Source: an uncultured archaeon (lineage in GTDB: Archaea > Thermoproteota > Bathyarchaeia > Bathyarchaeales > Bathycorpusculaceae). Taken from it: a stretch of DNA of 64,000 bases. How positions within the stretch are numbered: the stretch's first letter is position 1; each line of letters begins with the position of its first letter. Below are positions 1 through 64,000 of the stretch, one piece after another. Under the pieces are notes generated by a model, which did not search any database, had not been told where the DNA came from, and saw only the letters and a list, made by a program, of their open reading frames with translations. The stretch covers positions 192,001 through 256,000 of the forward strand of contig CAWENF010000021.1 in NCBI GenBank assembly GCA_963810275.1. Reading direction: 5' to 3'. The translations under genes and the position numbers were made by a program.

Positions 1-271
1 CTTCTGAAATAACCTCACAGAGCATGAGGTAATCCTTCAGTTTAGCATCACTTTTTTTGAGCCAAAGCGAATCCACGATGCCATGCATAACCTCAAAACC
101 AGCTTCATCCGTCAAATGCGAAGCCCGAAGATAAGTCTCGCGGGCATATGCGCAGACACGGGACTTAAGATCACGGTGCAAAAGTACCAAAGTCCAGCGG
201 CTGGGAGAGCTAAAGCTGACCGTTCGCTTGTGGCCCGACGACCCATGGAAGCTGCTCGAATAAAACCTCAC
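1..271 (-). CDS. Family B DNA polymerase (PolB2-type) C-terminal fragment, runs off the window start
   Basis: Manual translation ...VCAYARETYLRASHLTDEAGFEVMHGIVDSLWLKK...; HGIVDSLW (62-85) is the PolB2-type variant of motif C (YGDTDS). Not in the ORF track. Confidence 0.65.
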   Translation of the reverse strand, partial: MRFYSSSFHGSSGHKRTVSFSSPSRWTLVLLHRDLKSRVCAYARETYLRASHLTDEAGFEVMHGIVDSLWLKKSDAKLKDYLMLCEVISE

Positions 272-516
272 ACAAATCGTCTGTCAGAAGTGCGCAAGCA
301 AAATAAAAAAGTAAACAGTTAACGTTTTTCTACCGCTCAGACCCCAGGCGGGATAACTTCGAATCCCCAGAGGTAGGAGGTTGAGTTTTTTTTGGTTCAT
401 CAGCGAAGGAGTCAGTTATTTGATGAGTAACTGGGAGTTGAACCCAACACAAACCAACTTTTATATCATAACCCTTCCTAACAAACCCATCACCAACATC
501 TAAAAAGGCGCCTGCA

Positions 517-1779
517 ATGCAACCCCCAATCCAAACCTCCAACCTCATAAAACCCCAATACCAAGCCGACTGCATCTCAAACATCCCAAAACTCCTACTG
601 CAACTACTCCAAGCCAAAAATGCTTCAGCTCACACGCCACTTAGCAGCTACATAAAGCAAGCTGAAACCAAAAATGTAAACAAAGTTGTGCTCCTGGTAC
701 TCGATGGGTTTGGATTTAGGCAAGTCGAAGCCCATCAAAAAAACGCCTTTCTGGGCGGTTTAGCTGAAAAAGGCGACTTTGCAGCAGTTACAAGCGTGTA
801 TCCATCGCAGACCACCAACGCCCTAACCACCTTGAACACTGATTTGACGCCTCAAGAACATGGCGTGTTTGAGTATTTTTTGTACCTAAAAGAGGTTGGG
901 TTAGTGAATACGTTAAAGTTTGAACGGGTTGTCTCCCGGCGCAAAGTTAAGCCTGTGTGGAAGGGGTTCAAGCCCAGCCTCATGTTTGGGGGCAAAAGCA
1001 TCCATCGAACGTTAAAGGAACAGGGCATCGACACTTACACGCATATTAATATCGAAAACGCTTTTATTGCCATCTCGAACTTGCTTTTTGACGGCAGCAC
1101 GGTTGTGCCTGCACTTAAGACCTCGGATTTAGCGGTTAATTTACGCAAAAACCTTGAGAATGCGGGTGGCGGCTACTTTTTTGTCCACATAGAAACCTTA
1201 GATACAATTTCGCATGAATATGGTCCGGAAAGCAGTCATTACTCGGCGGAACTTGAAGCCGTAACTTGCATGCTGCAAAAGGAGCTAATCGAAAAAATCA
1301 ATCCAAAAACCGCCAAGGAAACCCTCATAATACTCACCTCAGACCACGGCGCAGTCCAAGTTAACCCCCAAGAAACCTCATATCTAAGCCTCGACCAACC
1401 CCCCCTAACTTGGAGACAAACGAGCAAAAACCGCAAACGGATATTCCCCACAGGGAGCCCGCGAGACATTTTCCTGCACATCCATCCAGACAAGCTGCAA
1501 GAAGCCAAAGAAAAGCTGGCTAGGCGGATTGGTTCTAAAGCTTTGGTTGTAGAGACCGAGGTGATGGTTAAAGACGGCTGGTTCGGGTTAGGTGAGCCCA
1601 GCGAAGAGTTTTTAGAGCGTGCAGGGAACTTGATGGTTGTGCCTCTTGGGAAGGAGACTATTTGGTTTGCTAATCCTGACGGGCGGCGGTTAAGTTTTCT
1701 GGGGCAGCATGGTGGCTTAAGCCGTGAGGAGATGATGGTGCCGTTTGCTGTGGCGAATCTTGGGCGCCTAAAAAAGTAA
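517..1779 (+). CDS. Alkaline phosphatase superfamily / type I phosphodiesterase-nucleotide pyrophosphatase
   Basis: LVLDGFG, SVYPSQTTNALTT, DTISHEYGP, TSDHG and GQHGGLSREEM motifs. Confidence 0.85.
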   Translation: MQPPIQTSNLIKPQYQADCISNIPKLLLQLLQAKNASAHTPLSSYIKQAETKNVNKVVLLVLDGFGFRQVEAHQKNAFLGGLAEKGDFAAVTSVYPSQTTNALTTLNTDLTPQEHGVFEYFLYLKEVGLVNTLKFERVVSRRKVKPVWKGFKPSLMFGGKSIHRTLKEQGIDTYTHINIENAFIAISNLLFDGSTVVPALKTSDLAVNLRKNLENAGGGYFFVHIETLDTISHEYGPESSHYSAELEAVTCMLQKELIEKINPKTAKETLIILTSDHGAVQVNPQETSYLSLDQPPLTWRQTSKNRKRIFPTGSPRDIFLHIHPDKLQEAKEKLARRIGSKALVVETEVMVKDGWFGLGEPSEEFLERAGNLMVVPLGKETIWFANPDGRRLSFLGQHGGLSREEMMVPFAVANLGRLKK

Positions 1780-2146
1780 GCTGTCTCTTGACTATTGGTT
1801 TTCTATTGCTCTCTTCGATAGACACATCCCTTTAAATATGCTAAGTCGACTGTGGTGTTTTGTGTTTGGTGACGTTTGTATTCAATGGCTTTGCTTTAAA
1901 TTATAAAATCGAGTGCGGCCTCTAACTTGACTTAATCTACATTTGAATAAGTTTGGTTGACTAACGCTTTACGCACTTTCCAGAAGCAGAATCAAAATGA
2001 TTTTTATCGCCATAATCACAGAATTTGCAGTCACTTCGCGTGTCCTGCCCGAAGGGACAACCTTTCAAATCAGCCGTACCAATACGCCTCAACTACCGCC
2101 TAACAAGCCAAACCCATATAAAACTATAGACAAACAACCATCAAAC

Positions 2147-3028
2147 CTAATGGACGCTACCTAAAATTTCACCTAAACGCCCTAAATGCTCAAACATAAC
2201 AAAGTGTCCCTCGCCCCCAAAAACCTCCAGCGTCGCAGAAGGCACCAGTCCTGAAATTTCGTAGGCGTTTTGGACACGGCAAGTCTTATCTTCGCTCCCA
2301 TGCCAAACCCACAGCTTTCCCTCCCCCACCGCTTCGAATGGCAACGTCCAAGACTTCACAAAAAGCTGATGCTCCTCCACCACGGCTTTAACGCCGCATT
2401 CCCCTTGTCGGAAGGCTTCAGCCATAGAATCATACATAAGCGTAACCCACTGGCGGTCTTTTAGCCGTGCGAGGTCTGTTTTTGAGCAGCCCTGGAGCAG
2501 CTGTTTGCCTTGAGGTGTTGACAGAAAAGCTTCTGCGTCACCGTCGGCTTTGAGCAGTTGCCGACTGAGGTAACTCATAGCAAACTTTCCGATTCTTGGG
2601 AACCTCATAAGGTACTTTGCTAATGGGTTGTTGTGAGCTGATGCAACGTCAAAGGGTAAAGTGGGAGCAGCAACTGTAACCGCACGAGAAACCCTGTCGG
2701 GGTTACATGTTAAATAAGCCAAAGCGAATACCCCGCCGCCTGACCACCCCAAAACCCCAAACTGTTTTAACCCCAAATGGTCTGCGAGGCAATTGAGGTC
2801 GCCGTTAAAGTCAGTTAGGTTCTGTCTATGTGCATAAGTGGAGTCACCATAGCCAGGGCGGTCCACGCTGATAAGCTGCAAACCCGAATCCACCGCAAGC
2901 CAACGAAGAAGATTTACTTCGAGACGGCTGCTGGCGGTTCCATGAAAATACACCACAGGATAACCTTGCCCAACAGTGAGGTATGCGAGTTTGCGTCCGC
3001 CAGGCAAGATACAGATTTCTGCCGCCAA
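2147..3028 (-). CDS. Alpha/beta hydrolase
   Basis: FHGT oxyanion motif, DRPGYGDS, GWSGG nucleophile elbow, HGSED, GEGH. Confidence 0.9.
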   Translation of the reverse strand: MAAEICILPGGRKLAYLTVGQGYPVVYFHGTASSRLEVNLLRWLAVDSGLQLISVDRPGYGDSTYAHRQNLTDFNGDLNCLADHLGLKQFGVLGWSGGGVFALAYLTCNPDRVSRAVTVAAPTLPFDVASAHNNPLAKYLMRFPRIGKFAMSYLSRQLLKADGDAEAFLSTPQGKQLLQGCSKTDLARLKDRQWVTLMYDSMAEAFRQGECGVKAVVEEHQLFVKSWTLPFEAVGEGKLWVWHGSEDKTCRVQNAYEISGLVPSATLEVFGGEGHFVMFEHLGRLGEILGSVH

Positions 3029-4081
3029 CTATTTCGCCACCAGGTAGAGGGTGAACGTTGAGGTATTTGGCTTTAGTGGATGCCAAAAAGGGATGTGAGC
3101 AGTGAAGCTTTAGAAGTTAGTAGGCTCAAGCGCCTTGAATGGGAAACAGCTTCTTTGCCAACCTCAACGCCAAGTCAGGGTCAGATTCATAATCCAAGTG
3201 CCGTGGACCCATGTCGATATAGCGGTCAAACTCTTTTTTGGTCATGTTGATGTTTTTAAGGAATAGCTATTAGCATTAACCAGCCTAAAAGAAGAACAAC
3301 AACAAGCAAAATTTTCAAACTGTTGTTGTTCTCTTGAACTCTGACCTGAAGAGTTGAATCTAGGAAAAGTCATAATTCTTCATGTTTCACTAAGACATTA
3401 AGAAAAGTAGTCGGAAATGGTAGTCCAGAATAATCGGTACTCTGGCGTTTAATTTTACACTGGTTTTTTAGTTTGTTAAAGCTCTTTTATGAGTTGTTCT
3501 TTTAGCACACTGCTAAGTTGGGATATTTGTTGATCTTCAAGTTTGTCTCCCGAAACAAAGGTTACGTTTAGGTGATTAGTGCTTGTCTTGTTAGGATTTC
3601 TTCGGGGGTTTAGTTCATTGAGCATATGATTTCTTTGAGTAAGTCGATTTTTGAAGCCGGCTAAACCAAGGAAACAGTGAACGTTAACCTAAAAGCTACG
3701 TATCGACAGTTTAACTGGCGGGTGGAAAGAGCGCAAACTATGCCACACAATTCCTAAGGGTAAAGTGTGGAAATCCTGGTAGAAATTAAGTTAACAGAAG
3801 TTAGGAAAGGCAACGGTACCGTTACTGTTCGCAAATAGTTCTGTGGAGTCTTAATGGTTTTTAGAGTTTGAACGGCGAGTTAGTAATCAAAGATGAAGTG
3901 GTCCATTGGATGTCAAACAACAAACAACTGGCTAAATGCATTAATTGTGATACCACATATGGATTAGAAGTAATAGAAAACTGAAATTAGCAGAAAGAGT
4001 CAAAAATGAGTTATCAATCAAATTCGTTTCGCCATGATAAAACCAGGAAGTATGTAGTTAACCAAAGAGTGGAAAACAAAT

Positions 4082-4942
4082 TTGCATGAAGAAATCTGTA
4101 AAGTATTTGATGAAGCCAACTTTTTTCAACAACAAGGTTATGAAAAAACGGCATCTCAGATTAACGATTTAACTGTACGCGTGGAACAAAAGAAAATTCG
4201 CGAAATAAAGACCATTTTGGGGGAAGTACTCAAAATAAGCAATACCTTCAACTCAGAGTTCGAGACAGCCTATCCGATGGGCGGGGCATATAGAAGAAAA
4301 TGTTTTCCACAAACCCAGCTTATCGTCTTTAGCGGCTTAATGGCTATGGACAAAGAACAGTCCCAACCACCAGAATTCGTACTCAATCTCATAAAAAAGA
4401 TGAACACACAAGATGACTACATTAATTCTTTGAGCAAATCGCTCTCGGCGCTTTTATCTAAGGACAATAGAACACCTGAAGAGGGCAAAGAAATGTTTAG
4501 AGATGCCTGCACTATTTATGCACAGTCATTTGAGGGCATCTTTTCTTCGGCTGCCAAAATATTGTATTTTTTGATGGAAAAAACGGGTGAAGGCATTCCA
4601 GAATTTACGCCAACAGCCACGGTTTGGGATATTTGGAATAATCTAAAACAAGGTAAGGTAGACGTACCAGTATTTTTGGAAAACTGGCATGAAAAAAACA
4701 ACATCCAAAAAGCAATAGCACACGCCCAAAACCAATATGACCCCATGCGTGATAGGGTACACTTCGTTAACAAAGATAGAGACGGCAAAATCACGTATGA
4801 GAGCCCGGAGGACATGACGTTTGCTGATTTCTTTGAGATTTGGATGGAAGTAGCTGATGCCATAGATTCGCTTAGGTATTCTATGCGTCTTTATGGAATC
4901 TTCCAAACACTTGCAATGTATGAAAACAGTTTAAACTCTTAA
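4082..4942 (+). CDS. Hypothetical helical protein, possibly degenerate HEPN-like
   Basis: 286-aa ORF; IQKAIAH resembles a decayed R-x4-H motif. Confidence 0.55.
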   Translation: MHEEICKVFDEANFFQQQGYEKTASQINDLTVRVEQKKIREIKTILGEVLKISNTFNSEFETAYPMGGAYRRKCFPQTQLIVFSGLMAMDKEQSQPPEFVLNLIKKMNTQDDYINSLSKSLSALLSKDNRTPEEGKEMFRDACTIYAQSFEGIFSSAAKILYFLMEKTGEGIPEFTPTATVWDIWNNLKQGKVDVPVFLENWHEKNNIQKAIAHAQNQYDPMRDRVHFVNKDRDGKITYESPEDMTFADFFEIWMEVADAIDSLRYSMRLYGIFQTLAMYENSLNS

Positions 4943-5164
4943 TTTTTCAGCTGACTGGGCGCTGACAACCCAACCAGCCCCAAAGTTAACGCCGCCACAG
5001 CGACCAAAACGATCACGATTTTAGTTTTCCGCATTCTATTTCATCACCACATAATAATATAGTCATAGACGGGTATAGTAGTTGCCTGAAACAAAACTGA
5101 ACAGTCTTAAAATTAACTCTTTTATCCAACAGACGTAACTGACTAAAGTAGAGATAAACTTTAA

Positions 5165-5621
5165 ATGGTAAAACTAAACATAGGCAACAAAACACCCGAC
5201 TTCATTCTCCCATCAAACACAGGAAAAGAGATTACACTATCACAGTTTTTCGGAAATAAGAATAGTGTTCTTCTTTTACCCGCGAGACGAAGGGCCAACT
5301 TGCGTCAAAGAAGCACAAACATTTAGAGACAACATTGAAGACTTCAATAGCAGAAATGCGCAGATAATAGGTATAAGCTCACAAAGCGTAGAATCCCACA
5401 AAAAATTCGCAGCCCATCATAGCCTACCATAAATTCTACTAAGCGATGGCGATAACAGCGTCAGAAAGTTATACGACGTTAAACCTACTTTAGGAGTCGC
5501 AGGCAGGGCAACTTTTGTTATCGACAAAAAGGGCATCGTTAAGCACATTTTTGTTTCACAACTCCAATTCAGCAAACATGCAAAAAAAGCTCTAAATGCC
5601 TTAAAAGAAATCCCACCATAA
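5165..5621 (+). CDS. bcp: Peroxiredoxin (BCP/PrxQ), one frameshift near 5265
   Basis: Manual translation MVKLNIGNKTPDFILPSNTGKEITLS.../FFYPRDEGPTCVKEAQTFRD... and later GRATFVIDKKGIVKH. Confidence 0.8.
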
Positions 5622-6116
5622 ATTAGGTCTATGTATGAAGAGGAGCCTTTAAGCACTTAAAGGCATACTTTAAGTCTGACAATGGTCCTAAATTAGTAAA
5701 TTTTTTGAGTATTCCGCAGGCACCTTGGAAATTCGATATATGTCCATTCTCGAAATAACCTTTTTATAGAGAATTCTTCTGCAGGATCTATAGAAGAGGA
5801 GAGTTGTTGCAATAATAGGTCTAACTACGGTTATTAACAAAGCCATCTTCAACTTGATTTTAGGAAGTAAGGATGGCAATTATGCTATTCAAGCTCAAGT
5901 ACTGGCTCTCATGAAACCTGATGGTTGGTAGACTCGGAGTTGCGAAACAATATCGTTTCACTAAATCCACCGCGGTGAAAATTTATGGGAAATCTGCTAT
6001 CGGCAGTAATTATCTGATTTAGAGCACTAAAAGAAGAAGCTTCGGAACCCCTTATACAAGACCTGAAAATAGTTTATTGATTATCTAATATTAACCACGT
6101 GCATTTAATTGGCGAG

Positions 6117-7164
6117 TTATTGAGGAATGTTCGTTTGTTCGTCCATTTTTAATCTAGCTAAGAGGTAAGATATTGTGGATTCGGCGCCTTGGTTCAAGTT
6201 GAGTCCGTGCACTGTTATCCCATCGTAACATGCTCCAGTCTCAACATCATAAACAGATACATTTCTTGAGTTATTTCCTAAAAACCACTCAAATACTGTC
6301 CCCATTATCTCTCTATATCGTGTATCCTTGGTTAGTCTTAGTGCTTCATCTAATGCCTCAATAGTGGATGAGGCTTCTATAGGCTGTTGGTCATAAAACG
6401 CTCGTTCGCTACCCCTTAGGTACCACCCATTGCTACCTACAGGCAAAAATTTTTTTTCTATTACCTGAACTTTTAACAGAAATTCCAAAGATTCAATACC
6501 AACTTGGAAATACTTTCGGTTATCTGTAAGGGAGTATGCAGCAAGCAAAGCATGCGGCAACCTAGCATTTGCATAAGTAACATAGTCTTCAAACCATCTC
6601 CAACCATCAGATGACGCAGCATTATACCAGTCGTATCAGAAAATCTGCCAAGGGTTTAACATTCAACACAATGTTTGTATCCTCAGGAAAAGCTTGAGAA
6701 TACTGTTGCAACCCCAATATTACAAAGGCTTTTGCCCGTAACGATTTAAAACTAAAGCTCCATGGGAATGCTTTGTCAAATATCTCTTTTGCCAATTTTC
6801 GTCTACTATTATTCAACGAGGAGTTTAAGCAAGTTCCACAAGCCCATAGAGTACGACCCATGCATTCTTCAGAATCAGCTTCTTCCACTATTCTTCGGTC
6901 ATATCTCATAAAGTTGTTTATTCTGCCATCTTTTCTTTGCATATAGTAAAGAAAACTCAGATAGCAATCAATGATCTTCTGTAATTCCGGGCTCTTATCA
7001 GTCAAGTAGCATTTTGTAGCTACTATCAGAGCTCTCGCGTTATCATCTGTAGCATAACCTTCTTTTCTATTTGGAATACAGAATTTTGAATGCTGTAAAA
7101 TTCCTGTGTCATCAGTCAACGCTCTAAGAAAGTCAAGCTGAATGCGTGGCAAATTCAAGTACAA
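6117..7164 (-). CDS. Glycosyltransferase-associated (alpha/alpha)-barrel protein, frameshifted near 6600-6625
   Basis: DDTGILQH, GYATDDNARAL, WFEDYVTYANARLPHAL, DQQPIEA and NLNQGAESTISYL motifs; normally fused or adjacent to GT4. Confidence 0.8.
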
Positions 7165-8359
7165 TACCCTCTTTCTTCTGCTTTCTTACAGACTTCTTAG
7201 GCATAGTAACTCTATCGAAGAGCTTTACGTATTCCATCGCCACTTTCGGCCAGGTAAATCGCCTACTATACACATAATTCCTAATCGCCATTTTCGCTCT
7301 CAAGTCTTTATCTAACAGTTTTTCCAAGCAATCAGCTATTGAACTAGGATCTTCAAAATCGAAAAAAAGACCACGATTATCTGCCAAGTTTTCTTTAGCA
7401 TGAAGATATGGCGTTGACATAATAGCGGTCCCTGCACCCATGGCATACGCAAGCGTTCCGCTACTGATCTGGTTAGCAGAAATGTATGGAGTAACGTAAA
7501 TGTCAGTGGCCTGCAGATATTTTATTAGTTCTCGCTTTGTGAGATAACGATTTTTAAATCGAACATGCTCTTCCAAGCCCAACTCTTTAACCAGTTCGAC
7601 GAGTTTATTGCGGTAGCTTTCTCCTTCTTGTTTTCTAACTTGAGGGTGCGTTTCACCAATTATAAGATAAATTAACGTAGGTTCCCTCTCAATTACCTGT
7701 GGCAACGCCTGAATTGCATACTCAATCCCTTTACCTCTGCTCAACAACCCAAAGGTTGTAACTACAAGACGATTTTTTAAGCCTAAAGACTCTTTTGCGA
7801 CGCTGCTTGAAACATAATTAATTTCTGGGCAGCCATGGGGGATTACTGCTTTCTGTTTTGATATTATGCCTTGCTTTTTTAAAATCTTAATTGCTACACC
7901 TGCAATAACAACAACGGCAGTGCTTTTAGAAATAATTTTTTTAAGAACCATAAGAGCTTTGGGTTCAATATCCGCATTTACAGTATGCAGAGTAGTTATG
8001 ACCGGTTTCTCAACAACATCAAGAAAATGAAGGATATATTCACCATAATCGCCTCCAAAAAGACCAAATTCATGCTGAAGACTAACAACATCAACGTTTG
8101 AGGCATTAATCTGTTCGGCAACTCTTATGTATGAGCTAACATCATCCCGACTAATCTCCCACTCAACCCTTTGGTCATAATTGTAAACTTCTTTTTTCTC
8201 ATGTACAGCAATCAAAACTGAGGTAAATTTATGGAGTTTATCAACCGAGTCTGCTAAGTCCTTAGTAAAGGTAGCAATCCCGCACTCTTTAGGAGGATAG
8301 GTACTTAGATATGCAATACGTTTTTTTTGTGGATCAGATGAAATAGTTACTTGAAACAT
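7133..8359 (-). CDS. Glycosyltransferase family 4
   Basis: STYPPKECGIATFT, QHEFGLFGG, TFGLLSRGKGIE, QISSGTLAYA. Confidence 0.9.
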   Translation of the reverse strand: MFQVTISSDPQKKRIAYLSTYPPKECGIATFTKDLADSVDKLHKFTSVLIAVHEKKEVYNYDQRVEWEISRDDVSSYIRVAEQINASNVDVVSLQHEFGLFGGDYGEYILHFLDVVEKPVITTLHTVNADIEPKALMVLKKIISKSTAVVVIAGVAIKILKKQGIISKQKAVIPHGCPEINYVSSSVAKESLGLKNRLVVTTFGLLSRGKGIEYAIQALPQVIEREPTLIYLIIGETHPQVRKQEGESYRNKLVELVKELGLEEHVRFKNRYLTKRELIKYLQATDIYVTPYISANQISSGTLAYAMGAGTAIMSTPYLHAKENLADNRGLFFDFEDPSSIADCLEKLLDKDLRAKMAIRNYVYSRRFTWPKVAMEYVKLFDRVTMPKKSVRKQKKEGIVLEFATHSA

Positions 8360-9119
8360 TTTTCTTCAACTCAGATCAGATCAACAGATTTGCTGGAACC
8401 TATCGGAATATTGCCCCAAATACAAGCAGGAAAAAATCCTAGTCTGAACAAATCAGCGAAATAACGACAGATTACGTAGATGATTGCATTGTTTGATGTA
8501 ATAAAAATGTTTTCCCAGGATTTGCCTACTCGTGCTTGTGAAAGAAATATGGGCTAAATTCATTTTTTGATTTTTCTTTCAAGTAACTTTTTCTGCCTTT
8601 CTCCCTTTTTCTTCTTAAACTGTATGCTGCAACCAAAAAAACTAATTTGGTGCTTCATCTTTGTGAGCTTTCACTGCATCTCGCACGGTACTCTTCCATT
8701 ATTTAGAATGTACCATATTGAGACTATCAATCGGTTACAGCTCAGGCTATTTGAACTATTAATCAACTCTGCCCGCTTGTTTAGGTATGCTTCATATATT
8801 CCCTGATTTTATGCGCCAAATGAGGTCATACTGCGCCTCCACAGCCTTATAGCTCTTATCAGATAAATATTCCCTCAGGGTAAAGCTCCAGTTTCTTGGC
8901 TTCTATGGCGTCCCATAAGGCAAAATCATCAAAAGCTGGATCCTCCTCGTTTCGGTTATGGTTCCACTCATAATCTTCAAAAAGACAAACAGGGTTAAAT
9001 TTCTAGCATCTCAATAAAAAACAATGGACCCTAAGCATAACCTGACTATCTTCACTTTTTAGAGACAGCCGGGAACCAGTTATAGATTAAGCGTACCAGG
9101 CGTTAGCGTAAAAAATCTT

Positions 9120-9600
9120 ATGACTGATCAAGAACAGAGTTTTCCTTGTCGCTTAATTTGCTTAGAAGCTGTTTAGCGGCTTCGTTTTGCTATTCGAGCT
9201 TGTGTCGTTGTTCGATTATGGCTTGTGTTTCCTGCTGGAATGCGAATCTGATTTTTTGCGCTCGATCATGCAAAAGCTGCTCATCCAAGTTGCCTATATG
9301 CGAAACTATGGTTTCGTCATCGGGAGGAAACCTCAAAACATTGCGTCTCTAACTCTTAGAGTTTGCGGCTAAGCACATTCATCACAAGCCCCTCCCAGTT
9401 TTACGCTCTTTGGAGTTATCGTCTTGCAGCTTTGGAATCAGAACGCATTTCTTCAGCTTCTCCTCTAAAGCGATTGCCCTTAAGCTCAAGCGCCTCATCT
9501 TTGAGCAAGCCGCCATAGGTTGAGACCGCTGAGACTAAAACTCTGGCCCAACCCTGTTTAAGGGGTCGCTGTTGCCGCCATTATGAATTTTTTTGTGAGA
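9120..9600 (-). pseudogene. Degraded small-ORF remnants, possibly of mobile-element origin
   Basis: Interrupted frames KQGWARVLVSAVSTYGGLLKDE... and RRNVLRFPPDDETIVSHIGNLDEQLL...KLE*QNEAAKQLL. Confidence 0.3.
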
Positions 9601-10042
9601 TAAGCTTAATACTCCATCTAATACTCGAAAAAGCGTGTTTCTGCGCTCTTTTGCTGAGCGATTTAATGACGGTTTTTATTGGTTTCAGCTTCAGTGTCCA
9701 CCCAAGAGTAAACGCCAAGTTCTGGTCTTACATCTCTACACCAAGAGAAAAAACAACAAAGCCAGTTAGCGTCTAAGACAACACAAAAGAAGACAACAAA
9801 ACTCAATAAGATACTTTAAGAATAAAAGATTCATGCTCGTCAAAAAACTTAGTCAATTTTTACATTTTTTATGGATTGCATATGAACCGCTCACTATAAT
9901 GAGCTCGCCAATGACAATGGGTTTACTACATTTACAACAAAAAACAACGCCATTTCTATGCAAGACGTATTAGATCATTTCTCCGAACTGCAAATGTTTG
10001 CATTAGTCAAGCCTCAAAAAAAGAAAAGGGGTATTGGTTTAT

Positions 10043-12672
10043 TTATGAACGCTTTCGTATAGCCATAAGCAATACGACGCCGACTATTGCTATTGCAACA
10101 ATTATTGCAGCTACTCCGCCGAGAATGTACATATCAGTTGGTGGCAACGATAGTGTTTGAACTGGTGCTGCTGTTGGTAGCTGGATCACTTGCATGAAAG
10201 CAGTTAGAGCGTTCGAGGATCCATAGTAAGATTCAGAACCTGCAAATGTCAGCGATAAACAGTGTAAGTCTCCAGCATATGTCAGGAGTCCAAGTGTAAG
10301 CTGTAGAAGCCATAGACGTTACTTATGGTGTGTACCGATTTGTTCTATAGTTGCCGTTAGCGTCAACAACACTTATAGTTAATTGGTACACCGGTTGTGT
10401 CTGGTTGGTTGTGGCTGTCTGCATGTAAACGTATTCCATCCATCCGGTTCTGGCTTTCGTCAGAGACTGCATGGAACGCCGTTGGGGAACCGTGCTGCTT
10501 GCTCTTTTTGGTTCGTACCGGCAGAGATGTCAGTAATGGTACCGCTGATAACTACAGATTTGCCCAATTCTATGCCTGCTTTAGGCGCTTCGACAGTCAG
10601 TTGGCTGGGTCCCTTGCCAACAGTGTATACTTTCATGTCGTAGGTGTTTAAGAAGACAAAGTATCCGTCCGCGACTCGGTCATATGTTGCATCCATGCCT
10701 GTAGCCCAGCCCATCAAAGTCCAAATTTCCGTTCCGTCTGTAGCATTAATCACTCTGTAACGTGCATCCTTGTAGAATGGTGAGTTGGGTGAATGTTCTG
10801 TGGTTCCTAAGAATAGTTTTCCGTCGGCAATTACGTCAAGATCGTATGGATAAGTTCCGTAGGATGTTTCAAGACCCGCAAAAGTGCTGTTTCCAGGACC
10901 GCCATTACCGTAGGTCCATAACAGGTTTCCATCTGTTATGTCATAAGCATAGAGGACGCCACCATAGCCAGTTACGTATATTTTGCCATAAGCGACAGCT
11001 GGATAGTTTCTAAAGTATGTATAGTCATTCATTGGCTCAGTTGGTCCCCACATTTTTTCGCCGTTGGCTAAGCTATAGCCTGACATCTGCCGGGCCTCTT
11101 TATCGTATAATATGAATACGCCGCGTTGCGGATCCCAGTTTGCAAGACCTCGTGTGCCATTTCCTTCAGCAGGGTTAAAGTGTTTTGTCCATAGCACTTG
11201 TCCTATTGAATTTGGCTTCAGACTTACGGCTGTTACATTGGCACCTTCAAGGGATACTGTTCCAAATGTAGCTGTTGGGTGTCCTCCAAAGCTGCCTTGA
11301 ACCAGTAGCATTATATCGCCAAGACTAGCTCTGTCAACACGCCACGAATCAGAGTTAGGCAAGTTTATGGATACGTTGTAGTCAAAGTTTGAGGGCAAGC
11401 CTGCATCAATTTCTCCTGAGTACCAGCCACCTGCGCCATTACCTGATTCTGCACCGATTGATTTAGAGGAATTCCATTGAAGAAGACGCCAGTCAGGATC
11501 TTCAGTAGTACCTTTGTTAACAACTGAGTAACGAATTACTTCTCCGTTTGGTCCTGGAACTGCTGCAAGGTTAGTGTCAGTTCGGGGAACGCCCGTTACG
11601 GTCAATGCAGTGGGCAACCCTGTTGTTGGGTCGTATGATGTCCCAAAGTTGCTAGAGAACAAAAGACCATTCGGTAAGATTCCGTGTTGATTAGGAGTGT
11701 CAAGAGAAGGCAGCAATCCAAAGCTGATAGTTGGCAGTTCAGAGCCAGATCGGCCTATATCAGGGTTATACCAGATTTCTTCACCCGTTTGCAGATCTAC
11801 ACAAATCCATCCACCGCCTACGCCTCTGTTGCCGTAGGGTAATTCATAGTATAGTCTTCCATTCATTATCAGTGCGTTTGAAAATCGAGTCTGATATGAA
11901 CCGCCTGTGAAGTACATTTCTCCTGGAATGGCAGTGTTGTTTCCACCAACAACTCCGCCGTCCTGGTAAGATTTACTCCACATAATGTGTGCGCTGTTAG
12001 GTGCGATACCATCTGGTTGTACTCTTGCGATGTAGAGTCCTGCTGTTCCGCCTCCGACTGAGGCACCAGATAGGATGAATGGTTCTCCGAGCCAGTTTGA
12101 TGAGATTGTGTACCAGTTTGTGTTTTGTCCTTCTATGGGTCGTGACCAGTACTCAGTTGGAAGTGGATAGCTGTCTTTTGCTGGTGGCAGTTGGTCTTCT
12201 TGCACTGTTAGCTGATATGTTGCGTCTGCGGGTGTAAAGACATCACCATTCCATGTTTGCTCTGTTCTTGAGCTGTTCCATGTGTATGTTTGTCCTGGGT
12301 AGCTGAAGCTTAGGTTGTAGGTACCAACTGGGTTGGACTATAGCTGATGAACTGAACGCTTGTTGGATCTTGGACCACAGGCCAGTTGTATGTTGTTCTG
12401 TTCCATCAGGCGCAGTTACGATTAGTTTATAGTCGTGACGCCTAATGTCGTTGGTTACAGTTGCTCCAGGCATAGCTCCATCAACCACATTATAATAAGT
12501 ACAGGTTGACCGACTCCAACTGGGTGGGTCAGCTTGAATATAAGCGTAGGATTCTACGGTCAGATTGGAGAGTGGGCATCTGCGGTAGGCATATTGTATG
12601 TAGATGTAAGCATAGGAAAAGATGTAGTGTATATCGGTTTTTAGAAATAAGATTTTTGGTTTTTTTCTCCAT
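10043..12672 (-). CDS. Secreted PQQ-like beta-propeller surface protein, paralogue 1 (several frameshifts)
   Basis: PLPTEYWSRPIEGQN, HIMWSK..GGVVGG, TTEHSPNSP, NTYDMKVYTVGKGPS, RFPNGVP; C-terminal transmembrane helix ending IRKRS. Confidence 0.8.
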
Positions 12673-12940
12673 TTTTTCGGATTTTTATTTTACCCTTAAA
12701 AATCGATTGGCATGAAGTATAAGTTTAATGAACTTTTAGAATAATACTTATTGTTCACTAAATTTATAAGGAGATTTTTAATAATTTCAGATTTTTAGTA
12801 AAAAAATAAAGTGAATTTATAAGTTGGCAAAATAATCGAAATTCTATTTAAAAAAAGTAGCAAGTTCAATAATTTCCAAAAGAAATCGACTTATACATTA
12901 ACAGTATTCCGTACACATACTTTCTTTTGTGCCATCTGTT

Positions 12941-13219
12941 CTAAGAAATTAACCTCATTCGCTTTAGGAGCAAATTGGTTTGGTGCATCTGCTTTAGACA
13001 TTTAGCACCATTCTCAGTCAACAAAAGCCCAGTATCCGTTCGACAAACCGCATTTGCCTGGATAAGACATGCCAAGATTTTTTGAAACCTATAATAAGGA
13101 AGGTTAGCCCGACGGGCAATACGTGTCGGACTTGCTTTCCCAATGCTGTCTTCTTCTTGACATATGAGAACCAACAATTCATAGTAAATATCAAATTTAC
13201 TTCGCTTGCCCGCATTCAC
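12941..13219 (-). CDS. Archaeal winged-helix transcriptional regulator (HTH_45-like)
   Basis: KRSKFDIYYELL...PTRIARRANLPYYRF...LTENG; start placed at GTG 13219 rather than the ORF-track start. Confidence 0.75.
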   Translation of the reverse strand: MNAGKRSKFDIYYELLVLICQEEDSIGKASPTRIARRANLPYYRFQKILACLIQANAVCRTDTGLLLTENGAKCLKQMHQTNLLLKRMRLIS

Positions 13220-13435
13220 TATGCAATCCCTCTTTTTTTCATCGCATAATTTATTTGAATAAGAATTACCAAACTGATAATTACTAGAACCTTGAGTCAA
13301 AAGTAAAGCGACATTGCCTCCGTCTGCAAGGGACCCTACTACGTAGCTAAGGTGCCATATCCACAAGAAGAAGAACGCCGATCAAGGAAAAATCGCTGTT
13401 TTCTTTCTCGTCAAATCTATATCACTTTTTGTTTT

Positions 13436-13532
13436 GGGTTTGCTGAGGCTTCTGCCAAGATTTAAGGAGAAAAAGGAAAGAATGAGAGCAACACTTGCAA
13501 ATAGACAATATAACAGAAGCCCTCTCAGCCCC
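13436..13532 (-). ncRNA. Candidate structured sRNA, copy 1 (BHB-like closing stem, anti-leader loop)
   Basis: Minus strand GGGG-CUGA-GAG-GGCUUCUG...UUUCCUUUUUCUCCUUAAAUCUU..CAGAAGCC-UCAG-CAA-ACCC; homologous copies elsewhere in the window. Confidence 0.65.
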
Positions 13533-13593
13533 AACTTAAAAAAATTAAAAAAAACAAAAAAGGGAGGGAAAAAATTTTTCATAGTTTTTCACC

Positions 13594-16016
13594 TTATGGG
13601 TGCTTTCTTAGAACTAACATCATGACGGCTAAGACTACGATGATTGGAACGATGATTGCTGCTGACATTGGTATGAAGTATTGGTCAGCCATGCTTGGAG
13701 GTTGTGTTGGTTGCGGCGAGGGTGTTGCTGATGTGGGGTCAACTGCGAAAGATGTGACTGCGTGAGATTGCCAGTAAGATTTGCTGCCTGCAAATGATGC
13801 GTAGAGAGTATATTTGCCTTCAATGTCAGGTGTCCAGTTGTATGTGAAGAAGCCATCGGCATCTGCTGTTGTAGTGCCTATAGTTCGATAGTTGCCATTT
13901 GAGTCAACAACACTCAATTCCACTTGTACACCTACCACGTTTGTTGGGCGGGGTCTTTGCATAGAACGTATTGATCCATGCGGTCATGCTTTCGTCAGAT
14001 ACTGCGGGGACACCATTGGAAAACGAGCAGCTTGTATTCCTGAGCAAATACAGCAATGTCCAGTACTGTGCCTTCGATCATTACACTGCTTCCTTGTGTT
14101 GTGACTTTGGGTGAGGCATTAACTGTTATAGCGCTATGTCCTTTTCCGAATGCATATATCTGGTTGTCCATAGCATTGTGTGTTACTAGTAATCCATCTG
14201 CAAGGGCGCCCATGGCATTTCTAAGCCTTGATAAGCACCAGAAATATTCCAGATGCCTTCGCCTGTTGTAGCGTTAATAGCCCACATTTTCATACACGAA
14301 TAAGGGTTGGTCTGGCGAGTGTTCATTGTGTGGAATGTAGATTTTGCCATCTGGAATTATTGAGGCGCCATAGAAAGCCCAAGTACCGTAGGTTGTGTCA
14401 AGCTGAACTTGAGCACAGGCTCAATGCTTTCTGACCTGTAGTCATATTGTATCCAGATACAATCTCTGCAGATCCAGCGATGTAGAATATGTGGCCACAA
14501 AACCCCTCCAACATCAAAGATACCCAGTGGTTTTGTGGACCTTGAAGTGGATATATTTAATTTTATGTTTTTATGTGCAGAATTATCCACTGTTGATCTT
14601 CTCTGAAGGGTAGAGCGTATAACTCTGTGTATAGACTAATGTAACGGATATACGTGCGACAGTATCCGTCAATTTTCATTACCAGAAAAAATTCTTACCT
14701 GCTGTATCCTACGTGTACAAAAGTAGGCAATGGGTCTGTTAGTACTGGAAAAGTTCTGGTAGTGATCGTCACACCTTATTTTTCATCTCACCATTCAATA
14801 TGATCCTGCGCCATTTACTATGTTTGCATCCACTTCCCATTAAATACTATCGTGCTATTGATTGTTTGTCCTTGAAAACGTTCGATCTACGTTCATTATT
14901 TTGCTAACTCCAACATTTGAGGTGAAAATGATCTGGGAAGCGCAATAAGTACTCATCTCTAAATATCCTTTGCGTTATTGATAGTGTAAATTCGTATTTC
15001 GCCTTTTCGCACATTTGAACGTCACCGCTTGAGGCGTTCTAGACTGAAGGAATAATTACCTGTGAATCTATCATCTATCTGCTATGTAGTTTGTTGAATC
15101 ATGGATCAGCCAGACTATAAATTTTTACGCGTTATGGGAAAATGCAACCTAATCGTAGGCTGTTGAAACCGCTCCATAGGAGATGTTTTGATACTATAGA
15201 GATCACCTATACATACATCTACTGCTATTGTACCGTATCTTGGTGGTTCTGCGGTTTCGTAGTAGAGAACACCGTTCATAATGATTGGTGGTCTAAACAT
15301 TGGTTAATAGTTCAAGCCGCCATAGTAAGATTCAGCATAGCCGATAATTCCTCTCACTATTCCTCCTGGCAGCAATTGTTTTGTCCACATTATGTGTGAA
15401 GTGTTAGGTCCTGTAGAGTAGGGATTTGCATTACCGCTGCCTTCATAGGCTACTGCGTCTTTATCGCCTTTACCCATGAGCCAGTTTCCTGCAATAGTGT
15501 ACCATTCCCTATTTTCCGAATTTATTGGTCTTGTCCAATATTCAGTTGGAAACGGTAATTCAGGTGTTATGCCAATAGGTTGCTCTTGAACAGTGATTTC
15601 AATTGTTTTTGATTCTAGTGGTACATACCATCTTGAATAGCCATTTGAGCCCGTTCTGTTTACCCATTGTCCTGGAAAGCTAGCGTGTATTTTGTAAGTT
15701 CCTGTACTATCTGGAGTGAACCCAATGTAAGTACCTCCTTTATATCCGATTTCAATCCGCTGAATGTTTGTGTCTTTCCGTCTGGTTTTTCCACAGTAAC
15801 TTCGACGTTATCCCAAGTTTGTCCGGCAATTGGATTTGGTATTGCAAGCCACCATTGAATGTTTAATTGCTGACCAACACCGACAGGATTTGGAACTGCA
15901 CTGATGAATAATCGTGTTTCGACATCAACAGCCGACACTTGTATTACTGACATCATAGAAGGCAAAATTAGAAGCAAAATGCTCACAAAAATTATTGATA
16001 CTTTTTTGTTTTTCAA
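13594..16016 (-). pseudogene. PQQ-like beta-propeller surface protein, paralogue 2 (heavily fragmented)
   Basis: Signal peptide plus PNPVGVGQ, PIIMNGVLYY, NAMDNQIYAFGKG, C-terminal Ig-like domain plus MADQYFIP-TM-RKHP; many frameshifts between about 14000 and 15700. Confidence 0.75.
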
Positions 16017-16064
16017 TTTCTTAAATCTCCGTTTCGGGATTTTAGTTTATCAAGTTTAATGTTT

Positions 16065-16294
16065 TTTGCAAATAAGTCTCACGGACACTGCGTGCATACA
16101 AATAAATGCTCAAAACTATGATTAGTTTAACAAACTGATTTTAATAATAAACATAATGCTTGCTCACTTTTTGTGCATACAAATAATTGTGTAAAAATAT
16201 GGGTCATTAGGACACAAATAGCAAACTATAAACAAGAAAAGAAAACAAGTACTAAAAATTAAGATCTCTATTTTTTCGGTACTGACTTTAATTA
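16065..16294. promoter_or_regulatory. Duplicated divergent promoter region, copy A
   Basis: Colinear with 19071-19304; internal repeat GTGCATACAAATAA at 16092 and 16173. Confidence 0.65.
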
Positions 16295-16349
16295 TGCTAA
16301 AGACGCTTCGGTTGGTCTGGGAATAGAGAATTAAGTTATCAATGTTAAA

Positions 16350-16367
16350 CAGAAACTTCTCAGCCCC
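16350..16367 (-). ncRNA. 5' half only of the structured sRNA element (copy 2, truncated)
   Basis: Minus strand GGGG-CUGA-GAA-GUUUCUG about 42 nt after the paralogue 3 stop; partner strand absent. Confidence 0.5.
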
Positions 16368-16409
16368 AATTTGAAATCCAAAACGAAAAAAAGAAAGTGG
16401 GGGCTTGGT

Positions 16410-19045
16410 TTATGGTTTTTTTCTTAGCATCAAGATCATGACTGCGCCGATGACTGCAACGAGGATGAATAAGGCTGCGATTGCTGGTATGAAATATTGA
16501 TCTGCCATAGATTCTGGTTGCTCAGCTTGAGGAGTTGGTGTTGCTGCTGCTTGATCGACGTTAAATGCTGTAACTGCATGCGATGGATAATATGAGCTAC
16601 TTCCTTCAAAGGATGCGTAAATTATGTATTTGCCTTCAATATCAGGCTGCCATGTGAAACTGTAGAATCCATCTGAGTCAGCTGTGGTTGTTCCAATCGT
16701 TCTATAGTTGCCGTTTGCATCTAATACGCTTAAATTGATGTCAACACCTTGCGCATTTGGTTTTTCTGTTTGTTGATAAACGTACTTCATCCAGTCTGCC
16801 ATACTTTCATCAGACACTGCAGGAACGCCGTCGGGGAATCTTAATTGAATTTCTTTTTGAGTACTACCCGGTGAGACGTCTGTAATTGAACCTCTTATTG
16901 TTATCGTGTTAGCAATTGTTATACCACTTGATGGTACGTCAATGTTTATTGCGCTTGGACCTTTACCTATTGCGTATATTTGCATGTCATATGTGTTCAT
17001 AGCTGCAATGATACTATCTCCAATTAGAGGGTATCCACCCCAGTGAGTCCCGCGAATAAGACCATCTGCTCTCCAAACTACATCACCGGTTGTTGCGTTA
17101 AGACAAATCATTGGTGCGTCGACTGGAAGTGAAAGTTCATATCCGGAGTGTTCTGTGTGTATGACATAAATCAGGCCGTTTGCAATGAACATTGGATAAA
17201 GTGGCCATTCTGCGAACGTTGATCCTAACGCTCTTTCATTGATAGCTGTATAATTCCAAAGCAAATTGCCTGTTAAAGTATCGTAGCAATATAGCACACC
17301 TGAATATCCAGCGGTATAATATTTGCCGTCGTAAATTTGATTAACTGCTCTAGCTGATGTTCCTGCAAGACCCATAGTATAGAAGTCTAAGTAACCGTGT
17401 GAATCCGAAGTCCATAAGTGTGCACCTGTTTCAACACTAAATGCATAATCTTGTCGTGTTTCTTTTTCACCAAAAACTATGATCTCATCTTGTGATAGAT
17501 CACTTGTTGCCTGCCATGCAATTGTTACATTACCATCTTTCCAGTCTGATGGTGAATCCCATACCTTGTTGAAAAATAAAGTTCCTGCACGTTGTTCGTC
17601 AATGCTTATTGCCCATAATGTAACACCATTCGCCGATGCAGTTCCACCAAGAATTCGGTCATCAAGAACTGAAAAGACAGATCCAGGTAGACCCGTTGGA
17701 ATAGTTACGTTCCATTCGTATCCTGCATATCCTGTTGGTGTTAGTTCGTTGTCTGCTGGAGTGACAGATGAAATTCCTGTTGCATCAACAACTTTACCTT
17801 CAGGAACCCATTGTTGTAGGTTTGTTGTACCAATTTCTTGTCCTGCCCATAAGTCAGGAATGTTAGTTGAGTTCCAAAGGGTCATGTAGCCTTTTGCTAA
17901 GGTTAGTTGTATAGACAAGCATTTCACCGTTTTCGCCGATAACTTTGTTTCCTGATGGGACATTGTAGATTGAATAGATGTATTCACCCGTGAATGGATC
18001 AAATGCACATAAAGTTGTACCTGCATTGAATGGAAGTCCTAGTGATGTTTTAGTTTCTGCGGTTGCAGTAGCCCATAAGTAAGGATATGTGCCAACAACG
18101 TTAATTGAGTTCCATTGCATCAATTGTCCTTGAGCTAAAGTCAAATTGTTGAGAAAAGTTTTTGTCCAAAGCACTTCACCTGTATGCAAGTTTACAGCTG
18201 TGTATTCATGAATCTTTGATGTAGTTGGATAGTTGTCGTAGTACAAGTTTCCAAGCATTATGACGCTTCTCAAGAATTTGCCTTGATATGCATCTCCAAT
18301 AGTTACTCTGTCTTCTGTTATTGTACTTGTAGTTCCTTTGCTGCCACCAACTAATCCTCCACCTGTAATTGGTCTACTCCAAAGTAGATGGGGTGATTGT
18401 GGTGCGTAATCGTTTCCATATGCTATTCTGTTATAGGTGTTAGCTGTGTTTGATGCCATTAACCAGTTGCCGCCAATGGTTTGCCATGTTTGGTACTGGT
18501 TGTTTATTGGTCTTGACCAGTATTCATTAGGTAAGGGTTGATAAATAGCACCCTGAATTGGTTCAGATTGTACAACTATACTCCACTTTTTCACTAGAAC
18601 TTGCTTGCATTATTGTTCCTTTTGGGAGAGAAGAACCTATGCTAGCGGGATTAGTTTGTTCTGGGAAGAACGATTGTAAAATATATGTTCCTTCCATGTC
18701 CGGTGTAAAACTTGTTGATGTTCCGCCAGTTGAATCAGTTGCAAATGGACCTAAAGTTGTCTCGTGACCGTCTGGGTCTGTGATGACTACTGTAAGTCCT
18801 GTCCAGCTATATTGGTCAGCAGCTAATTGTTGAGTTATACCTAACCGGATAAGAACTTCTTGTCCTACGCCGATGGGGTTTGGTGTTGCCCCAACGAATG
18901 CATAAGTTTTTAACGTGGGTTCAGCGCTGTCTTCACCGTTTATTGTCGGAATAATAGTTGATACTGATAGTACAGATAGCAACGTTATTGTCAGTATAGC
19001 AAATATTTTATTGGTTTTTGACACTTTCATTTTTTCTTGCTCCAT
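16410..19045 (-). CDS. PQQ-like beta-propeller surface protein, paralogue 3 (two frameshifts)
   Basis: PNPIGVGQEV, PLPNEYWSRPI, HLLWSRPITGGGLVGG, NTYDMQIYAIGKGPS, RFPDGVPAVSDESM, MADQYFIP-TM-RKKP. Confidence 0.85.
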
Positions 19046-19070
19046 AATTTTGTAACATTAGTTTGATGTA

Positions 19071-19304
19071 TTTGCAAATAAGTCTCACGAACATCAAGTG
19101 CGTTCAAATAAATGTAAAGAAGTATGGTCAGTTTGGGAAATGGAGTGGGAAAATAAACAGATAAACCTGCTCACATTGCGTACATACAAATAAATGTGTA
19201 AAAAATCGGTGATTTGGGACACAAATAGCAAATTATAGACAAGAAAAAGAGAGCAAGTATTAAAAAAAATAAGATCGCCATTTATTTGGTATGGACTATA
19301 ATTA
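19071..19304. promoter_or_regulatory. Duplicated divergent promoter region, copy B
   Basis: Colinear with 16065-16294; lies between paralogue 3 and the membrane protein/wHTH pair. Confidence 0.65.
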
Positions 19305-19975
19305 CACGAGGATTATAATTGAAATCCTTTCAGCGATTGCCTGCTTAGTATTAGCAAATTCATGATAAAACCATATCAACTTAAGAAACAAAGCAGGTAT
19401 CTTGGCTTACCATCGGATTTGGTATTCTTGGTTTAAGTTTTGCTCTTACTGTACGCTACTAATCCCGCCGCTTTATCATAATGCTGCATTGTCATGGTTT
19501 GCACACTTCACACGGGTATTTGCATTTATATTCCTCGCAATAACATACTATTTTTCAAAAAATCAGAAAAACGATTACTATGGGACCTAACTCTTAGCCT
19601 CGTGATAGTTGCCTTTATTGCTTCAGCTTTAGCACTCTTATATGCGCCACGAGATATTCTATCAAACTATACAGTTGCTCTGACCTTTGTCCGTATTCTT
19701 AGTTTAGCAGTCCTATCTTACATAATTATCCATACGTTTAGAATACACACAGCAAATCCAAATCTAACACCATATTGGGTCCCCCTGGGCTTTCTATTCT
19801 TCGCATTGAGCCAGTTTTTGTTACTTACATGTACATTACTGAGAGGTTCATTAGATTCAATTGCACAGATACATTAAGCTGGGTAGCTTTGCGTTCGATT
19901 GGCAGGTTTAACATTTTTCTTTTTGTTACCTATCGAACCTTTTACAGTTCTGAGGGAATGGGTCACAATAGATGA
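19291..19975 (+). CDS. Multi-pass membrane protein (putative sensor), frameshifted
   Basis: Manual start MDYNYTRIIIEILSAIACLVLANFMIKPY; hydrophobic ORF fragments; stop overlaps the wHTH start (ATGA). Confidence 0.65.
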
Positions 19976-20244
19976 ATAAGATTCATCGAAGTAGGATGGA
20001 AATATACGGCGAACTGTTAGCTGTGCTAAAAGAAGAAACTAACAACGAAAAGTTAGTGGTGACTCGGATTCAGGGTCGAATTAATGTGCCTTTTGATCGA
20101 TTTAAAAAATACATTTCAGAGCTTTACAGTTTAGGCTTGATTGAGGACCAGACTACTCTTAAACTTACAGACAAAGGAAAAGAATACCTAAAGGGATACG
20201 AGCAAATTGTGATTTTCATGGAGCGCATGGGTCTCACAAAATAG
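19972..20244 (+). CDS. Archaeal winged-helix transcriptional regulator (HTH_45-like)
   Basis: HRSRMEIYGELL...TRIQGRINVPFDRFKKYI...LTDKGKEYL. Confidence 0.85.
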   Translation: MNKIHRSRMEIYGELLAVLKEETNNEKLVVTRIQGRINVPFDRFKKYISELYSLGLIEDQTTLKLTDKGKEYLKGYEQIVIFMERMGLTK

Positions 20245-20408
20245 AATAACACTTTGAGACTATGCAGTGCTAGACTATGTCCCTTTTTATGAAGGGGGGA
20301 GAAAAAAACGATAAATTCTTCTCCAGAGGTGCGTATCCCAGCGGATTCGCCATTTTAGTTGTAAAAAATCTGATTTGCAGTACCTTTAGTCAACAAAAGA
20401 AGATTTTA

Positions 20409-20507
20409 AGGTTTGCTGAGGCTTCTGCTTAAGGAGATTTAAGGAGAAAAATTAATTAAAACAACAGCAAACAACATCATACACATACAAAAACCCTCAT
20501 CAACCCC
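20409..20507 (-). ncRNA. Candidate structured sRNA, copy 3
   Basis: Minus strand GGGG-UUGA-UGAG-GGUUUUUG...UUUUUCUCCUUAAAUCU..CAGAAGCC-UCAG-CAA-ACCU; pairs via G-U only on the minus strand. Confidence 0.6.
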
Positions 20508-20587
20508 AATTTTAAAGCCAAAAAAACTAAAAGAGAGTTATGCTCCGTGATGCTATTTTGTTTGTATAAAATAAATCGTAGAAAAGA

Positions 20588-20613
20588 GTAGCCCAGAAGA
20601 GATTCGAACTCTT
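20588..20613 (-). repeat. att site (distal copy of the tRNA-Gln 3' end)
   Basis: gtagcccagaagagattcgaactctt is identical to 36071-36096. Confidence 0.95.
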
Positions 20614-20689
20614 TAGGACTTTTCTTTCCTGCTGAAAGAAAATCCCTGCCAAAAGAAAGGGCTTTAATTTGGGTTTCTTCGTGTTCCAT
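20588..20689 (-). CDS. Integrase N-terminal fragment int(N)
   Basis: MEHEETQIKALSFGRDFLSAGKKSPKEFESLLGY reads through att in the same frame as int(C) (EFESLLGY-HKSLPTT...). Confidence 0.75.
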
Positions 20690-20750
20690 ATGTTGTTTCT
20701 CCGTATCTTTATGTGATACAATACATATCAATCAATAGACAAATATAAAT

Positions 20751-20767
20751 GTATCATAATATGATAC
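20751..20767. promoter_or_regulatory. Palindromic operator between int(N) and the divergent small ORF
   Basis: GTATCAT-AAT-ATGATAC with perfect 7-bp arms, just downstream of TATAAAT. Confidence 0.5.
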
Positions 20768-20782
20768 TCTAAGTGACTGCCG

Positions 20783-20965
20783 ATGCATAAAGCCATCCTA
20801 TCAGAACGTGAAAGAACTCTACTAACCAAATTCCTTGACGATGAACCCATAACAGATGAAACCTTCCGAATGCTAAAAATGAGGATTAAGCGAAACTATC
20901 CCACTATAACTCAAGATTTTCAGCTAATCAGCCAACTATTGAATAAGCTTGAATCTTCCACATAG
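20783..20965 (+). CDS. Small protein divergent from int(N), possible regulator or directionality factor
   Basis: 60-aa ORF preceded by a TATA-like box; function inferred from position only. Confidence 0.6.
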   Translation: MHKAILSERERTLLTKFLDDEPITDETFRMLKMRIKRNYPTITQDFQLISQLLNKLESST

Positions 20966-21339
20966 GGCTATTTTTACTATATTTTATTTTAGAATTTACT
21001 TCTATAATTATTGGATACCTTTTCCTGAGGTCGGGGTATACCACCCTCTATCAATCATCATATGAACTATAGTAAGTTAGTAATTGATTTTTTATTAGTT
21101 AATTATTAGAATAGCAATTAATCTATGGTTAGTTTATCAAGTAACTTTGGCATTATTTCTCATAGTCATTATTTTAGCCATTGAATCCTATAGGGGGGTA
21201 GCATAGGTATGGGAAAAGGTCTAATGATTCCAAGCTATACCAAATTATTTCTATATGGTTGATTGCTGTCAGAACTTATTAGCGGACATAGTACATATCC
21301 AAAAAATATTAAATCGAACAAGGCATAAGAGCAATAGTT

Positions 21340-21516
21340 ATGACTCCTACTAAGATTAACAGCATTCTTTCAGTTATTGGATTATTATTGATTTTTATTG
21401 CCATAATTGGCGGATATTTTACTTTAGGTCAACAATTGTTTGGTTACTTTTCATTCATCGGACTCGCTGGTTTGATAATTCAAATATGGGTGTATCATAG
21501 AAAGAAGCAGATATGA
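21340..21516 (+). CDS. Small two-TM membrane protein (58 aa)
   Basis: Manual translation MTPTKINSILSVIGLLLIFIAIIGGYFTLGQQLFGYFSFIGLAGLIIQIWVYHRKKQI. Confidence 0.55.
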   Translation: MTPTKINSILSVIGLLLIFIAIIGGYFTLGQQLFGYFSFIGLAGLIIQIWVYHRKKQI

Positions 21517-21624
21517 AAAAAGGTCAAAACTAAAAACAAAATAGCACATCAAATATTTCTTTGATTAACTATTGTCGAATTGATTAAGAATGGGGGTAGG
21601 GTACACCCAAGCTTGGGAAAAGGT

Positions 21625-22494
21625 CTACTTATCCGACAGAACGGTTTTTCGATGCCTTCTAAAGAGCACACCAGCAATAAACGCCAAGGCGATAATAACA
21701 AGTATAATTGGCAATATTACCAAATTTGGCAAGTCTGTATACCCAACCGAAAACGTTATTGTTTTTTCATCCATATTTCCATACATATCACTTACATACA
21801 AAGTCAAAGAGTGGGTACCTTTTGATAACTCTGTCAATGTTATATTCCACGTACTTGGATTACCATTATGACTATCCCAAAGAGTCACGTTATTTGCTCC
21901 ATCAAGACTATACCCTGCCCAATCAGTCAATCTGCTAACAGTATAGCTTAACGAAACATTAGATTCTCTGTAAGTCTGATTTGACGGCGATAAAAGGTTG
22001 ATTTCGATAGGATTACCTGTTACAGTATAATTAAGAGAAAGTTGAGGAACTATTGGATTTTCTACTCCCCATATGTAGCTACAAAAGCAGCTAAAAGTGT
22101 AGGTTCCTGAGTATTGTGCAGTAAAGTTGAAAGAGTCTTCGGTTGAGTTAAAATCATATAGCGTTTTAGAGTTTACGTCTTGGATTTTTGGGTGTACAGA
22201 GTAAGTGATTAGTTCACCATGTCCACCGATGTATCTGTTTGGGTAATAGTGAAAGTTGTTGATTATAAATAAACCTTGAACTTGGTCACCTTTTTCAAGC
22301 GGCATCATTCGGATTGTGAAATAGCCTTCAGGGACAAGTGAGTATTGTTCGCATAATTCCTTATTGAATTCTTGTGGTACGTTGGATGATGGTTGTGGAT
22401 TTTCAGGTTGAACCACAAACAAGGTTAAACATAGCGATATGATTATTAGAGATAGAATTAATGCAAAGGTTTTGCCGATTCTACCCATGTTCAA
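21625..22494 (-). CDS. Membrane-anchored secreted protein with Ig-like domain and RRHRKT tail
   Basis: Signal peptide; SPSNQTY...YSLDG...LSKGTHSLTLYVSDMYGN Ig-like motif; C-terminal TM. Confidence 0.8.
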   Translation of the reverse strand: MNMGRIGKTFALILSLIIISLCLTLFVVQPENPQPSSNVPQEFNKELCEQYSLVPEGYFTIRMMPLEKGDQVQGLFIINNFHYYPNRYIGGHGELITYSVHPKIQDVNSKTLYDFNSTEDSFNFTAQYSGTYTFSCFCSYIWGVENPIVPQLSLNYTVTGNPIEINLLSPSNQTYRESNVSLSYTVSRLTDWAGYSLDGANNVTLWDSHNGNPSTWNITLTELSKGTHSLTLYVSDMYGNMDEKTITFSVGYTDLPNLVILPIILVIIALAFIAGVLFRRHRKTVLSDK

Positions 22495-22671
22495 TATTGG
22501 TGTTTAGAAGTGATATAACGTTAATTGTATAGATTTCTTGACTAAGCTGAGTCGAGGTTTATTGACTAACAGAAAGAGGTAGTTTAGCGGGAAAAGGTTA
22601 AGCTTCCAAGTGACGTTTTTTCGATGCCTAAAATAATTTTGTGGTTCTATATTTGCAGATATACTTAGAAG

Positions 22672-23556
22672 CTATATTTTTAATTTCAGAAGAGTTCCAT
22701 TTGGCTGGAACTCTGCCACAAACACATCTCTTGCAGTCAGCGTAAGGGTAATTCCTTGGTAGCTATCAAAAATATCAAACTCCAAATCCAAATTCAAGTC
22801 AGTGTTAGTGGGCTGTTGTCCAGTCGCATTTTCATATTCTAAGATAGCTTGATTGTAAAACCAGTTTAGCCCCAATGAATCAATCTGGATAAAATCATTG
22901 TTTATTTGCTCATGCGACGGATAACCGCTGGGAAGATCATAATCGCTATAATGACTGGAAACCTAATAAAAATATGGATCACCACTACTATGCCCTACAG
23001 TTAACCGTGTTCTAATGTCTCCTGCATAAAAAGCCCAGTGTACCCCACCTTGCGGTGCGTTACTATAAGTCGAATGAATACTAAGACTCTCAAAAATCAA
23101 AGTCCCAAAATGTTCAAGTTGATAAAACTGAAAACTCGATGAGGACTCAAGAGTTTGAAGGTATGATGATAATGAAGCATCCAGTATTTCAGGATAACTT
23201 GCAGTAGGAGCAGTAGGTCCTGCATAACCCTGCATGTAAAACCCTACCCCTCCAAACGCCAACATGAATATAAAGAAACCTACAACCAGTCTGCTGAATA
23301 TTTTAGTTATTTTGTTCTTAATGACAATAAGGATAATGGTTATAACTAGTAGTAATCCGCTAATCGAAACAAGAATGATTGAAAGTGTCGAAATTGGGAC
23401 TGTAGTAAGCTGGATTAGAAAGAAACTTGCAACAAAAAACAGTACCAGTCGGGGAAGACCAATTCTACGCATGAGTTGCGGTTTGTTCTCTTTGGACGGT
23501 TGAGGTTGGCTACTTTTTAACGGTAATAGTCTATATGTTCGTTTGGGAGAACTCAT
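22672..23556 (-). CDS. Membrane protein with extracellular domain, frameshifted near 22960
   Basis: Three hydrophobic segments then a soluble region; two colinear ORF pieces. Confidence 0.6.
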
Positions 23557-23770
23557 TTTAAGAAATCTTGGATAATTGCAAGTTTTTGGTTTTGATGTTG
23601 TTAGATATTACTTTGATGCTTTTGAAGTTATTAGTTGACACTCTCTTGTTTGTTACTAATGTATTTGTATGGTTACTTTCATTATTAGTCTTTATTAACA
23701 TTTTTAGTGTGTGCTTGAAAGTTATTTGAATTATTCTAACAGATAGCGTAGTAGGTAAGTTGTGAAAAGT

Positions 23771-24427
23771 TCACGGCTTCAAGTATGCGGTTTTTCGATG
23801 CCTTCTAAAGAGCAAAACTGACAGCAAAAAGACAGCCACTATAACGCCAATAGGCAACAGGCAATTTGTCAACTCTAAGTGTGGTGCATTTCTATCTGTC
23901 GGTGGGGAAGGAGTCGGAATTGATTCAAAGTTACTGGTAAATACTACGGTTGAATTTGCTTCACTCCGATATGTAAACCCAAACATCGCAACAATAAGGT
24001 TTACAGAACCAGCTGTATTAATCTCTACTTTATGCGTTCCATCGGGAATATTTGAGATGGTCTCATTAAATTCTAAAAATTCAACTTCGCTATCCTGATT
24101 TGAATAGAGGTTAGTTTCTTTAGTTTGCCAATCACCCTTATAGTAAACTCTTGTTATGCTTCCAGAGTTATTTCTTACACCATTATGCTCTATGATACTT
24201 GACGGTATATTGGGTGATAATTTGATAATTTGTGGCTTTGTTACGTTGAAATATAATTGAATTGAATTAGATTGTATTGTAGAACCATTTTGTGGATAAG
24301 TGACGGTGATATTTGGTCCAGTCATTGTTGGTTTATAAAGTTCATAGTAGTCTTGAGCATCCACAATTGCCAAGGGTATTGTTGTTAGCATCAACCCAAT
24401 TATTACCAAAGCCACTATTAGTTTCAT
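23771..24427 (-). CDS. Membrane-anchored secreted Ig-like protein with DRNAPHL-TM-RRHRKT tail
   Basis: Signal peptide, PNITVTYPQN, NIPDGTHKVEI, Pro/Thr linker, TM. Confidence 0.8.
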   Translation of the reverse strand: MKLIVALVIIGLMLTTIPLAIVDAQDYYELYKPTMTGPNITVTYPQNGSTIQSNSIQLYFNVTKPQIIKLSPNIPSSIIEHNGVRNNSGSITRVYYKGDWQTKETNLYSNQDSEVEFLEFNETISNIPDGTHKVEINTAGSVNLIVAMFGFTYRSEANSTVVFTSNFESIPTPSPPTDRNAPHLELTNCLLPIGVIVAVFLLSVLLFRRHRKTAYLKP

Positions 24428-24532
24428 GTCAGTTTTAGTTTACTTTATATTCCACTTATGAGCCTTTTTGTCAAGCTTTCTTGACTAAGCTAAAAGAATA
24501 AGGGTGGGGTAGCATAGTCGTGGGAAAAGATG

Positions 24533-25291
24533 CTAATTCTGTTTCTTGGTATTTTCTTCTTGTAGTTGCCATAATCTACCAAATTCACGTTCATTATCAA
24601 CGAATTCTTTCAAGTCATTAGCATATACACTTGAAGCCTTTTTGTAGAACCAATCATAGAAGTCTTTTATCAATCCCTGATATTCTATAAAGACGGCTGT
24701 AACCTCTATTTCTTTATGTGTATTAAGGTAATTCTTGGAATGTGCTGTCCAAGCATTATTTCCATGCCAAGATAAGAGAACTTTTTTGTCAAACAGAATG
24801 CTTGATTGAATTTCGTTTGGGTCACTTTTAAAATTTAATTGAGCAGAGATAAGCGGTAAACCTATATGTTGATTAAATCTTCGCAAGTCTTTAACAAAGT
24901 GGTAGCAATCATAAAGCTTTAGCTTAACAACCATTTCATCATAATCCTTCCTCAAGTTTTTATTCTGTAATTGGTCACAGAAATTGCTACTATGGCTAAT
25001 TAAGGAAAATGTACTTGATAGATAATTATGTATCAAGCGTGATAGCTCTCTCAAGAAAGCCTGAAATTTATCTCTCTTAGCAATATCCCACATGTTAATG
25101 GAGTCTTTTTCGTATAATGCAATTTGTTTTTCCAGTTCTTGATAGTTCTTAATGACAAAATACTGAGAGGTTGCAAGATTCTGAATGTCATTGAAGATTT
25201 TAGCACCTTTCAGCTTCTCCCGCTTGTCCATTAATGCTCTTATGCGTTTTCCTATAGGTTCATTCTTTACGGGATACTTTTCTTCAACCAA
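24533..25291 (-). CDS. Hypothetical helical protein, HEPN-like
   Basis: RLIHNYLSS...KDLRRFNQHIGLP with an R-x4-H motif. Confidence 0.6.
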   Translation of the reverse strand: MVEEKYPVKNEPIGKRIRALMDKREKLKGAKIFNDIQNLATSQYFVIKNYQELEKQIALYEKDSINMWDIAKRDKFQAFLRELSRLIHNYLSSTFSLISHSSNFCDQLQNKNLRKDYDEMVVKLKLYDCYHFVKDLRRFNQHIGLPLISAQLNFKSDPNEIQSSILFDKKVLLSWHGNNAWTAHSKNYLNTHKEIEVTAVFIEYQGLIKDFYDWFYKKASSVYANDLKEFVDNEREFGRLWQLQEENTKKQN

Positions 25292-25345
25292 CTAAATCAA
25301 CTGTACTCTTTTCTAACGCTATTCTGTTGATAATACCTTTAACTT

Positions 25346-27004
25346 TTACCACCGAAATCGGTTGGAGAATATGGTGGGTACACCTTGCTGTGGGAAAAGG
25401 TCATTGCTTCGGGTTACGGTTTTTCGATGCCTTCGATAAAGTACTACGCAAACCAAACAAATGAAAACAACCGAGATTACAGCAATTATGGTCAAGAATA
25501 ATAATGATTCAGTTTCCTGTATAGTGAAGCTGATTGTTTTTGAAATGCCTTGATTGTCATATCCGTCCATAGCATAGACTGTAATATTATGTGTACCAAG
25601 CGGCAAATCCGTGAGCGTTAGATTACCCGAGATAGTCTCATTCTGCTTTCCATCCAAACTGTAGCCAATCCATGTAACCTGTTTGTTGAGTACAAAGTCT
25701 AAACTTACATTTCTGACTGAATAAGCAACGCTTTCTGGATTGATAATTTCTATAGTTGGCATTATAAGCCAATCAGGAAACACTTCCTCAACAGTGGACA
25801 GATTGAATGGATTTATGAGCGGGTATCGGTCAAGATGGGTAGGGTCTAAGTAGAATGGAGAATCACCCAAGCCATCGCTGTTGTTATCCTCTCCTTGGTA
25901 TGTATTCCAATAATTACCTTCTTTGCCATTATCCAAATAGTCAGTAACATTTGACATAGACAGTGTCCACATTTGATAATATCGATTGTCCACAAAGTTG
26001 TTATGAACTAAGAAGCTAAGATTACCGTAAGGGTTTATGATAGCGTTACGAGAGTTTATAGTCCATTCATTGTAGGCAATGTAGTTTGCATACATTATAC
26101 TATCGGCACTTGGGGAAATACCGATTCGGCAGTAAGTAATGTTATTTAACAAAGCTTTATTGCCATAGCCGATTATAATTAAACCTTAGCCGTAATGGTC
26201 AAGTACATTTCTGCATACTATGTTATCTTTGCCATTGACTCTAAATTCTCCACTTTCTGTAAAGATATTCTTGTAAAAAAAGCAATCATCAGTGGTAGAA
26301 GAAAAAGAGCCAGTGACGTTGTTAAAAGACATAACACCGAAAGTTCCAACAAAATTAACATCACCATTTATAATTCTATTTGAGGAAAAGTTACAGTGGT
26401 TTCCAGCTATTTCATAATCATACAACCGTTTAGCAGAAGGGTTTTCGGAAAATACATTATCTGTGATATCATTATTAGAGCCAAGCATAGTCAAAGGGGC
26501 TTTTATGGAGTTATTTCTAAGTTGACTGTTTGAACCGATTATTGACATAAAGGAAGTAAGGACGTTTCCTTTTATTTGATTATTATTTCCAGTTATGTTT
26601 ATGTCGCCACCATTGGTTACGATTGTGAATCCAGTAAGTACAAAGTTGTCTGAATGTACTTTCATTGCTGTATCATACCATACTGGAGCGGGGAAAAGGT
26701 CTGGAAGATACCAATACAAGGGTTCACCCACATGCTTTTCTGATTGTAGATTTAGCTTTGTTGAGCCAGCATTCTCGCCTATTAGAGCAACGGATTTGTC
26801 TATGGTGAGTTCGGTTTCAGTGTAAATTCCGCTTCTAACATAAATTGTATCTCCGTTTGTGGCGTTTTTTATTGCAGAGGAAATTGTAGGAAAATCATCA
26901 GGCACTGTTATTACCTTTTGTTGGGCTTTAACGGTTAAGGGTTGAATCGCTACTAAGGATGCGACAACCAGCAAAATAAGCAGTAAACATAGCCCTTTTC
27001 TCAT
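25346..27004 (-). CDS. NosD/CASH right-handed beta-helix plus Ig-like surface protein, frameshifted near 26170
   Basis: ITVPDDFPTISSAI..ATNGDTIYVRSGIY, GNYWNTYQGEDNNSDGLGDSP, DRYPL, YSLDG, TM-RRHRKT; true stop probably about 25401. Confidence 0.8.
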
Positions 27005-27966
27005 TCTTGCCCTACTCCAGACTCAACAGTTTTACGCTGTCTTCTATAAATAGTGAACGATAGAACAACAATAATTACAGCCACTATAACGCCAATAGGC
27101 AACAGGTAAAATATCGAGTCTAAATGTGGTGCATTTCTATCTGAAGATGGGGAAGGAGTCGGATTTGATACCGCATAAATATCGACAGGTGATGTTAAGG
27201 GATATTGGTCAATGTTTTTTTCATCAATAACGTAGACACTTGAACCGTTATAGTCGCTCCAATAATTACCGACTGAGCCATTATCCCATGAATCTATTGA
27301 ATAATACACTCTGGCTGTGTTAGTATTACTTACAGTATCGCATACAAAGTTATTTTGATATATCGTATTGTTAGAAGAAGTTACAAAACTGATTAAGCTG
27401 GTATATTCGCTCTTGCTTCTAAAACTATTTTGGGAAATTACATTTTGAGAACTATTTATAAAAATCATTCCAGTCAAATTGTCTCTGATAATATTTTGGG
27501 CAAATAGGTTTGAGTTGCTACCAATTGAATAAATTCCGCCAACATCAATGCCGTTCATACCCTGAATACTCCAAAATCCTGTTAGTGTATTGTTGTAAAT
27601 CAGGCAGTTTGAGGAATTAGTCAAAGATAAGCCTATTAATGAAATTTTTTCATCCTTGTCAATAATAAAGCCCTTAATAATGACATTAGATAGCTGATTC
27701 AAAATAATAGCTGATATAGTCTGTTTGTTGCCGTCAAGCACAATATTGCTTGCTTTTACAGTTATAATTCCCTTAACGCCACTTGTTACAACATAATCTT
27801 TACCAGTTTGTTGAATTGGTGCTGATGAAGGTGTGATGCTTCCATTTGATTCAATGGTTATATTACCGTTGTCTTGAGCTTCAGTCGGCGATCGTTGAAG
27901 GTTTTGTATAGATAATAGAAATGCTATTATCATCAGTACAGCAAAGACTTTGCCATTTTTTTGCAT
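27001..27966 (-). CDS. NosD/CASH beta-helix surface protein with DRNAPHL-TM-RRQRKT tail
   Basis: ITIESNGSITPSSAPI, NIVLDGN, Asn-rich repeats, WDNGSVGNYWSDY, DQYPL. Confidence 0.85.
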   Translation of the reverse strand: MQKNGKVFAVLMIIAFLLSIQNLQRSPTEAQDNGNITIESNGSITPSSAPIQQTGKDYVVTSGVKGIITVKASNIVLDGNKQTISAIILNQLSNVIIKGFIIDKDEKISLIGLSLTNSSNCLIYNNTLTGFWSIQGMNGIDVGGIYSIGSNSNLFAQNIIRDNLTGMIFINSSQNVISQNSFRSKSEYTSLISFVTSSNNTIYQNNFVCDTVSNTNTARVYYSIDSWDNGSVGNYWSDYNGSSVYVIDEKNIDQYPLTSPVDIYAVSNPTPSPSSDRNAPHLDSIFYLLPIGVIVAVIIVVLSFTIYRRQRKTVESGVGQE

Positions 27967-28444
27967 AATCCATTTTTGGATAAATTTAGTTAAAAGCATT
28001 CTTGTTCAGACTTCTTGACTAAGCATAGTGAACTTTTCTTGACTTAGATGGCGGACCAGATTTCATACATAATAGAATTTGATAATTCGTTGAGTCAATT
28101 GCGTGTTTTTGTTTTTATGTTTTTTGTTTATCTTTTTGGTATAAGTATGCTTGTAAGCGAACCAGCTATTGCGATTAATGAGAAGTAAAAAAACTCTTTT
28201 GATACCTCTGTTGCTTGAGATAAAGATATGTAACCTCCAATTATAGCAAATGCAAACAGAGATATTGAAAGTAAAGACAACAGACGATATTGTTTTGTTA
28301 TAGGATATTTCCAATATTGTTTATACCTACTTTATCTGACTTGTTAATGTTACAAAATACAAAAACTATACGGGTTTCTTGACTAACCACGTCACCGTTT
28401 CTTGACCAATAGAGGGCAGGGGTACACCCATGCATGGGAAAATT

Positions 28445-29399
28445 GCACGGCTTCAAGTTACTGGTTTTTTGATGTCTTCTAAAAAGTAGGACTGAAACTA
28501 TGATTATAGCAAGTATTATGCTGATGGGCACCAGGTAATCAATCAACTCTCAATGGGGTGGATTTTATCTTCGGGTGGTGGAGTTGGAATTAAGGAAGGT
28601 GTTGGAGTAGCTATTGAAGTTATATTAACAGGATTTTTCAGTGGATAGTGGTCAACATTGTTGCTATTAATAAAATATGAACCAATACCTGAGTAATCAC
28701 TCCAATAATTTCCCAGTGAGCCGTTATCCCAAAAGTTCTTTTCGAGGAAACAATAAAATTATTTTGACCAAGTAAGTTATTGTTAAAAAGTGTGTTGTTA
28801 TGACAGCCCCTTGTTACCAGAACTTCAGTTATGTTATTTTCGGTAAAATGGCTGCTATTGCTGAGGTTTAAAGTCTCAATAGTGCTGTGTGCGACTCGAT
28901 TTTTTACCCCTAAACCAAGTGTATAGCCAATATAGCAGTTAGAGACTGTAACGAAATGACTATCTGACAAATCTATATTCCATGTTGTGTTAGCATTGAA
29001 AATAAGGCAATTAGAACAATTTTCCAATAAAATTCCAGCACGACCCAAAAAACCAATTATTGAAATGTCTTTTAGATGACGTTCTTACATTTTCCAGCTT
29101 AAACCTGAATTACTTGCTCGGTCATACACTGAAGACCCGTTAATAGTGTATCCTGCGCCATCAAAGACGATATTGCTGCATTGAATGATAAGTGCATATT
29201 TGCCCGAGATGTCTTTTGTTAGAGTGTATGTGTTTCCTTGTTGTTGGATAAATTCTGTTTGTGGTTCTATGCTTCCATCGCTTTTTATGGTGATATAGGG
29301 TAAATAGACGCTGGGATATGCTCGTGGAATTAATGATTACCCCAGATGTGATGGGATAAAAAGACCTAAAACCAAAATCATGACTATTAATTTTTTCAT
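28445..29399 (-). pseudogene. NosD/CASH beta-helix surface protein, multiple frameshifts
   Basis: ITIKSDGSIEPQT, NIVFDGAGY, WDNGSLGNYWSDY, TM-RRHQKT found in different frames. Confidence 0.7.
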
Positions 29400-29490
29400 T
29401 TTATTCCTCGGTCTTTTTCAAGGTTGAATTCCTACAGGATTTAGTAATAAGTTTTTCAGTCAACGTTTCTTGACCGGTTTCCGATTCCTC

Positions 29491-30442
29491 CTATAAAGTA
29501 ATGCGAGAAATACATAACGCTACACCAACAAAATTATAACTAAGACTTTGACAAGGATAAGCATTGGAAAAGTTTCTGCCTATGGTGAAAACTAATGTTT
29601 CTGAGGCTCCAACGTTCCCAGAAACATCCCATGCATAAATAATCAACTTATGTTCGCCAACAGACAAATCAGTCAAAAGTCATGTTTCCAATCACGCTAT
29701 TATTACCCCAGTATCCAAATTATAAGCAAGCTTTGAGACTGGCTCATTGATTGTAAAAGTTTAAAGGTATAGCATTCTGGAGAATAAGTTGTATTCTCTA
29801 TCCTGATAATACAGTGATGTTTGGGGCAGTTCGGTCTATTGCAAAACTGACTGATGTAGAACCTTCTATTTGAAAGGAATTATAAACTATTTTTTTCAGA
29901 CCCGATACCTTCGCTCAGTGGAACAGGAGCATGGAAAAATTGTCCTTCCTTTTAATGGCATAAACCGTTAAGGTTTATGTTTTCCTCTCTGGTTATTTAT
30001 CGTACCATTAATTCCAGTAAGGTTAAAGCTGCTGTGGAATAATCAAAGGGGTTTAGTTCATACATTCATATACCGGTAAACATAGGTGTTTTTTTGTTGC
30101 CAATCAACCTTATAATAGATTGTATCTTGATCTATCTTGAAGTGTTTAGAATAGAGTTTCCACTCGTAGCTGTAATTGTTAAATTAAAGTTATTCACGTT
30201 TAACGATGAAGTTATTTTCTAAAGGGGTAAGATATAGTTATTGTAGGCGGTTTAGCACCTACTTGGCTGGGTGGTATGCTTCCCCCATTTTCAAGGTATG
30301 TAGAAACGCCAATGCCTGAAATTTCTGCCGAGGAAGCTGATGTATATGATGAATTAGCTTCCCCCAAATTTAGGCTCCCACAGGTCAATAAAATCAGAAA
30401 TAAACATGTTGATGCGATGGTGGGAATCACACGTTTGTTCAT
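29491..30442 (-). pseudogene. Secreted Ig-like repeat protein, multiple frameshifts
   Basis: Signal peptide, KPPTITISYP, LSVGEHKLIIYAWDVSGNVGASET. Confidence 0.65.
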
Positions 30443-31489
30443 TAAAGTTCACTGTTAACAGTAACTTGTCCTTTACATTGAAAAGTGTTCTTGTATAGGT
30501 TTCTTTACTAAGACCAGTCAAGAGTCCTTGACTTGTGTTTTTATTTGTATAGAAACTTGAATTAATCCCTAATTATTAAACAACAAGAATGGATAAAAAA
30601 ATTCTTTTATTAATACCACTTTAATTAGAAAAGAATAAGTGACACCCATGGCAAATAGTCGAACCAGAAAAAAGAGCGTTTATACTCTCAATTCCAATTG
30701 GTTTGATACTAACAATTTTAACAGGCTTTTTTATACTGCTATCTCAGGAAAATTATTTTTCAGCTAATAAAGATGAACAAATTTTTCAGTTAACGATGAG
30801 ATGAGTCCTGTCGGTGGGTTGATAGTATTATTTGGAGATTTAACCTAAACAAATAGAGAAAAGATAAGGGTGTTGAAATGTGACTGGATATAATGTTGGA
30901 TGTAAAAGTCTTTTCTACAATGGTACTGAGGTCCAAGTTGGAAATTATTTTAGTGGGCTATTTTTTGAAAATGGCACTATTAATAGAACCGCTTAAAGCT
31001 GGGGCGAAGTTAGAGAGGTCATAGGAGCTATTATGGTTACTGTAGGTGATGATGCGTTGGGAGTGATGATGTCAAAAAAGGCAGATATTGTTTCCTTTGT
31101 AATTTTGGATAACGTTGTTTTAGACCAACAAGAAAATGTAAGGAATTAAGTTGTATTATGTAGAAGTTTTGGCGCTTCTTTTTCAGAGATATTTTTTGAT
31201 GTATAGTTAAAAGTGTCTCGTCCAGATTCTTTGACTAAGTCGTGTAAACTTTATTCATTAAACAAACTATGGGGGTATACACCTTATCCTGGAAAAGGTG
31301 GTTATAGAATTTTCCTTTTCCCACCCTTTTCATATTCACAGAAGATTTGAATTCTTCTGGACTTGTGATTATCCCTCTATCCATCAAATTTTGGTAATCT
31401 TCAAGGTCATAAATAAAACCACATTTTTTACATCTTAAAAGAATTTTAATTAAAACCAATGAAACACCTAAAAAAGAAAGAGATTACTA

Positions 31490-33040
31490 ATTGGAGAATG
31501 GGTTAACTGAGAAGCTAACTCCATCTCCATCGCTTGAAAATTCCGACTGTTTAGTTTCCTTGTGTGTTATCGGATAGTACTTCAGTGCTACACCATCCTT
31601 CTCCTCTTTAAGCAGTCCAGCCATACAGAAGTTCTTCAGCATTTCACGAAGCCGTTTATCTGAGCAATGGCGTTTTTAGTATCGTAGTCATGTTGTGGAT
31701 TTCAGCGATCCGTAAACCAGTCATTTCGTTGCATGCTGGCTCAACCATTTGCCAAACTTCATATTCTTCAGGAGTTAAGCCTAGTTCATTGCATTTGAGG
31801 ATGGGTTCGTCGATGGTCTTAGCTATTTCTATGTCTTGAGTTAGCGTATATGCATAGATCTCTCAAGTGTTGTACTATGTTTTAGAAGTTAATGATGCCC
31901 ATGCTTCAGCAATAGATAGTAGACGTGGAAAGTCTCTTTGTGCCCTTGGACCAAGATTAGAGGTATTCTCAAAGAACCAATGCTGAAGATTTTTCATGTC
32001 ATCAGCTTGAAACAGTATCTTGTTTATCTTGGCGTTTCGTATTTTTTCTATGCGATTCTTCAAGCCAAGTCTAGAAGGTCGGTTTCATACCACTTTTCAA
32101 ACTCAGGGTCAGTCAACTTCTTACCCTGCAACTCTATGGCTCTACGTATCTTTTCCTAACTATCAGTTGGGCTTAACATGAAAGTTCTGCTAGACTTTGC
32201 TCATCTATAGTGGAATAGGCTGAAGCAAAGATTGCTGTAAAGTAGCCTTTGATAAGAACTGTTTTTGTTGTATGTGAACCCTTAGAATTCCTATCGGTTA
32301 CAAGGAAACGGCATATTTGCTCATCGTGGCTCAATAGACTCTAAGGTTCTAGTAATTGGAAGTTGGGGATATCGTAGAACACCAGTATCATATTGGAGAG
32401 ACAATAAACTGTGCACTATGACGTTTAAGGTCATACCATGCATCCCATAACTCCTTTGGGTCTCCTTTTTTGGGTTGTTTAGAGAAGTCTATTGGCTCTA
32501 ATGTTCGTTCATCTACCGTGACAGCATTCGGATTATAGATAAGGCTACGTGGAGTTGCATCATTGATGCTTATTATTGGGTTTAGTCAGCGTTATAAAAG
32601 AACCAGAGGATTTCTTTTATGTTGTATGTTTTTCCAACACTGGATGCCCCTGTAAGTATAGCGTTTTCTGGTGGTCAGCTGTGTATGTCAAGGCACATAT
32701 TAGGAATAGAATTCTTTTGGCTTCTGTGTTTCGAATATTGTTTTTGAGAGCACTTCATTGAATTGAGCTAATGTAAGTTCATTGTTCGCGGACTTGTCAT
32801 ATAGGCTATATACTTGTTTAGATTGAAGTGTTCTGAATGTTGGTATAGCAGCTTTACCCATTTCGGGAAGTGGTAAATTGATTGGTTGTTCAGAGAGTTT
32901 TCGGAAATAAGGTTTAGACCTACTTGCTCTGGTGTTTCGATTTGAGGGTTAAATATTTCAACACATATTTTTTCCTCAGGTAAGTATATGTCCAACCAAG
33001 AATACCAGTATTTAGTACAATACTCAGTATGGGTAGACAA
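31490..33040 (-). pseudogene. P-loop (MCM-like AAA+) ATPase / putative replication helicase, fragmented
   Basis: Manual translation: AILTGASSVGKT (Walker A, 32627-32650), LVFYDIP, SHDE..CRFLVTDRNSKGSHTTKTVLIKG, SRTFMLSP, PRAQRDFPRLL, C-terminal wHTH-like segment; boundaries approximate. Confidence 0.6.
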
Positions 33041-34081
33041 ACTTGAATAAACCTTTAAAAAAGTTCTGGATTTTTCAGAAGCCTCAGCACACGTGAGAAA
33101 ATTCTTGTTTCATTGCTGGATGGAGATTTGCATTTCATTCCGCTAATGAAACTGTTGGTTGCTCTAGAGGAGTTATAGCGACTCATTTGCGTGAATTAGT
33201 AGGAGCTCAGTAGACAATGGTGGTCACGATGAAGATTACAATAAATAGTGCCATCATAATTTAACCAAAATCAAGCAAACAGAAGGTTAGAAATGTATCC
33301 TGTCTCTCTTATCCATTTACCTAACAAACAATTAAATGAATTTGTGTGGGTATAAAATGAAGATGCTGCAGGATTTGGATAGACAACCTTTATCAAGAGC
33401 TTCATTTATAAAGGCAAAAAACGTTGGCTTGATTGGGTTTCTGCACGTGACGATATAGGTACATTTGTTAATGCAATTGAAACAGACTTGAAAAATCTTG
33501 ATTTTAATACGAAGAAATATTCAAATTATGGATAATCGAGAATGGGTCATTACTTATTACAGTTAATAACTTATTGTAAGGCTCCATCGTACTTCATGCT
33601 ACAACAAGCACAAACAAGCAGGCATCCCTATACAGAGAAGGAAAAAGCAGACGTTCTTGCTTGGACGAAAGAAAGATTGAATTGTTATGCTTTTGAGAAA
33701 ATATACAAGGAACAATAAGCCTTTTCCCGTTACAGGGTACACTCACCCTATGGTATCTTTTCCTGTGAAAGGGTGTACATACCCCATGTTTACCTATAAC
33801 TGCTAACCCCATATGCTTAACATCCACAGGCATACCTGAAAAAATTAAGCCATGGCATCCCATATAATCGCTAGCATCAATGTAAACTAGCTAGGGGAGT
33901 GGTTTTTTGCAATATGTTAAACTTCCACACCCGATTATTCGTCAAGACCTCTACCAATCCACATATAGAGGCGATTTTAGACCTTTTCACGGGATAGGGT
34001 GTACCTACCCTATCTGATTTTTTACTAACAGAATAGTGTTGAAAAGCCTTAAAACCAAAGTAGCTTGAAATAACCAACCTT

Positions 34082-34900
34082 ATGAGTATAGAGGATAAAA
34101 TACTGGAAGATTGGTGCAAAGAAGCGGAACTTGATTACAAATTTGCATTATCCTTAAAAAAATGGATTTTTCCTTTACTGGAAAATGCCCACATAAAATA
34201 TGGTTCTCTCTTTGACCGTATCTATTTAGAGCAGAAAGAGGGAATTGAGTTAAGACAGGAGAATTCGGCTAAACTTTTAATGTTACTAAGAAGGATAAAC
34301 CCTAATCTTCTTGTACCTGAAGAAGTAAAGACCCTTTCCATACACCTTGAATTTCTTCCTTTAGTTGAAGGTTTTTATTCAGGTCAAATTGATTACTTAA
34401 TTCTTCTTCTTATTGCCAATGGACAGGAATTTAAGCCCTATAAGAAGAGAAAGCCAATTTTCAAGTTACAGGAAATCGAAAAAATTGATTTATCCATAAA
34501 GATGAAATTCCTAAAAAATAATGGATTTAGTGATTTAGCCATCAACGAAAAGAAGTTCAGAGAACTGAGAAACAGCATCGCACATATGAGCTATAGAATT
34601 CAGCCAAATCTAACCGTTATGACAAAAGGCTGTGATATAACAGACAATGATTACGCTAAACTCTACGACTACTTGAGAGAAGTATCTTATTCTTTATTTA
34701 ATGTTCAAAGGCTATTCTACAAAAAACACTTTGAGAATCTAAGTCCTGATGATTTGGAGACAATAAAGAATTCTACGTTAAAGCAGATAACCTGTGCATT
34801 TTGTGGATATGATAATTTGGTTGTACAAAGAAAACATGCTATAGGGTTTGAACCGACTATCTGTACTAACTGTCTTAAGGTATTAAAGTCAAAGCCTTAA
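34082..34900 (+). CDS. Hypothetical protein with HEPN-like motif and C-terminal zinc ribbon
   Basis: RELRNSIAH (R-x4-H); CAFC...CTNC. Confidence 0.65.
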   Translation: MSIEDKILEDWCKEAELDYKFALSLKKWIFPLLENAHIKYGSLFDRIYLEQKEGIELRQENSAKLLMLLRRINPNLLVPEEVKTLSIHLEFLPLVEGFYSGQIDYLILLLIANGQEFKPYKKRKPIFKLQEIEKIDLSIKMKFLKNNGFSDLAINEKKFRELRNSIAHMSYRIQPNLTVMTKGCDITDNDYAKLYDYLREVSYSLFNVQRLFYKKHFENLSPDDLETIKNSTLKQITCAFCGYDNLVVQRKHAIGFEPTICTNCLKVLKSKP

Positions 34901-34939
34901 TCAGGTACAGGGTATACCCTCTCCTATGGGAAAAGGTAG

Positions 34940-35176
34940 TTACCAATCTTCATCCGATTCTTCAGGGAACAAAGGGTCATCAAATAACAGTAAACCATCA
35001 CCATGACTGTCCTCGATTAAATTCTCTCTAAGCTGATTATCTGTTTTTTCATTATATGTGCTAGTTGATTGTCCAGCCGTGAGTAAGCCATGAAAGAACT
35101 TAATGGCAATTACTATGATAAGGACCAGAAAGCCTAACAGAAAAAAGAATATGATGAAGGATAAGAAATCAAACAT
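34940..35176 (-). CDS. Small membrane protein with acidic tail
   Basis: N-terminal TM; directly downstream of the integrase; motif A follows its stop. Confidence 0.6.
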   Translation of the reverse strand: MFDFLSFIIFFFLLGFLVLIIVIAIKFFHGLLTAGQSTSTYNEKTDNQLRENLIEDSHGDGLLLFDDPLFPEESDEDW

Positions 35177-35182
35177 ATGGTG

Positions 35183-36096
35183 CTACTTCCGTTTCCTGAA
35201 AAGCTTGACTCCATCCATTTCGGTGACAAACTCAAAGCCCTGTTCTATTAACTTACAAGCTTCATCTACAGTTTTAGCTACAGATACATGATATTCATCA
35301 TTACCAAAATGTACCAAGTGAGTGTATACCATTGTGTTTTGGATATTCTTGTGACCTAACTGTTGCATGACAAACAATAGGTCTTTTGTGCTATGGTACA
35401 ACATGGTGGCAAAGTAATGTCTTAGGTCGTAGAGTCTTATTTTTAGAAATTCGGGGTTTCCAGTAGCAACAAAGGCTCTCTTTCTCTCTACATGCCAGTG
35501 ATGGGTTAATGTATCCTGTGAAGCAAAAATTGTCTTATCTAAGTCTGCCCTATCAGCACCTATCACTCTGATAAGCTTTGATAACGTGTCTGGCTTGATT
35601 TTGAACGTTCTTGGGTTGCCATATTTGGCAGTCTTAACATACATCAAACCTTGTTCCAAATCAATGTCTCTAAGTGTCAGCTTACCTAATTCAACAGGTC
35701 GTAAACCATACTCTTTGATAATGGTAAAAGCAACTTTTCGTTTGAGTGAATGACAATGCTCAATGATGTAATTCACATTTTGTTCAAGAGGTGCTTTTTT
35801 GTGGTTACCAGTCTTCTTATACTTTGGTCTATCCCAAGTAATCTTATAGAACTTAGCAAAGTGGTCATAGCAAGCAATTAAGTTCCTTTTGTAGTCGGGG
35901 CTTTTGTTAAGATTAGCTATGTAAGCTCTCACTGATTCAGGGTTATTTAAGTCACAGTTAGCTGACAGGACTCGATACCATTTACCAAAGTTTTTCAGAG
36001 TTGATTCAGCAAAACCATCATTCTTCAATTTGACTAAAACATTCAGGTAGGTGGTCGGAAGAGATTTGTGGTAGCCCAGAAGAGATTCGAACTCTT
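35183..36096 (-). CDS. Tyrosine integrase, C-terminal fragment int(C)
   Basis: GLRPVE, TAKYG, RLYDLRHYFAT, LGHKNIQNTMVY catalytic residues; frame stays open upstream of TTG 36028 through the att core. Confidence 0.92.
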
Positions 36097-36144
36097 GTCA
36101 AGGGCTCCAGAGGCCCCTATGCTTGACCACTACACCACTGGGCT
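36069..36144 (-). tRNA. tRNA-Gln(CUG)
   Basis: AGCCCAG/CTGGGCT acceptor stem plus ACCA; anticodon arm GGGGC-CTCTGGA-GCCCT; T arm AAGAG-TTCGAAT-CTCTT. Confidence 0.95.
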
Positions 36145-36259
36145 GCGCAAACACACATCAACGTGCGGTTTTATAACTTTAACGTTGCGCTTCATAACTT
36201 TCCTTTTTTGGGTTTTTAACGTTTCACAGATGATTGTTACGAGTTTTTATAGAAGCATC

Positions 36260-37273
36260 TTATGGAACAAGGATTGCTCTGCCAATGATTTTGCCTTGCT
36301 TAAGCTTAAGAAGTACATCTTCTGCTTCACTTAAAGGATAAGTGCTACAGTCGACCCGTATTTTACCTCTAGAAGCGAGCTTAAGCACCTCATTCATTTC
36401 AAAACGAGTCCCTATAACGCTGCCCAGCACGGTGACTTCTTCAGGGTATAACATGGGTACAGAGCCATTCACGCCTAAAAGCACCGTTCCGCCGCGTTTA
36501 ACAATTTTTAGGGCTTGCTCCACTGCCTTCTGGGAAGGTGCATGAACCAAAACTACATCGGGGCAACCATTTTTCGCTACGAATGCATCCACCTCTGAGG
36601 GTAGTAGGGCATAGTCGGCTCCTACGTCCTTTGCTAGCTGTAACTTCTCTTGGGAGGTGTCAATAGCGATTACTTCTGCAGCAGGCAACTTGGCAAACTG
36701 CACAGTCAAATGACCGACCCCACCAACGCCGATAACAGCAACTTTTTTGTCAACACATACCCCAGCACGTTTTACCGCATGATAAGCAGTTATGCCTGGA
36801 CAAAAAAGCGAAGCGCTTTCTTCAAAACCCAAATTGTCATGTAAATGGTGAACAAAAGTGTAAGGTGCAACCATGTACTCGGCAAATCCACCGTCAACTA
36901 CTTCGCCTGTCGTTATTCTTTTCAGGCAAAGATTTTCCCTTCCTGACAGGCAAAACTCGCATGTGCCATCAGTTTTCCAAAGCACTTGCACCCCCACACG
37001 GTCGCCCAAGGAGAAACCTGAGACATCGCTGCCTAATTCTGCGACTTCCCCTGTGACCTCGTGCCCCGGGATGATTGGGAGTTTAGCGGGTACGCCGAAT
37101 TTTTGAAGATCGCCCTCAATCATGTGGATGTTGCTGTAACAGACGCCGCAAGCTTTGACTTTTAGAAGAACTTGGTCTGGTTTTGGAGTGGGTTGGGGGA
37201 CGGTGGTGTAGGTTAAGGGGCGGTTTTCTATTTTGTCAATTTTGGTACAAAGTTGGGCTTTCATTAGATTCAC
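36260..37273 (-). CDS. Zinc-dependent alcohol dehydrogenase (AdhP-like)
   Basis: ACGVC, PGHE, CEFC....ENLC, GVGGVG. Confidence 0.92.
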   Translation of the reverse strand: MNLMKAQLCTKIDKIENRPLTYTTVPQPTPKPDQVLLKVKACGVCYSNIHMIEGDLQKFGVPAKLPIIPGHEVTGEVAELGSDVSGFSLGDRVGVQVLWKTDGTCEFCLSGRENLCLKRITTGEVVDGGFAEYMVAPYTFVHHLHDNLGFEESASLFCPGITAYHAVKRAGVCVDKKVAVIGVGGVGHLTVQFAKLPAAEVIAIDTSQEKLQLAKDVGADYALLPSEVDAFVAKNGCPDVVLVHAPSQKAVEQALKIVKRGGTVLLGVNGSVPMLYPEEVTVLGSVIGTRFEMNEVLKLASRGKIRVDCSTYPLSEAEDVLLKLKQGKIIGRAILVP

Positions 37274-37431
37274 AGGTGAAGCGAGTTATTATATTTGGAA
37301 TTGTTGTTGGGCTATTAGTATGTAACTGTAAAAGCGATGTTTTCATTGCGTTGTTTATAGTGTAATTTAAGTTCAAAATTAAATGAAAAAAATTAAAAAG
37401 GAGAGAATAAATGTTTACATTTATTCTTTTT

Positions 37432-40072
37432 TTATGGTTTGCGTAGGACGATGATTGTCAACAGACCAACTACTATGATGGCGACTAAGAGGCCAACGAT
37501 AGCTGGGACAAAGTACATGTCAGCCATTGATTCTGTTGGTGCGTTTGTTGGTGCGGGGGTTGCTGCTGATGGGTCAACTGCAAAGGCTGCGGTTGAGACA
37601 GATGGCCAGTAACCGTTAGTGCCTGCGAAGACTGCGGTGACTTTGTACATGCCGGTGATGTCTGGTGTCCATTGTAGGTTGTAGTGGCCGGTTTCGTCAG
37701 TTGTTGCAGAGCCGATTGTGCGGGTGTTTCCGTTGGCGTCTGTGACCATGATTTGCACTTCAACACCAGTGAAGTTTGTTGGGAGTGGCTTTTGTTGGTA
37801 GACATAGCCCATCCAGTCCTTCATGCTGGCATCAGATGCAACTGGTACACCGTTTGCAAACCGGGCTGATTGCTCGTTTTGCTGTGAGCCTGAGGAAATA
37901 TCCATGACGGTTCCGCTGATGACTATTGATTGTCCTTCATGTGAGTGCTGCTTGCGGAGTGTTGACTGTTATTGTGCTTGGACCTCTGCCGACGACATAG
38001 ATTTCGTTAGTCAAGCCGTTAAACCAGGTATTATAACCGTCTGCGATTGCGTAGCTTTGGACCATGAACTCGCCGACATAGCTATTGAGAGTCCATACTT
38101 CTTCGCCGGAGGTTGCGTTGAGTGCGCGGGATAGTGCACCTTTGTAGAGTGGAGTTTCGATTGTGTGTTCTGTTGTGACAGTGTAGATCAAGCCATTTGC
38201 GTAGCCGTTGACGAATGTTGGGTAGTTTCCTGGAACTACAACGCCGCCGTCAGTGCTGTTTCCTGGGCCGCCATTGCCATAAGTCCATAGTAAGTCACGC
38301 AGAGACTGTATCATAGCAGTATACGATGCCTGCGTATCCGCTGCTGTACATGTTACCATAGGCAAACATGTTGCTTAAGCTGGCTGATGCTGGGCTGCCG
38401 TAGTAGTCCATTGCGGTCTTGTGGATAGTGCTAGTTGTAGTCCAAAGCGGCGCCAGTGTTAGGCTGTAACCTATAAAGCAGTTCATTTCACGAACGTTTT
38501 CTACGAATACTCTGTTGACTGGATCAACACCTGCTTCGATTATGGTTGCCCCGGGTCTAAGTTGTCTGGGTTAACTGTGTTTATCCATTGTATTTGTCCG
38601 TATGTTCCAGCGGTCTTGTTAAGACTGACTGCAAAGTACGTGTATGGCTCTTGCGATGGTGTTGCACCGAAGAAGAAGCTGGTGCCTGTTGATGGTAATG
38701 TACCGTTGTAGCATAGCATGACATCGTCGTAATATGCTTCAACTACTGTGAATCTTGATGTCCAGTTTTTGCCTTGGTATGTGATTGGCACTGTCCAGTC
38801 GTATCTGTCGGATGTGCTTGCATCAAGTGCACGAATGTTGAGACCGATTGAGCGGTGTGTCTGTCCATGTCCAGAGGTTGCTAGAGTTCCATTGGCGTAC
38901 TACATAGCCTTGAGGCGTACTTTGTGATACGTAGAATAGGTATTCACCCATTGGTCCCATCGCTGCTCTACCAGATGGACGCCACCGAAGAATCCGCCAG
39001 CTACTTGGGAACGCCAGTTGCGTTGAAGAGGCTTGTGCCTGTATCTGCATCATAGAATTGCCAGTTCGGACCCAGAGCCAAAGAAGCATTGCAGTTGGTA
39101 GACACCGTGCTGGTTGGGGTTTTCGGAATCAAAGACATAGCGTGCGAAAGTGCTGGAATATTATTGCTTCTCCAGTACTCTTCGCCTGTACGTAGGTCAA
39201 CACAGGGACAGGCTTGTTTCGCCTCCAGTGGGTTTAAGGTATGAGACTGGTTCGGTGTAGTATAGTTTGCCGTCAACAATGATTGGGTTCGTGTATCTTT
39301 GTAGATAAGCACTTCCTTCGAAGTATGTGTTACCTGGGTAGTCTTCGAAGTCATTTCCACCTACAACACCGCCTGCCTGAAGTGCTTTAGTCCACATGAT
39401 GTGGCTAGTTTCTGAACCAGCTGCGTTGTCTGGGAATAGTGCGCCGTTACCACCGAAGTTATATGAGCTTTCAAAGCCGAGATAACCTGGGGCACCGTTG
39501 CCTAGCCAGTTAGATGAGATCAAGTACCAGATGCTGTTCTCGCCATAAATTGGGCGGCTCCAGTACTCGGTTGGCAGTGGATATGTGTCGGGTAAGCGAC
39601 CGATTGATTCTTCTTGGACGGTGAAGGTTGTTGTTGCATTGCTACCTAGGAAAACGTCATTGTTATTTTGGTTGGAGCGTGCTGTTTGGTTAATCCACAT
39701 TTCTGGGAATTCGAAGTCAACGGTGTATGTACCAGCCATGTCCGGGGTATAGAGATATGCTTGGTTAGAGGTTGTGTCGAAAACTGTTGACCACTCCTCT
39801 TGAACGGTGTGGTTGTCAGGTTTTGTGATAGTCAATTTGTAGTCGTGTACTCTAAAATCATTATCCAAGTCTGCGCCAGGTGCAGTTCGGTCAATCCACA
39901 TGTAGATGGTGATTTCGTCACCAACGCCAACGTGATTGGGAAGAGCTGCAACGTATGCGAAAGTCTTGTATTCTGTTGCTGCGCTAGCTGTAGGCGTAAG
40001 TACTGATATGCCCATTGAAACGACTAAGAGTGTTGCTAACAAAATAGTCGCGGTTTTACTTTTGGTATTCAA
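37432..40072 (-). CDS. PQQ-like beta-propeller surface protein, paralogue 4 (many frameshifts)
   Basis: Signal peptide, PLPTEYWSRPIYGEN, HIMWTK..GGVVGG, TTEHT, GRGPS, RFANGVPVASDASM, MADMYFVP-TM-RKP. Confidence 0.8.
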
Positions 40073-40075
40073 GAT

Positions 40076-40100
40076 TTTCCTTTTTCTCCTTAAATCTTTA
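40076..40100 (-). promoter_or_regulatory. Leader / Shine-Dalgarno region of paralogue 4, predicted sRNA target
   Basis: mRNA UAAAGAUUUAAGGAGAAAAAGGAAA ending 3 nt before the TTG start; exact complement of the sRNA loops. Confidence 0.65.
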
Positions 40101-40338
40101 AGGGAAAGAGACTAAACATTTACCTTAATAAGCATTTGTGGAGGAAGCAAGTGAATGGTTCACGATGATGTTGAAGAAGAGGCTTTCAGAAGCCAGTTTA
40201 GCTCACTTAGAAGCGATTTTGATGTACATTTTACCGCTAAAAAGTTGTGCACCCTCCTCTTTTATAGCTCGATTTCTTTGTAGTTGAGGAGCAATAAGGC
40301 TTTTATCAAGTAAACCACCATGATTATATTGATAATTT

Positions 40339-40749
40339 ATGCCGTTAGTTAAGGACATAATGACTAAAAACGTGGCAACTATCGAGTCCAGCAAAACCGT
40401 CTACGATGCAGCACAGCTTATGGCTGAAAAAAGTTTAGGCTCCTTAATCGTGGTCATAAAAGGATTCCCCGTAGGAATAATTACTGAAAAAGACATCGTG
40501 AACAGAATAGTGGCTAAACGGGCTGCCGTGGACACTAGACTCTCTGAAGCGATGACTAAAACCTTAATTATAGTTGAACCTGAAACATCGATTAGAGAAG
40601 CAGCAAGAGTTATGTCGGCAAACAAAATCCACCGGTTACCCGTTCTCAAAGAAAACAAGCTCGTGGGGATAGTTGCTGCTTCAGATTTCGTACGCAATGC
40701 CGGCAAAAAAACAACTACAGAAGAAATTCTCGAAGCTCTCGGAGGGTAA
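40339..40749 (+). CDS. CBS-domain pair protein
   Basis: VKDIMTKNV, GIITEKDI, IHRLPV, LVGIV. Confidence 0.9.
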   Translation: MPLVKDIMTKNVATIESSKTVYDAAQLMAEKSLGSLIVVIKGFPVGIITEKDIVNRIVAKRAAVDTRLSEAMTKTLIIVEPETSIREAARVMSANKIHRLPVLKENKLVGIVAASDFVRNAGKKTTTEEILEALGG

Positions 40750-40805
40750 CCATCAGACCTGCAAATTAAAAAAACATTAAATCGCAATTTTGTTTAATAT
40801 AGCTT

Positions 40806-41522
40806 TTATTGGGCGCTATAGTCTTTTTTAAAGCCGGGTTTAAGCGGGTTAAATTGCGCATCTTTTGGGGGCAAAGGCTGCATTTTTAGAGCTTTTTGGG
40901 CGCATTCTTTAGCTTCATCCATCAACCCCAGCTTCGCCAAAGCCACCCCTTTTCCCAGCATAGCGTTAGCATATTCAGGCTTCAATTGCAAAGCAGTCTC
41001 GAAATTTTGAAGCGCTTCTTGGTAATCACCGTTATTTCCGTGCGCTATCCCAATTAAATAGTAAATTTTAGGGTCATCTGGCTTGTTTTTTAAAGCTAAA
41101 TTATAGCACACTACAGCTTGATCGTATTGGTGGAGTTTAGCAAGTGAAAAAGCCAAGGAAAGCTGGATTTCAGTGCTGCTTGGGTCTAGTTGGACGGCTT
41201 TTTTGTCGCAGTTCACGGCTTGCTGATGCTGGTTTATAGTGGCGTAGGTAGCGGCCTTGAGGTGCCAAGCGTTAACCGATAATGGATTGTGTTGGAGGAT
41301 TTTGTCGTAGCACTTGAGGGATTCGTTGCTTTTGCCCAGCCGCCCCAGAATCAATGCTTTAATGAGTAGGGCGTCTTGGTTGTTTTCTTGGAGTTTTAGG
41401 GCTTCGTCCAGGCAGAGAAGGGCGCTTTCAAATTTCTGGGAATCCTTAAAAGCGATGGCCCGTTTGAGCTGTGCCGATGCTTGTAAACTTCTATATGCTT
41501 CATTGATCCCGTCTTGTTCCAT
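40806..41522 (-). CDS. Tetratricopeptide repeat protein
   Basis: Multiple 34-aa TPR repeats. Confidence 0.88.
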   Translation of the reverse strand: MEQDGINEAYRSLQASAQLKRAIAFKDSQKFESALLCLDEALKLQENNQDALLIKALILGRLGKSNESLKCYDKILQHNPLSVNAWHLKAATYATINQHQQAVNCDKKAVQLDPSSTEIQLSLAFSLAKLHQYDQAVVCYNLALKNKPDDPKIYYLIGIAHGNNGDYQEALQNFETALQLKPEYANAMLGKGVALAKLGLMDEAKECAQKALKMQPLPPKDAQFNPLKPGFKKDYSAQ

Positions 41523-42541
41523 GCCGTCAACTCCAGTTTACTTTAGCCTTGCATGTTACAGAATCGAGAAAGCTAATTTATAACTAATGGTTAAACCGAA
41601 TACCAATAAACCGATTTTTGAAACATATAATGCTGAATATGAGTCAGGCTTCATTCCTTTCTTCATACAGCGAGTTTCTGTAGGTAAAAGTTGTTATTAA
41701 AATTCGTAGATTGAAAGCTAATATGCGAAGGAGAGGAATGTTTTGAGCGCTTTGGTTCTGGAACGGGAGCAAATCACTGGGCTCCGCCTTTTCCGAAGGC
41801 TAATTTTAATTAGTTCCTAAATTTGTGGAAAAGGTTCAAATCAGTTTATTTTTAACAAATAGCCTTTTTTTAAACGCCAAAATTTTTAATTTAAAAACAA
41901 GTAAAATTGACGTTGTAAGAGAATATAACAAAGTTTCCAACAGGTTATAGAGAGTATAAGAGCAATACAGGCGGGTACTTTTTCCCTCATATAGAAAAGA
42001 CGCAGACAAACGTCATACATTAAGGTTAACGCTAGGTTATAAAAACTTGCGACTAAATTAAGTTTTAAGTTTTACTATATATTTGTTTGTAGTAACACAA
42101 TAACACCAACATTGCTTCATAACTTTTTGTAAGGTTATATTCTGAAAATAAATCGTTAGCTAGTGATTGCTTCTAATGACTAAGTGCCCTCAATGTGGTT
42201 GCGAGATCAGTGAACCAATAAAAGAACTGACAAATACTCATTTCACTATTAAACAATACAAATGTACAGAATGCAACTTCACTTTTAAAGTTACAAAAGA
42301 ATGGACTTCTTTCAGCAACAATTGACCCTAAACGACTTTACTAATAGCTGACCTAAGTTTGTAAATTATAATTTTATCAGAAACATCCTTCCTTTAAAGG
42401 GTGTAGATATTCCAAAGTACAAGAAAGCTAAGGCTAAAAAGAATATAACTAGTGACAGCAGCACCATTAAACTAGAGCATACCAATGATTCTAACATTCA
42501 ACTAGAAAAGGAAAAATTGAAGCTTAAATTAAGTTTTGAAG

Positions 42542-42616
42542 CGGGTCGTAAGGGATTTGAACCCTTGACTTCCAGCTTAGAAGGCTGGCGCTCTATCCGT
42601 GCTGAGCTAACAACCC
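42542..42616 (-). tRNA. tRNA-Arg(UCU)
   Basis: GGGTTGT/ACGACCC acceptor stem; anticodon arm CCAGC-CTTCTAA-GCTGG; T arm AAGGG-TTCAAAT-CCCTT. Confidence 0.93.
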
Positions 42617-42767
42617 AACAAAGGTGAAGATAAAAATGGGCTTTCATGCTTTAAGCCTTACTATGAAATGAAGCCACATATCGTGCCCAAATGGGCTATA
42701 GTCTTTTTGGTTAAAAGAATAAAAAGTGGAATTAACCCAAAACAAAGTGGAACAGTTGAGGATAACG

Positions 42768-43874
42768 CTAAGTTTTCCAGTCAGGACCCGCTTTCTTCCC
42801 GAACAGCACCTGCACGTGTCCAATTAATATAATTATCATCCAAACTGACGAGTAAAAGAAGTAATACACAACCAATTCATGCAGCTTCATCTCGCGGAAA
42901 CCCAGTTTACGCCCAAACCCATAGAACACACCTGCAGTTAAGCCAAAGCCCGAAAGCGAAATTAACATCACTTTTAAGACGTCTGCGGTTCCCAAGGAAA
43001 TAAGGAAAATTGGCAGGGCAATATTGAATTTGACTGAGAGAAACAGCGAGAAAACCAGCAGAGAGTTGTACATCCACATGCTAGGGACAAGTGCGCTTAG
43101 GAAGAACACAGTAACTGAAGGATACAGGAAAAATAGGCTAGGCAGGAAAACTTGCGGCTTCTTGATGAAACGCTTCATGAGTTGGCGATTCCAGTCTTTG
43201 AGCCAAAGCGCCTGCCCAATCGCCCAACGCCTGCGTTGGGTAAGCCACTTGTGCCAGTCACCATGAACGACGTTTTTAACTTCCACGTCATGAGAGTAGC
43301 TAAAACTTCTATCCTCAAGGAAAGCACGAGTGGCTATGTCAATGTCTTCGGCTACAACCTTTCTAAAACCATGCACCTTCTCAAACGTTTCCCGGTTGAT
43401 GGCAAACGCTGCACCGTTGACTGCGGGGCATTTATGCATGAAACGGCTGGCAATCCACGAGCTAATGTTAAAGGTTAGGTACTCGTAGTAAGCCATTCTG
43501 GAGAGAAAGGAGTTATTTTTTGTAACTCGTTTTTTGATGTCTAACACGTCTGTGTGTTGCATTTCCATAACGATTTTCCTTAGATAATCGCGGTCATCTG
43601 GGATACCTACATCGGAGTCTAAAAAAAGCAGCACCTTACCTGTTGACAAATCCACGGTGTTATTAAGAGCAGTGGATTTTCCAACGCGCTCTTGATTAAC
43701 TATGATGCGTACATCATCGCGTTCAAGCCGCTGGATTTCTCGGATGAAGTCAGCGGTTGGGGCATCAACTGTTACAAATATTTCTTTATCTACATTCTGC
43801 TTGCCCAAAACATCCAGCATCCCCGCTAGCTGGTCAGACTCTTTATAAACGGGAACGAAGATGCTTATGTCCAC
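42768..43874 (-). CDS. Glycosyltransferase family 2, membrane-bound
   Basis: VPVYKE, GKSTALN, FLDSD, AEDID, QRRRW, C-terminal TMs. Confidence 0.9.
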   Translation of the reverse strand: MDISIFVPVYKESDQLAGMLDVLGKQNVDKEIFVTVDAPTADFIREIQRLERDDVRIIVNQERVGKSTALNNTVDLSTGKVLLFLDSDVGIPDDRDYLRKIVMEMQHTDVLDIKKRVTKNNSFLSRMAYYEYLTFNISSWIASRFMHKCPAVNGAAFAINRETFEKVHGFRKVVAEDIDIATRAFLEDRSFSYSHDVEVKNVVHGDWHKWLTQRRRWAIGQALWLKDWNRQLMKRFIKKPQVFLPSLFFLYPSVTVFFLSALVPSMWMYNSLLVFSLFLSVKFNIALPIFLISLGTADVLKVMLISLSGFGLTAGVFYGFGRKLGFREMKLHELVVYYFFYSSVWMIIILIGHVQVLFGKKAGPDWKT

Positions 43875-43994
43875 TTTTTTCTCCTCTCAAGCAAGCAGTA
43901 ACCATTGGAGTATTCACGTATGGCTTTTTAAATTCTTCTGCATTTTATTGCAAAAAAGTCTTCTCGCTAATCATCAAAACGCCAAAATGAAAGT

Positions 43995-44522
43995 TTAAAG
44001 CTCTTCACAGAGGTTTTGTAGTACATTTTTGGAGATTGGGCCTATACGGTAGAGCATTTCGGCTTCGTGTCCGTCACTTCCGAAATCCGCCTCGCTAAAA
44101 AGCATGCTGCGCTCAAGCGGGGCATGAAGCTGATTTGCGAGGGCAGTAAAGTTTCTTTTAGAAGCCTCGTTCGAGGGATTCACTGTGCCCTCAAAGAAAG
44201 TTGCGTTCGAAGAGCATAGCTGGTATAGCAGCAGTCGCCTCTGTAATCCGTTACCCCGGTAATTTTTATGGACGACGGTTTCCCAGTTGAAAAACGTGTC
44301 AGGTCTGCTAGGTGAGAGGTAACCTGAAGAGAAAGCTACAATTTCACCGTCCTTTTCTGCTACGACACAAGTATCGGAGAAGTCCCTTGCCAAGAGGAAG
44401 TAGGTATAGCGGCTGTTTAGCCCAACGTAGGGGCGGTTGGCTATGAGAAGCTTATAAACAGCGGCAATGTCTTCTATGACCACCTTTCTGATAGTAAAGT
44501 CTGCATTGGAGGTTTTTTGCAT
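43995..44522 (-). CDS. GNAT acetyltransferase of EctA (diaminobutyrate acetyltransferase) type
   Basis: LNSRYTYFLLARDFSDTCVVAE, GYLSPSRPDTFF, RGNGL, TVNPSNEAS, HEAEMLYRIGP. Confidence 0.8.
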   Translation of the reverse strand: MQKTSNADFTIRKVVIEDIAAVYKLLIANRPYVGLNSRYTYFLLARDFSDTCVVAEKDGEIVAFSSGYLSPSRPDTFFNWETVVHKNYRGNGLQRRLLLYQLCSSNATFFEGTVNPSNEASKRNFTALANQLHAPLERSMLFSEADFGSDGHEAEMLYRIGPISKNVLQNLCEEL

Positions 44523-45866
44523 TTAAGGTTTCACGTTGGGTTTGCGGCGTTTGATTCGTTGGTTGCCTTCAGGTATGAGCGAGATTGTCTTGCCCGCATT
44601 CGCTAGCAGCTTTTCTACGCCGATGGGGGGTTTGTGGATTTCAAGTGTTAGTTGTAGATGGCATTTGTCGCAGTCTCGATCACATTTAGGGGGCTTGTAA
44701 TTTTCAGGTTCCTGATAGGTAGTTATGACGCCTTCGTAGTTGCGTAGCACTGTCTTGTTAGTTGACCACGAGATTATGTGGTTGGGCATAACTGGAATTT
44801 TTCCTCCGCCGCCAGGAGCGTCAATTACAAAAGTGGGCACTGCAAAGCCGCTGGTGTGCCCCTGCAGACTTTCCAAAATTTCGATGCCTTTCCCTACGGA
44901 GGTGCGGAAGTGTGTGAGTCCTTCAGAGAGGTCACATTGGAACAGGTAGTAGGGGCGGACTCGGTTTTGGACTAGTTTCTGACAGAGTTTTTTCATGATT
45001 TGAGGGCAATCATTTACACCTGCAAGCAATACTGATTGGTTGCCTAAGGGGATACCGGCATCGGCAAGTTTTCGCAGCGCTTCTCGTGCTGAGAGAGTGA
45101 GTTCACGGGGGTGGTTAAAGTGAGTGTTTAACCAAATCGGGTGATGTTTCTTTATTACAGCGACAAGTTCGGGAGTTATACGGTAAGGCAAAACCACGGG
45201 GGTTCGAGTACCGATTCGGATGACTTCAACGTGTGGGATAGCTCGAAGCTCGGTGAGTATCCAGTCAAGGAAACTGTCAGGCACCATCAGGGCATCGCCG
45301 CCGCTTAAGAGCACATCGCGGACTTCAGGGTGATTTTTTATGTAATCAATTCCAGCTCGTATTTGTTCTTTTGAGGGGATATAGTCGTTGTCGCCGACTT
45401 TGCGTTTGCGGGTGCAGTGGCGGCAGTACATAGCACATCGGTTGCTAATTAAGAACAGGACACGGTCGGGATACCGGTGAGTTAACCCTGGAACGGGGCT
45501 GTCTTTGTCTTCGTGCAAGGGGTCAGCCATGTCATGATGGGCTATTTCCAGCTCCATCGGGTTGGGGAACGCTTGTTTGAATATGGGGTCGTTGTGATAG
45601 TCTTCTCGGTCAATCAAGCTGGCATAATAGGGAGTTATATTTAGAGGAAATTTTTCTATAGTTTTTTGAAGTTCCTTTCTTTCCTTTTTTGGGAAGGTTA
45701 TCCCCATGAAGTCTTCGAAGGCTTCGATGGTTCTAATAGAGTTTTTCAGTTGCCAACGGTAATCCATCCATTCAATTACGGAGACAGGGTCTTTGAGCTG
45801 TGACGCATACGATTGGTAACTGAGAGGAAGTTCTGGTTTTTCAACAATCAGGACTGTCATCTCCAC
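44523..45866 (-). CDS. ablA: Lysine 2,3-aminomutase (radical SAM, PLP)
   Basis: [55 protein letters not shown]-terminal Cys cluster. Confidence 0.92.
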
Positions 45867-46031
45867 AGTTAACGGTTTTTTGGTAAGCGTCGTTCTTATA
45901 AGTTTTGGACAAATACGGTTCAGTCACTTGGCAAAGTGGCATAGATGAATTTTTTCCATTTGTCTATTTTTAGAGTGCAGGTAGAGTTTGCAGGTACATT
46001 ATTATTTGCCTCGACAGGCTATATCCAACAT

Positions 46032-47057
46032 ATGAGAAAAGCAAAAGCTATCAGCCTATTCTCAGGTGGACTTGACAGCATACTTGCCACAGAACTTGTA
46101 CGCCGACAAGGCATAGAAGTCATAGCTTTCAACATTAAAACCCCGTTTGGCATACCCAAAAAAGACGGGCAAACAGAGGCACAACAAGCCGCAGAGATCC
46201 TCAAAGTACCCCTTGTTGTACAACGCGTTGACAAAGAATACATAAAAATGCTCCGCAACCCCCGGCATGGCTACGGAAAAAACATCAACCCTTGCATAGA
46301 CTGCAAAATCTTAATCCTAAAACAAGCCAAAAAGTACGCTAAACAAGTCGGCGCAGACTTCATGTTTACGGGTGAAGTATTGGGTGAGCGTCCGATGTCG
46401 CAGCATGGTGCAGCATTAAGAACCATCGAGAAGGAGGCGAGGTTAAAGGGTAAGCTTCTGCGTCCGTTGTCGGCAAAGCTTATGGCTGAAACTGAAGCTG
46501 AAAAACAGTGTTTAATTGACCGCGAAAAGTTGTTGGCGATTGAAGGCAGATCGCGCAAGCCCCAGATGGACCTCGCCAAACAGTTCGGCATAGAGGTTTA
46601 TCCTTCGCCTGCAGGCGGATGCCTCCTGACCTGTGAAGAGTACGCTAAGAAGCTTCGTGACCTCTTCGACCACAAAAAACGAGTCAGCGTGGATGATGTG
46701 GCGTTGCTGAGAGTCGGAAGGCATTTCCGTGTGGACGATAACAAGGTTGTTGTGGGCAGAAACCAAGCTGAAAACATCTACCTGACGGGGCATAGGGGCA
46801 TGGGAGACTTTCTGTTTGAGTTGCCATTTCCAATAATGGGTCCTACAACGCTGCTCCAAGGCCCCAAAAGAAAAACCTCCATAGAAGTTGCTGCTAAACT
46901 TACTGCGTTTTACTCTGACGCTAAAACTTCAGAGGCAACTGTGAAATATGGCAAAGAAGTCATGGACAAAACCATGACAGTTTGGGTTCCCAAGAGGGAT
47001 TACGTGGATAGGCTAAGAGTAGGAGCCGCCGAAGTTAAGCTTGGCAGTAAACCGTGA
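46032..47057 (+). CDS. PP-loop tRNA thiolation-type protein (ThiI/MnmA-like, DUF814-type C-terminus)
   Basis: SGGLDS, NPCIDCK, TGEVLGERPMSQ, PAGGCLLT, GRHFR. Confidence 0.8.
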   Translation: MRKAKAISLFSGGLDSILATELVRRQGIEVIAFNIKTPFGIPKKDGQTEAQQAAEILKVPLVVQRVDKEYIKMLRNPRHGYGKNINPCIDCKILILKQAKKYAKQVGADFMFTGEVLGERPMSQHGAALRTIEKEARLKGKLLRPLSAKLMAETEAEKQCLIDREKLLAIEGRSRKPQMDLAKQFGIEVYPSPAGGCLLTCEEYAKKLRDLFDHKKRVSVDDVALLRVGRHFRVDDNKVVVGRNQAENIYLTGHRGMGDFLFELPFPIMGPTTLLQGPKRKTSIEVAAKLTAFYSDAKTSEATVKYGKEVMDKTMTVWVPKRDYVDRLRVGAAEVKLGSKP

Positions 47058-47123
47058 GCTCCATGTAACTGAACAAAAAACTTATCCCAAGAACGCCACA
47101 TTTAGCTGTTGAGGCAGAAGCCC

Positions 47124-47967
47124 GTGACAATTGAAAGTAACAGAAAACTGGGCGCTATCGGCTCGCTTTTGACGATTATCGGAGCAGTTAGCACCGTACT
47201 AACCGTCATTCAATATTCCAGTTTGTTGACGCCGACTACTATCGATATGGTGCCGAACTTTGCACTTTTAGCCGCCAGCGGGGCAGTATCCATGGTTGCG
47301 TTTCGTCGGGTTCATCCTTTTTCTTATTGCGATGTATGGGTTCTCTAAAGATTATCAGCAACCCAAAATCTTCAATTCCGTACTCTACGGAATCATAATA
47401 ACGATAGTTGCAGCCGTAATTTTAGGCGTAATCTGGTTTGTCTTGACCATAGCTAACATCTTAAGTCTCATACCAACCATTGTTCCCCCAACGCCCACCC
47501 AGATTCCAACAAATCTGATCCAAGAATTGATGACGCCCTACGCAGCCATGTTGATGGCGGGGATGTCGCTGGTTATACTGGTTTGGATAGGCTACTTCTA
47601 CAAAGCCTTCAACTTACTATCTGAAAAGTCTAAGGTGAAGTTTTTCAGTTCAGCTGCAAAAATCTTCGTACTGGGAGCGCTTATAACAGTAGCAGTAAGC
47701 TTCACCTTAGCAATGTTAAGCATCAACGAAACAGTAGATTACACCACAACATTGCTGGCTTCGATTCCCGGAGCCGCCGTGCAGTATTTAGCCTGGGCAC
47801 TCGCAGCTAAAGGCTTTTTTAGCATAAAAGTACCACCTCAGGAGGTTGCCCAAACCAATGCGTCTGTATGGGCTGCTAATCCTGATGTGCGGTACTGCAC
47901 AAATTGTGGAACCCCAAACCAGGCGGACTCCACCTACTGCACCCGATGCGGAAAGAAACTTTCCTGA
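47124..47967 (+). CDS. DUF996-like membrane protein with C-terminal zinc ribbon, frameshifted near 47300
   Basis: KLGAIGSLL, GFILFLIAMYGFS..Y...IF, YCTNCG...YCTRCG. Confidence 0.75.
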
Positions 47968-48017
47968 TAACGGAAAAGTTGAAAATCTAATAGTTCTTTC
48001 TTCTTTAGAGATGGCTG

Positions 48018-48605
48018 ATGATTGACACCTACTATCTACATTTAGAGTTCAAAAACAAAAATGGTATTTGGGCAGTGAATCTGCCTTTTCTATGCACAAG
48101 ATGCGGCGTATGCTGCAAGCTCGACGACTTCTTAGCGGCGGGCCCAATTAAAGCCACGTCAAAAGATCAGCCAAAAATCTATAGTGATCTCAAAGCACTC
48201 TATGACATGCTTGGCGAATTACTTGACAAAAAAGGGCAAGTCCAATACGACGAATACCTCATGCATACTGCTTGTCCATTTCTAAAAGGCAAGCTATGCA
48301 GCATCTATAAAATTCGTCCTGAGGGTTGCCGCATGTTTCCCAACACAGTGTTTGCCATGTTAAGCGAAGACTGTAAGGCACTGGACAGGTTCAAGCGTCA
48401 ACTCAGGAGCCTCAAACGGGGTAGAAGCTGCACCGAAGCGTTTTACTCTACTCTGGAGCAGAACAAACCTGCTAAGTACTCCCAAAAGCAATACCAGAAA
48501 TGCCTAAACCAGCTTAAACAGGCGGGAATAACAAAAGAAGAATTGGCGCTCTTTCAAGATTTAAACAGAAATAAAGAGAAAAATGAAGGAAAAACTAGTT
48601 GTTAA
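48018..48605 (+). CDS. YkgJ family cysteine-cluster protein
   Basis: CTRCGVCC, CPFL...CSIY..RP..CRMFP. Confidence 0.85.
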   Translation: MIDTYYLHLEFKNKNGIWAVNLPFLCTRCGVCCKLDDFLAAGPIKATSKDQPKIYSDLKALYDMLGELLDKKGQVQYDEYLMHTACPFLKGKLCSIYKIRPEGCRMFPNTVFAMLSEDCKALDRFKRQLRSLKRGRSCTEAFYSTLEQNKPAKYSQKQYQKCLNQLKQAGITKEELALFQDLNRNKEKNEGKTSC

Positions 48606-49005
48606 ATTTTCTTTGCAGCTTTTTGCATTTAGCGTTAAAACTGATTAGCTGCTTGTAGCTTTTGAGCTGTACAAAGGAGCAATGTCTCTGACCCCACGAA
48701 ACTGCTTCTTCTGTAAACCCACTATTTGAGATCAGCAATCCTTGGTCAACTTCGCCTTTTTCTTTGGCTATGGCAACTTTGTTGCAGAAGGCTTCAACGT
48801 CGTGTGCGTCAAGTGGTTTTTCGTTGTAGTGTCCCTTGCATTCTACGTGCAGAATTAGTTTGCGTTTTGCTTGTAGAACCTCTACACGAAGGTGTGGAGT
48901 TCTGGTATGCAGGGTTGTGTGGGCTTTTGTGGTGTAACCCAACTGGTTTAGCATATCTTTAACTATATCTTCGAATGTCTTACCGCATTGAGGGCTATAT
49001 GACAT
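48595..49005 (-). CDS. Mrr-like restriction endonuclease domain protein
   Basis: GKTFEDIV..ML..LGY, VECK, GLLISNSGFT..A. Confidence 0.75.
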   Translation of the reverse strand: MSYSPQCGKTFEDIVKDMLNQLGYTTKAHTTLHTRTPHLRVEVLQAKRKLILHVECKGHYNEKPLDAHDVEAFCNKVAIAKEKGEVDQGLLISNSGFTEEAVSWGQRHCSFVQLKSYKQLISFNAKCKKLQRKFNN

Positions 49006-49453
49006 TTAGGCACCGTTTCTATTTGAGAAATCTTTAACCTATAATAAGGTTTTGGCGTTTCCCGGAAAATTTTTCAAGAAAACGTAAAAAAAAGCTCAGT
49101 AAGCGCATATCTCCGCACAAAGGATACGGAAAAAAACACAGTTGTAAACGAAAAATGCAAAAACCCATTTTTTAGCGACCAAAAAGAGTTCAGGAACGAG
49201 CGATCCAAAATATCTAATGCCGATTCTACTTTTCAGCAAAAAAGTCAGGGCCATTGGTTTTTGGGTGTCACCTTGCGAAGTCTAAACGCAAACCCATCAC
49301 ACCGCCACATGCACAATCAAGCGGTTCCATGCAACATGTAGAAAAAACAGGTCTCCCACACCCACATAACGAATACACAGCAGCTTCAAAAATTTTTCCT
49401 ATCCACCAGAGTTCCGAGTCGCTTCAGCAGCAAAGAATAAACAAAAACCACAA

Positions 49454-50164
49454 CTACGGTTTCTTCATAACTTCCGCCCTAAGCTCTTTAGGCATCAACT
49501 CAATAGCATAACGCAAAGCCGTCCGAGGCATCACACTGCGGTTTTTAACCACATAGTCAAAAACCTCTTTTTGATGCATACGACTTTCCTCTTTTAGCAG
49601 CCACCCATAACCCTTCTGAACCAAATCATCCCCATCCAGCAATAATACATTAGCAACATCAAAAGCTTCCGAAAGGAACAGACCGCGTTTTGCGGGCACA
49701 ATAAATGACACCGCAGACGCACGTTTAAGCCACCTGTTACCGCTTTTGGCCCAACTTTTAACTTCAGCAACGACTTCAGAACACTTTACAATAAGGTCGC
49801 CCACTGCGTGATTACATAAGCCGTCGCACTCCGCCCAGTTGTTCACATAGGTTTCTATCCAGCGTTTGAAAGTGTGGATGTCTTCTGGGTTGAGGTTGTC
49901 AATATAATAAGGTAACCAAGTGTTGACAACAAAAGCTTCCTCCATATAGCCTGACTGGAAAAAAGCCTCACATAGGGCAAAAAGCTCCTGTTTCCTCATA
50001 GAGCGGATTTGTTTTAGGTATTTTTTGGCGATTTTCTCCACAACTGCTGTTTTGACGCCGTACACTTGGATTTGCTCTTTGAAGAAACGGTGTGCGGTCT
50101 GGGCGGTTTTAGGATCGGAGTTAACTTTGAGATCTAGGCGTATCTGCTCAATAAGTAAGGACAT
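49454..50164 (-). CDS. DNA alkylation repair protein (AlkD-like)
   Basis: YGVKT, VNNWAECD, DDLVQKGYGWLLKE, MPRTALRYAIE. Confidence 0.88.
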   Translation of the reverse strand: MSLLIEQIRLDLKVNSDPKTAQTAHRFFKEQIQVYGVKTAVVEKIAKKYLKQIRSMRKQELFALCEAFFQSGYMEEAFVVNTWLPYYIDNLNPEDIHTFKRWIETYVNNWAECDGLCNHAVGDLIVKCSEVVAEVKSWAKSGNRWLKRASAVSFIVPAKRGLFLSEAFDVANVLLLDGDDLVQKGYGWLLKEESRMHQKEVFDYVVKNRSVMPRTALRYAIELMPKELRAEVMKKP

Positions 50165-50235
50165 AACATCAGATTGGACGATATTCGGATATTAAGTTTT
50201 TTAAAAGCGGGTTCTATTAAAGGGGAAGGGAAGGT

Positions 50236-50507
50236 TTAGAATTCTTCCATTTGGTAGAGACCCAAATCGATGTTAAGACACTTTTCGGGTCCATGGCTGT
50301 CCTCTAAGTCGTAAAGGTTTGATGTAGCAGTTTCAAGTTTACTCTTTTTCGGTATCACTTTGGCTTTAACCATCCTTTTGGTTTTAGGTTTGCCCACCAC
50401 AATTGAAGCGTCAAGGACAAGTTCGGTGTTATCGAACTGTTGCGGGGCGACTTTGACGTCTTCAACGGTGAGGCTGCATTTGAGTTCGTCGTGAAGATGT
50501 TTAGTCA
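50236..50507 (-). CDS. Hypothetical protein coupled to the RHH gene
   Basis: ORF overlapping the RHH stop; start placed at TTG 50507. Confidence 0.5.
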
Positions 50508-50656
50508 ACGCCTTTTCTCCTCCATACTTCGGCACTGATCAGATCTCGGATGGCTACACGAATAGCTTCAGCTCGGTTAGGGTAGAAGCATTCATCCACT
50601 AACTGGTCTAAAGCTTTTATGTATGTTTCAGGTAGATATAGTGTGATTAGTTTCAA
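50501..50656 (-). CDS. Ribbon-helix-helix (CopG / CdrS-like) regulator, 51 aa
   Basis: Manual translation MKLITLYLPETYIKALDQLVDECFYPNRAEAIRVAIRDLISAEVWRRKGVD; below the ORF-track cutoff. Confidence 0.85.
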   Translation of the reverse strand: MKLITLYLPETYIKALDQLVDECFYPNRAEAIRVAIRDLISAEVWRRKGVD

Positions 50657-50860
50657 GGTTAGGCTAGTCCCCCGGCTTTTGATGAATATACATCTCTAAT
50701 ACACCCTTATACTTCTACATATTATGTTACATATATGTACATAATATGTTGGTTCCACCATATATAAATGAAGAATCACTAATGAACTAGCTATCTGTCA
50801 ATAATCAACTAGCAAGGAACACGTTTTTATGTCAAGACAAGCAACTACCCACGAACACAA

Positions 50861-52189
50861 ATGCGGCAAATACACATCAAAACCTACGGATGCTCTAGCA
50901 ACACCGCAGACACCCAAACACTCGCAGGAACCCTAAAACAAGCAGGCTATACGATAACCGACAAAGAAGCAGACGCAGATCTTATAATATACAATACCTG
51001 CGCAGTAAAAGGACCCACAGAGAATCGCATTATAGATGACATAAAACACACCCCCAAGGGCAAAAAAGTCATAGTTGCAGGCTGCCTGCCCAAAATCAGC
51101 TTCCAACGTCTCCAAAGGGAAGTTCGCTTCGATGCAGTAGTCGGCCCTGCAGCAGGCGAAAAAATCGTTCAAATCGCAAAGCAAGTTATCAATGGAGCCC
51201 AAAACATCGTGGATTTAGAGGTTCTCGAAAGTTTACCGCCAATTACCCTGCCTAAAATACGCAAAAACCCGGCAGTCTCAGTAATCCCCATAAACATGGG
51301 GTGCTTGGGAAGCTGCGCTTACTGCTGTGTAGTACTAGCCCGCGGGAAATTACGCAGTTATAGCATCGAGGATATTGTGAAAAGGGTTCAGGTGGACTAT
51401 TCGGAGGGGGCAAAGGAGTTCTGGTTGACCTCGCAGGACACTGCAAGCTACGGTAGAGACAGAAAAACTGACTTAGCGTCCTTGCTATGCGCCGTAGGCA
51501 GCGTGGAGGGTGACTTTCGCGTACGAGTGGGCATGATGACGCTTAACCTTGTCAAAGATATGGAGGAGCGATTGGTCGGGGCGTTTGAAAACCAGAAAAT
51601 ATTCAAATTCCTGCATTTGCCCGTGCAAAGCGGCGACAATGGCGTCTTAAAAGGCATGCGCAGATTCTATACTGCGGAGGAGTTTAAAGCGACTGTTAAG
51701 GCGTTCCGAGAAGCGTTCCCTGACTTGACTTTAGCCACGGACATCATCGTTGGCTATCCAGGAGAATCTGAGAAAGCCTTCAACAACACATTAAACCTAC
51801 TAAAAGAGGTCGAGCCTGATGTGACCAATGTATCCAAGTTTTTCGCTCGCCCCAAAACAGCCGCACTAGACATAACTGATGGCTTAGTCGATAAAGAGGA
51901 AACTAAACGCCGAAGCACAGTCACAGCAGAATTAGCCAAACAGATTTCCGCTAAGCGAAACAAAATCTGGGAAGGCTGGGTCGGCAATGTACTATTCGAT
52001 GAGACAGGTAAATTGTTGAATTCGTGGGTTGGGCGCAACTTTGCTTACAAACCCATCGCAGTCAAATGCAGCGACAACTTATTAGGCAAAACCCTAAAGG
52101 TGAAAGTCACAGAAGCAGCAGGAACATATCTAAAAGGAAAAATTATAGAGCCTGAAGGCGACGGCGAACTGGGTTACTTGGCTATTTAA
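50861..52189 (+). CDS. tRNA methylthiotransferase (archaeal MtaB / MiaB-like)
   Basis: TYGCSSN, NTCAVK, AGC, GCLGSCAYC, LHLPVQSG, TDIIVGYPGE, C-terminal TRAM domain. Confidence 0.92.
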   Translation: MRQIHIKTYGCSSNTADTQTLAGTLKQAGYTITDKEADADLIIYNTCAVKGPTENRIIDDIKHTPKGKKVIVAGCLPKISFQRLQREVRFDAVVGPAAGEKIVQIAKQVINGAQNIVDLEVLESLPPITLPKIRKNPAVSVIPINMGCLGSCAYCCVVLARGKLRSYSIEDIVKRVQVDYSEGAKEFWLTSQDTASYGRDRKTDLASLLCAVGSVEGDFRVRVGMMTLNLVKDMEERLVGAFENQKIFKFLHLPVQSGDNGVLKGMRRFYTAEEFKATVKAFREAFPDLTLATDIIVGYPGESEKAFNNTLNLLKEVEPDVTNVSKFFARPKTAALDITDGLVDKEETKRRSTVTAELAKQISAKRNKIWEGWVGNVLFDETGKLLNSWVGRNFAYKPIAVKCSDNLLGKTLKVKVTEAAGTYLKGKIIEPEGDGELGYLAI

Positions 52190-52641
52190 TGGTACAGCTA
52201 TGATAGCGCATGGTTGAGTGCGAGGCGCCACTGCTGCCCAAACGCCCATACTATGCTCCAGTAACATCCCTTGTCCACCACTGTGCTTGAGTTTATAAGG
52301 TTAAAACTTGTATGTACCATATCCTGACGGCGCATTTACAATTTGGTGGCCCAGGTCTAAGAGTTCAGCGAAGTCTTTGTATGAAGGGTCTGTGAACATG
52401 TAACGCCACTGCTGAGCGAAGTCAGAGTCGCAAATCATCAAGCCATCAAGTTGCATTCCGATTGACTCGTAGGGTCTATCATCAAAAGCGGTTTTTGCGA
52501 AGACACCGATTAGGGTTTGCGGGTTGAATATAACGCTGACAGTGCCGACGAGTTGTTTTTGGTTGCCAAGTAGATGTTGGCAGCTAAAGAAGCTACTAAA
52601 ACAGCGGGTAGTATTATTGTTATTATTTTGGTTTTGCCCAT
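52186..52641 (-). CDS. Small secreted/membrane hypothetical protein, frameshifted
   Basis: Manual start MGKTKIITIILPAVLVASLAANIYL; continues in another frame. Confidence 0.4.
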
Positions 52642-53012
52642 GTTTGTTTCTTCCACTAAAGACACGAGTTAACGATAGATCATTATAAGATTTTCTTGAT
52701 ACCAGGAACTTGGCGGATTTAGGACATTTGTTACCGGAATTTCTGTTTGTGTAAACTTTTCTATAAGGTTTAGATGAAGAGAACGGACGCTTTAATCTTC
52801 ATTTTCTCAGAGTTGGTTGGCGGTTATATTTTCTTTCTGGGTTATTTGGTTGGTGGGCGGTTGAGGTTGAAGTAGTTTTTACACACAAGAAAAATGGCAT
52901 TAGGCTTACAATTTTTTATAGATGGATTAGTTGTGAAATTCAGTTAGCCCATTTTGATTGTGGAAGGCTTAAATAATTTCACTCGCTCTCAAACCTTATC
53001 TGAGCTGAGATT

Positions 53013-54434
53013 GTGACCTCCAATCAACCCATCGTGCTTTTCAACACCCTGACACGGAAAAAGGAGCCATTTCATCCAATCGTAGAGGGTACAGTCAAAC
53101 TCTATACCTGCGGACCAACCGTGTATGACTATGCGCACATTGGCAACTTCCGCGCTTTCATCTTTGAAGATTTGTTTAAACGCTGGCTCATATACCGTGG
53201 CTACAAGGTCACTCACATCATGAACTTAACCGACATAGACGACAAAACCATTAGAGGCAGCCAAAAACAAGGCATCCCGTTACGAAAATTTACAGAATTT
53301 TATGTCAAAGCGTTCTTTGAAGACATAAAGGCGCTAAACATCTTGCCTGCAGATGTGTACCCTAAAGCCACTGACCACATCCCGGAAATGATAGAATTAA
53401 TCAAGACCTTGATGGCTAAAGGCGTCGCGTACAGCGGCGAGGACGGCTCCATATATTTCTCAGTAGCTAAGTTCCCAGATTACGGCAAACTCAGTCATCT
53501 AAAAGTTTGCGAACTCAAAGCAGGAGCACGGGTCTGCCAAGACGAATACGCCAAAGAAGAAGCACAAGACTTCGCACTTTGGAAGGCTTGGACTCCCGAG
53601 GACGGCGAGGTGTTTTGGGAGACAGAACTGGGAAAAGGTAGACCGGGCTGGCACATCGAATGCTCCGCCATGAGCACCAAGTACCTAGGTGAAACCTTTG
53701 ACATCCACTGCGGCGGCGTAGACAACATGTTTCCTCATCATGAAAACGAAATCGCCCAATCCGAAGCAGCCAGCGGCAAGCAGTTTGTCAACTACTGGAT
53801 GCATAACGAACACTTGCAAGTCGAAGGCAAAAAAATGAGCAAACGTTTCGGCAACTTTTACACGCTCCGCGACTTGCTAACTAAGGGCTATGACCCAATC
53901 GCTATCCGTTACCTACTGATGAGTACGCATTATCGGCAGCAATTCAACTTCACCTTTGAAGGTTTAGAATCAGCGAAAGCAGCATTGGAACGATTGCGGA
54001 ACTTTGTGCGACGATTACATGAGGTTGAAGGCACAACAGCCACAGGAAAAGTCGAAGTTTTAACCGACAAACTGGAGGCGTGCTTCGGCGGCAGCATGGA
54101 CAACGACCTAAATGTCGCAGTAGCCTTAGCCTCGCTCTTCGATTTCGTCAGAGAAATGAATGCACTACTAGATGCCAACTTGGTCAGCAAACAAGAAGCA
54201 GCCGACGTAGGCGGCTTAATGATGCGCCTGGACACCGTTTTAGGCGTGATTGGTAAAGTCGAAGTAGAAGAAGCCCTGCCTGAAGACATCGATGCTTTGG
54301 TGCAAAAACGGGAAACTGCACGCAAAGCCAAAAACTGGAAAGAAGCCGACGAAATCCGTACACAACTCAAAGCAATGGGCATTGTACTTGAAGACACCGC
54401 ACAGGGCATAAGGTGGCATAAAGAGACTGCTTAA
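53013..54434 (+). CDS. cysS: Cysteine--tRNA ligase
   Basis: [41 protein letters not shown]. Confidence 0.97.
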
Positions 54435-55216
54435 GCAATTTTCCCATTTAGGTTCCAGTCTTCCTTTAAATATTTTTCGTTACACAATTTTTGTGCTATG
54501 GCTTTCTCTTTTTGTGTGAGTTCGCTTTCGAGTAGTTGGATTTTTAGGATTGCTTTGAAGCCTTGTGCAAGGGCGTTGGCGACTGTTTGGGGGCTGATTT
54601 TGTGTCCGAGTTCGGTTTGGATGCTGGTTATTTTGCGTTGCCCTATTGCTGTGGCTTCGATGCAGGAGACGCCCTTGAGTTGGAGCAACTGGAACATGCG
54701 GGGCAAATCCAGGTTGATAAGAACTGTGCCATGCTGCAACACGATACCTCGGCTGATGGTTTGGCTGCTGCCGCTGATTTTTTTGCCCACCACAGTTAGG
54801 TTTGGGCAGTTCTTGGCATCGCCAGTGCTGAAGTCTGCGGGAACTCCGAGGAGGCGCAAGGCGTCGGTTATGGCGCCGTAGATTTTCGTGTAAATGGTGG
54901 TTACATCCGCCGAGCCTAAATCGGAGACTTTAGCAACGACACTGTAGGTGACTTCACCCTCAAAATCATGGTAGACTGCTCCGCCACCGCTGATACGCCG
55001 AACAACATCCACCCCAAACTTTTTGGAATTATCGAGATAGACGTCGTTTTGTGGGTTCTGATTCCTTCCTAGGCTCACAGCGGAGGGTTTCCAGCGATAA
55101 AACCGCAGTGTATTTGGTACTTCCCCGTTGATGCGGGCTTGGAGTATGGCTTCGTCGATTGCCATATTCATGGCTGCACTGCTAGTTGATAAAGGGAGAT
55201 AACGCCAGATGTTCAT
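54431..55216 (-). CDS. Lipoate-protein ligase A family
   Basis: NMAIDEA, LRFYRW, VVRRISGGGAVYHD, KKISGSSQ, LQHGT. Confidence 0.9.
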   Translation of the reverse strand: MNIWRYLPLSTSSAAMNMAIDEAILQARINGEVPNTLRFYRWKPSAVSLGRNQNPQNDVYLDNSKKFGVDVVRRISGGGAVYHDFEGEVTYSVVAKVSDLGSADVTTIYTKIYGAITDALRLLGVPADFSTGDAKNCPNLTVVGKKISGSSQTISRGIVLQHGTVLINLDLPRMFQLLQLKGVSCIEATAIGQRKITSIQTELGHKISPQTVANALAQGFKAILKIQLLESELTQKEKAIAQKLCNEKYLKEDWNLNGKIA

Positions 55217-55736
55217 AAACTGTCACTTTTCGTCTTCTTGTTGTTTTTATGTTGCCTCTCGGCTTCGCGGCGGATGGCGTCTATGTTTCCGTCAACCATT
55301 GATAGCCACTGCTTGTTCTGCTCAGTATTTAGGCCGTGTTTAACAAAGATTTCTTTTGCTCGCAAAAGCGCCTCTACCGCTGCGTCAAGACAGCGTAGAG
55401 TAGCAAGTGAGGTTCCTTGATTCGCCAGGGCCATGAGCCATCTGCCTACGTCGGCGGGATACTGGTCGCCACATTGGTCATAAAACGCTAAAGCTTTGTT
55501 TGCGGCGGCAAAGCACTCCATATGCTGGCCCAGTTTACCATGAGCAGCGGACAAGCCCGAGTAGCAGTAAGCAGCAAAACGTCTGCGATCAAATGACAGT
55601 CGGAGGGAAGCGTGACGCATATTCGCAGCGCCTTGTTGAAGCACTCCACAGCGTCGGTATAGTTGCCTTCCACGATGAGGCGCTCTGCATTTCGGCTGGC
55701 TTGCTGCATGTCGCGGATTACGTGAGCAGTCTTCAT
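55213..55736 (-). CDS. TPR-like protein (DUF3856-like), frameshifted near 55600
   Basis: Joined frames ...EGNYTDAVECFNKALRI../FDRRRFAAYCYSGLSAAHGKLG...ANKALAFY. Confidence 0.6.
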
Positions 55737-55846
55737 TTTTTACCCTGCATGTTTAGGTATACATCCATTTAATCAAGGTTTTTTAACCTTGAGAGATAAT
55801 CCTTAAAACCTAAACCTGCATTCCTTAGCAAACAAGAGGAATAATA

Positions 55847-56728
55847 GTGAAAATTATTAGCGGTCCAGCGTCCAAAGCACTTGCCGAGGCAGTATCTGCC
55901 CAAACAGACATCAAAAACGTCCCAGTTATCAGCAAAATCTTCCCCGACGGCGAATCCTACGTCAGAATCGACGGAGACGTCGCAGGCGAAGAAGTCGCCA
56001 TCATCCAAACCACCTGCCCCCCAATGCAGGACGGCAAACTATTCCAACTGGCTTTCCTTGCAGATTCAGCAAAGCGCGCATGCGCCACCAAAGTAATCGC
56101 AGTCGTACCTTACCTCGCCTATGCAAGGCAGGACAAAATGTTCCTCTCAGGGGAAGGCATAAGCATCGAAACCATCTCGCGCATGCTCAAAGCCGCCGGT
56201 GTAGATCAACTCTTGACAGTAAACATCCACTCCGAACACTCACTTGCTCAGTTTCCGTTCCCAGCCAAAACAGCCAGCGCTATCCCCCTAATCGCAGACT
56301 ATTTCGTCCAAAAAGGCCACAAAGGAGCCTATGCACTTTCCCCCGACAAAGGCGCAATGTACATCGCCCAACAGGCACAACAGGTTTTGGGCGGCGACGC
56401 AGGGCACCTCAACAAAACCCGCGACCGCTACACGGGGCAAACAGTGCAGACCGCCGAGGGCCTAAACGTCAAAGACCAAACCGTCATCATCCTTGACGAC
56501 ATCATCAGCACAGGCGGCACCATCGTCGGAGCAGCCAAAATCCTAAAAGAAAACGGTGCGACACACGTGTTCTGCGGCTGCGTACACGGCCTACTCATAG
56601 GCGACGCCGAGAAACGCATTCTCGACGCGGGTGTGGAGGAAATCGTGGGCACCGACAGTGTCCCCGGAGCAGTTAGCAAGGTGTCGCTGGCTCCACTTAT
56701 CAGTAAAGAACTAAAAGGCGCAAATTAG
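55847..56728 (+). CDS. prs: Ribose-phosphate pyrophosphokinase
   Basis: FPDGESYVR, PYLAYARQD, SPDKGA, ILDDIISTGGT. Confidence 0.96.
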   Translation: MKIISGPASKALAEAVSAQTDIKNVPVISKIFPDGESYVRIDGDVAGEEVAIIQTTCPPMQDGKLFQLAFLADSAKRACATKVIAVVPYLAYARQDKMFLSGEGISIETISRMLKAAGVDQLLTVNIHSEHSLAQFPFPAKTASAIPLIADYFVQKGHKGAYALSPDKGAMYIAQQAQQVLGGDAGHLNKTRDRYTGQTVQTAEGLNVKDQTVIILDDIISTGGTIVGAAKILKENGATHVFCGCVHGLLIGDAEKRILDAGVEEIVGTDSVPGAVSKVSLAPLISKELKGAN

Positions 56729-57807
56729 TGCCTAAACTCTTCTTTTTACTATCAGGCGAGAACAAAACTCTGCCCAGCGCCGAAGTCAAAGCGATTCTTG
56801 AGGCAGAAAGCTACAGGTATTCTAATCCAAGCGAGTTTGATCAAATTCTACGCCTCGAAGCAGAGGATGCAGAGTGTGTAAAGGCTGTGCAGTTGCGCTC
56901 CGCTTACACGCGGGTCTGTGCACAAGAACTGTTTGTGGCAAACGCAACCTACGATGAAATTCTGGAAGCCGCCTCCAAATTAGACTTTTCGTCTGTGCTA
57001 AAAGAGGGCGAGTCCTTCGTAGTGCGCATAGACCGCATCAAAAACAACGCAGACGCAGAAATCAACACCATGACACTCGAAGTCAAGCTGGGCGGACAAA
57101 TCCTGCGGCAAACTCCCGGCGCCAAAGTAAACCTGAAAAACCCAGACAGAACTTTTCTTGGCGTGATCACAGACAATAAGCTCATTTTGGGCTTGAAACT
57201 GACCGAAATTACTTCAAAAACTTTCAGTGAACGCCGTCCACGCAAGAAACCCTTCTTTCACCCCTCGGCGATGCCGTCGAAGATGGCTCGTTGCATGGTG
57301 AACTTGGCGCATGCCAACGCTGAGTCAATTCTGCTGGACCCCTTCTGCGGCACAGGCACAAGCCTAATCGAAGCCACGTTTATTGGTTGCAGGGCGGTAG
57401 GTGTGGATGCGCAGCTGCGGATGGTTTTGGGCACAAAGAAGAATTTGGAGTTTTTCGGCATCAAAGCTGAAGGCTTAATCCATGGTGATTCACGGAAAAT
57501 TCCAATCATCAAAGTGGACACAATCGTCACCGACCCCCCATACGGGCGGAGCAGCAGTACCCTCAAATCCACAACCAAGCAGCTGGTTAAAGAGGTTTTA
57601 GCGGCTTCTTCAGCGCTTTTACGTGTAGGTCGTCGGATTTGCATCGCTATGCCAATTAGTCCCGACAGTGCAGGCAACGTGGCACGGATGGCTGAGGAAA
57701 TATCGGTTTTTGTCGAAGGGTTAGGTTTTGAGTGCCTCCAGAACCACAGAGTCTACATACATACCACGTTGACTAGAGAAATTGTGGTTTACAAAAAAAC
57801 TCGATAG
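56728..57807 (+). CDS. THUMP-domain tRNA (guanine-N2) methyltransferase (Trm11/Trm-G10 type)
   Basis: RRPRKKPFFHP, MARCMVNLA, LDPFCGTG, TDPPYGRS, HTTLTREI. Confidence 0.9.
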   Translation: MPKLFFLLSGENKTLPSAEVKAILEAESYRYSNPSEFDQILRLEAEDAECVKAVQLRSAYTRVCAQELFVANATYDEILEAASKLDFSSVLKEGESFVVRIDRIKNNADAEINTMTLEVKLGGQILRQTPGAKVNLKNPDRTFLGVITDNKLILGLKLTEITSKTFSERRPRKKPFFHPSAMPSKMARCMVNLAHANAESILLDPFCGTGTSLIEATFIGCRAVGVDAQLRMVLGTKKNLEFFGIKAEGLIHGDSRKIPIIKVDTIVTDPPYGRSSSTLKSTTKQLVKEVLAASSALLRVGRRICIAMPISPDSAGNVARMAEEISVFVEGLGFECLQNHRVYIHTTLTREIVVYKKTR

Positions 57808-57820
57808 CTTGGCGATTTCT

Positions 57821-57912
57821 GGGTTTGCCGAGGTCTCTAAAGATTTAAGGAGAAAAAGGGTCGTAACCATATAGTTAGGCAACGGTAATTACCCTGAGAC
57901 CTTTTCAGCCCC
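57821..57912 (-). ncRNA. Candidate structured sRNA, copy 4
   Basis: Minus strand GGGG-CUGA-AAA-GGUCUC...CCUUUUUCUCCUUAAAUCUUUA-GAGACC-UCGG-CAA-ACCC; inner helix covaries with copy 1. Confidence 0.65.
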
Positions 57913-57969
57913 AAATTACACCAATGCAAAACTAAAAAAGGGAAGGGAAATTTGTTTTGTTTTAGATTT

Positions 57970-60547
57970 TTATGGTCTTCTCAACAGCAAGATTGTAGCT
58001 GCAAAGCCTACGATGACGACTATGATTAAGCCGACTATTGCAGGTAAGAAGTACACATCTGCTACTGAGTCTACTGGTGTTGGATCTGGAGCCATTGTTG
58101 CGTGTGCTTCTTCAGCGACAAATGTTGTTGATGCAGATGAGCCATAGTATGCTGCGGTTCCTTCAAAGGTTACATACACTTGGTATGTGCCTGGAATGTC
58201 TGGAGTCCATGCTAAGCTATAGTGGCCTGTTGAATCGCTTGTTGTTGTTCCAATAGTTCGGTAGTTTCCGTTTGCATCGATTACTGCGACTGTCACTGGT
58301 ACACCGGTTGCGCTAGTTGGATATTCAAATTGTTTCCAAACGTAGAGCATCCAGTTGCTCATGCTTTCGTCAGAGACTGCGGGGACACCATTGGGGAAGC
58401 GTGCGGTTATTGCGTAGTCAGAGAGGCCTGGTGAAATGTCGTTGACACTGCCTTGTATGATCATTTGGCTGCCGTCAGAAATTGATGTTGTTGGTTGAAC
58501 GACTGTGGTTTGTGATGGGCCTTTGCCTATGCCGTAGACGCGTTGGTCATATGTATCCATGGTTGCAATGATGCTGTCGCCGATAACGCCGTTACCACCC
58601 CAACGAGTGTCACGGAACATACCGTTGACTCTCCAGATTTCTGTGCCGTCTGATGCGTTGATGCAGATTTGTGGTGCGCCTCTTGGTAGAGGTTGCTCAG
58701 CTGAGTGCTCTACAGTGCCGACATAGATTTTTTCGTCAGCAATTAGAGTAATCCAGCCCCACCAGTTCTGGCCTGTAACGGGTTCGTTGTATGGGTCGCT
58801 CATTGTGTATTCCCATGCGGTCTCACCTGTAGCTTGATCGTAGGCATAAACTATGCCGCCTAGACCAACTGAGTAGAGTTTGCCGTATGCGAAGTACCAT
58901 GTGTGCTCTGCGTTACCCCAACCATAAGCGTCGGAGTAGAATTCAGAGTCAGTTTGCCATAGATAGTTTCCAGTTTCAGTGCTGAAGCCGTAGTGTTGTC
59001 TTAGTTCTTTGTCCCAAACTGCAATGACGCCACCTTCGAGTTCGTTTGATGCGCCAGTGTAGTGGATTGTGTTTGAACCATCAAACCATTCTGCAGGTGC
59101 TTTCCATGTTTTGTCGAAGATCTTGCCTATTGTTTGTGTGTTTTCGTTTGTGTTAGTGAATTCAATTGTGTCGAGTGGAATTGCCCATGTGCGAACCATT
59201 GTTTGGTTGTACCATATACCGACGATTCTGTCGCCCTGGTAGATCTTAAAGGTAGGTACACCAAATGAGCTCATTAGCTGTAATCCTTCGGGTAGTGTGA
59301 CGTTCCATGAGTAGGCTCTTGATACTGATCCGTCAAGTACGCGTCCGTGTGCAGAGTTGCCCCAGCTACCATATCCTGAAGCTGCTGGGTTTTGTAGTTG
59401 TAGACCGCAGTCGGTTGAATTCCAAAGTGCCATCCAATCTGTTATCCAGGTTGTATACGTAGATGAGGATTTCGCCGCTTGGACCAAATGTTCTATAAGC
59501 GGTTTGAGCGCCTGGACCATAGCCGCTGGTAGGTACGTTTATGAATTGCATTTGTTGGTTGCCAGTGAATGGATCATATGCTGTATAGGTACTGCCTGAT
59601 ACTGACCAGATGTATGAGAATGTGCCGTCGTAGTTGTAGCTGTTGAAGTAAAGGATTTGACCGAATGAAAGTACTGTATTGTTCTTGTACACCCATTCCT
59701 CGCCAGTGTGCATGTCAACTGCGATGATTGCTGGTGCTTGCTCGCCTCTAGAGTCTGTTCTTTGGTAGTAGAGAATGCCGTTTAGTACGACTGAACCTGG
59801 GAATTTGCCTTCATATGCATCGCCTGTTTCTGCGCTAGCTGGAACACCGTCACCCCAGAGACCGCCCATCATACCGCCTGTGGTCATTTCATTTGCCCAT
59901 AGGACGTGAGCTGTTTCAGGAGCATCGTTGTTGTAGAGTGCTAACGAGTTGTCTGGTCTAGCTACCCAGTTGCCAGAAATAGAGAACCATTCTCTAAGTT
60001 GTGGATCAATTGGGCGACTCCAGTACTCGGAAGGTAGAGCGTGACCAGGATAATCCGGTAAAGGATCTTCCTGAACAACTATCTCTATTACTTCACTGTC
60101 AGCTGCAAGCATGACATCGCCTTCATTTATTCTGTTGCCGCTTTCAGCGTCATTCCAGCTGGAGGTAGCGTTTTGCTGTGGGAAGTGAGATTGTAGCAGG
60201 TATGTTCCTACTTGGTCTGGAACATAGCGGACAAATGAGACACCGGTTGAGTCTGTTCTGATTGGACCCAGCGTTTCTGTGTGGTTGTCTGGATGTGTGA
60301 CTGTAACGGTGACACCTTCCCAACCTAAGAGCACACTGCCCAAAGGTCGTAGGATACCGGCTCTGATTAGCACGTCTTGGCCGACACCCACAGGGTCTGG
60401 GATTGCGTCGATCACTGCATAGTTTTTGTATTCTCTTGCGCTAGCGTTTGGTATTGATTGCAATGCTGCGAATGTTCCTACTACTAAAGCTAATAGAAGT
60501 AGGATTGCAAAAGATTTGTGCTGTATTTTTTTATTAAGAATATTCAT
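57970..60547 (-). CDS. PQQ-like beta-propeller surface protein, paralogue 5 (one frameshift near 59440)
   Basis: PDPVGVGQ, LPSEYWSRPIDPQ, TVEHSAEQP, DTYDQRVYGIGKGPS, RFPNGVPAVSDESM, VADVYFLP-TM-RRP. Confidence 0.88.
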
Positions 60548-60873
60548 TTTTTCTTTCTTTCCTTTTTTCTCCTTTTATTAGGCAAGCGCAGTTATTAAAA
60601 CCGCTAATGCCTTAACCCGTATCATTCGTAACTTTTCCTTATAAGCCTTTAGTAAAATAAGGTAACCTCTTTACCATAATAAATTAGACGAAAATCGATT
60701 AATAAAATAAAAAAACCCCTAAAGTAACGAAAAACAGCCTAAATACGACCCAAAATCATGCATCAATAAACAAACCACAAAAAACCCCACAAACAAAAAC
60801 TAATAAGAATTAGCAGATAAAATACAAAGAATTAAATAAAAAAAAATAATAATTAACAAAAAAGTGCATAACA

Positions 60874-61794
60874 ATGAGCATACGTATTGCTTTCTTGGGA
60901 ACAAGCGGCAGCGTTCCAACCCTCAAACGCGGATTACCCTCGATTATAATACAGTCACTCCGAAGCCAGTGGATGTTTGACTGCGGCGAAGGCGTCCAGC
61001 GCCAAATGATGGGATCAAAAACTAGCTTCCACCGTAAAATGAAGATTTTCATCACCCACCTACACGGCGACCATGTACTTGGCCTGCCAGGACTTTTGCA
61101 GACCATGGCTTTGATGGAACGCAAAGAACCAGTCGAAGTCTATGGCCCCACAGGACTCATCACATTTATCCAATGCACCAAAAACACGCTAAACTTCGGC
61201 TTAAACTACCCTGTTAGCATCCACGAAATCGGCGGGGAAGGCGTAATCTGCGACGAGAAAGACTATCAGGTTTTGGCAGTGAATTCGAACCATGCGGTGG
61301 ACGGCTACTGCTTCGCTTTAGTAGAGAAGCCTCGGGCAGGCAGGTTTTACCCTAAAAAAGCCGCTGCATTGGGCGTCCCAGAAGGCGAATTATGGTCAAA
61401 ACTCCAAAACGGGCAAGAAGTCACCGCTCGAAATGGCAACACAATTAAACCCAGCGATGTCATGGGTCCACCTCGGATAGGCAGAAAAATCGTGTACACA
61501 GGGGATACAAAACCCTTCAAAGCCTTCGCAAAGTTTGCAGCAGATGCGGATTTGGTGATTCACGACTGCACTTTTGATGACTCTATGATTGAGCGCGCCA
61601 ACCGAGATGGACACTCAACACCCACTCAAGCAGCAGAGCAAACCAAGGCTGCAGATGCAAAAAAACTGGTGCTCTTCCACATAAGCGCCCGCTACCCTGA
61701 CGCCTCAGCATTATTGGAAACAGCAAAGAAGGTGTTTCCAAACACCGTTCTGGCAGAAGACTACCTGGAAATCGAGTTGCCCCTAAACAAGTAA
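60874..61794 (+). CDS. rnz: Ribonuclease Z
   Basis: FLGTSGSVP, DCGEG, THLHGDH, exosite GVPEGELWSKLQ, YTGDT, GHST, HISARY. Confidence 0.95.
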   Translation: MSIRIAFLGTSGSVPTLKRGLPSIIIQSLRSQWMFDCGEGVQRQMMGSKTSFHRKMKIFITHLHGDHVLGLPGLLQTMALMERKEPVEVYGPTGLITFIQCTKNTLNFGLNYPVSIHEIGGEGVICDEKDYQVLAVNSNHAVDGYCFALVEKPRAGRFYPKKAAALGVPEGELWSKLQNGQEVTARNGNTIKPSDVMGPPRIGRKIVYTGDTKPFKAFAKFAADADLVIHDCTFDDSMIERANRDGHSTPTQAAEQTKAADAKKLVLFHISARYPDASALLETAKKVFPNTVLAEDYLEIELPLNK

Positions 61795-62565
61795 CCGCTT
61801 AAGAGCAGCAATGGATTCGGGCACTTTACGCATTGACTCTATCACTACTGTTCGGTCGTACCCGATTTTTCTGAGAGACTCCACGAACCATGGGTAATCT
61901 ATGGTGCCGTCTTCGACACCGTTGTGCTCATCGTCAGCGCCGAAGTTGTTGCTGGCATGGATATGCACAATTTTGTCCGCCAACTGCTCAATAAACGGCT
62001 TAATTTGTCCTTCAAGATGTGCATGCCCCAAATCTAGTGTGATGCCTATGGGCAAATTTGTCTCTTTGTAAAGGCGCATATACTCGGCGGGGGTGCTCAT
62101 CAAAAACCAGTATTTATGAGGTAAATTCTCCAAAGCAAGGTTTAGGCCGTACTCTTCGCCAACCGCGTATAGTTCCTCGATACTGCGAAACATAGTTTTG
62201 TAGTCGGCGTCTGGGTAGAACTGGCCGATACCCGTGCGTTGGGCGGGATGGAACACCCACATTTTAGCATTTAAGTCGTTGGCGTTTGCCAGTGACTGCT
62301 TAAGTCGCTTCATCGACGCATTTAGCAAGGGTTTTGCAGGGGAACCGATGTTTATATCAGCAAATGGAGCGTGCACAGAGTATGTTAAGCCGAAAGATTT
62401 GGCGGTTTCTTTGAGCAAGGCGATGCGAGACTTGTTTAGGTCATGAGTGCCGTCGTCCAAAACTTCAATGTATTTTGTGTCCATATCGCTTAAGCGTTTG
62501 ACCATGCGGTTGAAGGGTTCGCCGAGACAGTAGAGCATTGAAACGCCGACTTTAGCTTTAGCCAT
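61783..62565 (-). CDS. Sugar phosphate isomerase/epimerase (xylose isomerase-like TIM barrel)
   Basis: SVHAPFADIN, ALEN, TLDLGHA, HIHAS, DEH, GTIDY. Confidence 0.85.
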   Translation of the reverse strand: MAKAKVGVSMLYCLGEPFNRMVKRLSDMDTKYIEVLDDGTHDLNKSRIALLKETAKSFGLTYSVHAPFADINIGSPAKPLLNASMKRLKQSLANANDLNAKMWVFHPAQRTGIGQFYPDADYKTMFRSIEELYAVGEEYGLNLALENLPHKYWFLMSTPAEYMRLYKETNLPIGITLDLGHAHLEGQIKPFIEQLADKIVHIHASNNFGADDEHNGVEDGTIDYPWFVESLRKIGYDRTVVIESMRKVPESIAALKRLLV

Positions 62566-62645
62566 ACAAGTTCCGCAGTCCTAAATGTTGTGTTGTGTAA
62601 AGTTTCCGTGCACACCTAAATAGGTTCCCAAAAGAACCCAGCATT

Positions 62646-63155
62646 TTAATAAAAAAGTCTCCTGCCCCAAGGATTGTGCGGCGCCTCGGATCGCATGGTT
62701 TTGCACTGCACATCTCGCAGTCCAAGTGCGAGTTGTGAGAATTCTTTAATGGCGCCGTTTTTAAATTCCCATGTTGGCTCGCCGTAACGTACGCCACTGC
62801 ACATGGTATCCACGTAAATGTAAAACGGTTGATCGCCTAAATGGTACTCTGCATGTTTGGCTTCGCCGTATTTGGGTTCAGCTAAAACTTTGAAGGACCA
62901 GATTTTGCAGGCGTCGGGTTTCATGTTTTGAAGGGCGCAGTTGCGATTGCTGTTGCACAAGAAAGCGCAGGCATCACCGTCGCTGTGGCGGCGTATGAAG
63001 AAGCGTCTGAATTCGGTTACGGTGGCTTGTTGCCCGTAGGTTTTGGTTAGGGCGAGGTATTCGGGATAATGTAGAACTACAGAGTAGAGTTTGCAGCAGT
63101 ACCGGCAACCTCTGCAGTGCCAGTCAGCAACGTTTCGCCAAGGAACAAACTCCAC
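62646..63155 (-). CDS. YkgJ family cysteine-cluster protein
   Basis: CRGCRYCC, CAFL...CALQ..KP..CKIW. Confidence 0.8.
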   Translation of the reverse strand: MEFVPWRNVADWHCRGCRYCCKLYSVVLHYPEYLALTKTYGQQATVTEFRRFFIRRHSDGDACAFLCNSNRNCALQNMKPDACKIWSFKVLAEPKYGEAKHAEYHLGDQPFYIYVDTMCSGVRYGEPTWEFKNGAIKEFSQLALGLRDVQCKTMRSEAPHNPWGRRLFY

Positions 63156-63275
63156 GCTAAACTACGCCCACAGAGAAGCATGTGTGGGTTAAATTTTTTT
63201 CTAAAAAGTGGACCCAAGCGGGGATACGTCTAATAAAGCTTCGTTGCATTCTATTTTAATGAGGATCAAGCGAAA

Positions 63276-63965
63276 TTGTCATCTGTTCCAACTCCAGAGC
63301 GAAACACACTCTATTTCATGTGGATCAACGACTATAGCGGCTTAATCGTAAAAACACCCACAAAAACCCTGCTCATCGATCCAATCGATGTCAAACCCAA
63401 AGACTACCCAGAAATCGATGCAATCCTAATTACACACGAACACTACGACCACTTCGACCCAACGCTTGTCGCTGGCATCCAAGCCGCCTCAGACTGCCCA
63501 GTCATCGCAGACGCCACATCAGCCAAAAAACTCCAGAACACCATCCCGCCAAACAAAATCCAGCAATCCCAACCTGGCTCAGAAATCAAAATCGGCTCCG
63601 TCACAATCAAAGCCCAAAAGAGCCAGCATCCAGCAGCAAAAACACCCATCACCTACATCATCACAAGCGAAGATAACCTAAAAATCTACCACACCAGCGA
63701 CAGCCATCCTTTTCCTGAATTGGCGCTCATGGCGCAGCGGGAACAGTTCGACGTCGTCTTTTGCACTGTGGGCATAGCACCAAACGCATCGCCGCAGACC
63801 GGCTTTGAAATCGCTTGGCTTACCAAGCCCCCGCTAGCCGTTCCCTACCACGGTTCAATCCAGAACCAAAAACGATTTGCCGAATTAATAAAACGCGACC
63901 TCAAAAAAACCCAATGCTTGATTCCAGAAAAAAATAAGATTTATCAAATTGCCAAAACAAAATGA
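63276..63965 (+). CDS. MBL-fold metallo-hydrolase
   Basis: LLIDP, ITHEHYDHFD, IYHTSDS, VPYH. Confidence 0.88.
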   Translation: MSSVPTPERNTLYFMWINDYSGLIVKTPTKTLLIDPIDVKPKDYPEIDAILITHEHYDHFDPTLVAGIQAASDCPVIADATSAKKLQNTIPPNKIQQSQPGSEIKIGSVTIKAQKSQHPAAKTPITYIITSEDNLKIYHTSDSHPFPELALMAQREQFDVVFCTVGIAPNASPQTGFEIAWLTKPPLAVPYHGSIQNQKRFAELIKRDLKKTQCLIPEKNKIYQIAKTK

Positions 63966-64000
63966 AGGTATAATTATGAAAGCAGAAAAAGTCACCTTGA

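Follow-up and report, generated by a model that had tools for sequence, protein, structure and literature searches.

The archaeal bulge-helix-bulge (hBHBh'), the substrate of the splicing endonuclease EndA, is known in tRNA introns, rRNA processing stems, the cbf5 intron and the 5' UTR of HVO_1309. The hairpin elements analysed here resemble it: each strand has one 3-nt bulge, located 3' of a short central helix, and further helices flank this arrangement at both ends. They differ in a central helix predicted at 5 rather than 4 bp, an outer helix of mostly 3 bp and near-invariant helix sequences. They also stand past a terminator-like T tract following protein genes, and a genome can have as many as 18 of them. 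With the icaR mRNA of Staphylococcus aureus and sRNA41 of Methanosarcina mazei they share a loop-presented pyrimidine-rich stretch, complementary to a ribosome-binding region and encoded either past a gene or within a small RNA. The complementarity predicted for the element, however, also spans the start codon and lies beyond an oligo-T tract, and the element is repeated behind many paralogous genes without preferring its own. REPIN/REP sequences with RAYT, MITEs, ERIC and Correia elements are likewise ∼100 nt in length. Their long imperfect hairpins combine a variable loop with conserved arms; the repeats sit outside genes, often behind them, and are multi-copy, patchy in relatives and subject to concerted evolution within a genome. 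The literature searched describes no such repeat from Bathyarchaeia. Unlike these repeats, the element occurs in genomes that mostly lack a Y1 transposase, shows neither target-site duplication nor parent element, has a conserved loop motif, and bears compensatory changes at single syntenic copies. Integron attC sites, which like REPINs are recognised as single-stranded DNA hairpins, are imperfect hairpins of ∼60-140 nt with unpaired bases; they stand at the 3' end of each gene in a tandem array of cassettes and border inserted cassettes, and their structure is kept more than their loop sequence, as in the element. The element does not match what we take to be the attC R-box consensus; its bulges are on opposite strands rather than one, and its cassettes all belong to one gene family, each gene having its own start signals.

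The window analysed is a 64,000-nt stretch of contig CAWENF010000021.1 (GCA_963810275.1), whose archaeal host belongs to Bathyarchaeia according to the record titles. Full copies of the element occur at exactly the positions given in the initial annotation, together with a 5'-arm remnant, all on the minus strand. The features of the window referred to below are as follows.

13436..13532, minus strand: full copy 1, 97 nt, model score 101.1 bits; layout from sequence and fold, GGGG-CUGA-GAG-inner helix, loop, inner helix-UCAG-CAA-ACCC
13461..13484, plus strand: loop core of copy 1 on the opposite strand, TTTAAGGAG, A-rich spacer, ATG
13556..13561, minus strand: oligo-T tract, T6 as read on the minus strand, separating copy 1 from the stop codon at 13594-13596
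13594..13962, minus strand: propeller-family C-terminal fragment upstream of copy 1, 122 aa, Ig-like domain and membrane anchor
16350..16367, minus strand: remnant, 5' arm alone (GGGGCUGAGAAGUUUCUG), recognised by sequence, no model match
16410..18026, minus strand: PQQ_2 propeller/Ig-like gene piece upstream of the remnant, 538 aa
20409..20507, minus strand: full copy 2, 99 nt, model score 77.1 bits
20438..20451, plus strand: loop core of copy 2, plus strand reads TTTAAGGAGAAAAA
40070..40105, minus strand: leader and TTG start of ORF 39197-40072, a propeller-family N-terminal fragment
57808..60873, minus strand: insert of 3,066 nt holding propeller gene, terminator and copy 3
57821..57912, minus strand: full copy 3, 92 nt, model score 78.9 bits, inner helix GGUCUC/GAGACC
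57844..57857, plus strand: loop core of copy 3, plus strand reads TTTAAGGAGAAAAA
57970..60547, minus strand: propeller-family gene upstream of copy 3, two overlapping frames (57970-59520 and 59366-60547)

A covariance model was built from 12 copies and run on Bathyarchaeia genomes, where it found more copies beyond the window. The proposed family of non-coding, structured ∼95-base hairpin elements is thus real and larger than first reported, and it is previously undescribed. The three full window copies gave E-values of 2.6e-24 to 7.5e-18. The genome itself holds 17 matches with E < 0.02, 12 of them with E ≤ 7e-13, an occurrence far beyond chance. The model search detected the element in 19 of 24 other species of the genus, at 1 to 18 copies per genome; the remaining 5 species encode 6-35 propeller genes and have no detectable element. 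Among 150 other genomes sampled across the class, it was confined to two Bathyarchaeia families and one marginal match. Context and motif counts below refer to 119 copies, and the covariation alignment to 110 copies from other species.

Each copy forms a hairpin of 88-120 nt with a nearly invariant base, a covarying helix above it and a 45-60 nt loop on top. The base consists, in order, of a GGG/CCC pairing, an AAA bulge on the 3' strand, a GCUGA/UCAGC pairing, an RWR bulge on the 5' strand and a GGCU/AGCC pairing; AAA is the 3' bulge in 110/110 copies. The arms, bulges and compensatory inner-helix variants of the window copies match the earlier description. Copy 2 has a degenerate 5' arm (UUGA, GGUUUUUG). 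The central helix, originally given as 4 bp, is instead predicted as the 5-bp GCUGA/UCAGC; its extra pair, G4-C, is GC in 97, GU in 3 and AU in 1 among 104 copies, and A8 faces C in 19/103. Most copies have an outer helix of just 3 bp; it extends into the flanks in one relative (G040, 11/13 copies), whereas elsewhere in the genus it mostly does not. The covariation claimed for the closing stem was strong in alignments of both 41 and 110 copies: helix cells pair in 91.9% of cases against 85.4% when shuffled in the former, and in 90.8% against 85.9% in the latter. Two-sided changes were seen at 13 of the 17 pairs (110 copies), and 0/500 shuffles reached the observed values. Manual comparison of an orphan copy in the genome (C15:11472) with the syntenic copy in the relative G014 revealed three compensatory double changes and two G-U pairs, and at three syntenic loci the arms are identical on both sides and the loop is indel-rich.

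The loop carries, on its complement strand, a Shine-Dalgarno box, a spacer and an ATG, a motif overlooked in the initial annotation. The sole conserved loop motif is UUUUCUCCUUAAA (conservation ∼90%), mostly preceded by UUGCAU; read in antisense, the two give precisely the Shine-Dalgarno box, A-rich spacer and AUG-CAA that propeller surface-protein genes have at their 5' ends. On the element strand the loop core of copy 1 is accordingly an anti-Shine-Dalgarno/anti-start stretch. The strict motif (GGAG-N4-13-ATG) is present on the complement strand of 64/119 copies (shuffles average 3.1 and never exceed 10), and a loose form in 96/119; the strict motif is found on the element strand in 0/119 copies, that is, the interior is never flipped. 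Motif spacing is 6-12 nt in loops, which we count as matching the 8-12 nt of real family genes. Predicted duplexes between the loop and family initiation regions average -18.2 kcal/mol, compared with -11.6 for shuffled loops and -9.4 for the other strand. The covariance model also matches, through its loop part only, the genuine start region of a propeller gene. About 25 nt of the leader of ORF 39197-40072 are identical to the element-loop complement, and nowhere in the genome is the predicted pairing with the loop stronger than at this leader (-28.4 kcal/mol, rank 1 of 1083).

PQQ_2 propeller and/or Ig-like domains are encoded by the genes at 13594, 16410 and 57970, whose stop-to-element distances are 61, 42 and 57 nt, as the range reported earlier implies. 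Copy 2 has no propeller gene in front of it; 1.1 kb upstream is the end of the nearest co-oriented gene, for an Ig/PKD protein of 289 aa. Across the family, 83/119 copies come 37-211 nt after a co-oriented ORF that is complete and exceeds 500 aa, and a run of at least 5 T precedes 105/119 (last T at median -28, interquartile range -31 to -24). Such an oligo-T tract is the usual archaeal terminator, and the same tract stands behind family genes that have no element. Its location between gene and element means that the '3'-UTR-derived' RNA proposed earlier needs either read-through or a promoter of its own. The T6 tract at 13556..13561, with more T runs between it and copy 1 (13533-13554), is the presumed terminator of the upstream gene and possibly a TATA-like box serving copy 1. 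No fixed T run follows the element: at least 5 T occur within 60 nt in 53/119 copies, compared with at least 5 A in 40/119. The element also marks the edge of inserted propeller-gene cassettes, a position missed earlier. The insert at 57808..60873 separates a THUMP methyltransferase gene from a tRNase Z gene, and these two genes abut in the relatives G014 and G005; the convergent THUMP gene stops 13 nt from copy 3, and in G049 the corresponding distance is 9 nt. At the locus of the orphan copy, at least 15 species have a spacer of ∼90 nt; it measures 409 nt in the present genome and 3.9 kb, with a gene and element, in G014.

Since the loop mirrors a ribosome-binding site and start codon, the element may control translation. 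Building on the established structure, covariation, position, antisense complementarity and taxonomic range, we tentatively favour, with a probability of roughly 0.37, a lineage-specific structured RNA of the gene strand whose loop masks translation start sites and which may be freed by the splicing endonuclease. Covariation, the antisense start motif, the position behind genes, EndA and RtcB together with the bulge polarity, and known precedents point to this reading, in which transcription, the working strand, pairing in vivo, any effect on translation and any cleavage are inferred. The hairpin would be transcribed by read-through of the oligo-T tract behind the propeller gene or, alternatively, from a start for which the T-rich tract serves as TATA box. 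The stem would hold out the loop, which could pair where translation starts on Shine-Dalgarno-led mRNAs (propeller-family leaders are among the best matches) and so block ribosome binding. The invariant bulged base may act as a protein handle, its likeliest partner being the two-subunit splicing endonuclease; cleavage at the bulges by this enzyme could release the loop RNA. Precedents are the masking of a ribosome-binding site by archaeal sRNA41, described in part of PMC5867862, and the 3'-UTR/5'-UTR pairing of icaR, described in part of PMC3868564. Several results count against the gene-strand RNA. Predicted pairing favours neither the gene upstream of the same element (permutation p = 0.97, n = 71) nor the one next downstream (p = 0.63, n = 15), copy number varies from 1 to 18, and the five species with 6-35 propeller genes show no element. 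The oligo-T tract ahead of the element, the lack of a fixed T run after it, the wobble count that picks neither strand and the 5-bp central helix weigh on the same side. In the present genome, family starts (-15.3 kcal/mol, n = 20) are not better targets than other strong Shine-Dalgarno genes (-14.2, n = 257; p = 0.24). ATG-CAA is kept in 44/64 loops, whereas 15/71 family genes start so, which makes inheritance look likelier than target tracking.

A serious rival, possible but in our judgement doubtful, is that the element acts as DNA, either as the end or recombination site of propeller cassettes or as a self-spreading small non-autonomous repeat. The stem would then be kept for recognition of the single-stranded hairpin by some enzyme, and the loop motif would be a leftover or portable ribosome-binding site. 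Sharp copy boundaries, copy-number variation and the cassette-edge position fit a mobile DNA repeat equally well. Six copies in the genome are 85-93% identical behind genes with 33-50% protein identity, and their similarity ends exactly at GGGG and ACCC; tandem arrays exist with one element behind each gene, and one degenerate copy adjoins broken integrase fragments. The patchy range within the genus, the THUMP-tRNase Z insertion and the variable spacer at the orphan locus point the same way. Against this, no target-site duplication was seen at five copies, the sole candidate being the low-complexity ACAAAAAA at one locus; no longer parent element with the same arms was found in the genome; and Y1 transposase is absent from it and from 13 of 20 element-bearing relatives. 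None of the pattern's 19 viral-contig matches passes the model. The departures from attC in bulge arrangement and, presumably, box consensus are further points against DNA, as is the conserved loop motif, for which a recombination site has no need. That single syntenic copies show compensatory changes, and that the element is conserved in two families, argues for selection on each copy, again against the DNA reading. A second rival takes up the first proposal for these elements: EndA would cut both bulges and RtcB would join the product into a stable ∼80 nt circular RNA, the loop content being secondary. This seems unlikely to us. Two EndA paralogs (∼186 aa) and RtcB are indeed encoded in the genome, the bulges are laid out as in its own tRNA introns with helices on either side, and AAA is also the 3' bulge of its tRNA-Gly intron. 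Where A8 is opposite C, just 4 bp remain between the bulges, and with no conserved terminator past the element its 3' end may come from processing. Parts of PMC7714728 and PMC4090602 indicate that two-subunit EndA accepts relaxed motifs, which we count for this proposal, and part of PMC7714728 provides a non-tRNA, non-rRNA precedent in HVO_1309. On the other side, the predicted, covariation-supported inter-bulge helix has 5 bp, compared with 4 bp in the three canonical-position tRNA introns inspected, and the short outer helix is a further drawback. In three relatives the 16S processing stems do not resemble the arms. Helices so nearly fixed in sequence suggest that the sequence itself is recognised, something EndA does not require.

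The working strand could also be the opposite one, the element then being a stem-enclosed portable translation start (Shine-Dalgarno box and ATG) or a promoter-proximal module that reads into the 3' end of the propeller gene, giving an antisense transcript or a short sequence-independent ORF. The retained start motif, with natural spacing and its frequent CAA second codon, and an identical 25-nt leader in a genuine gene (ORF 39197-40072) speak for this, as do A-C cells at positions 1, 2 and 8 that would become G-U pairs. We nevertheless consider it quite improbable: ORFs from the opposite-strand ATG span 1 to 90 aa (median 13.5) and have no peptide in common, and the unconserved upstream sequence indicates no shared promoter. 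The initial annotation had fixed the minus strand by G-U pairs against C-A mismatches; this argument fails, with 50 G-U and 61 A-C cells in 105 distinct copies from other species, and wobbles without strand bias would also suit DNA. The count favours the minus strand (43 versus 23) only when three positions are dropped, a post-hoc choice. Inner-helix G-U pairs, counted by hand, favour the gene strand by 35 to 19. Comparison by eye with part of PMC4090602 and with the genome's own tRNA introns supports the claim that bulge-helix-bulge polarity exists on the minus strand alone, that of the opposite strand being wrong for any known processing motif.

The three full copies and the half copy reported in the initial annotation were confirmed on the sequence at window positions 13436-13532 (copy 1), 20409-20507 (copy 2), 57821-57912 (copy 3) and 16350-16367 (the remnant), all on the minus strand. 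Read 5' to 3' on that strand, the full copies consist of GGGG, CUGA, a 3-nt bulge, the 5' strand of an inner helix, a loop of approximately 55 nt, the 3' strand of the inner helix, UCAG, CAA and ACCC. Copy 2 carries UUGA for CUGA, a UGA or UGAG bulge and ACCU for ACCC; copy 3 carries UCGG for UCAG. The window copies scored 77-101 bits with a covariance model built from 12 copies of the same assembly (hereafter the own genome). As described before, copy 1, copy 3 and the remnant lie 61, 57 and 42 nt, respectively, behind genes for PQQ-type beta-propeller/Ig-like surface proteins that end in a membrane anchor (the propeller family); copy 2 does not follow a propeller gene. About 75 nt upstream of copy 2, the minus-strand segment 20580-20640 resembles the 3' half of a tRNA (T arm and acceptor strand), and a tRNA was called there by neither ARAGORN nor Rfam (E <= 10).

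The initial observation could be extended beyond the window. The own genome (2.26 Mb in 28 contigs) contains 17 model matches with E < 0.02, of which 12 are strong. Among 40 relatives scanned, matches were found in 19 of the 24 species of the same genus, with 1-18 per genome, and in 1 of the 16 genomes that belong to the order but to other families. In five species of the genus no element was detected, although 6-35 family genes are present. An even sample of the class gave matches in 11 of 150 other genomes, namely 7/15 from the own family (five genera) and 3/5 from one other family, plus a single marginal hit elsewhere. In Rfam, which the initial annotation had proposed to scan together with Bathyarchaeia genomes, nothing reached the gathering score over the whole window, and at E <= 10 the regions around copies 1 and 2 gave only chance-level hits with E of at least 0.5. 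No description of the element was found in the literature searched. The family is new to Rfam and to that literature. When the arm-gap-arm pattern was compared with public contigs, the matches listed bore the titles Candidatus Bathyarchaeota or Bathyarchaeia, plus scattered bacterial records that we took as chance, about 100 being expected for the pattern by our estimate. The pattern also matched viral contigs 19 times, but none of these matches proved significant with the model and they were taken as chance.

The consensus fold comprises a 3-bp outer helix (GGG/CCC), a 3-nt bulge in the 3' strand, a 5-bp helix, a 3-nt bulge in the 5' strand and a covarying inner helix of 8-9 bp. Across 110 copies (105 distinct) taken from other species, 90.8% of helix cells pair compared with 85.9% after shuffling, and changes on both sides occur in 13 of 17 pairs. 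The observed pairing values were reached by 0 of 500 shuffles, and sliding the partners by one column halved the pairing. The compensatory changes of the inner helix first seen among the window copies thus hold in the larger alignment; its distal part switches between C-G and U-A, between U-A and C-G, and between G-C and A-U or U-A. Hardly any variation is seen in the stem base and in the context of either bulge: the 3' bulge is AAA in 110/110 copies, and the 5' bulge is RWR with three columns filled in 108/110 (GAA 55, GUA 16, AAA 11, GAG 9, GUG 9, AAG 5 and three singletons). The stem is the minimum-energy fold in 49 of 59 copies even with 40-nt flanks added. In G040, a genome of the second element-bearing family (loci L085, L101 and L102, for example), the closing stem is extended by 4-9 bp into both flanks in 11 of 13 copies, giving an outer helix much longer than in the window's genus. 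A K-turn or C/D box was rejected by eye against the consensus, the tandem G-A pairs being absent on either strand.

A complete ORF exceeding 500 aa, in the same orientation, precedes 83 of 119 copies. A conserved C-rich/T6-8 tract separates its stop codon from the element, with the last T at a median position of -28. Since the same tract is kept behind family genes without an element, it is the gene's own signal, presumably its terminator; its spacing to the element would equally be compatible with a TATA box. Downstream of the element, the 119 copies share no fixed T run. Open frames on the gene strand cross the element, with a frame that changes between copies as judged by eye, and coding on this strand was rejected.

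The sole conserved motif of the loop is UUUUCUCCUUAAA, often preceded by UUGCAU. On the opposite strand it reads as a Shine-Dalgarno box followed by an A-rich spacer and ATG-CAA. With the strict pattern GGAG-N4-13-ATG, 64/119 copies matched on the opposite strand and 0/119 on the element strand; shuffled loops gave 3.1 on average and at most 10. The spacing from Shine-Dalgarno box to ATG in the loop complement agrees with that of real propeller genes, and the covariance model yields the true start region of a propeller gene as a loop-only match. Since the ORFs that begin at this ATG encode 1-90 aa and have nothing in common, the ATG does not mark a gene, and a protein on the opposite strand was rejected. 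An invertible promoter segment was likewise dismissed: the interior was never flipped relative to the distinguishable arms (0/119, strict pattern).

On the element strand, the loop motif is unpaired in the consensus fold and would be exposed as a stretch complementary to a ribosome-binding site. The predicted duplex between the loop and family start regions averages -18.2 kcal/mol, compared with -11.6 for shuffled loops and -9.4 for the other strand. The pairing is not specific, however. Neither the element's own gene (p = 0.97) nor the next downstream gene (p = 0.63) is preferred, and in the own genome family start regions are no better targets than other genes with strong Shine-Dalgarno boxes (p = 0.24). 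The exception is the minus-strand ORF at window 39197-40072: some 25 nt of its leader are identical to the loop complement. The codon after the ATG is CAA in 44/64 elements and in only 15/71 family genes, a mismatch that counts against a specific regulator. Pairing of the loop with the 5' flank was also considered (-8.4 compared with -7.2 kcal/mol for shuffled flanks) and dropped, as the own-copy signal was absent (p = 0.13).

The initial annotation had taken the variants, which give G-U pairs on the minus strand and C-A mismatches on the plus strand, to fix the strand. This argument fails as stated, since the large alignment contains 50 G-U and 61 A-C helix cells; leaving out positions 1, 2 and 8 gives 43 and 23, a post hoc choice. 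Bulge polarity does agree with the minus strand. In canonical tRNA introns the first two anticodon bases lie within the central helix (PMC4090602), so that each bulge is 3' of that helix. In the consensus fold this polarity, that of a tRNA intron at 37/38, occurs on the minus strand only, and by eye it is the same in the introns of tRNA-Ser(cga), tRNA-Leu(caa) and tRNA-Gly(ccc) of the own genome. The proposed bulge-helix-bulge likeness also stands for the number and size of the bulges (two, 3 nt each, on opposite strands) and for the helices that flank them on both sides. It does not extend to the central helix, for which 5 bp are predicted (GCUGA/UCAGC) and the strict definition, like the three native introns, has 4. 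The extra pair, G4-C, is GC in 97, GU in 3, AU in 1 and A-C in 3 of 104 copies. For a length of 4 bp, either a G-A apposition must be accepted or the A8-U pair must be open; A8 faces C in 19/103 copies, which would leave 4 bp there.

The own genome encodes two paralogs of the splicing endonuclease EndA (C20:23437 and C20:35495, ~186 aa) and the ligase RtcB. We take the paralogs as the two-subunit form, for which tolerance of relaxed motifs is reported (PMC7714728). Given the fitting polarity and the encoded enzymes but a 5-bp central helix, processing of the element by EndA is possible, outside the strict bulge-helix-bulge definition. A tRNA-Met of the own genome (C3:134595-134701) has a complete anticodon arm followed by a 26-nt insert, which, as an intron at a non-canonical position, fits an endonuclease of relaxed specificity. 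A likeness of the arms to rRNA processing stems was rejected, the 16S flanks of three relatives being unlike them.

At the DNA level, six copies of the own genome are 85-93% identical while the proteins encoded ahead of them are only 33-50% identical, and the similarity among these copies stops exactly at the stem base. Copy 3 belongs to a 3,066-nt insert, with a minus-strand propeller gene, the T tract and the element, which splits two genes:
Window 56728-57807, plus strand: THUMP-domain methyltransferase gene
Window 60874-61794, plus strand: tRNase Z gene
The two abut, stop codon to start codon, in two relatives (G014 and G005). Copy 3 lies 13 nt from the THUMP stop codon, and an element occurs there in only 1 of 29 THUMP loci of relatives. 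The low-complexity sequence ACAAAAAA is present at both insert junctions (THUMP and tRNase Z) and could be a target duplication. A second THUMP/element/propeller stretch in the own genome (C23:4543-7964) matches window 57100-60547, with 89% identity over the THUMP query segment, and could reflect duplication or the co-assembly of a strain variant. Another locus, on contig C15, differs in spacer length: at least 15 species have ~90 nt, the own genome has 409 nt including an orphan element, and one relative has 3.9 kb that include a gene and an element. The two syntenic elements of this locus are three compensatory double changes apart. Across genomes, 10 orthologous pairs had both flanks alignable, too few for rates, and one triple was aligned.

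We favour, at a little over one chance in three, an RNA of the gene strand whose loop would mask translation starts and whose bulged stem base would serve as a handle for a protein or for processing. The nearest competitor, only moderately less probable, is a mobile or recombination hairpin acting as DNA, kept there by the patchy occurrence, the position at cassette edges and the concerted evolution of the copies. Known systems of this kind differ from the element. The initial annotation had named a MITE with target-site duplications as a match that would speak against an RNA; no flanking direct repeats were seen by eye at five near-identical copies, and no arm pairs at long spacing, as expected of a parent insertion sequence, were found in the own genome. 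Unlike in a REPIN/RAYT system, most element-bearing genomes lack a Y1 transposase: PF01797 is absent from the own genome (0 matches) and from 13 of 20 element-bearing relatives, and it occurs in two relatives without elements. Integron attC sites have R''/R' boxes (RYYYAAC ... GTTRRRY) and unpaired bases on one strand; by eye the element consensus fits these boxes in neither orientation, and its bulges lie on opposite strands. Excision by the endonuclease as the whole function, for which bulge polarity speaks and the 5-bp helix does not, is quite unlikely. A function of the opposite strand, which bears the start-like motif without a shared peptide, is improbable. Similarly doubtful is the fuller proposal that EndA-excised, RtcB-closed stable circular RNAs would mask with their loops the ribosome-binding site and start codon of propeller mRNAs, the expressed paralogue holding the others down in trans.

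The family has a clean structure, a covarying hairpin with an invariant bulged base and a loop mirroring a translation start. The surface proteins with which it is linked are membrane-anchored and form a large family that changes fast. Bathyarchaeia, uncultured archaea that abound in soils, peat and sediments, have to our knowledge an almost unexplored RNA biology. An RNA regulator would add a repeated, gene-linked mode of ribosome-binding-site masking in archaea. Cleavage by the endonuclease would widen its known substrate range beyond tRNA, rRNA and two mRNAs. Circular masking RNAs, if real, would form a post-transcriptional circuit by which an uncultured archaeal lineage selects its surface-protein variants, and the first multi-copy, protein-gene-associated class of endonuclease substrates. 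A recombination hairpin of a gene cassette would point to an archaeal cassette-shuffling system without a known enzyme.

Several further features were observed around these loci. Genes for wHTH (HTH_45) proteins were rejected as partners of the element, being present at only 6 of the 119 fetched loci, all from relatives; in the own genome they lie upstream of propeller genes and not beside the element as such. They occur there in eight places (window 12941-13366, minus, and 19972-20244, plus; contigs C2, C3, C14, C17, C19 and C21), by coordinates within ~1.5 kb of a propeller-family start or an element copy, which suggests regulator/surface-protein pairs. Several propeller genes of the window are broken into overlapping frames or are N- or C-terminal fragments (57970-60547, 16410-19045, 13594-13962 and 39197-40072), full-length relatives having ~800-900 aa. 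Either pseudogenes or errors of the assembly could explain this. Flanking the orphan element locus, a ~160-nt block (C15:11050-11210; L015/L310), conserved in most of the genus, terminates in a GGCAUUA...UAAUGCC hairpin and may be an unannotated RNA gene. At C17:107247-107941 of the own genome, two pieces of a broken integrase gene border a degenerate element in which loop and 3' arm are preserved. Within window 35183-36144, on the minus strand, a gene for a tyrosine recombinase (Phage_integrase) directly adjoins tRNA-Gln (36069-36144), an arrangement that is the usual signature of an integrated element.

What the first reader, a model, noticed from the sequence alone, without database searches (positions are those of the whole stretch)
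40076..40100. The sRNA loops are perfectly antisense to the ribosome-binding leader of another surface-protein paralogue
Seen in sequence: the only conserved part of the loop matches the leader of paralogue 4 (start 40072). Copy 1 is complementary over 23/23 nt (13457-13479 vs 40076-40098), copy 4 over 22/22 nt (57838-57859 vs 40079-40100) and copy 3 over 17 nt. The match covers the AAGGAG Shine-Dalgarno. Paralogue 4 has no such element downstream, while the paralogues that carry it have diverged leaders with only partial matches (60547: AAGGAGAAAAAAGGAAAG; 16016: GGAGAUUUAAG). Inference: expressing an alternative beta-propeller gene releases an RNA that blocks translation of a default paralogue, giving mutually exclusive or hierarchical surface-protein switching. 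I do not know of such a system described in archaea.
Basis: partly seen in the sequence, partly recalled or inferred. Interest (0 to 1): 0.9.

Follow-up and report, generated by a model that had tools for sequence, protein, structure and literature searches.

The report
Hairpins mirroring paralogue ribosome-binding leaders
Downstream of many surface-protein (PQQ-domain) gene copies in these uncultured Bathyarchaeia sits a conserved hairpin whose loop is an inverted mini-copy of the gene family's own ribosome-binding start region, which looks like a built-in antisense cross-regulator, although no transcript has been seen yet.

Summary
Window 13457-13479 is the exact reverse complement of 40076-40098 (23/23), and the 16-mer core occurs 4 times against 0.06 expected.

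It belongs to something larger: a hairpin element of about 95-110 nt.
- It has 13 good copies in this genome, is found in 27 of 36 same-genus genomes, and in 2 of 2 genomes of a second genus.
- It matches no Rfam family.
- It usually lies about 55 nt past the stop codon of a PQQ-domain surface-protein paralogue.

The loops are inverted mini-copies of the family's translation start region: Shine-Dalgarno sequence, spacer, start codon, first codons and a later signal-peptide segment.

Loop and leader change together:
- this genome: AAGATTTAAGGAGAAAAAGGAAA in both;
- G014: TTGACTTAAGGAGAAAAAGAAA in both;
- the second genus: GAAGGTGAAAAAATGAAAAAAC in both.

So the complementarity is maintained and is not chance.

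Not shown: that the element is transcribed, on which strand, or that it represses anything. Wobble counts, fold energies and promoter/terminator motifs do not resolve the strand. No RNA contig covered the element.

"Paralogue 4" has at least 8 frame changes in this assembly. In other genomes the loops match several paralogues, not one default gene.

Best reading, at about 0.45: a gene-strand anti-start-region RNA. It is new, but a variant of known RNA logic.

The parts
13437..13532 (.). Hairpin element copy 1. The AAGGAG-bearing strand is the window + strand; the neighbouring gene is on the - strand.
   Evidence: Covariance model R1 scores 113.2 bits. Arms are GGGTTTGCTGAGGCTTCTG and CAGAAGCCCTCTCAGCCCC.
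13457..13479 (.). Loop segment identical, on the opposite strand, to the paralogue-4 leader (23/23)
13555..13568 (-). Conserved box between the gene's stop codon and the hairpin. On the gene strand it reads CCCTCCCTTTTTTG, a T-run that could be the gene's terminator or a TATA-like box.
   Evidence: A T>=5 run at this place is present in 103 of 117 copies across genomes.
13594..16016 (-). PQQ-domain surface-protein paralogue, fragmented into several ORFs, whose stop lies about 60 nt from copy 1
20410..20507 (.). Hairpin element copy with a decayed 3' arm; it shares 17 nt with the leader
   Evidence: R1 scores 78.6 bits
57822..57912 (.). Hairpin element copy 4, with compensatory changes in the distal stem (GTCTC/GAGAC)
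   Evidence: R1 scores 82.7 bits
57838..57859 (.). Loop segment matching the leader at 40079-40100 (22/22)
57970..60547 (-). PQQ-domain paralogue (two overlapping ORFs) that carries copy 4 downstream of its stop
   Evidence: PQQ_2, E 4.3e-14
40076..40100 (-). Leader of paralogue 4: Shine-Dalgarno sequence AAGGAG and flanks. It is the only non-element copy of the 16-mer in the genome.
   Evidence: It ranks 1 of 2,539 start regions in a duplex scan.
37681..40072 (-). Paralogue 4. The frame from the TTG start at 40072 is open for 291 codons, followed by at least 8 frame changes against the G005 orthologue. An RNA-library contig covers 39500-40080 exactly.
16410..19045 (-). Another paralogue (three ORF pieces) with no element downstream

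Best explanation
The elements are a lineage-wide module attached to the 3' side of PQQ-domain surface-protein paralogues. A conserved bulged stem presents a 50-80 nt loop. On the gene's strand, that loop is antisense to the translation start region of members of the same family: Shine-Dalgarno sequence, spacer, start codon, first codons and a later signal-peptide segment.

The most likely working: the element is transcribed on the gene strand, either by read-through past the gene's T-run or from a start at the hairpin base. The exposed pyrimidine-rich loop (UUUUCUCCUUAAA...) then pairs with the leader and start codon of other paralogue mRNAs and blocks ribosome loading. Making one family member would thus damp translation of others.

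Shown: the element family, its structure, its fixed position after paralogue stops, the loop-leader identity, and its co-variation between lineages.

Inferred: transcription, the strand, pairing in vivo, and repression.
For: 1. Structure. Across 106 copies, 91.4% of cells are paired and 12 of 18 pairs show changes on both sides. 0 of 500 shuffles reach this, and slid controls give 36-51% (the alignment is model-fitted).
2. Spread. The element is in 27 of 36 same-genus genomes, 2 of 2 genomes of genus g16, and 0 of 22 other same-order genomes.
3. Position. 10 of 13 copies here, and at least 78 of 114 testable copies elsewhere, lie a median 55 nt after the stop of a convergent ORF ending in a membrane anchor plus basic tail.
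4. Loop content. GGAG is present in 101 of 124 loops. An ATG lies 4-13 nt after it in 90 of 124. The second codon is CAA in 55 of 96. This mirrors the family leader consensus of 80 fetched leaders.
5. No conserved peptide. ORF length runs from 1 to 105 aa, and the stop falls inside the element in 58 of 96.
6. Co-variation.
   - The 8 best loops for the G000 leader are all from G000, at 20-25 nt.
   - The best loop for the G014 orthologue's leader is G014's own, at 22 nt, with a G014-specific sequence.
   - Loops and leaders of genus g16 share a different 22-mer with a GGTG-type Shine-Dalgarno sequence and an ATG AAA AAA start.
   - Own-genome leaders beat other-genome leaders in 14 of 19 genomes.
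7. The loop segment is unpaired in the predicted folds.
8. The paralogue-4 start region is the best duplex partner of 2,539 candidates.
Against: - No RNA contig covered the element in three RNA libraries. These were contigs only, so this is neither presence nor absence.
- Strand tests do not favour the gene strand.
   - G-U-type cells number 97 on the AAGGAG strand and 73 on the gene strand.
   - Arm-only folds are slightly better on the AAGGAG strand, -23.4 against -22.9 kcal/mol; the gene strand is better in 41 of 124.
   - Whole-element folds are equal, 61 of 124.
- A T>=5 run lies between the gene's stop and the hairpin in 103 of 117 copies. The gene's own transcript may therefore end before the element.
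- A T>=5 run follows the hairpin within 40 nt more often on the AAGGAG strand (62 of 117) than on the gene strand (45 of 117).
- Runners-up in the duplex scan are close, -36.4 against -37.6 kcal/mol. The other paralogues of G000 rank only 82 to 2,223.
- The named target looks frameshifted in this assembly.
- Co-variation could also come from gene conversion between homologous short stretches, without any function.
Confidence: 0.45

Rival explanations
1. The element is an independent small RNA gene on the AAGGAG strand, convergent with the paralogue. Its loop would then be a sense mimic of the family's start region. It could act as a decoy that titrates a factor binding paralogue leaders, such as a repressor protein, the 30S subunit or an antisense RNA. 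This is the logic by which CsrB-type RNAs mimic binding sites (recalled).
For: - The hairpin is followed on this strand by a T-rich tail, with T>=5 within 40 nt in 62 of 117 copies. That tail is separated from the gene's own T-run, as expected for two convergent units.
- There are slightly more G-U-type pairs on this strand, 97 against 73, and slightly better arm folding.
- GGAG and ATG are kept at proper spacing.
Against: - No partner factor is known.
- No consistent promoter peak lies upstream on this strand.
- The covariance-model alignment was built on this strand, which biases the G-U counts towards it.
- The stem asymmetry is only 0.5 kcal/mol.
- No conserved ORF is present.
Confidence: 0.27
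2. A DNA-level or evolutionary by-product. The hairpin is a repeat linked to paralogue duplication or recombination, for example a site for a DNA-binding protein or a recombination hot spot. Gene conversion keeps the loop similar to the 5' ends, with no RNA function.
For: - Mismatch types are nearly symmetric between the strands.
- The arms are conserved in sequence, not only in pairing.
- The loops look like 5' ends with different internal deletions.
- Many paralogues nearby are broken, which points to a fast-evolving region.
Against: - The Shine-Dalgarno and ATG part is kept in 90-101 of 124 loops while the rest of the loop is free to vary.
- The retained segments are those most conserved among paralogue 5' ends.
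- All 124 copies have the same loop orientation relative to the asymmetric arms, so there is no sign of inversion.
- The scaffold is kept across two genera.
Confidence: 0.18
3. A cis device. The loop acts within the read-through transcript, either by 3'-5' pairing within the same mRNA or by silencing the next gene in a tandem array.
For: - Each paralogue leader shares at least the AAGGAGAAAA-type core with its own element. For example, the 60547 leader and copy 4 share 11-12 nt.
- Some elements sit between tandem paralogues, such as C3:15245, which lies 185 nt before the next start.
Against: - In G000 the long matches go to a distant gene, not to the element's own gene or the next one.
- The gene after C3:15245 has no matching leader.
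- Many elements are followed by unrelated genes.
Confidence: 0.1

Closest known systems
Methanosarcina mazei sRNA162 (archaeal sRNA acting on a trans-encoded mRNA; PMC3510493, seen as search listing and start of abstract only)
   Same: An archaeal RNA proposed to act on a target mRNA by base pairing. That it masks the ribosome-binding site is recalled; the start of the abstract that I saw does not say it.
   Different: sRNA162 is a single, experimentally shown sRNA gene. Here there is a multi-copy module tied to the 3' side of members of one gene family. Its loop mirrors that family's own start region, and no transcript has been shown.
icaR mRNA of Staphylococcus aureus: the 3'-UTR pairs with the Shine-Dalgarno region of the 5'-UTR (PMC3868564, title and start of abstract only)
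   Same: A sequence placed after a gene's stop codon is complementary to a ribosome-binding region.
   Different: icaR acts within one bacterial mRNA through a short motif. Here the long matches point to other paralogues. They are presented in a conserved hairpin, repeated 7-19 times per genome in most of the genomes that carry it, and co-vary with the targets.
mRNA-mRNA pairing in Listeria (PMC8722363, title and start of abstract only)
   Same: An untranslated part of one mRNA could regulate another mRNA in trans.
   Different: That is one pair of functionally linked genes in a bacterium, not a family-wide module. The effect there is a coupling of expression (title); its direction, activating, is recalled.
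CsrB/RsmZ-type decoy RNAs (recalled, no call)
   Same: Hairpin loops carry Shine-Dalgarno-like GGA motifs that mimic mRNA leaders. This fits the AAGGAG-strand reading.
   Different: Those RNAs carry many short hairpins in one RNA and need the CsrA protein. Here there is one large loop per element, no known protein partner, and the mimicry extends through the start codon into the coding region.
Repetitive extragenic palindromes and MITE-like repeats (recalled, no call)
   Same: Multi-copy imperfect palindromes in intergenic DNA after genes.
   Different: The element is tied to one gene family at a fixed distance from the stop codon. Its loop content tracks that family's 5' ends. No scattered insertions were seen.

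Membership tests
Trans-acting antisense sRNA that masks a ribosome-binding site | Extended complementarity to the Shine-Dalgarno and start region of a target mRNA | tested here: met
   Identity on the opposite strand runs 23-25 nt in G000, 22 nt in G014 and 22 nt in G052. It ranks 1 of 2,539 in the duplex scan.
Trans-acting antisense sRNA that masks a ribosome-binding site | Complementarity kept through evolution (co-variation of regulator and target) | tested here: met
   Lineage-specific variants are shared by loops and leaders in G000, G014 and genus g16. Own-genome leaders beat other-genome leaders in 14 of 19 genomes. Gene conversion is not excluded.
Trans-acting antisense sRNA that masks a ribosome-binding site | A discrete transcript on the antisense-competent strand | tested here: inconclusive
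   Only contigs of RNA libraries were available, and none lay on the element. The strand proxies disagree or are null.
Trans-acting antisense sRNA that masks a ribosome-binding site | Repression of the target's translation | not testable with these tools
   Needs toeprint or reporter assays.
Any described RNA family (Rfam 15) | A match at the family's gathering score | tested here: not met
   Only two tRNAs were found in the window. On the element, nothing scored better than E 0.78.
Small-peptide gene or leader peptide on the AAGGAG strand | Conserved reading frame and peptide | tested here: not met
   Peptide length runs from 1 to 105 aa (median 13). Only M-Q is shared. The stop falls inside the element in 58 of 96. 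27 of 123 have no start codon.
Invertible DNA switch (inverton or shufflon) | Both orientations of the segment between the inverted repeats occur | tested here: not met
   All 124 aligned copies have the AAGGAG side next to the GGGTTTGCTGAGG arm.
MITE or REP-type dispersed repeat | Scattered positions unrelated to a particular gene family | tested here: not met
   10 of 13 copies here, and at least 78 of 114 elsewhere, lie a median 55 nt after a paralogue-type stop codon.
CsrB-like protein-sequestering decoy | Multiple GGA-loop hairpins and a cognate RNA-binding repressor | not tested
   Each element has one loop. No search for a partner protein was made. The family's features are recalled.

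The most novel reading that the evidence does not exclude
A self-referential exclusion circuit for a multigene family in archaea. Each PQQ-domain surface-protein gene carries, just past its terminator, a hairpin RNA module whose loop is an up-to-date antisense copy of the family's own start region. Expression of one member would therefore silence translation of its siblings. The loops would be re-templated from paralogue 5' ends as the family diversifies, which would explain why loop and leader change together in each lineage.
Probability: 0.3. Interest if true: 0.85.

Novelty: new variant of a known kind. Interest (0 to 1): 0.7.

Why it matters
Soil and peat Bathyarchaeia of this group carry tens of copies of extracellular PQQ-domain proteins. 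These have been proposed to act on lignin (bioRxiv 10.1101/2024.09.16.613360; passages read, and the paper's text has no occurrence of 'hairpin' or 'repeat'). Nothing is known about how such a family is controlled in these uncultured archaea.

A conserved RNA-like module that mirrors the family's own ribosome-binding region would give the first handle on that control. It would also be a rare case where regulator and target can both be read and seen to co-vary from genomes alone. Stranded metatranscriptomes of peat or salt-marsh samples would test it directly.

Searches for prior descriptions found nothing relevant. Subscription journals and supplementary files were not searchable.

Tried and rejected
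- RNA evidence. One run search and one laying of three RNA libraries and one DNA run on 39500-59499.
   - No RNA contig lay on element 57822-57912. Contigs cannot show absence, strand or ends, so this is no evidence either way.
   - An RNA-library contig covers 39500-40080 without differences and stops 8 nt before the TTG. Contig ends are not transcript ends.
- Strand by wobble pairs: 97 against 73 of 2,232 cells, on an alignment fitted on one strand. Inconclusive.
- Strand by fold energy of the arms or of the whole element. The differences are 0.5 and 0.05 kcal/mol. Inconclusive.
- Promoter-like motif positions, using a motif read off tRNA upstream regions. There is a small peak on the gene strand at -25..-21 (20 hits in 122 sequences) and none on the other strand. 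This is too weak to decide.
- Transition-asymmetry test between loops and their best own-genome leaders: 28 compatible transitions, 43 incompatible, 154 transversions. The pairs are evidently not true target pairs. Uninformative.
- Loop pairing with the 3' flank: a match of 8 nt or more in 20% of copies, 18% with flanks of other genomes, and 2.5% with the 5' flank. This reflects composition and is not specific.
- Small-ORF reading: rejected.
- Inversion switch: rejected.
- Silencing of the next gene in cis: rejected for G000.
- The integron attC idea was considered from memory and dropped, because the neighbours are one gene family. It was not tested.
- Whether the paralogue-4 frameshifts are assembly errors could not be checked. 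The laid stretch began at 39500, and all frame changes lie below 39215.
- The own-versus-other genome test used only 1-24 leaders per genome, a part of each family.

Full report
**The observation**

Window 13457-13479 on the + strand reads AAGATTTAAGGAGAAAAAGGAAA. Window 40076-40098 is its exact reverse complement.
- The copy at 57838-57859 matches 40079-40100 over 22 nt. The copy at 20435-20451 shares 17 nt.
- The 16-mer core occurs four times in the window against 0.06 expected; 0 of 100 shuffles reach 4.
- In the whole genome (2.26 Mb, 28 contigs) the exact 16-mer occurs ten times. Nine are inside hairpin elements. The tenth is the leader of the ORF that starts with TTG at 40072.
- The 12-mer TTAAGGAGAAAA occurs 16 times: 14 in elements, once in that leader and once elsewhere.

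**What the element is**

The three + strand sites lie in copies of one structured element. Its arms are GGGTTTGCTGAGG plus a variable distal stem on one side and CTCAGCCCC on the other. Each arm carries a 3-nt bulge. The loop is 50-80 nt.

A covariance model built from 13 copies gave these results:
- In this genome it finds the 13 copies, two decayed ones and, weakly (25 bits), the paralogue-4 leader.
- It finds matches in 27 of 36 other genomes of the genus and in 2 of 2 genomes of a second genus in another family.
- It finds none in 22 further genomes of the order.
- There are 7-19 copies per genome in most of the genomes that carry it.

On 106 copies:
- 91.4% of cells form standard pairs.
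- 12 of 18 pairs show changes on both sides.
- No shuffle of 500 reaches the observed values, and slid partners give 36-51%. The alignment is fitted to the model, which favours the structure.

Rfam has no family for it.

Titles of named relatives call the organisms Candidatus Bathyarchaeota or Bathyarchaeia MAGs; several isolate labels point to peat, fen, bog and palsa.

**Where it sits**

In 10 of 13 copies here, a large ORF on the opposite strand ends 147-157 nt from the element's start, which is about 55 nt past its end. That ORF finishes with a hydrophobic anchor and a basic tail.

Across 124 copies from 30 genomes:
- 114 had flanks long enough to test.
- At least 78 show the same arrangement, with a median of 55 nt.
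- 36 failed my crude criteria, some through a wrong choice of frame.

The ORFs match Pfam PQQ_2 (E 4e-10 to 4e-14). They belong to a family with 2-37 matches per genome in 35 of 41 genomes searched. This appears to be the family of 'membrane-associated PQQ-domain proteins' reported as expanded in Bathy-6 Bathyarchaeia. I read passages of bioRxiv 10.1101/2024.09.16.613360. The paper's text has no occurrence of 'hairpin' or 'repeat', and its supplements were not seen.

Between the stop codon and the hairpin, the gene strand carries a run of five or more T in 103 of 117 copies. The run ends about 25 nt before the hairpin.

**What the loop is**

I fetched 80 paralogue 5' ends from 18 genomes and added 24 from this one. 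Their consensus is AAATTTAAGGAGAAAAGAAAA ATG CAA ATT GCT AAA ... GCT ATT GCG, that is, a Shine-Dalgarno leader followed by a signal peptide beginning M-Q-I.

Read on the strand opposite to the neighbouring gene, the loops carry the same string:
- GGAG is present in 101 of 124.
- An ATG lies 4-13 nt later in 90 of 124.
- CAA is the second codon in 55 of 96.
- Pieces such as TTGCTAAA and GCTATTGC often follow, after an internal deletion.

Exact shared stretches of 20-28 nt occur between loops and leaders both within and across genomes.

No peptide is conserved. Length runs from 1 to 105 aa, only M-Q is shared, and the stop lies inside the element in 58 of 96. What is conserved is therefore a nucleotide image of the start region, not a gene.

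A second loop type mirrors the paralogue-4 kind of 5' end. It carries the GACTTAAGGAG-type leader, TTG AAT ACC, and a later CCGCGAC, ATCGCAACT or AGCAACACT segment. It is seen in G000, G014 and G005.

**Co-variation**

- G000. The leader at 40072 and nine loops share the derived form AAGATTTAAGGAGAAAAAGGAAA. The eight best-matching loops of all 124 are G000's own, at 20-25 nt.
- G014. The orthologue's leader reads TTGACTTAAGGAGAAAAAGAAA. Its best loop is G014's own, at 22 of 22, followed by a CCGCGAC segment that also occurs further into that gene.
- G005 and G033. Their orthologues have no such long own match among the loops I held.
- Genus g16. Both loops and the leaders of six verified family members (blastp E 1e-75 to 1e-94) carry GAAGGTGAAAAAATGAAAAAAC. 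This is a different Shine-Dalgarno variant, spacer and first codons. The loops add a TGCTACT segment found later in those genes.
- Own-genome leaders match loops better than equal-sized draws of foreign leaders in 14 of 19 genomes. In 5 of these, at most 5% of 1,000 draws reach the observed value. The sampling of leaders was partial and the genomes are related.

It cannot separate selection for pairing from gene conversion.

**Specificity**

A duplex scan of the copy-1 loop, read on the gene strand, against 2,539 candidate start regions gave these results:
- The 40072 leader ranks first, at -37.6 kcal/mol. The set has mean -17.4 and sd 5.0.
- The next candidates reach -36.4 and -35.4, because a pyrimidine-rich loop pairs with any purine-rich stretch.
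- The other paralogues rank 82 to 2,223.

The short core also precedes unrelated genes in other genomes. Of 15 non-element hits in five genomes:
- five precede paralogue-like N-termini;
- one precedes another secreted protein;
- two precede unrelated genes, including a NifH-like one;
- seven are not leaders.

**What is not shown**

The transcribed strand is open.
- G-U-type cells number 97 on the AAGGAG strand and 73 on the gene strand.
- Arm-only folds differ by 0.5 kcal/mol in favour of the AAGGAG strand. Whole elements do not differ.
- The gene-strand T-run may end the gene's transcript before the hairpin. Alternatively it may act as a TATA-like box about 30 nt before the hairpin base.
- In many species a CTTAAAAAG-like motif, resembling the tRNA promoters of this genome, lies 21-25 nt before the hairpin base on the gene strand. 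It reached my strict pattern in only 20 hits over 122 sequences.
- On the other strand a T-rich tail follows the hairpin: 62 of 117 copies, against 45 of 117 on the gene strand.
- RNA-library contigs did not lie on the element.

They did cover 39500-40080 without a difference. Paralogue 4 is therefore probably transcribed in a salt-marsh sample, but the contig end says little about the true 5' end.

Paralogue 4 is open for only 291 codons. It shows at least 8 frame changes against the 79%-identical G005 orthologue. It is either a pseudogene or poorly assembled. The orthologues in G014 and G005 also lack a downstream element, but so do about half of all paralogues.

**Verdict**

It is a lineage-wide hairpin module after PQQ-domain paralogues, with a loop that is an inverted, co-varying image of the family's translation start region.

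| Reading | Confidence |
|---|---|
| Gene-strand anti-start-region RNA that damps translation of sibling paralogues | about 0.45 |
| Sense-strand mimic or decoy RNA | about 0.27 |
| DNA-level by-product kept alike by gene conversion | about 0.18 |
| Cis action | about 0.10 |

The logic (antisense masking, 3'-side regulators) is known from M. mazei sRNA162, icaR and other cases (listings only). The family-wide, self-mirroring arrangement has no description that my searches found.

Noticed in passing
window 12941-13366 (-), 19972-20244 (+); also G000 C17 near 107248: Small winged-helix proteins (Pfam HTH_45, E about 1e-10) lie next to three element copies. They may be regulators linked to the paralogue loci.
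   Followed up: partly
window 13594-16016, 16410-19045, 57970-60547, 37681-40072: All four PQQ-domain paralogues in the window are split into several ORFs, while paralogues on other contigs (C3, C14, C17, C19) are open for about 890-900 aa. This is either local pseudogenisation or assembly trouble in repeated genes.
   Followed up: partly
G000 contig C23 5165-7964 versus window 57814-60547: A near-identical second copy of copy 4 plus its paralogue, with an identical leader and N-terminus, sits on a short contig. It may be a recent duplication or a strain variant.
   Followed up: no
window 50174-50667: Exact RNA-library contigs from three runs cover a stretch holding a 51-aa ORF that looks ribbon-helix-helix-like by eye (no family search) and a 99-aa ORF on the - strand. 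This is the most consistently covered spot of the 20 kb laid.
   Followed up: partly
G000 C2 165319-165771 (L001): Two elements lie in tandem 365 nt apart. The outer one is followed by what looks like the remnant of a deleted paralogue 3' end.
   Followed up: no
3' flank of elements in most genus members (e.g. L043, L016, L018): A strongly conserved stretch, TCTCCATTGCTTTTTAAGACTAAAAAAGGGGAAAG, lies between the hairpin and the gene's stop. Its pyrimidine part is complementary to the loop's GGAGAAAAG, but without own-copy specificity.
   Followed up: partly
window 57869: The DNA run X1 has a contig with 2 letters left out inside the loop of copy 4, so the loop varies between strains.
   Followed up: no
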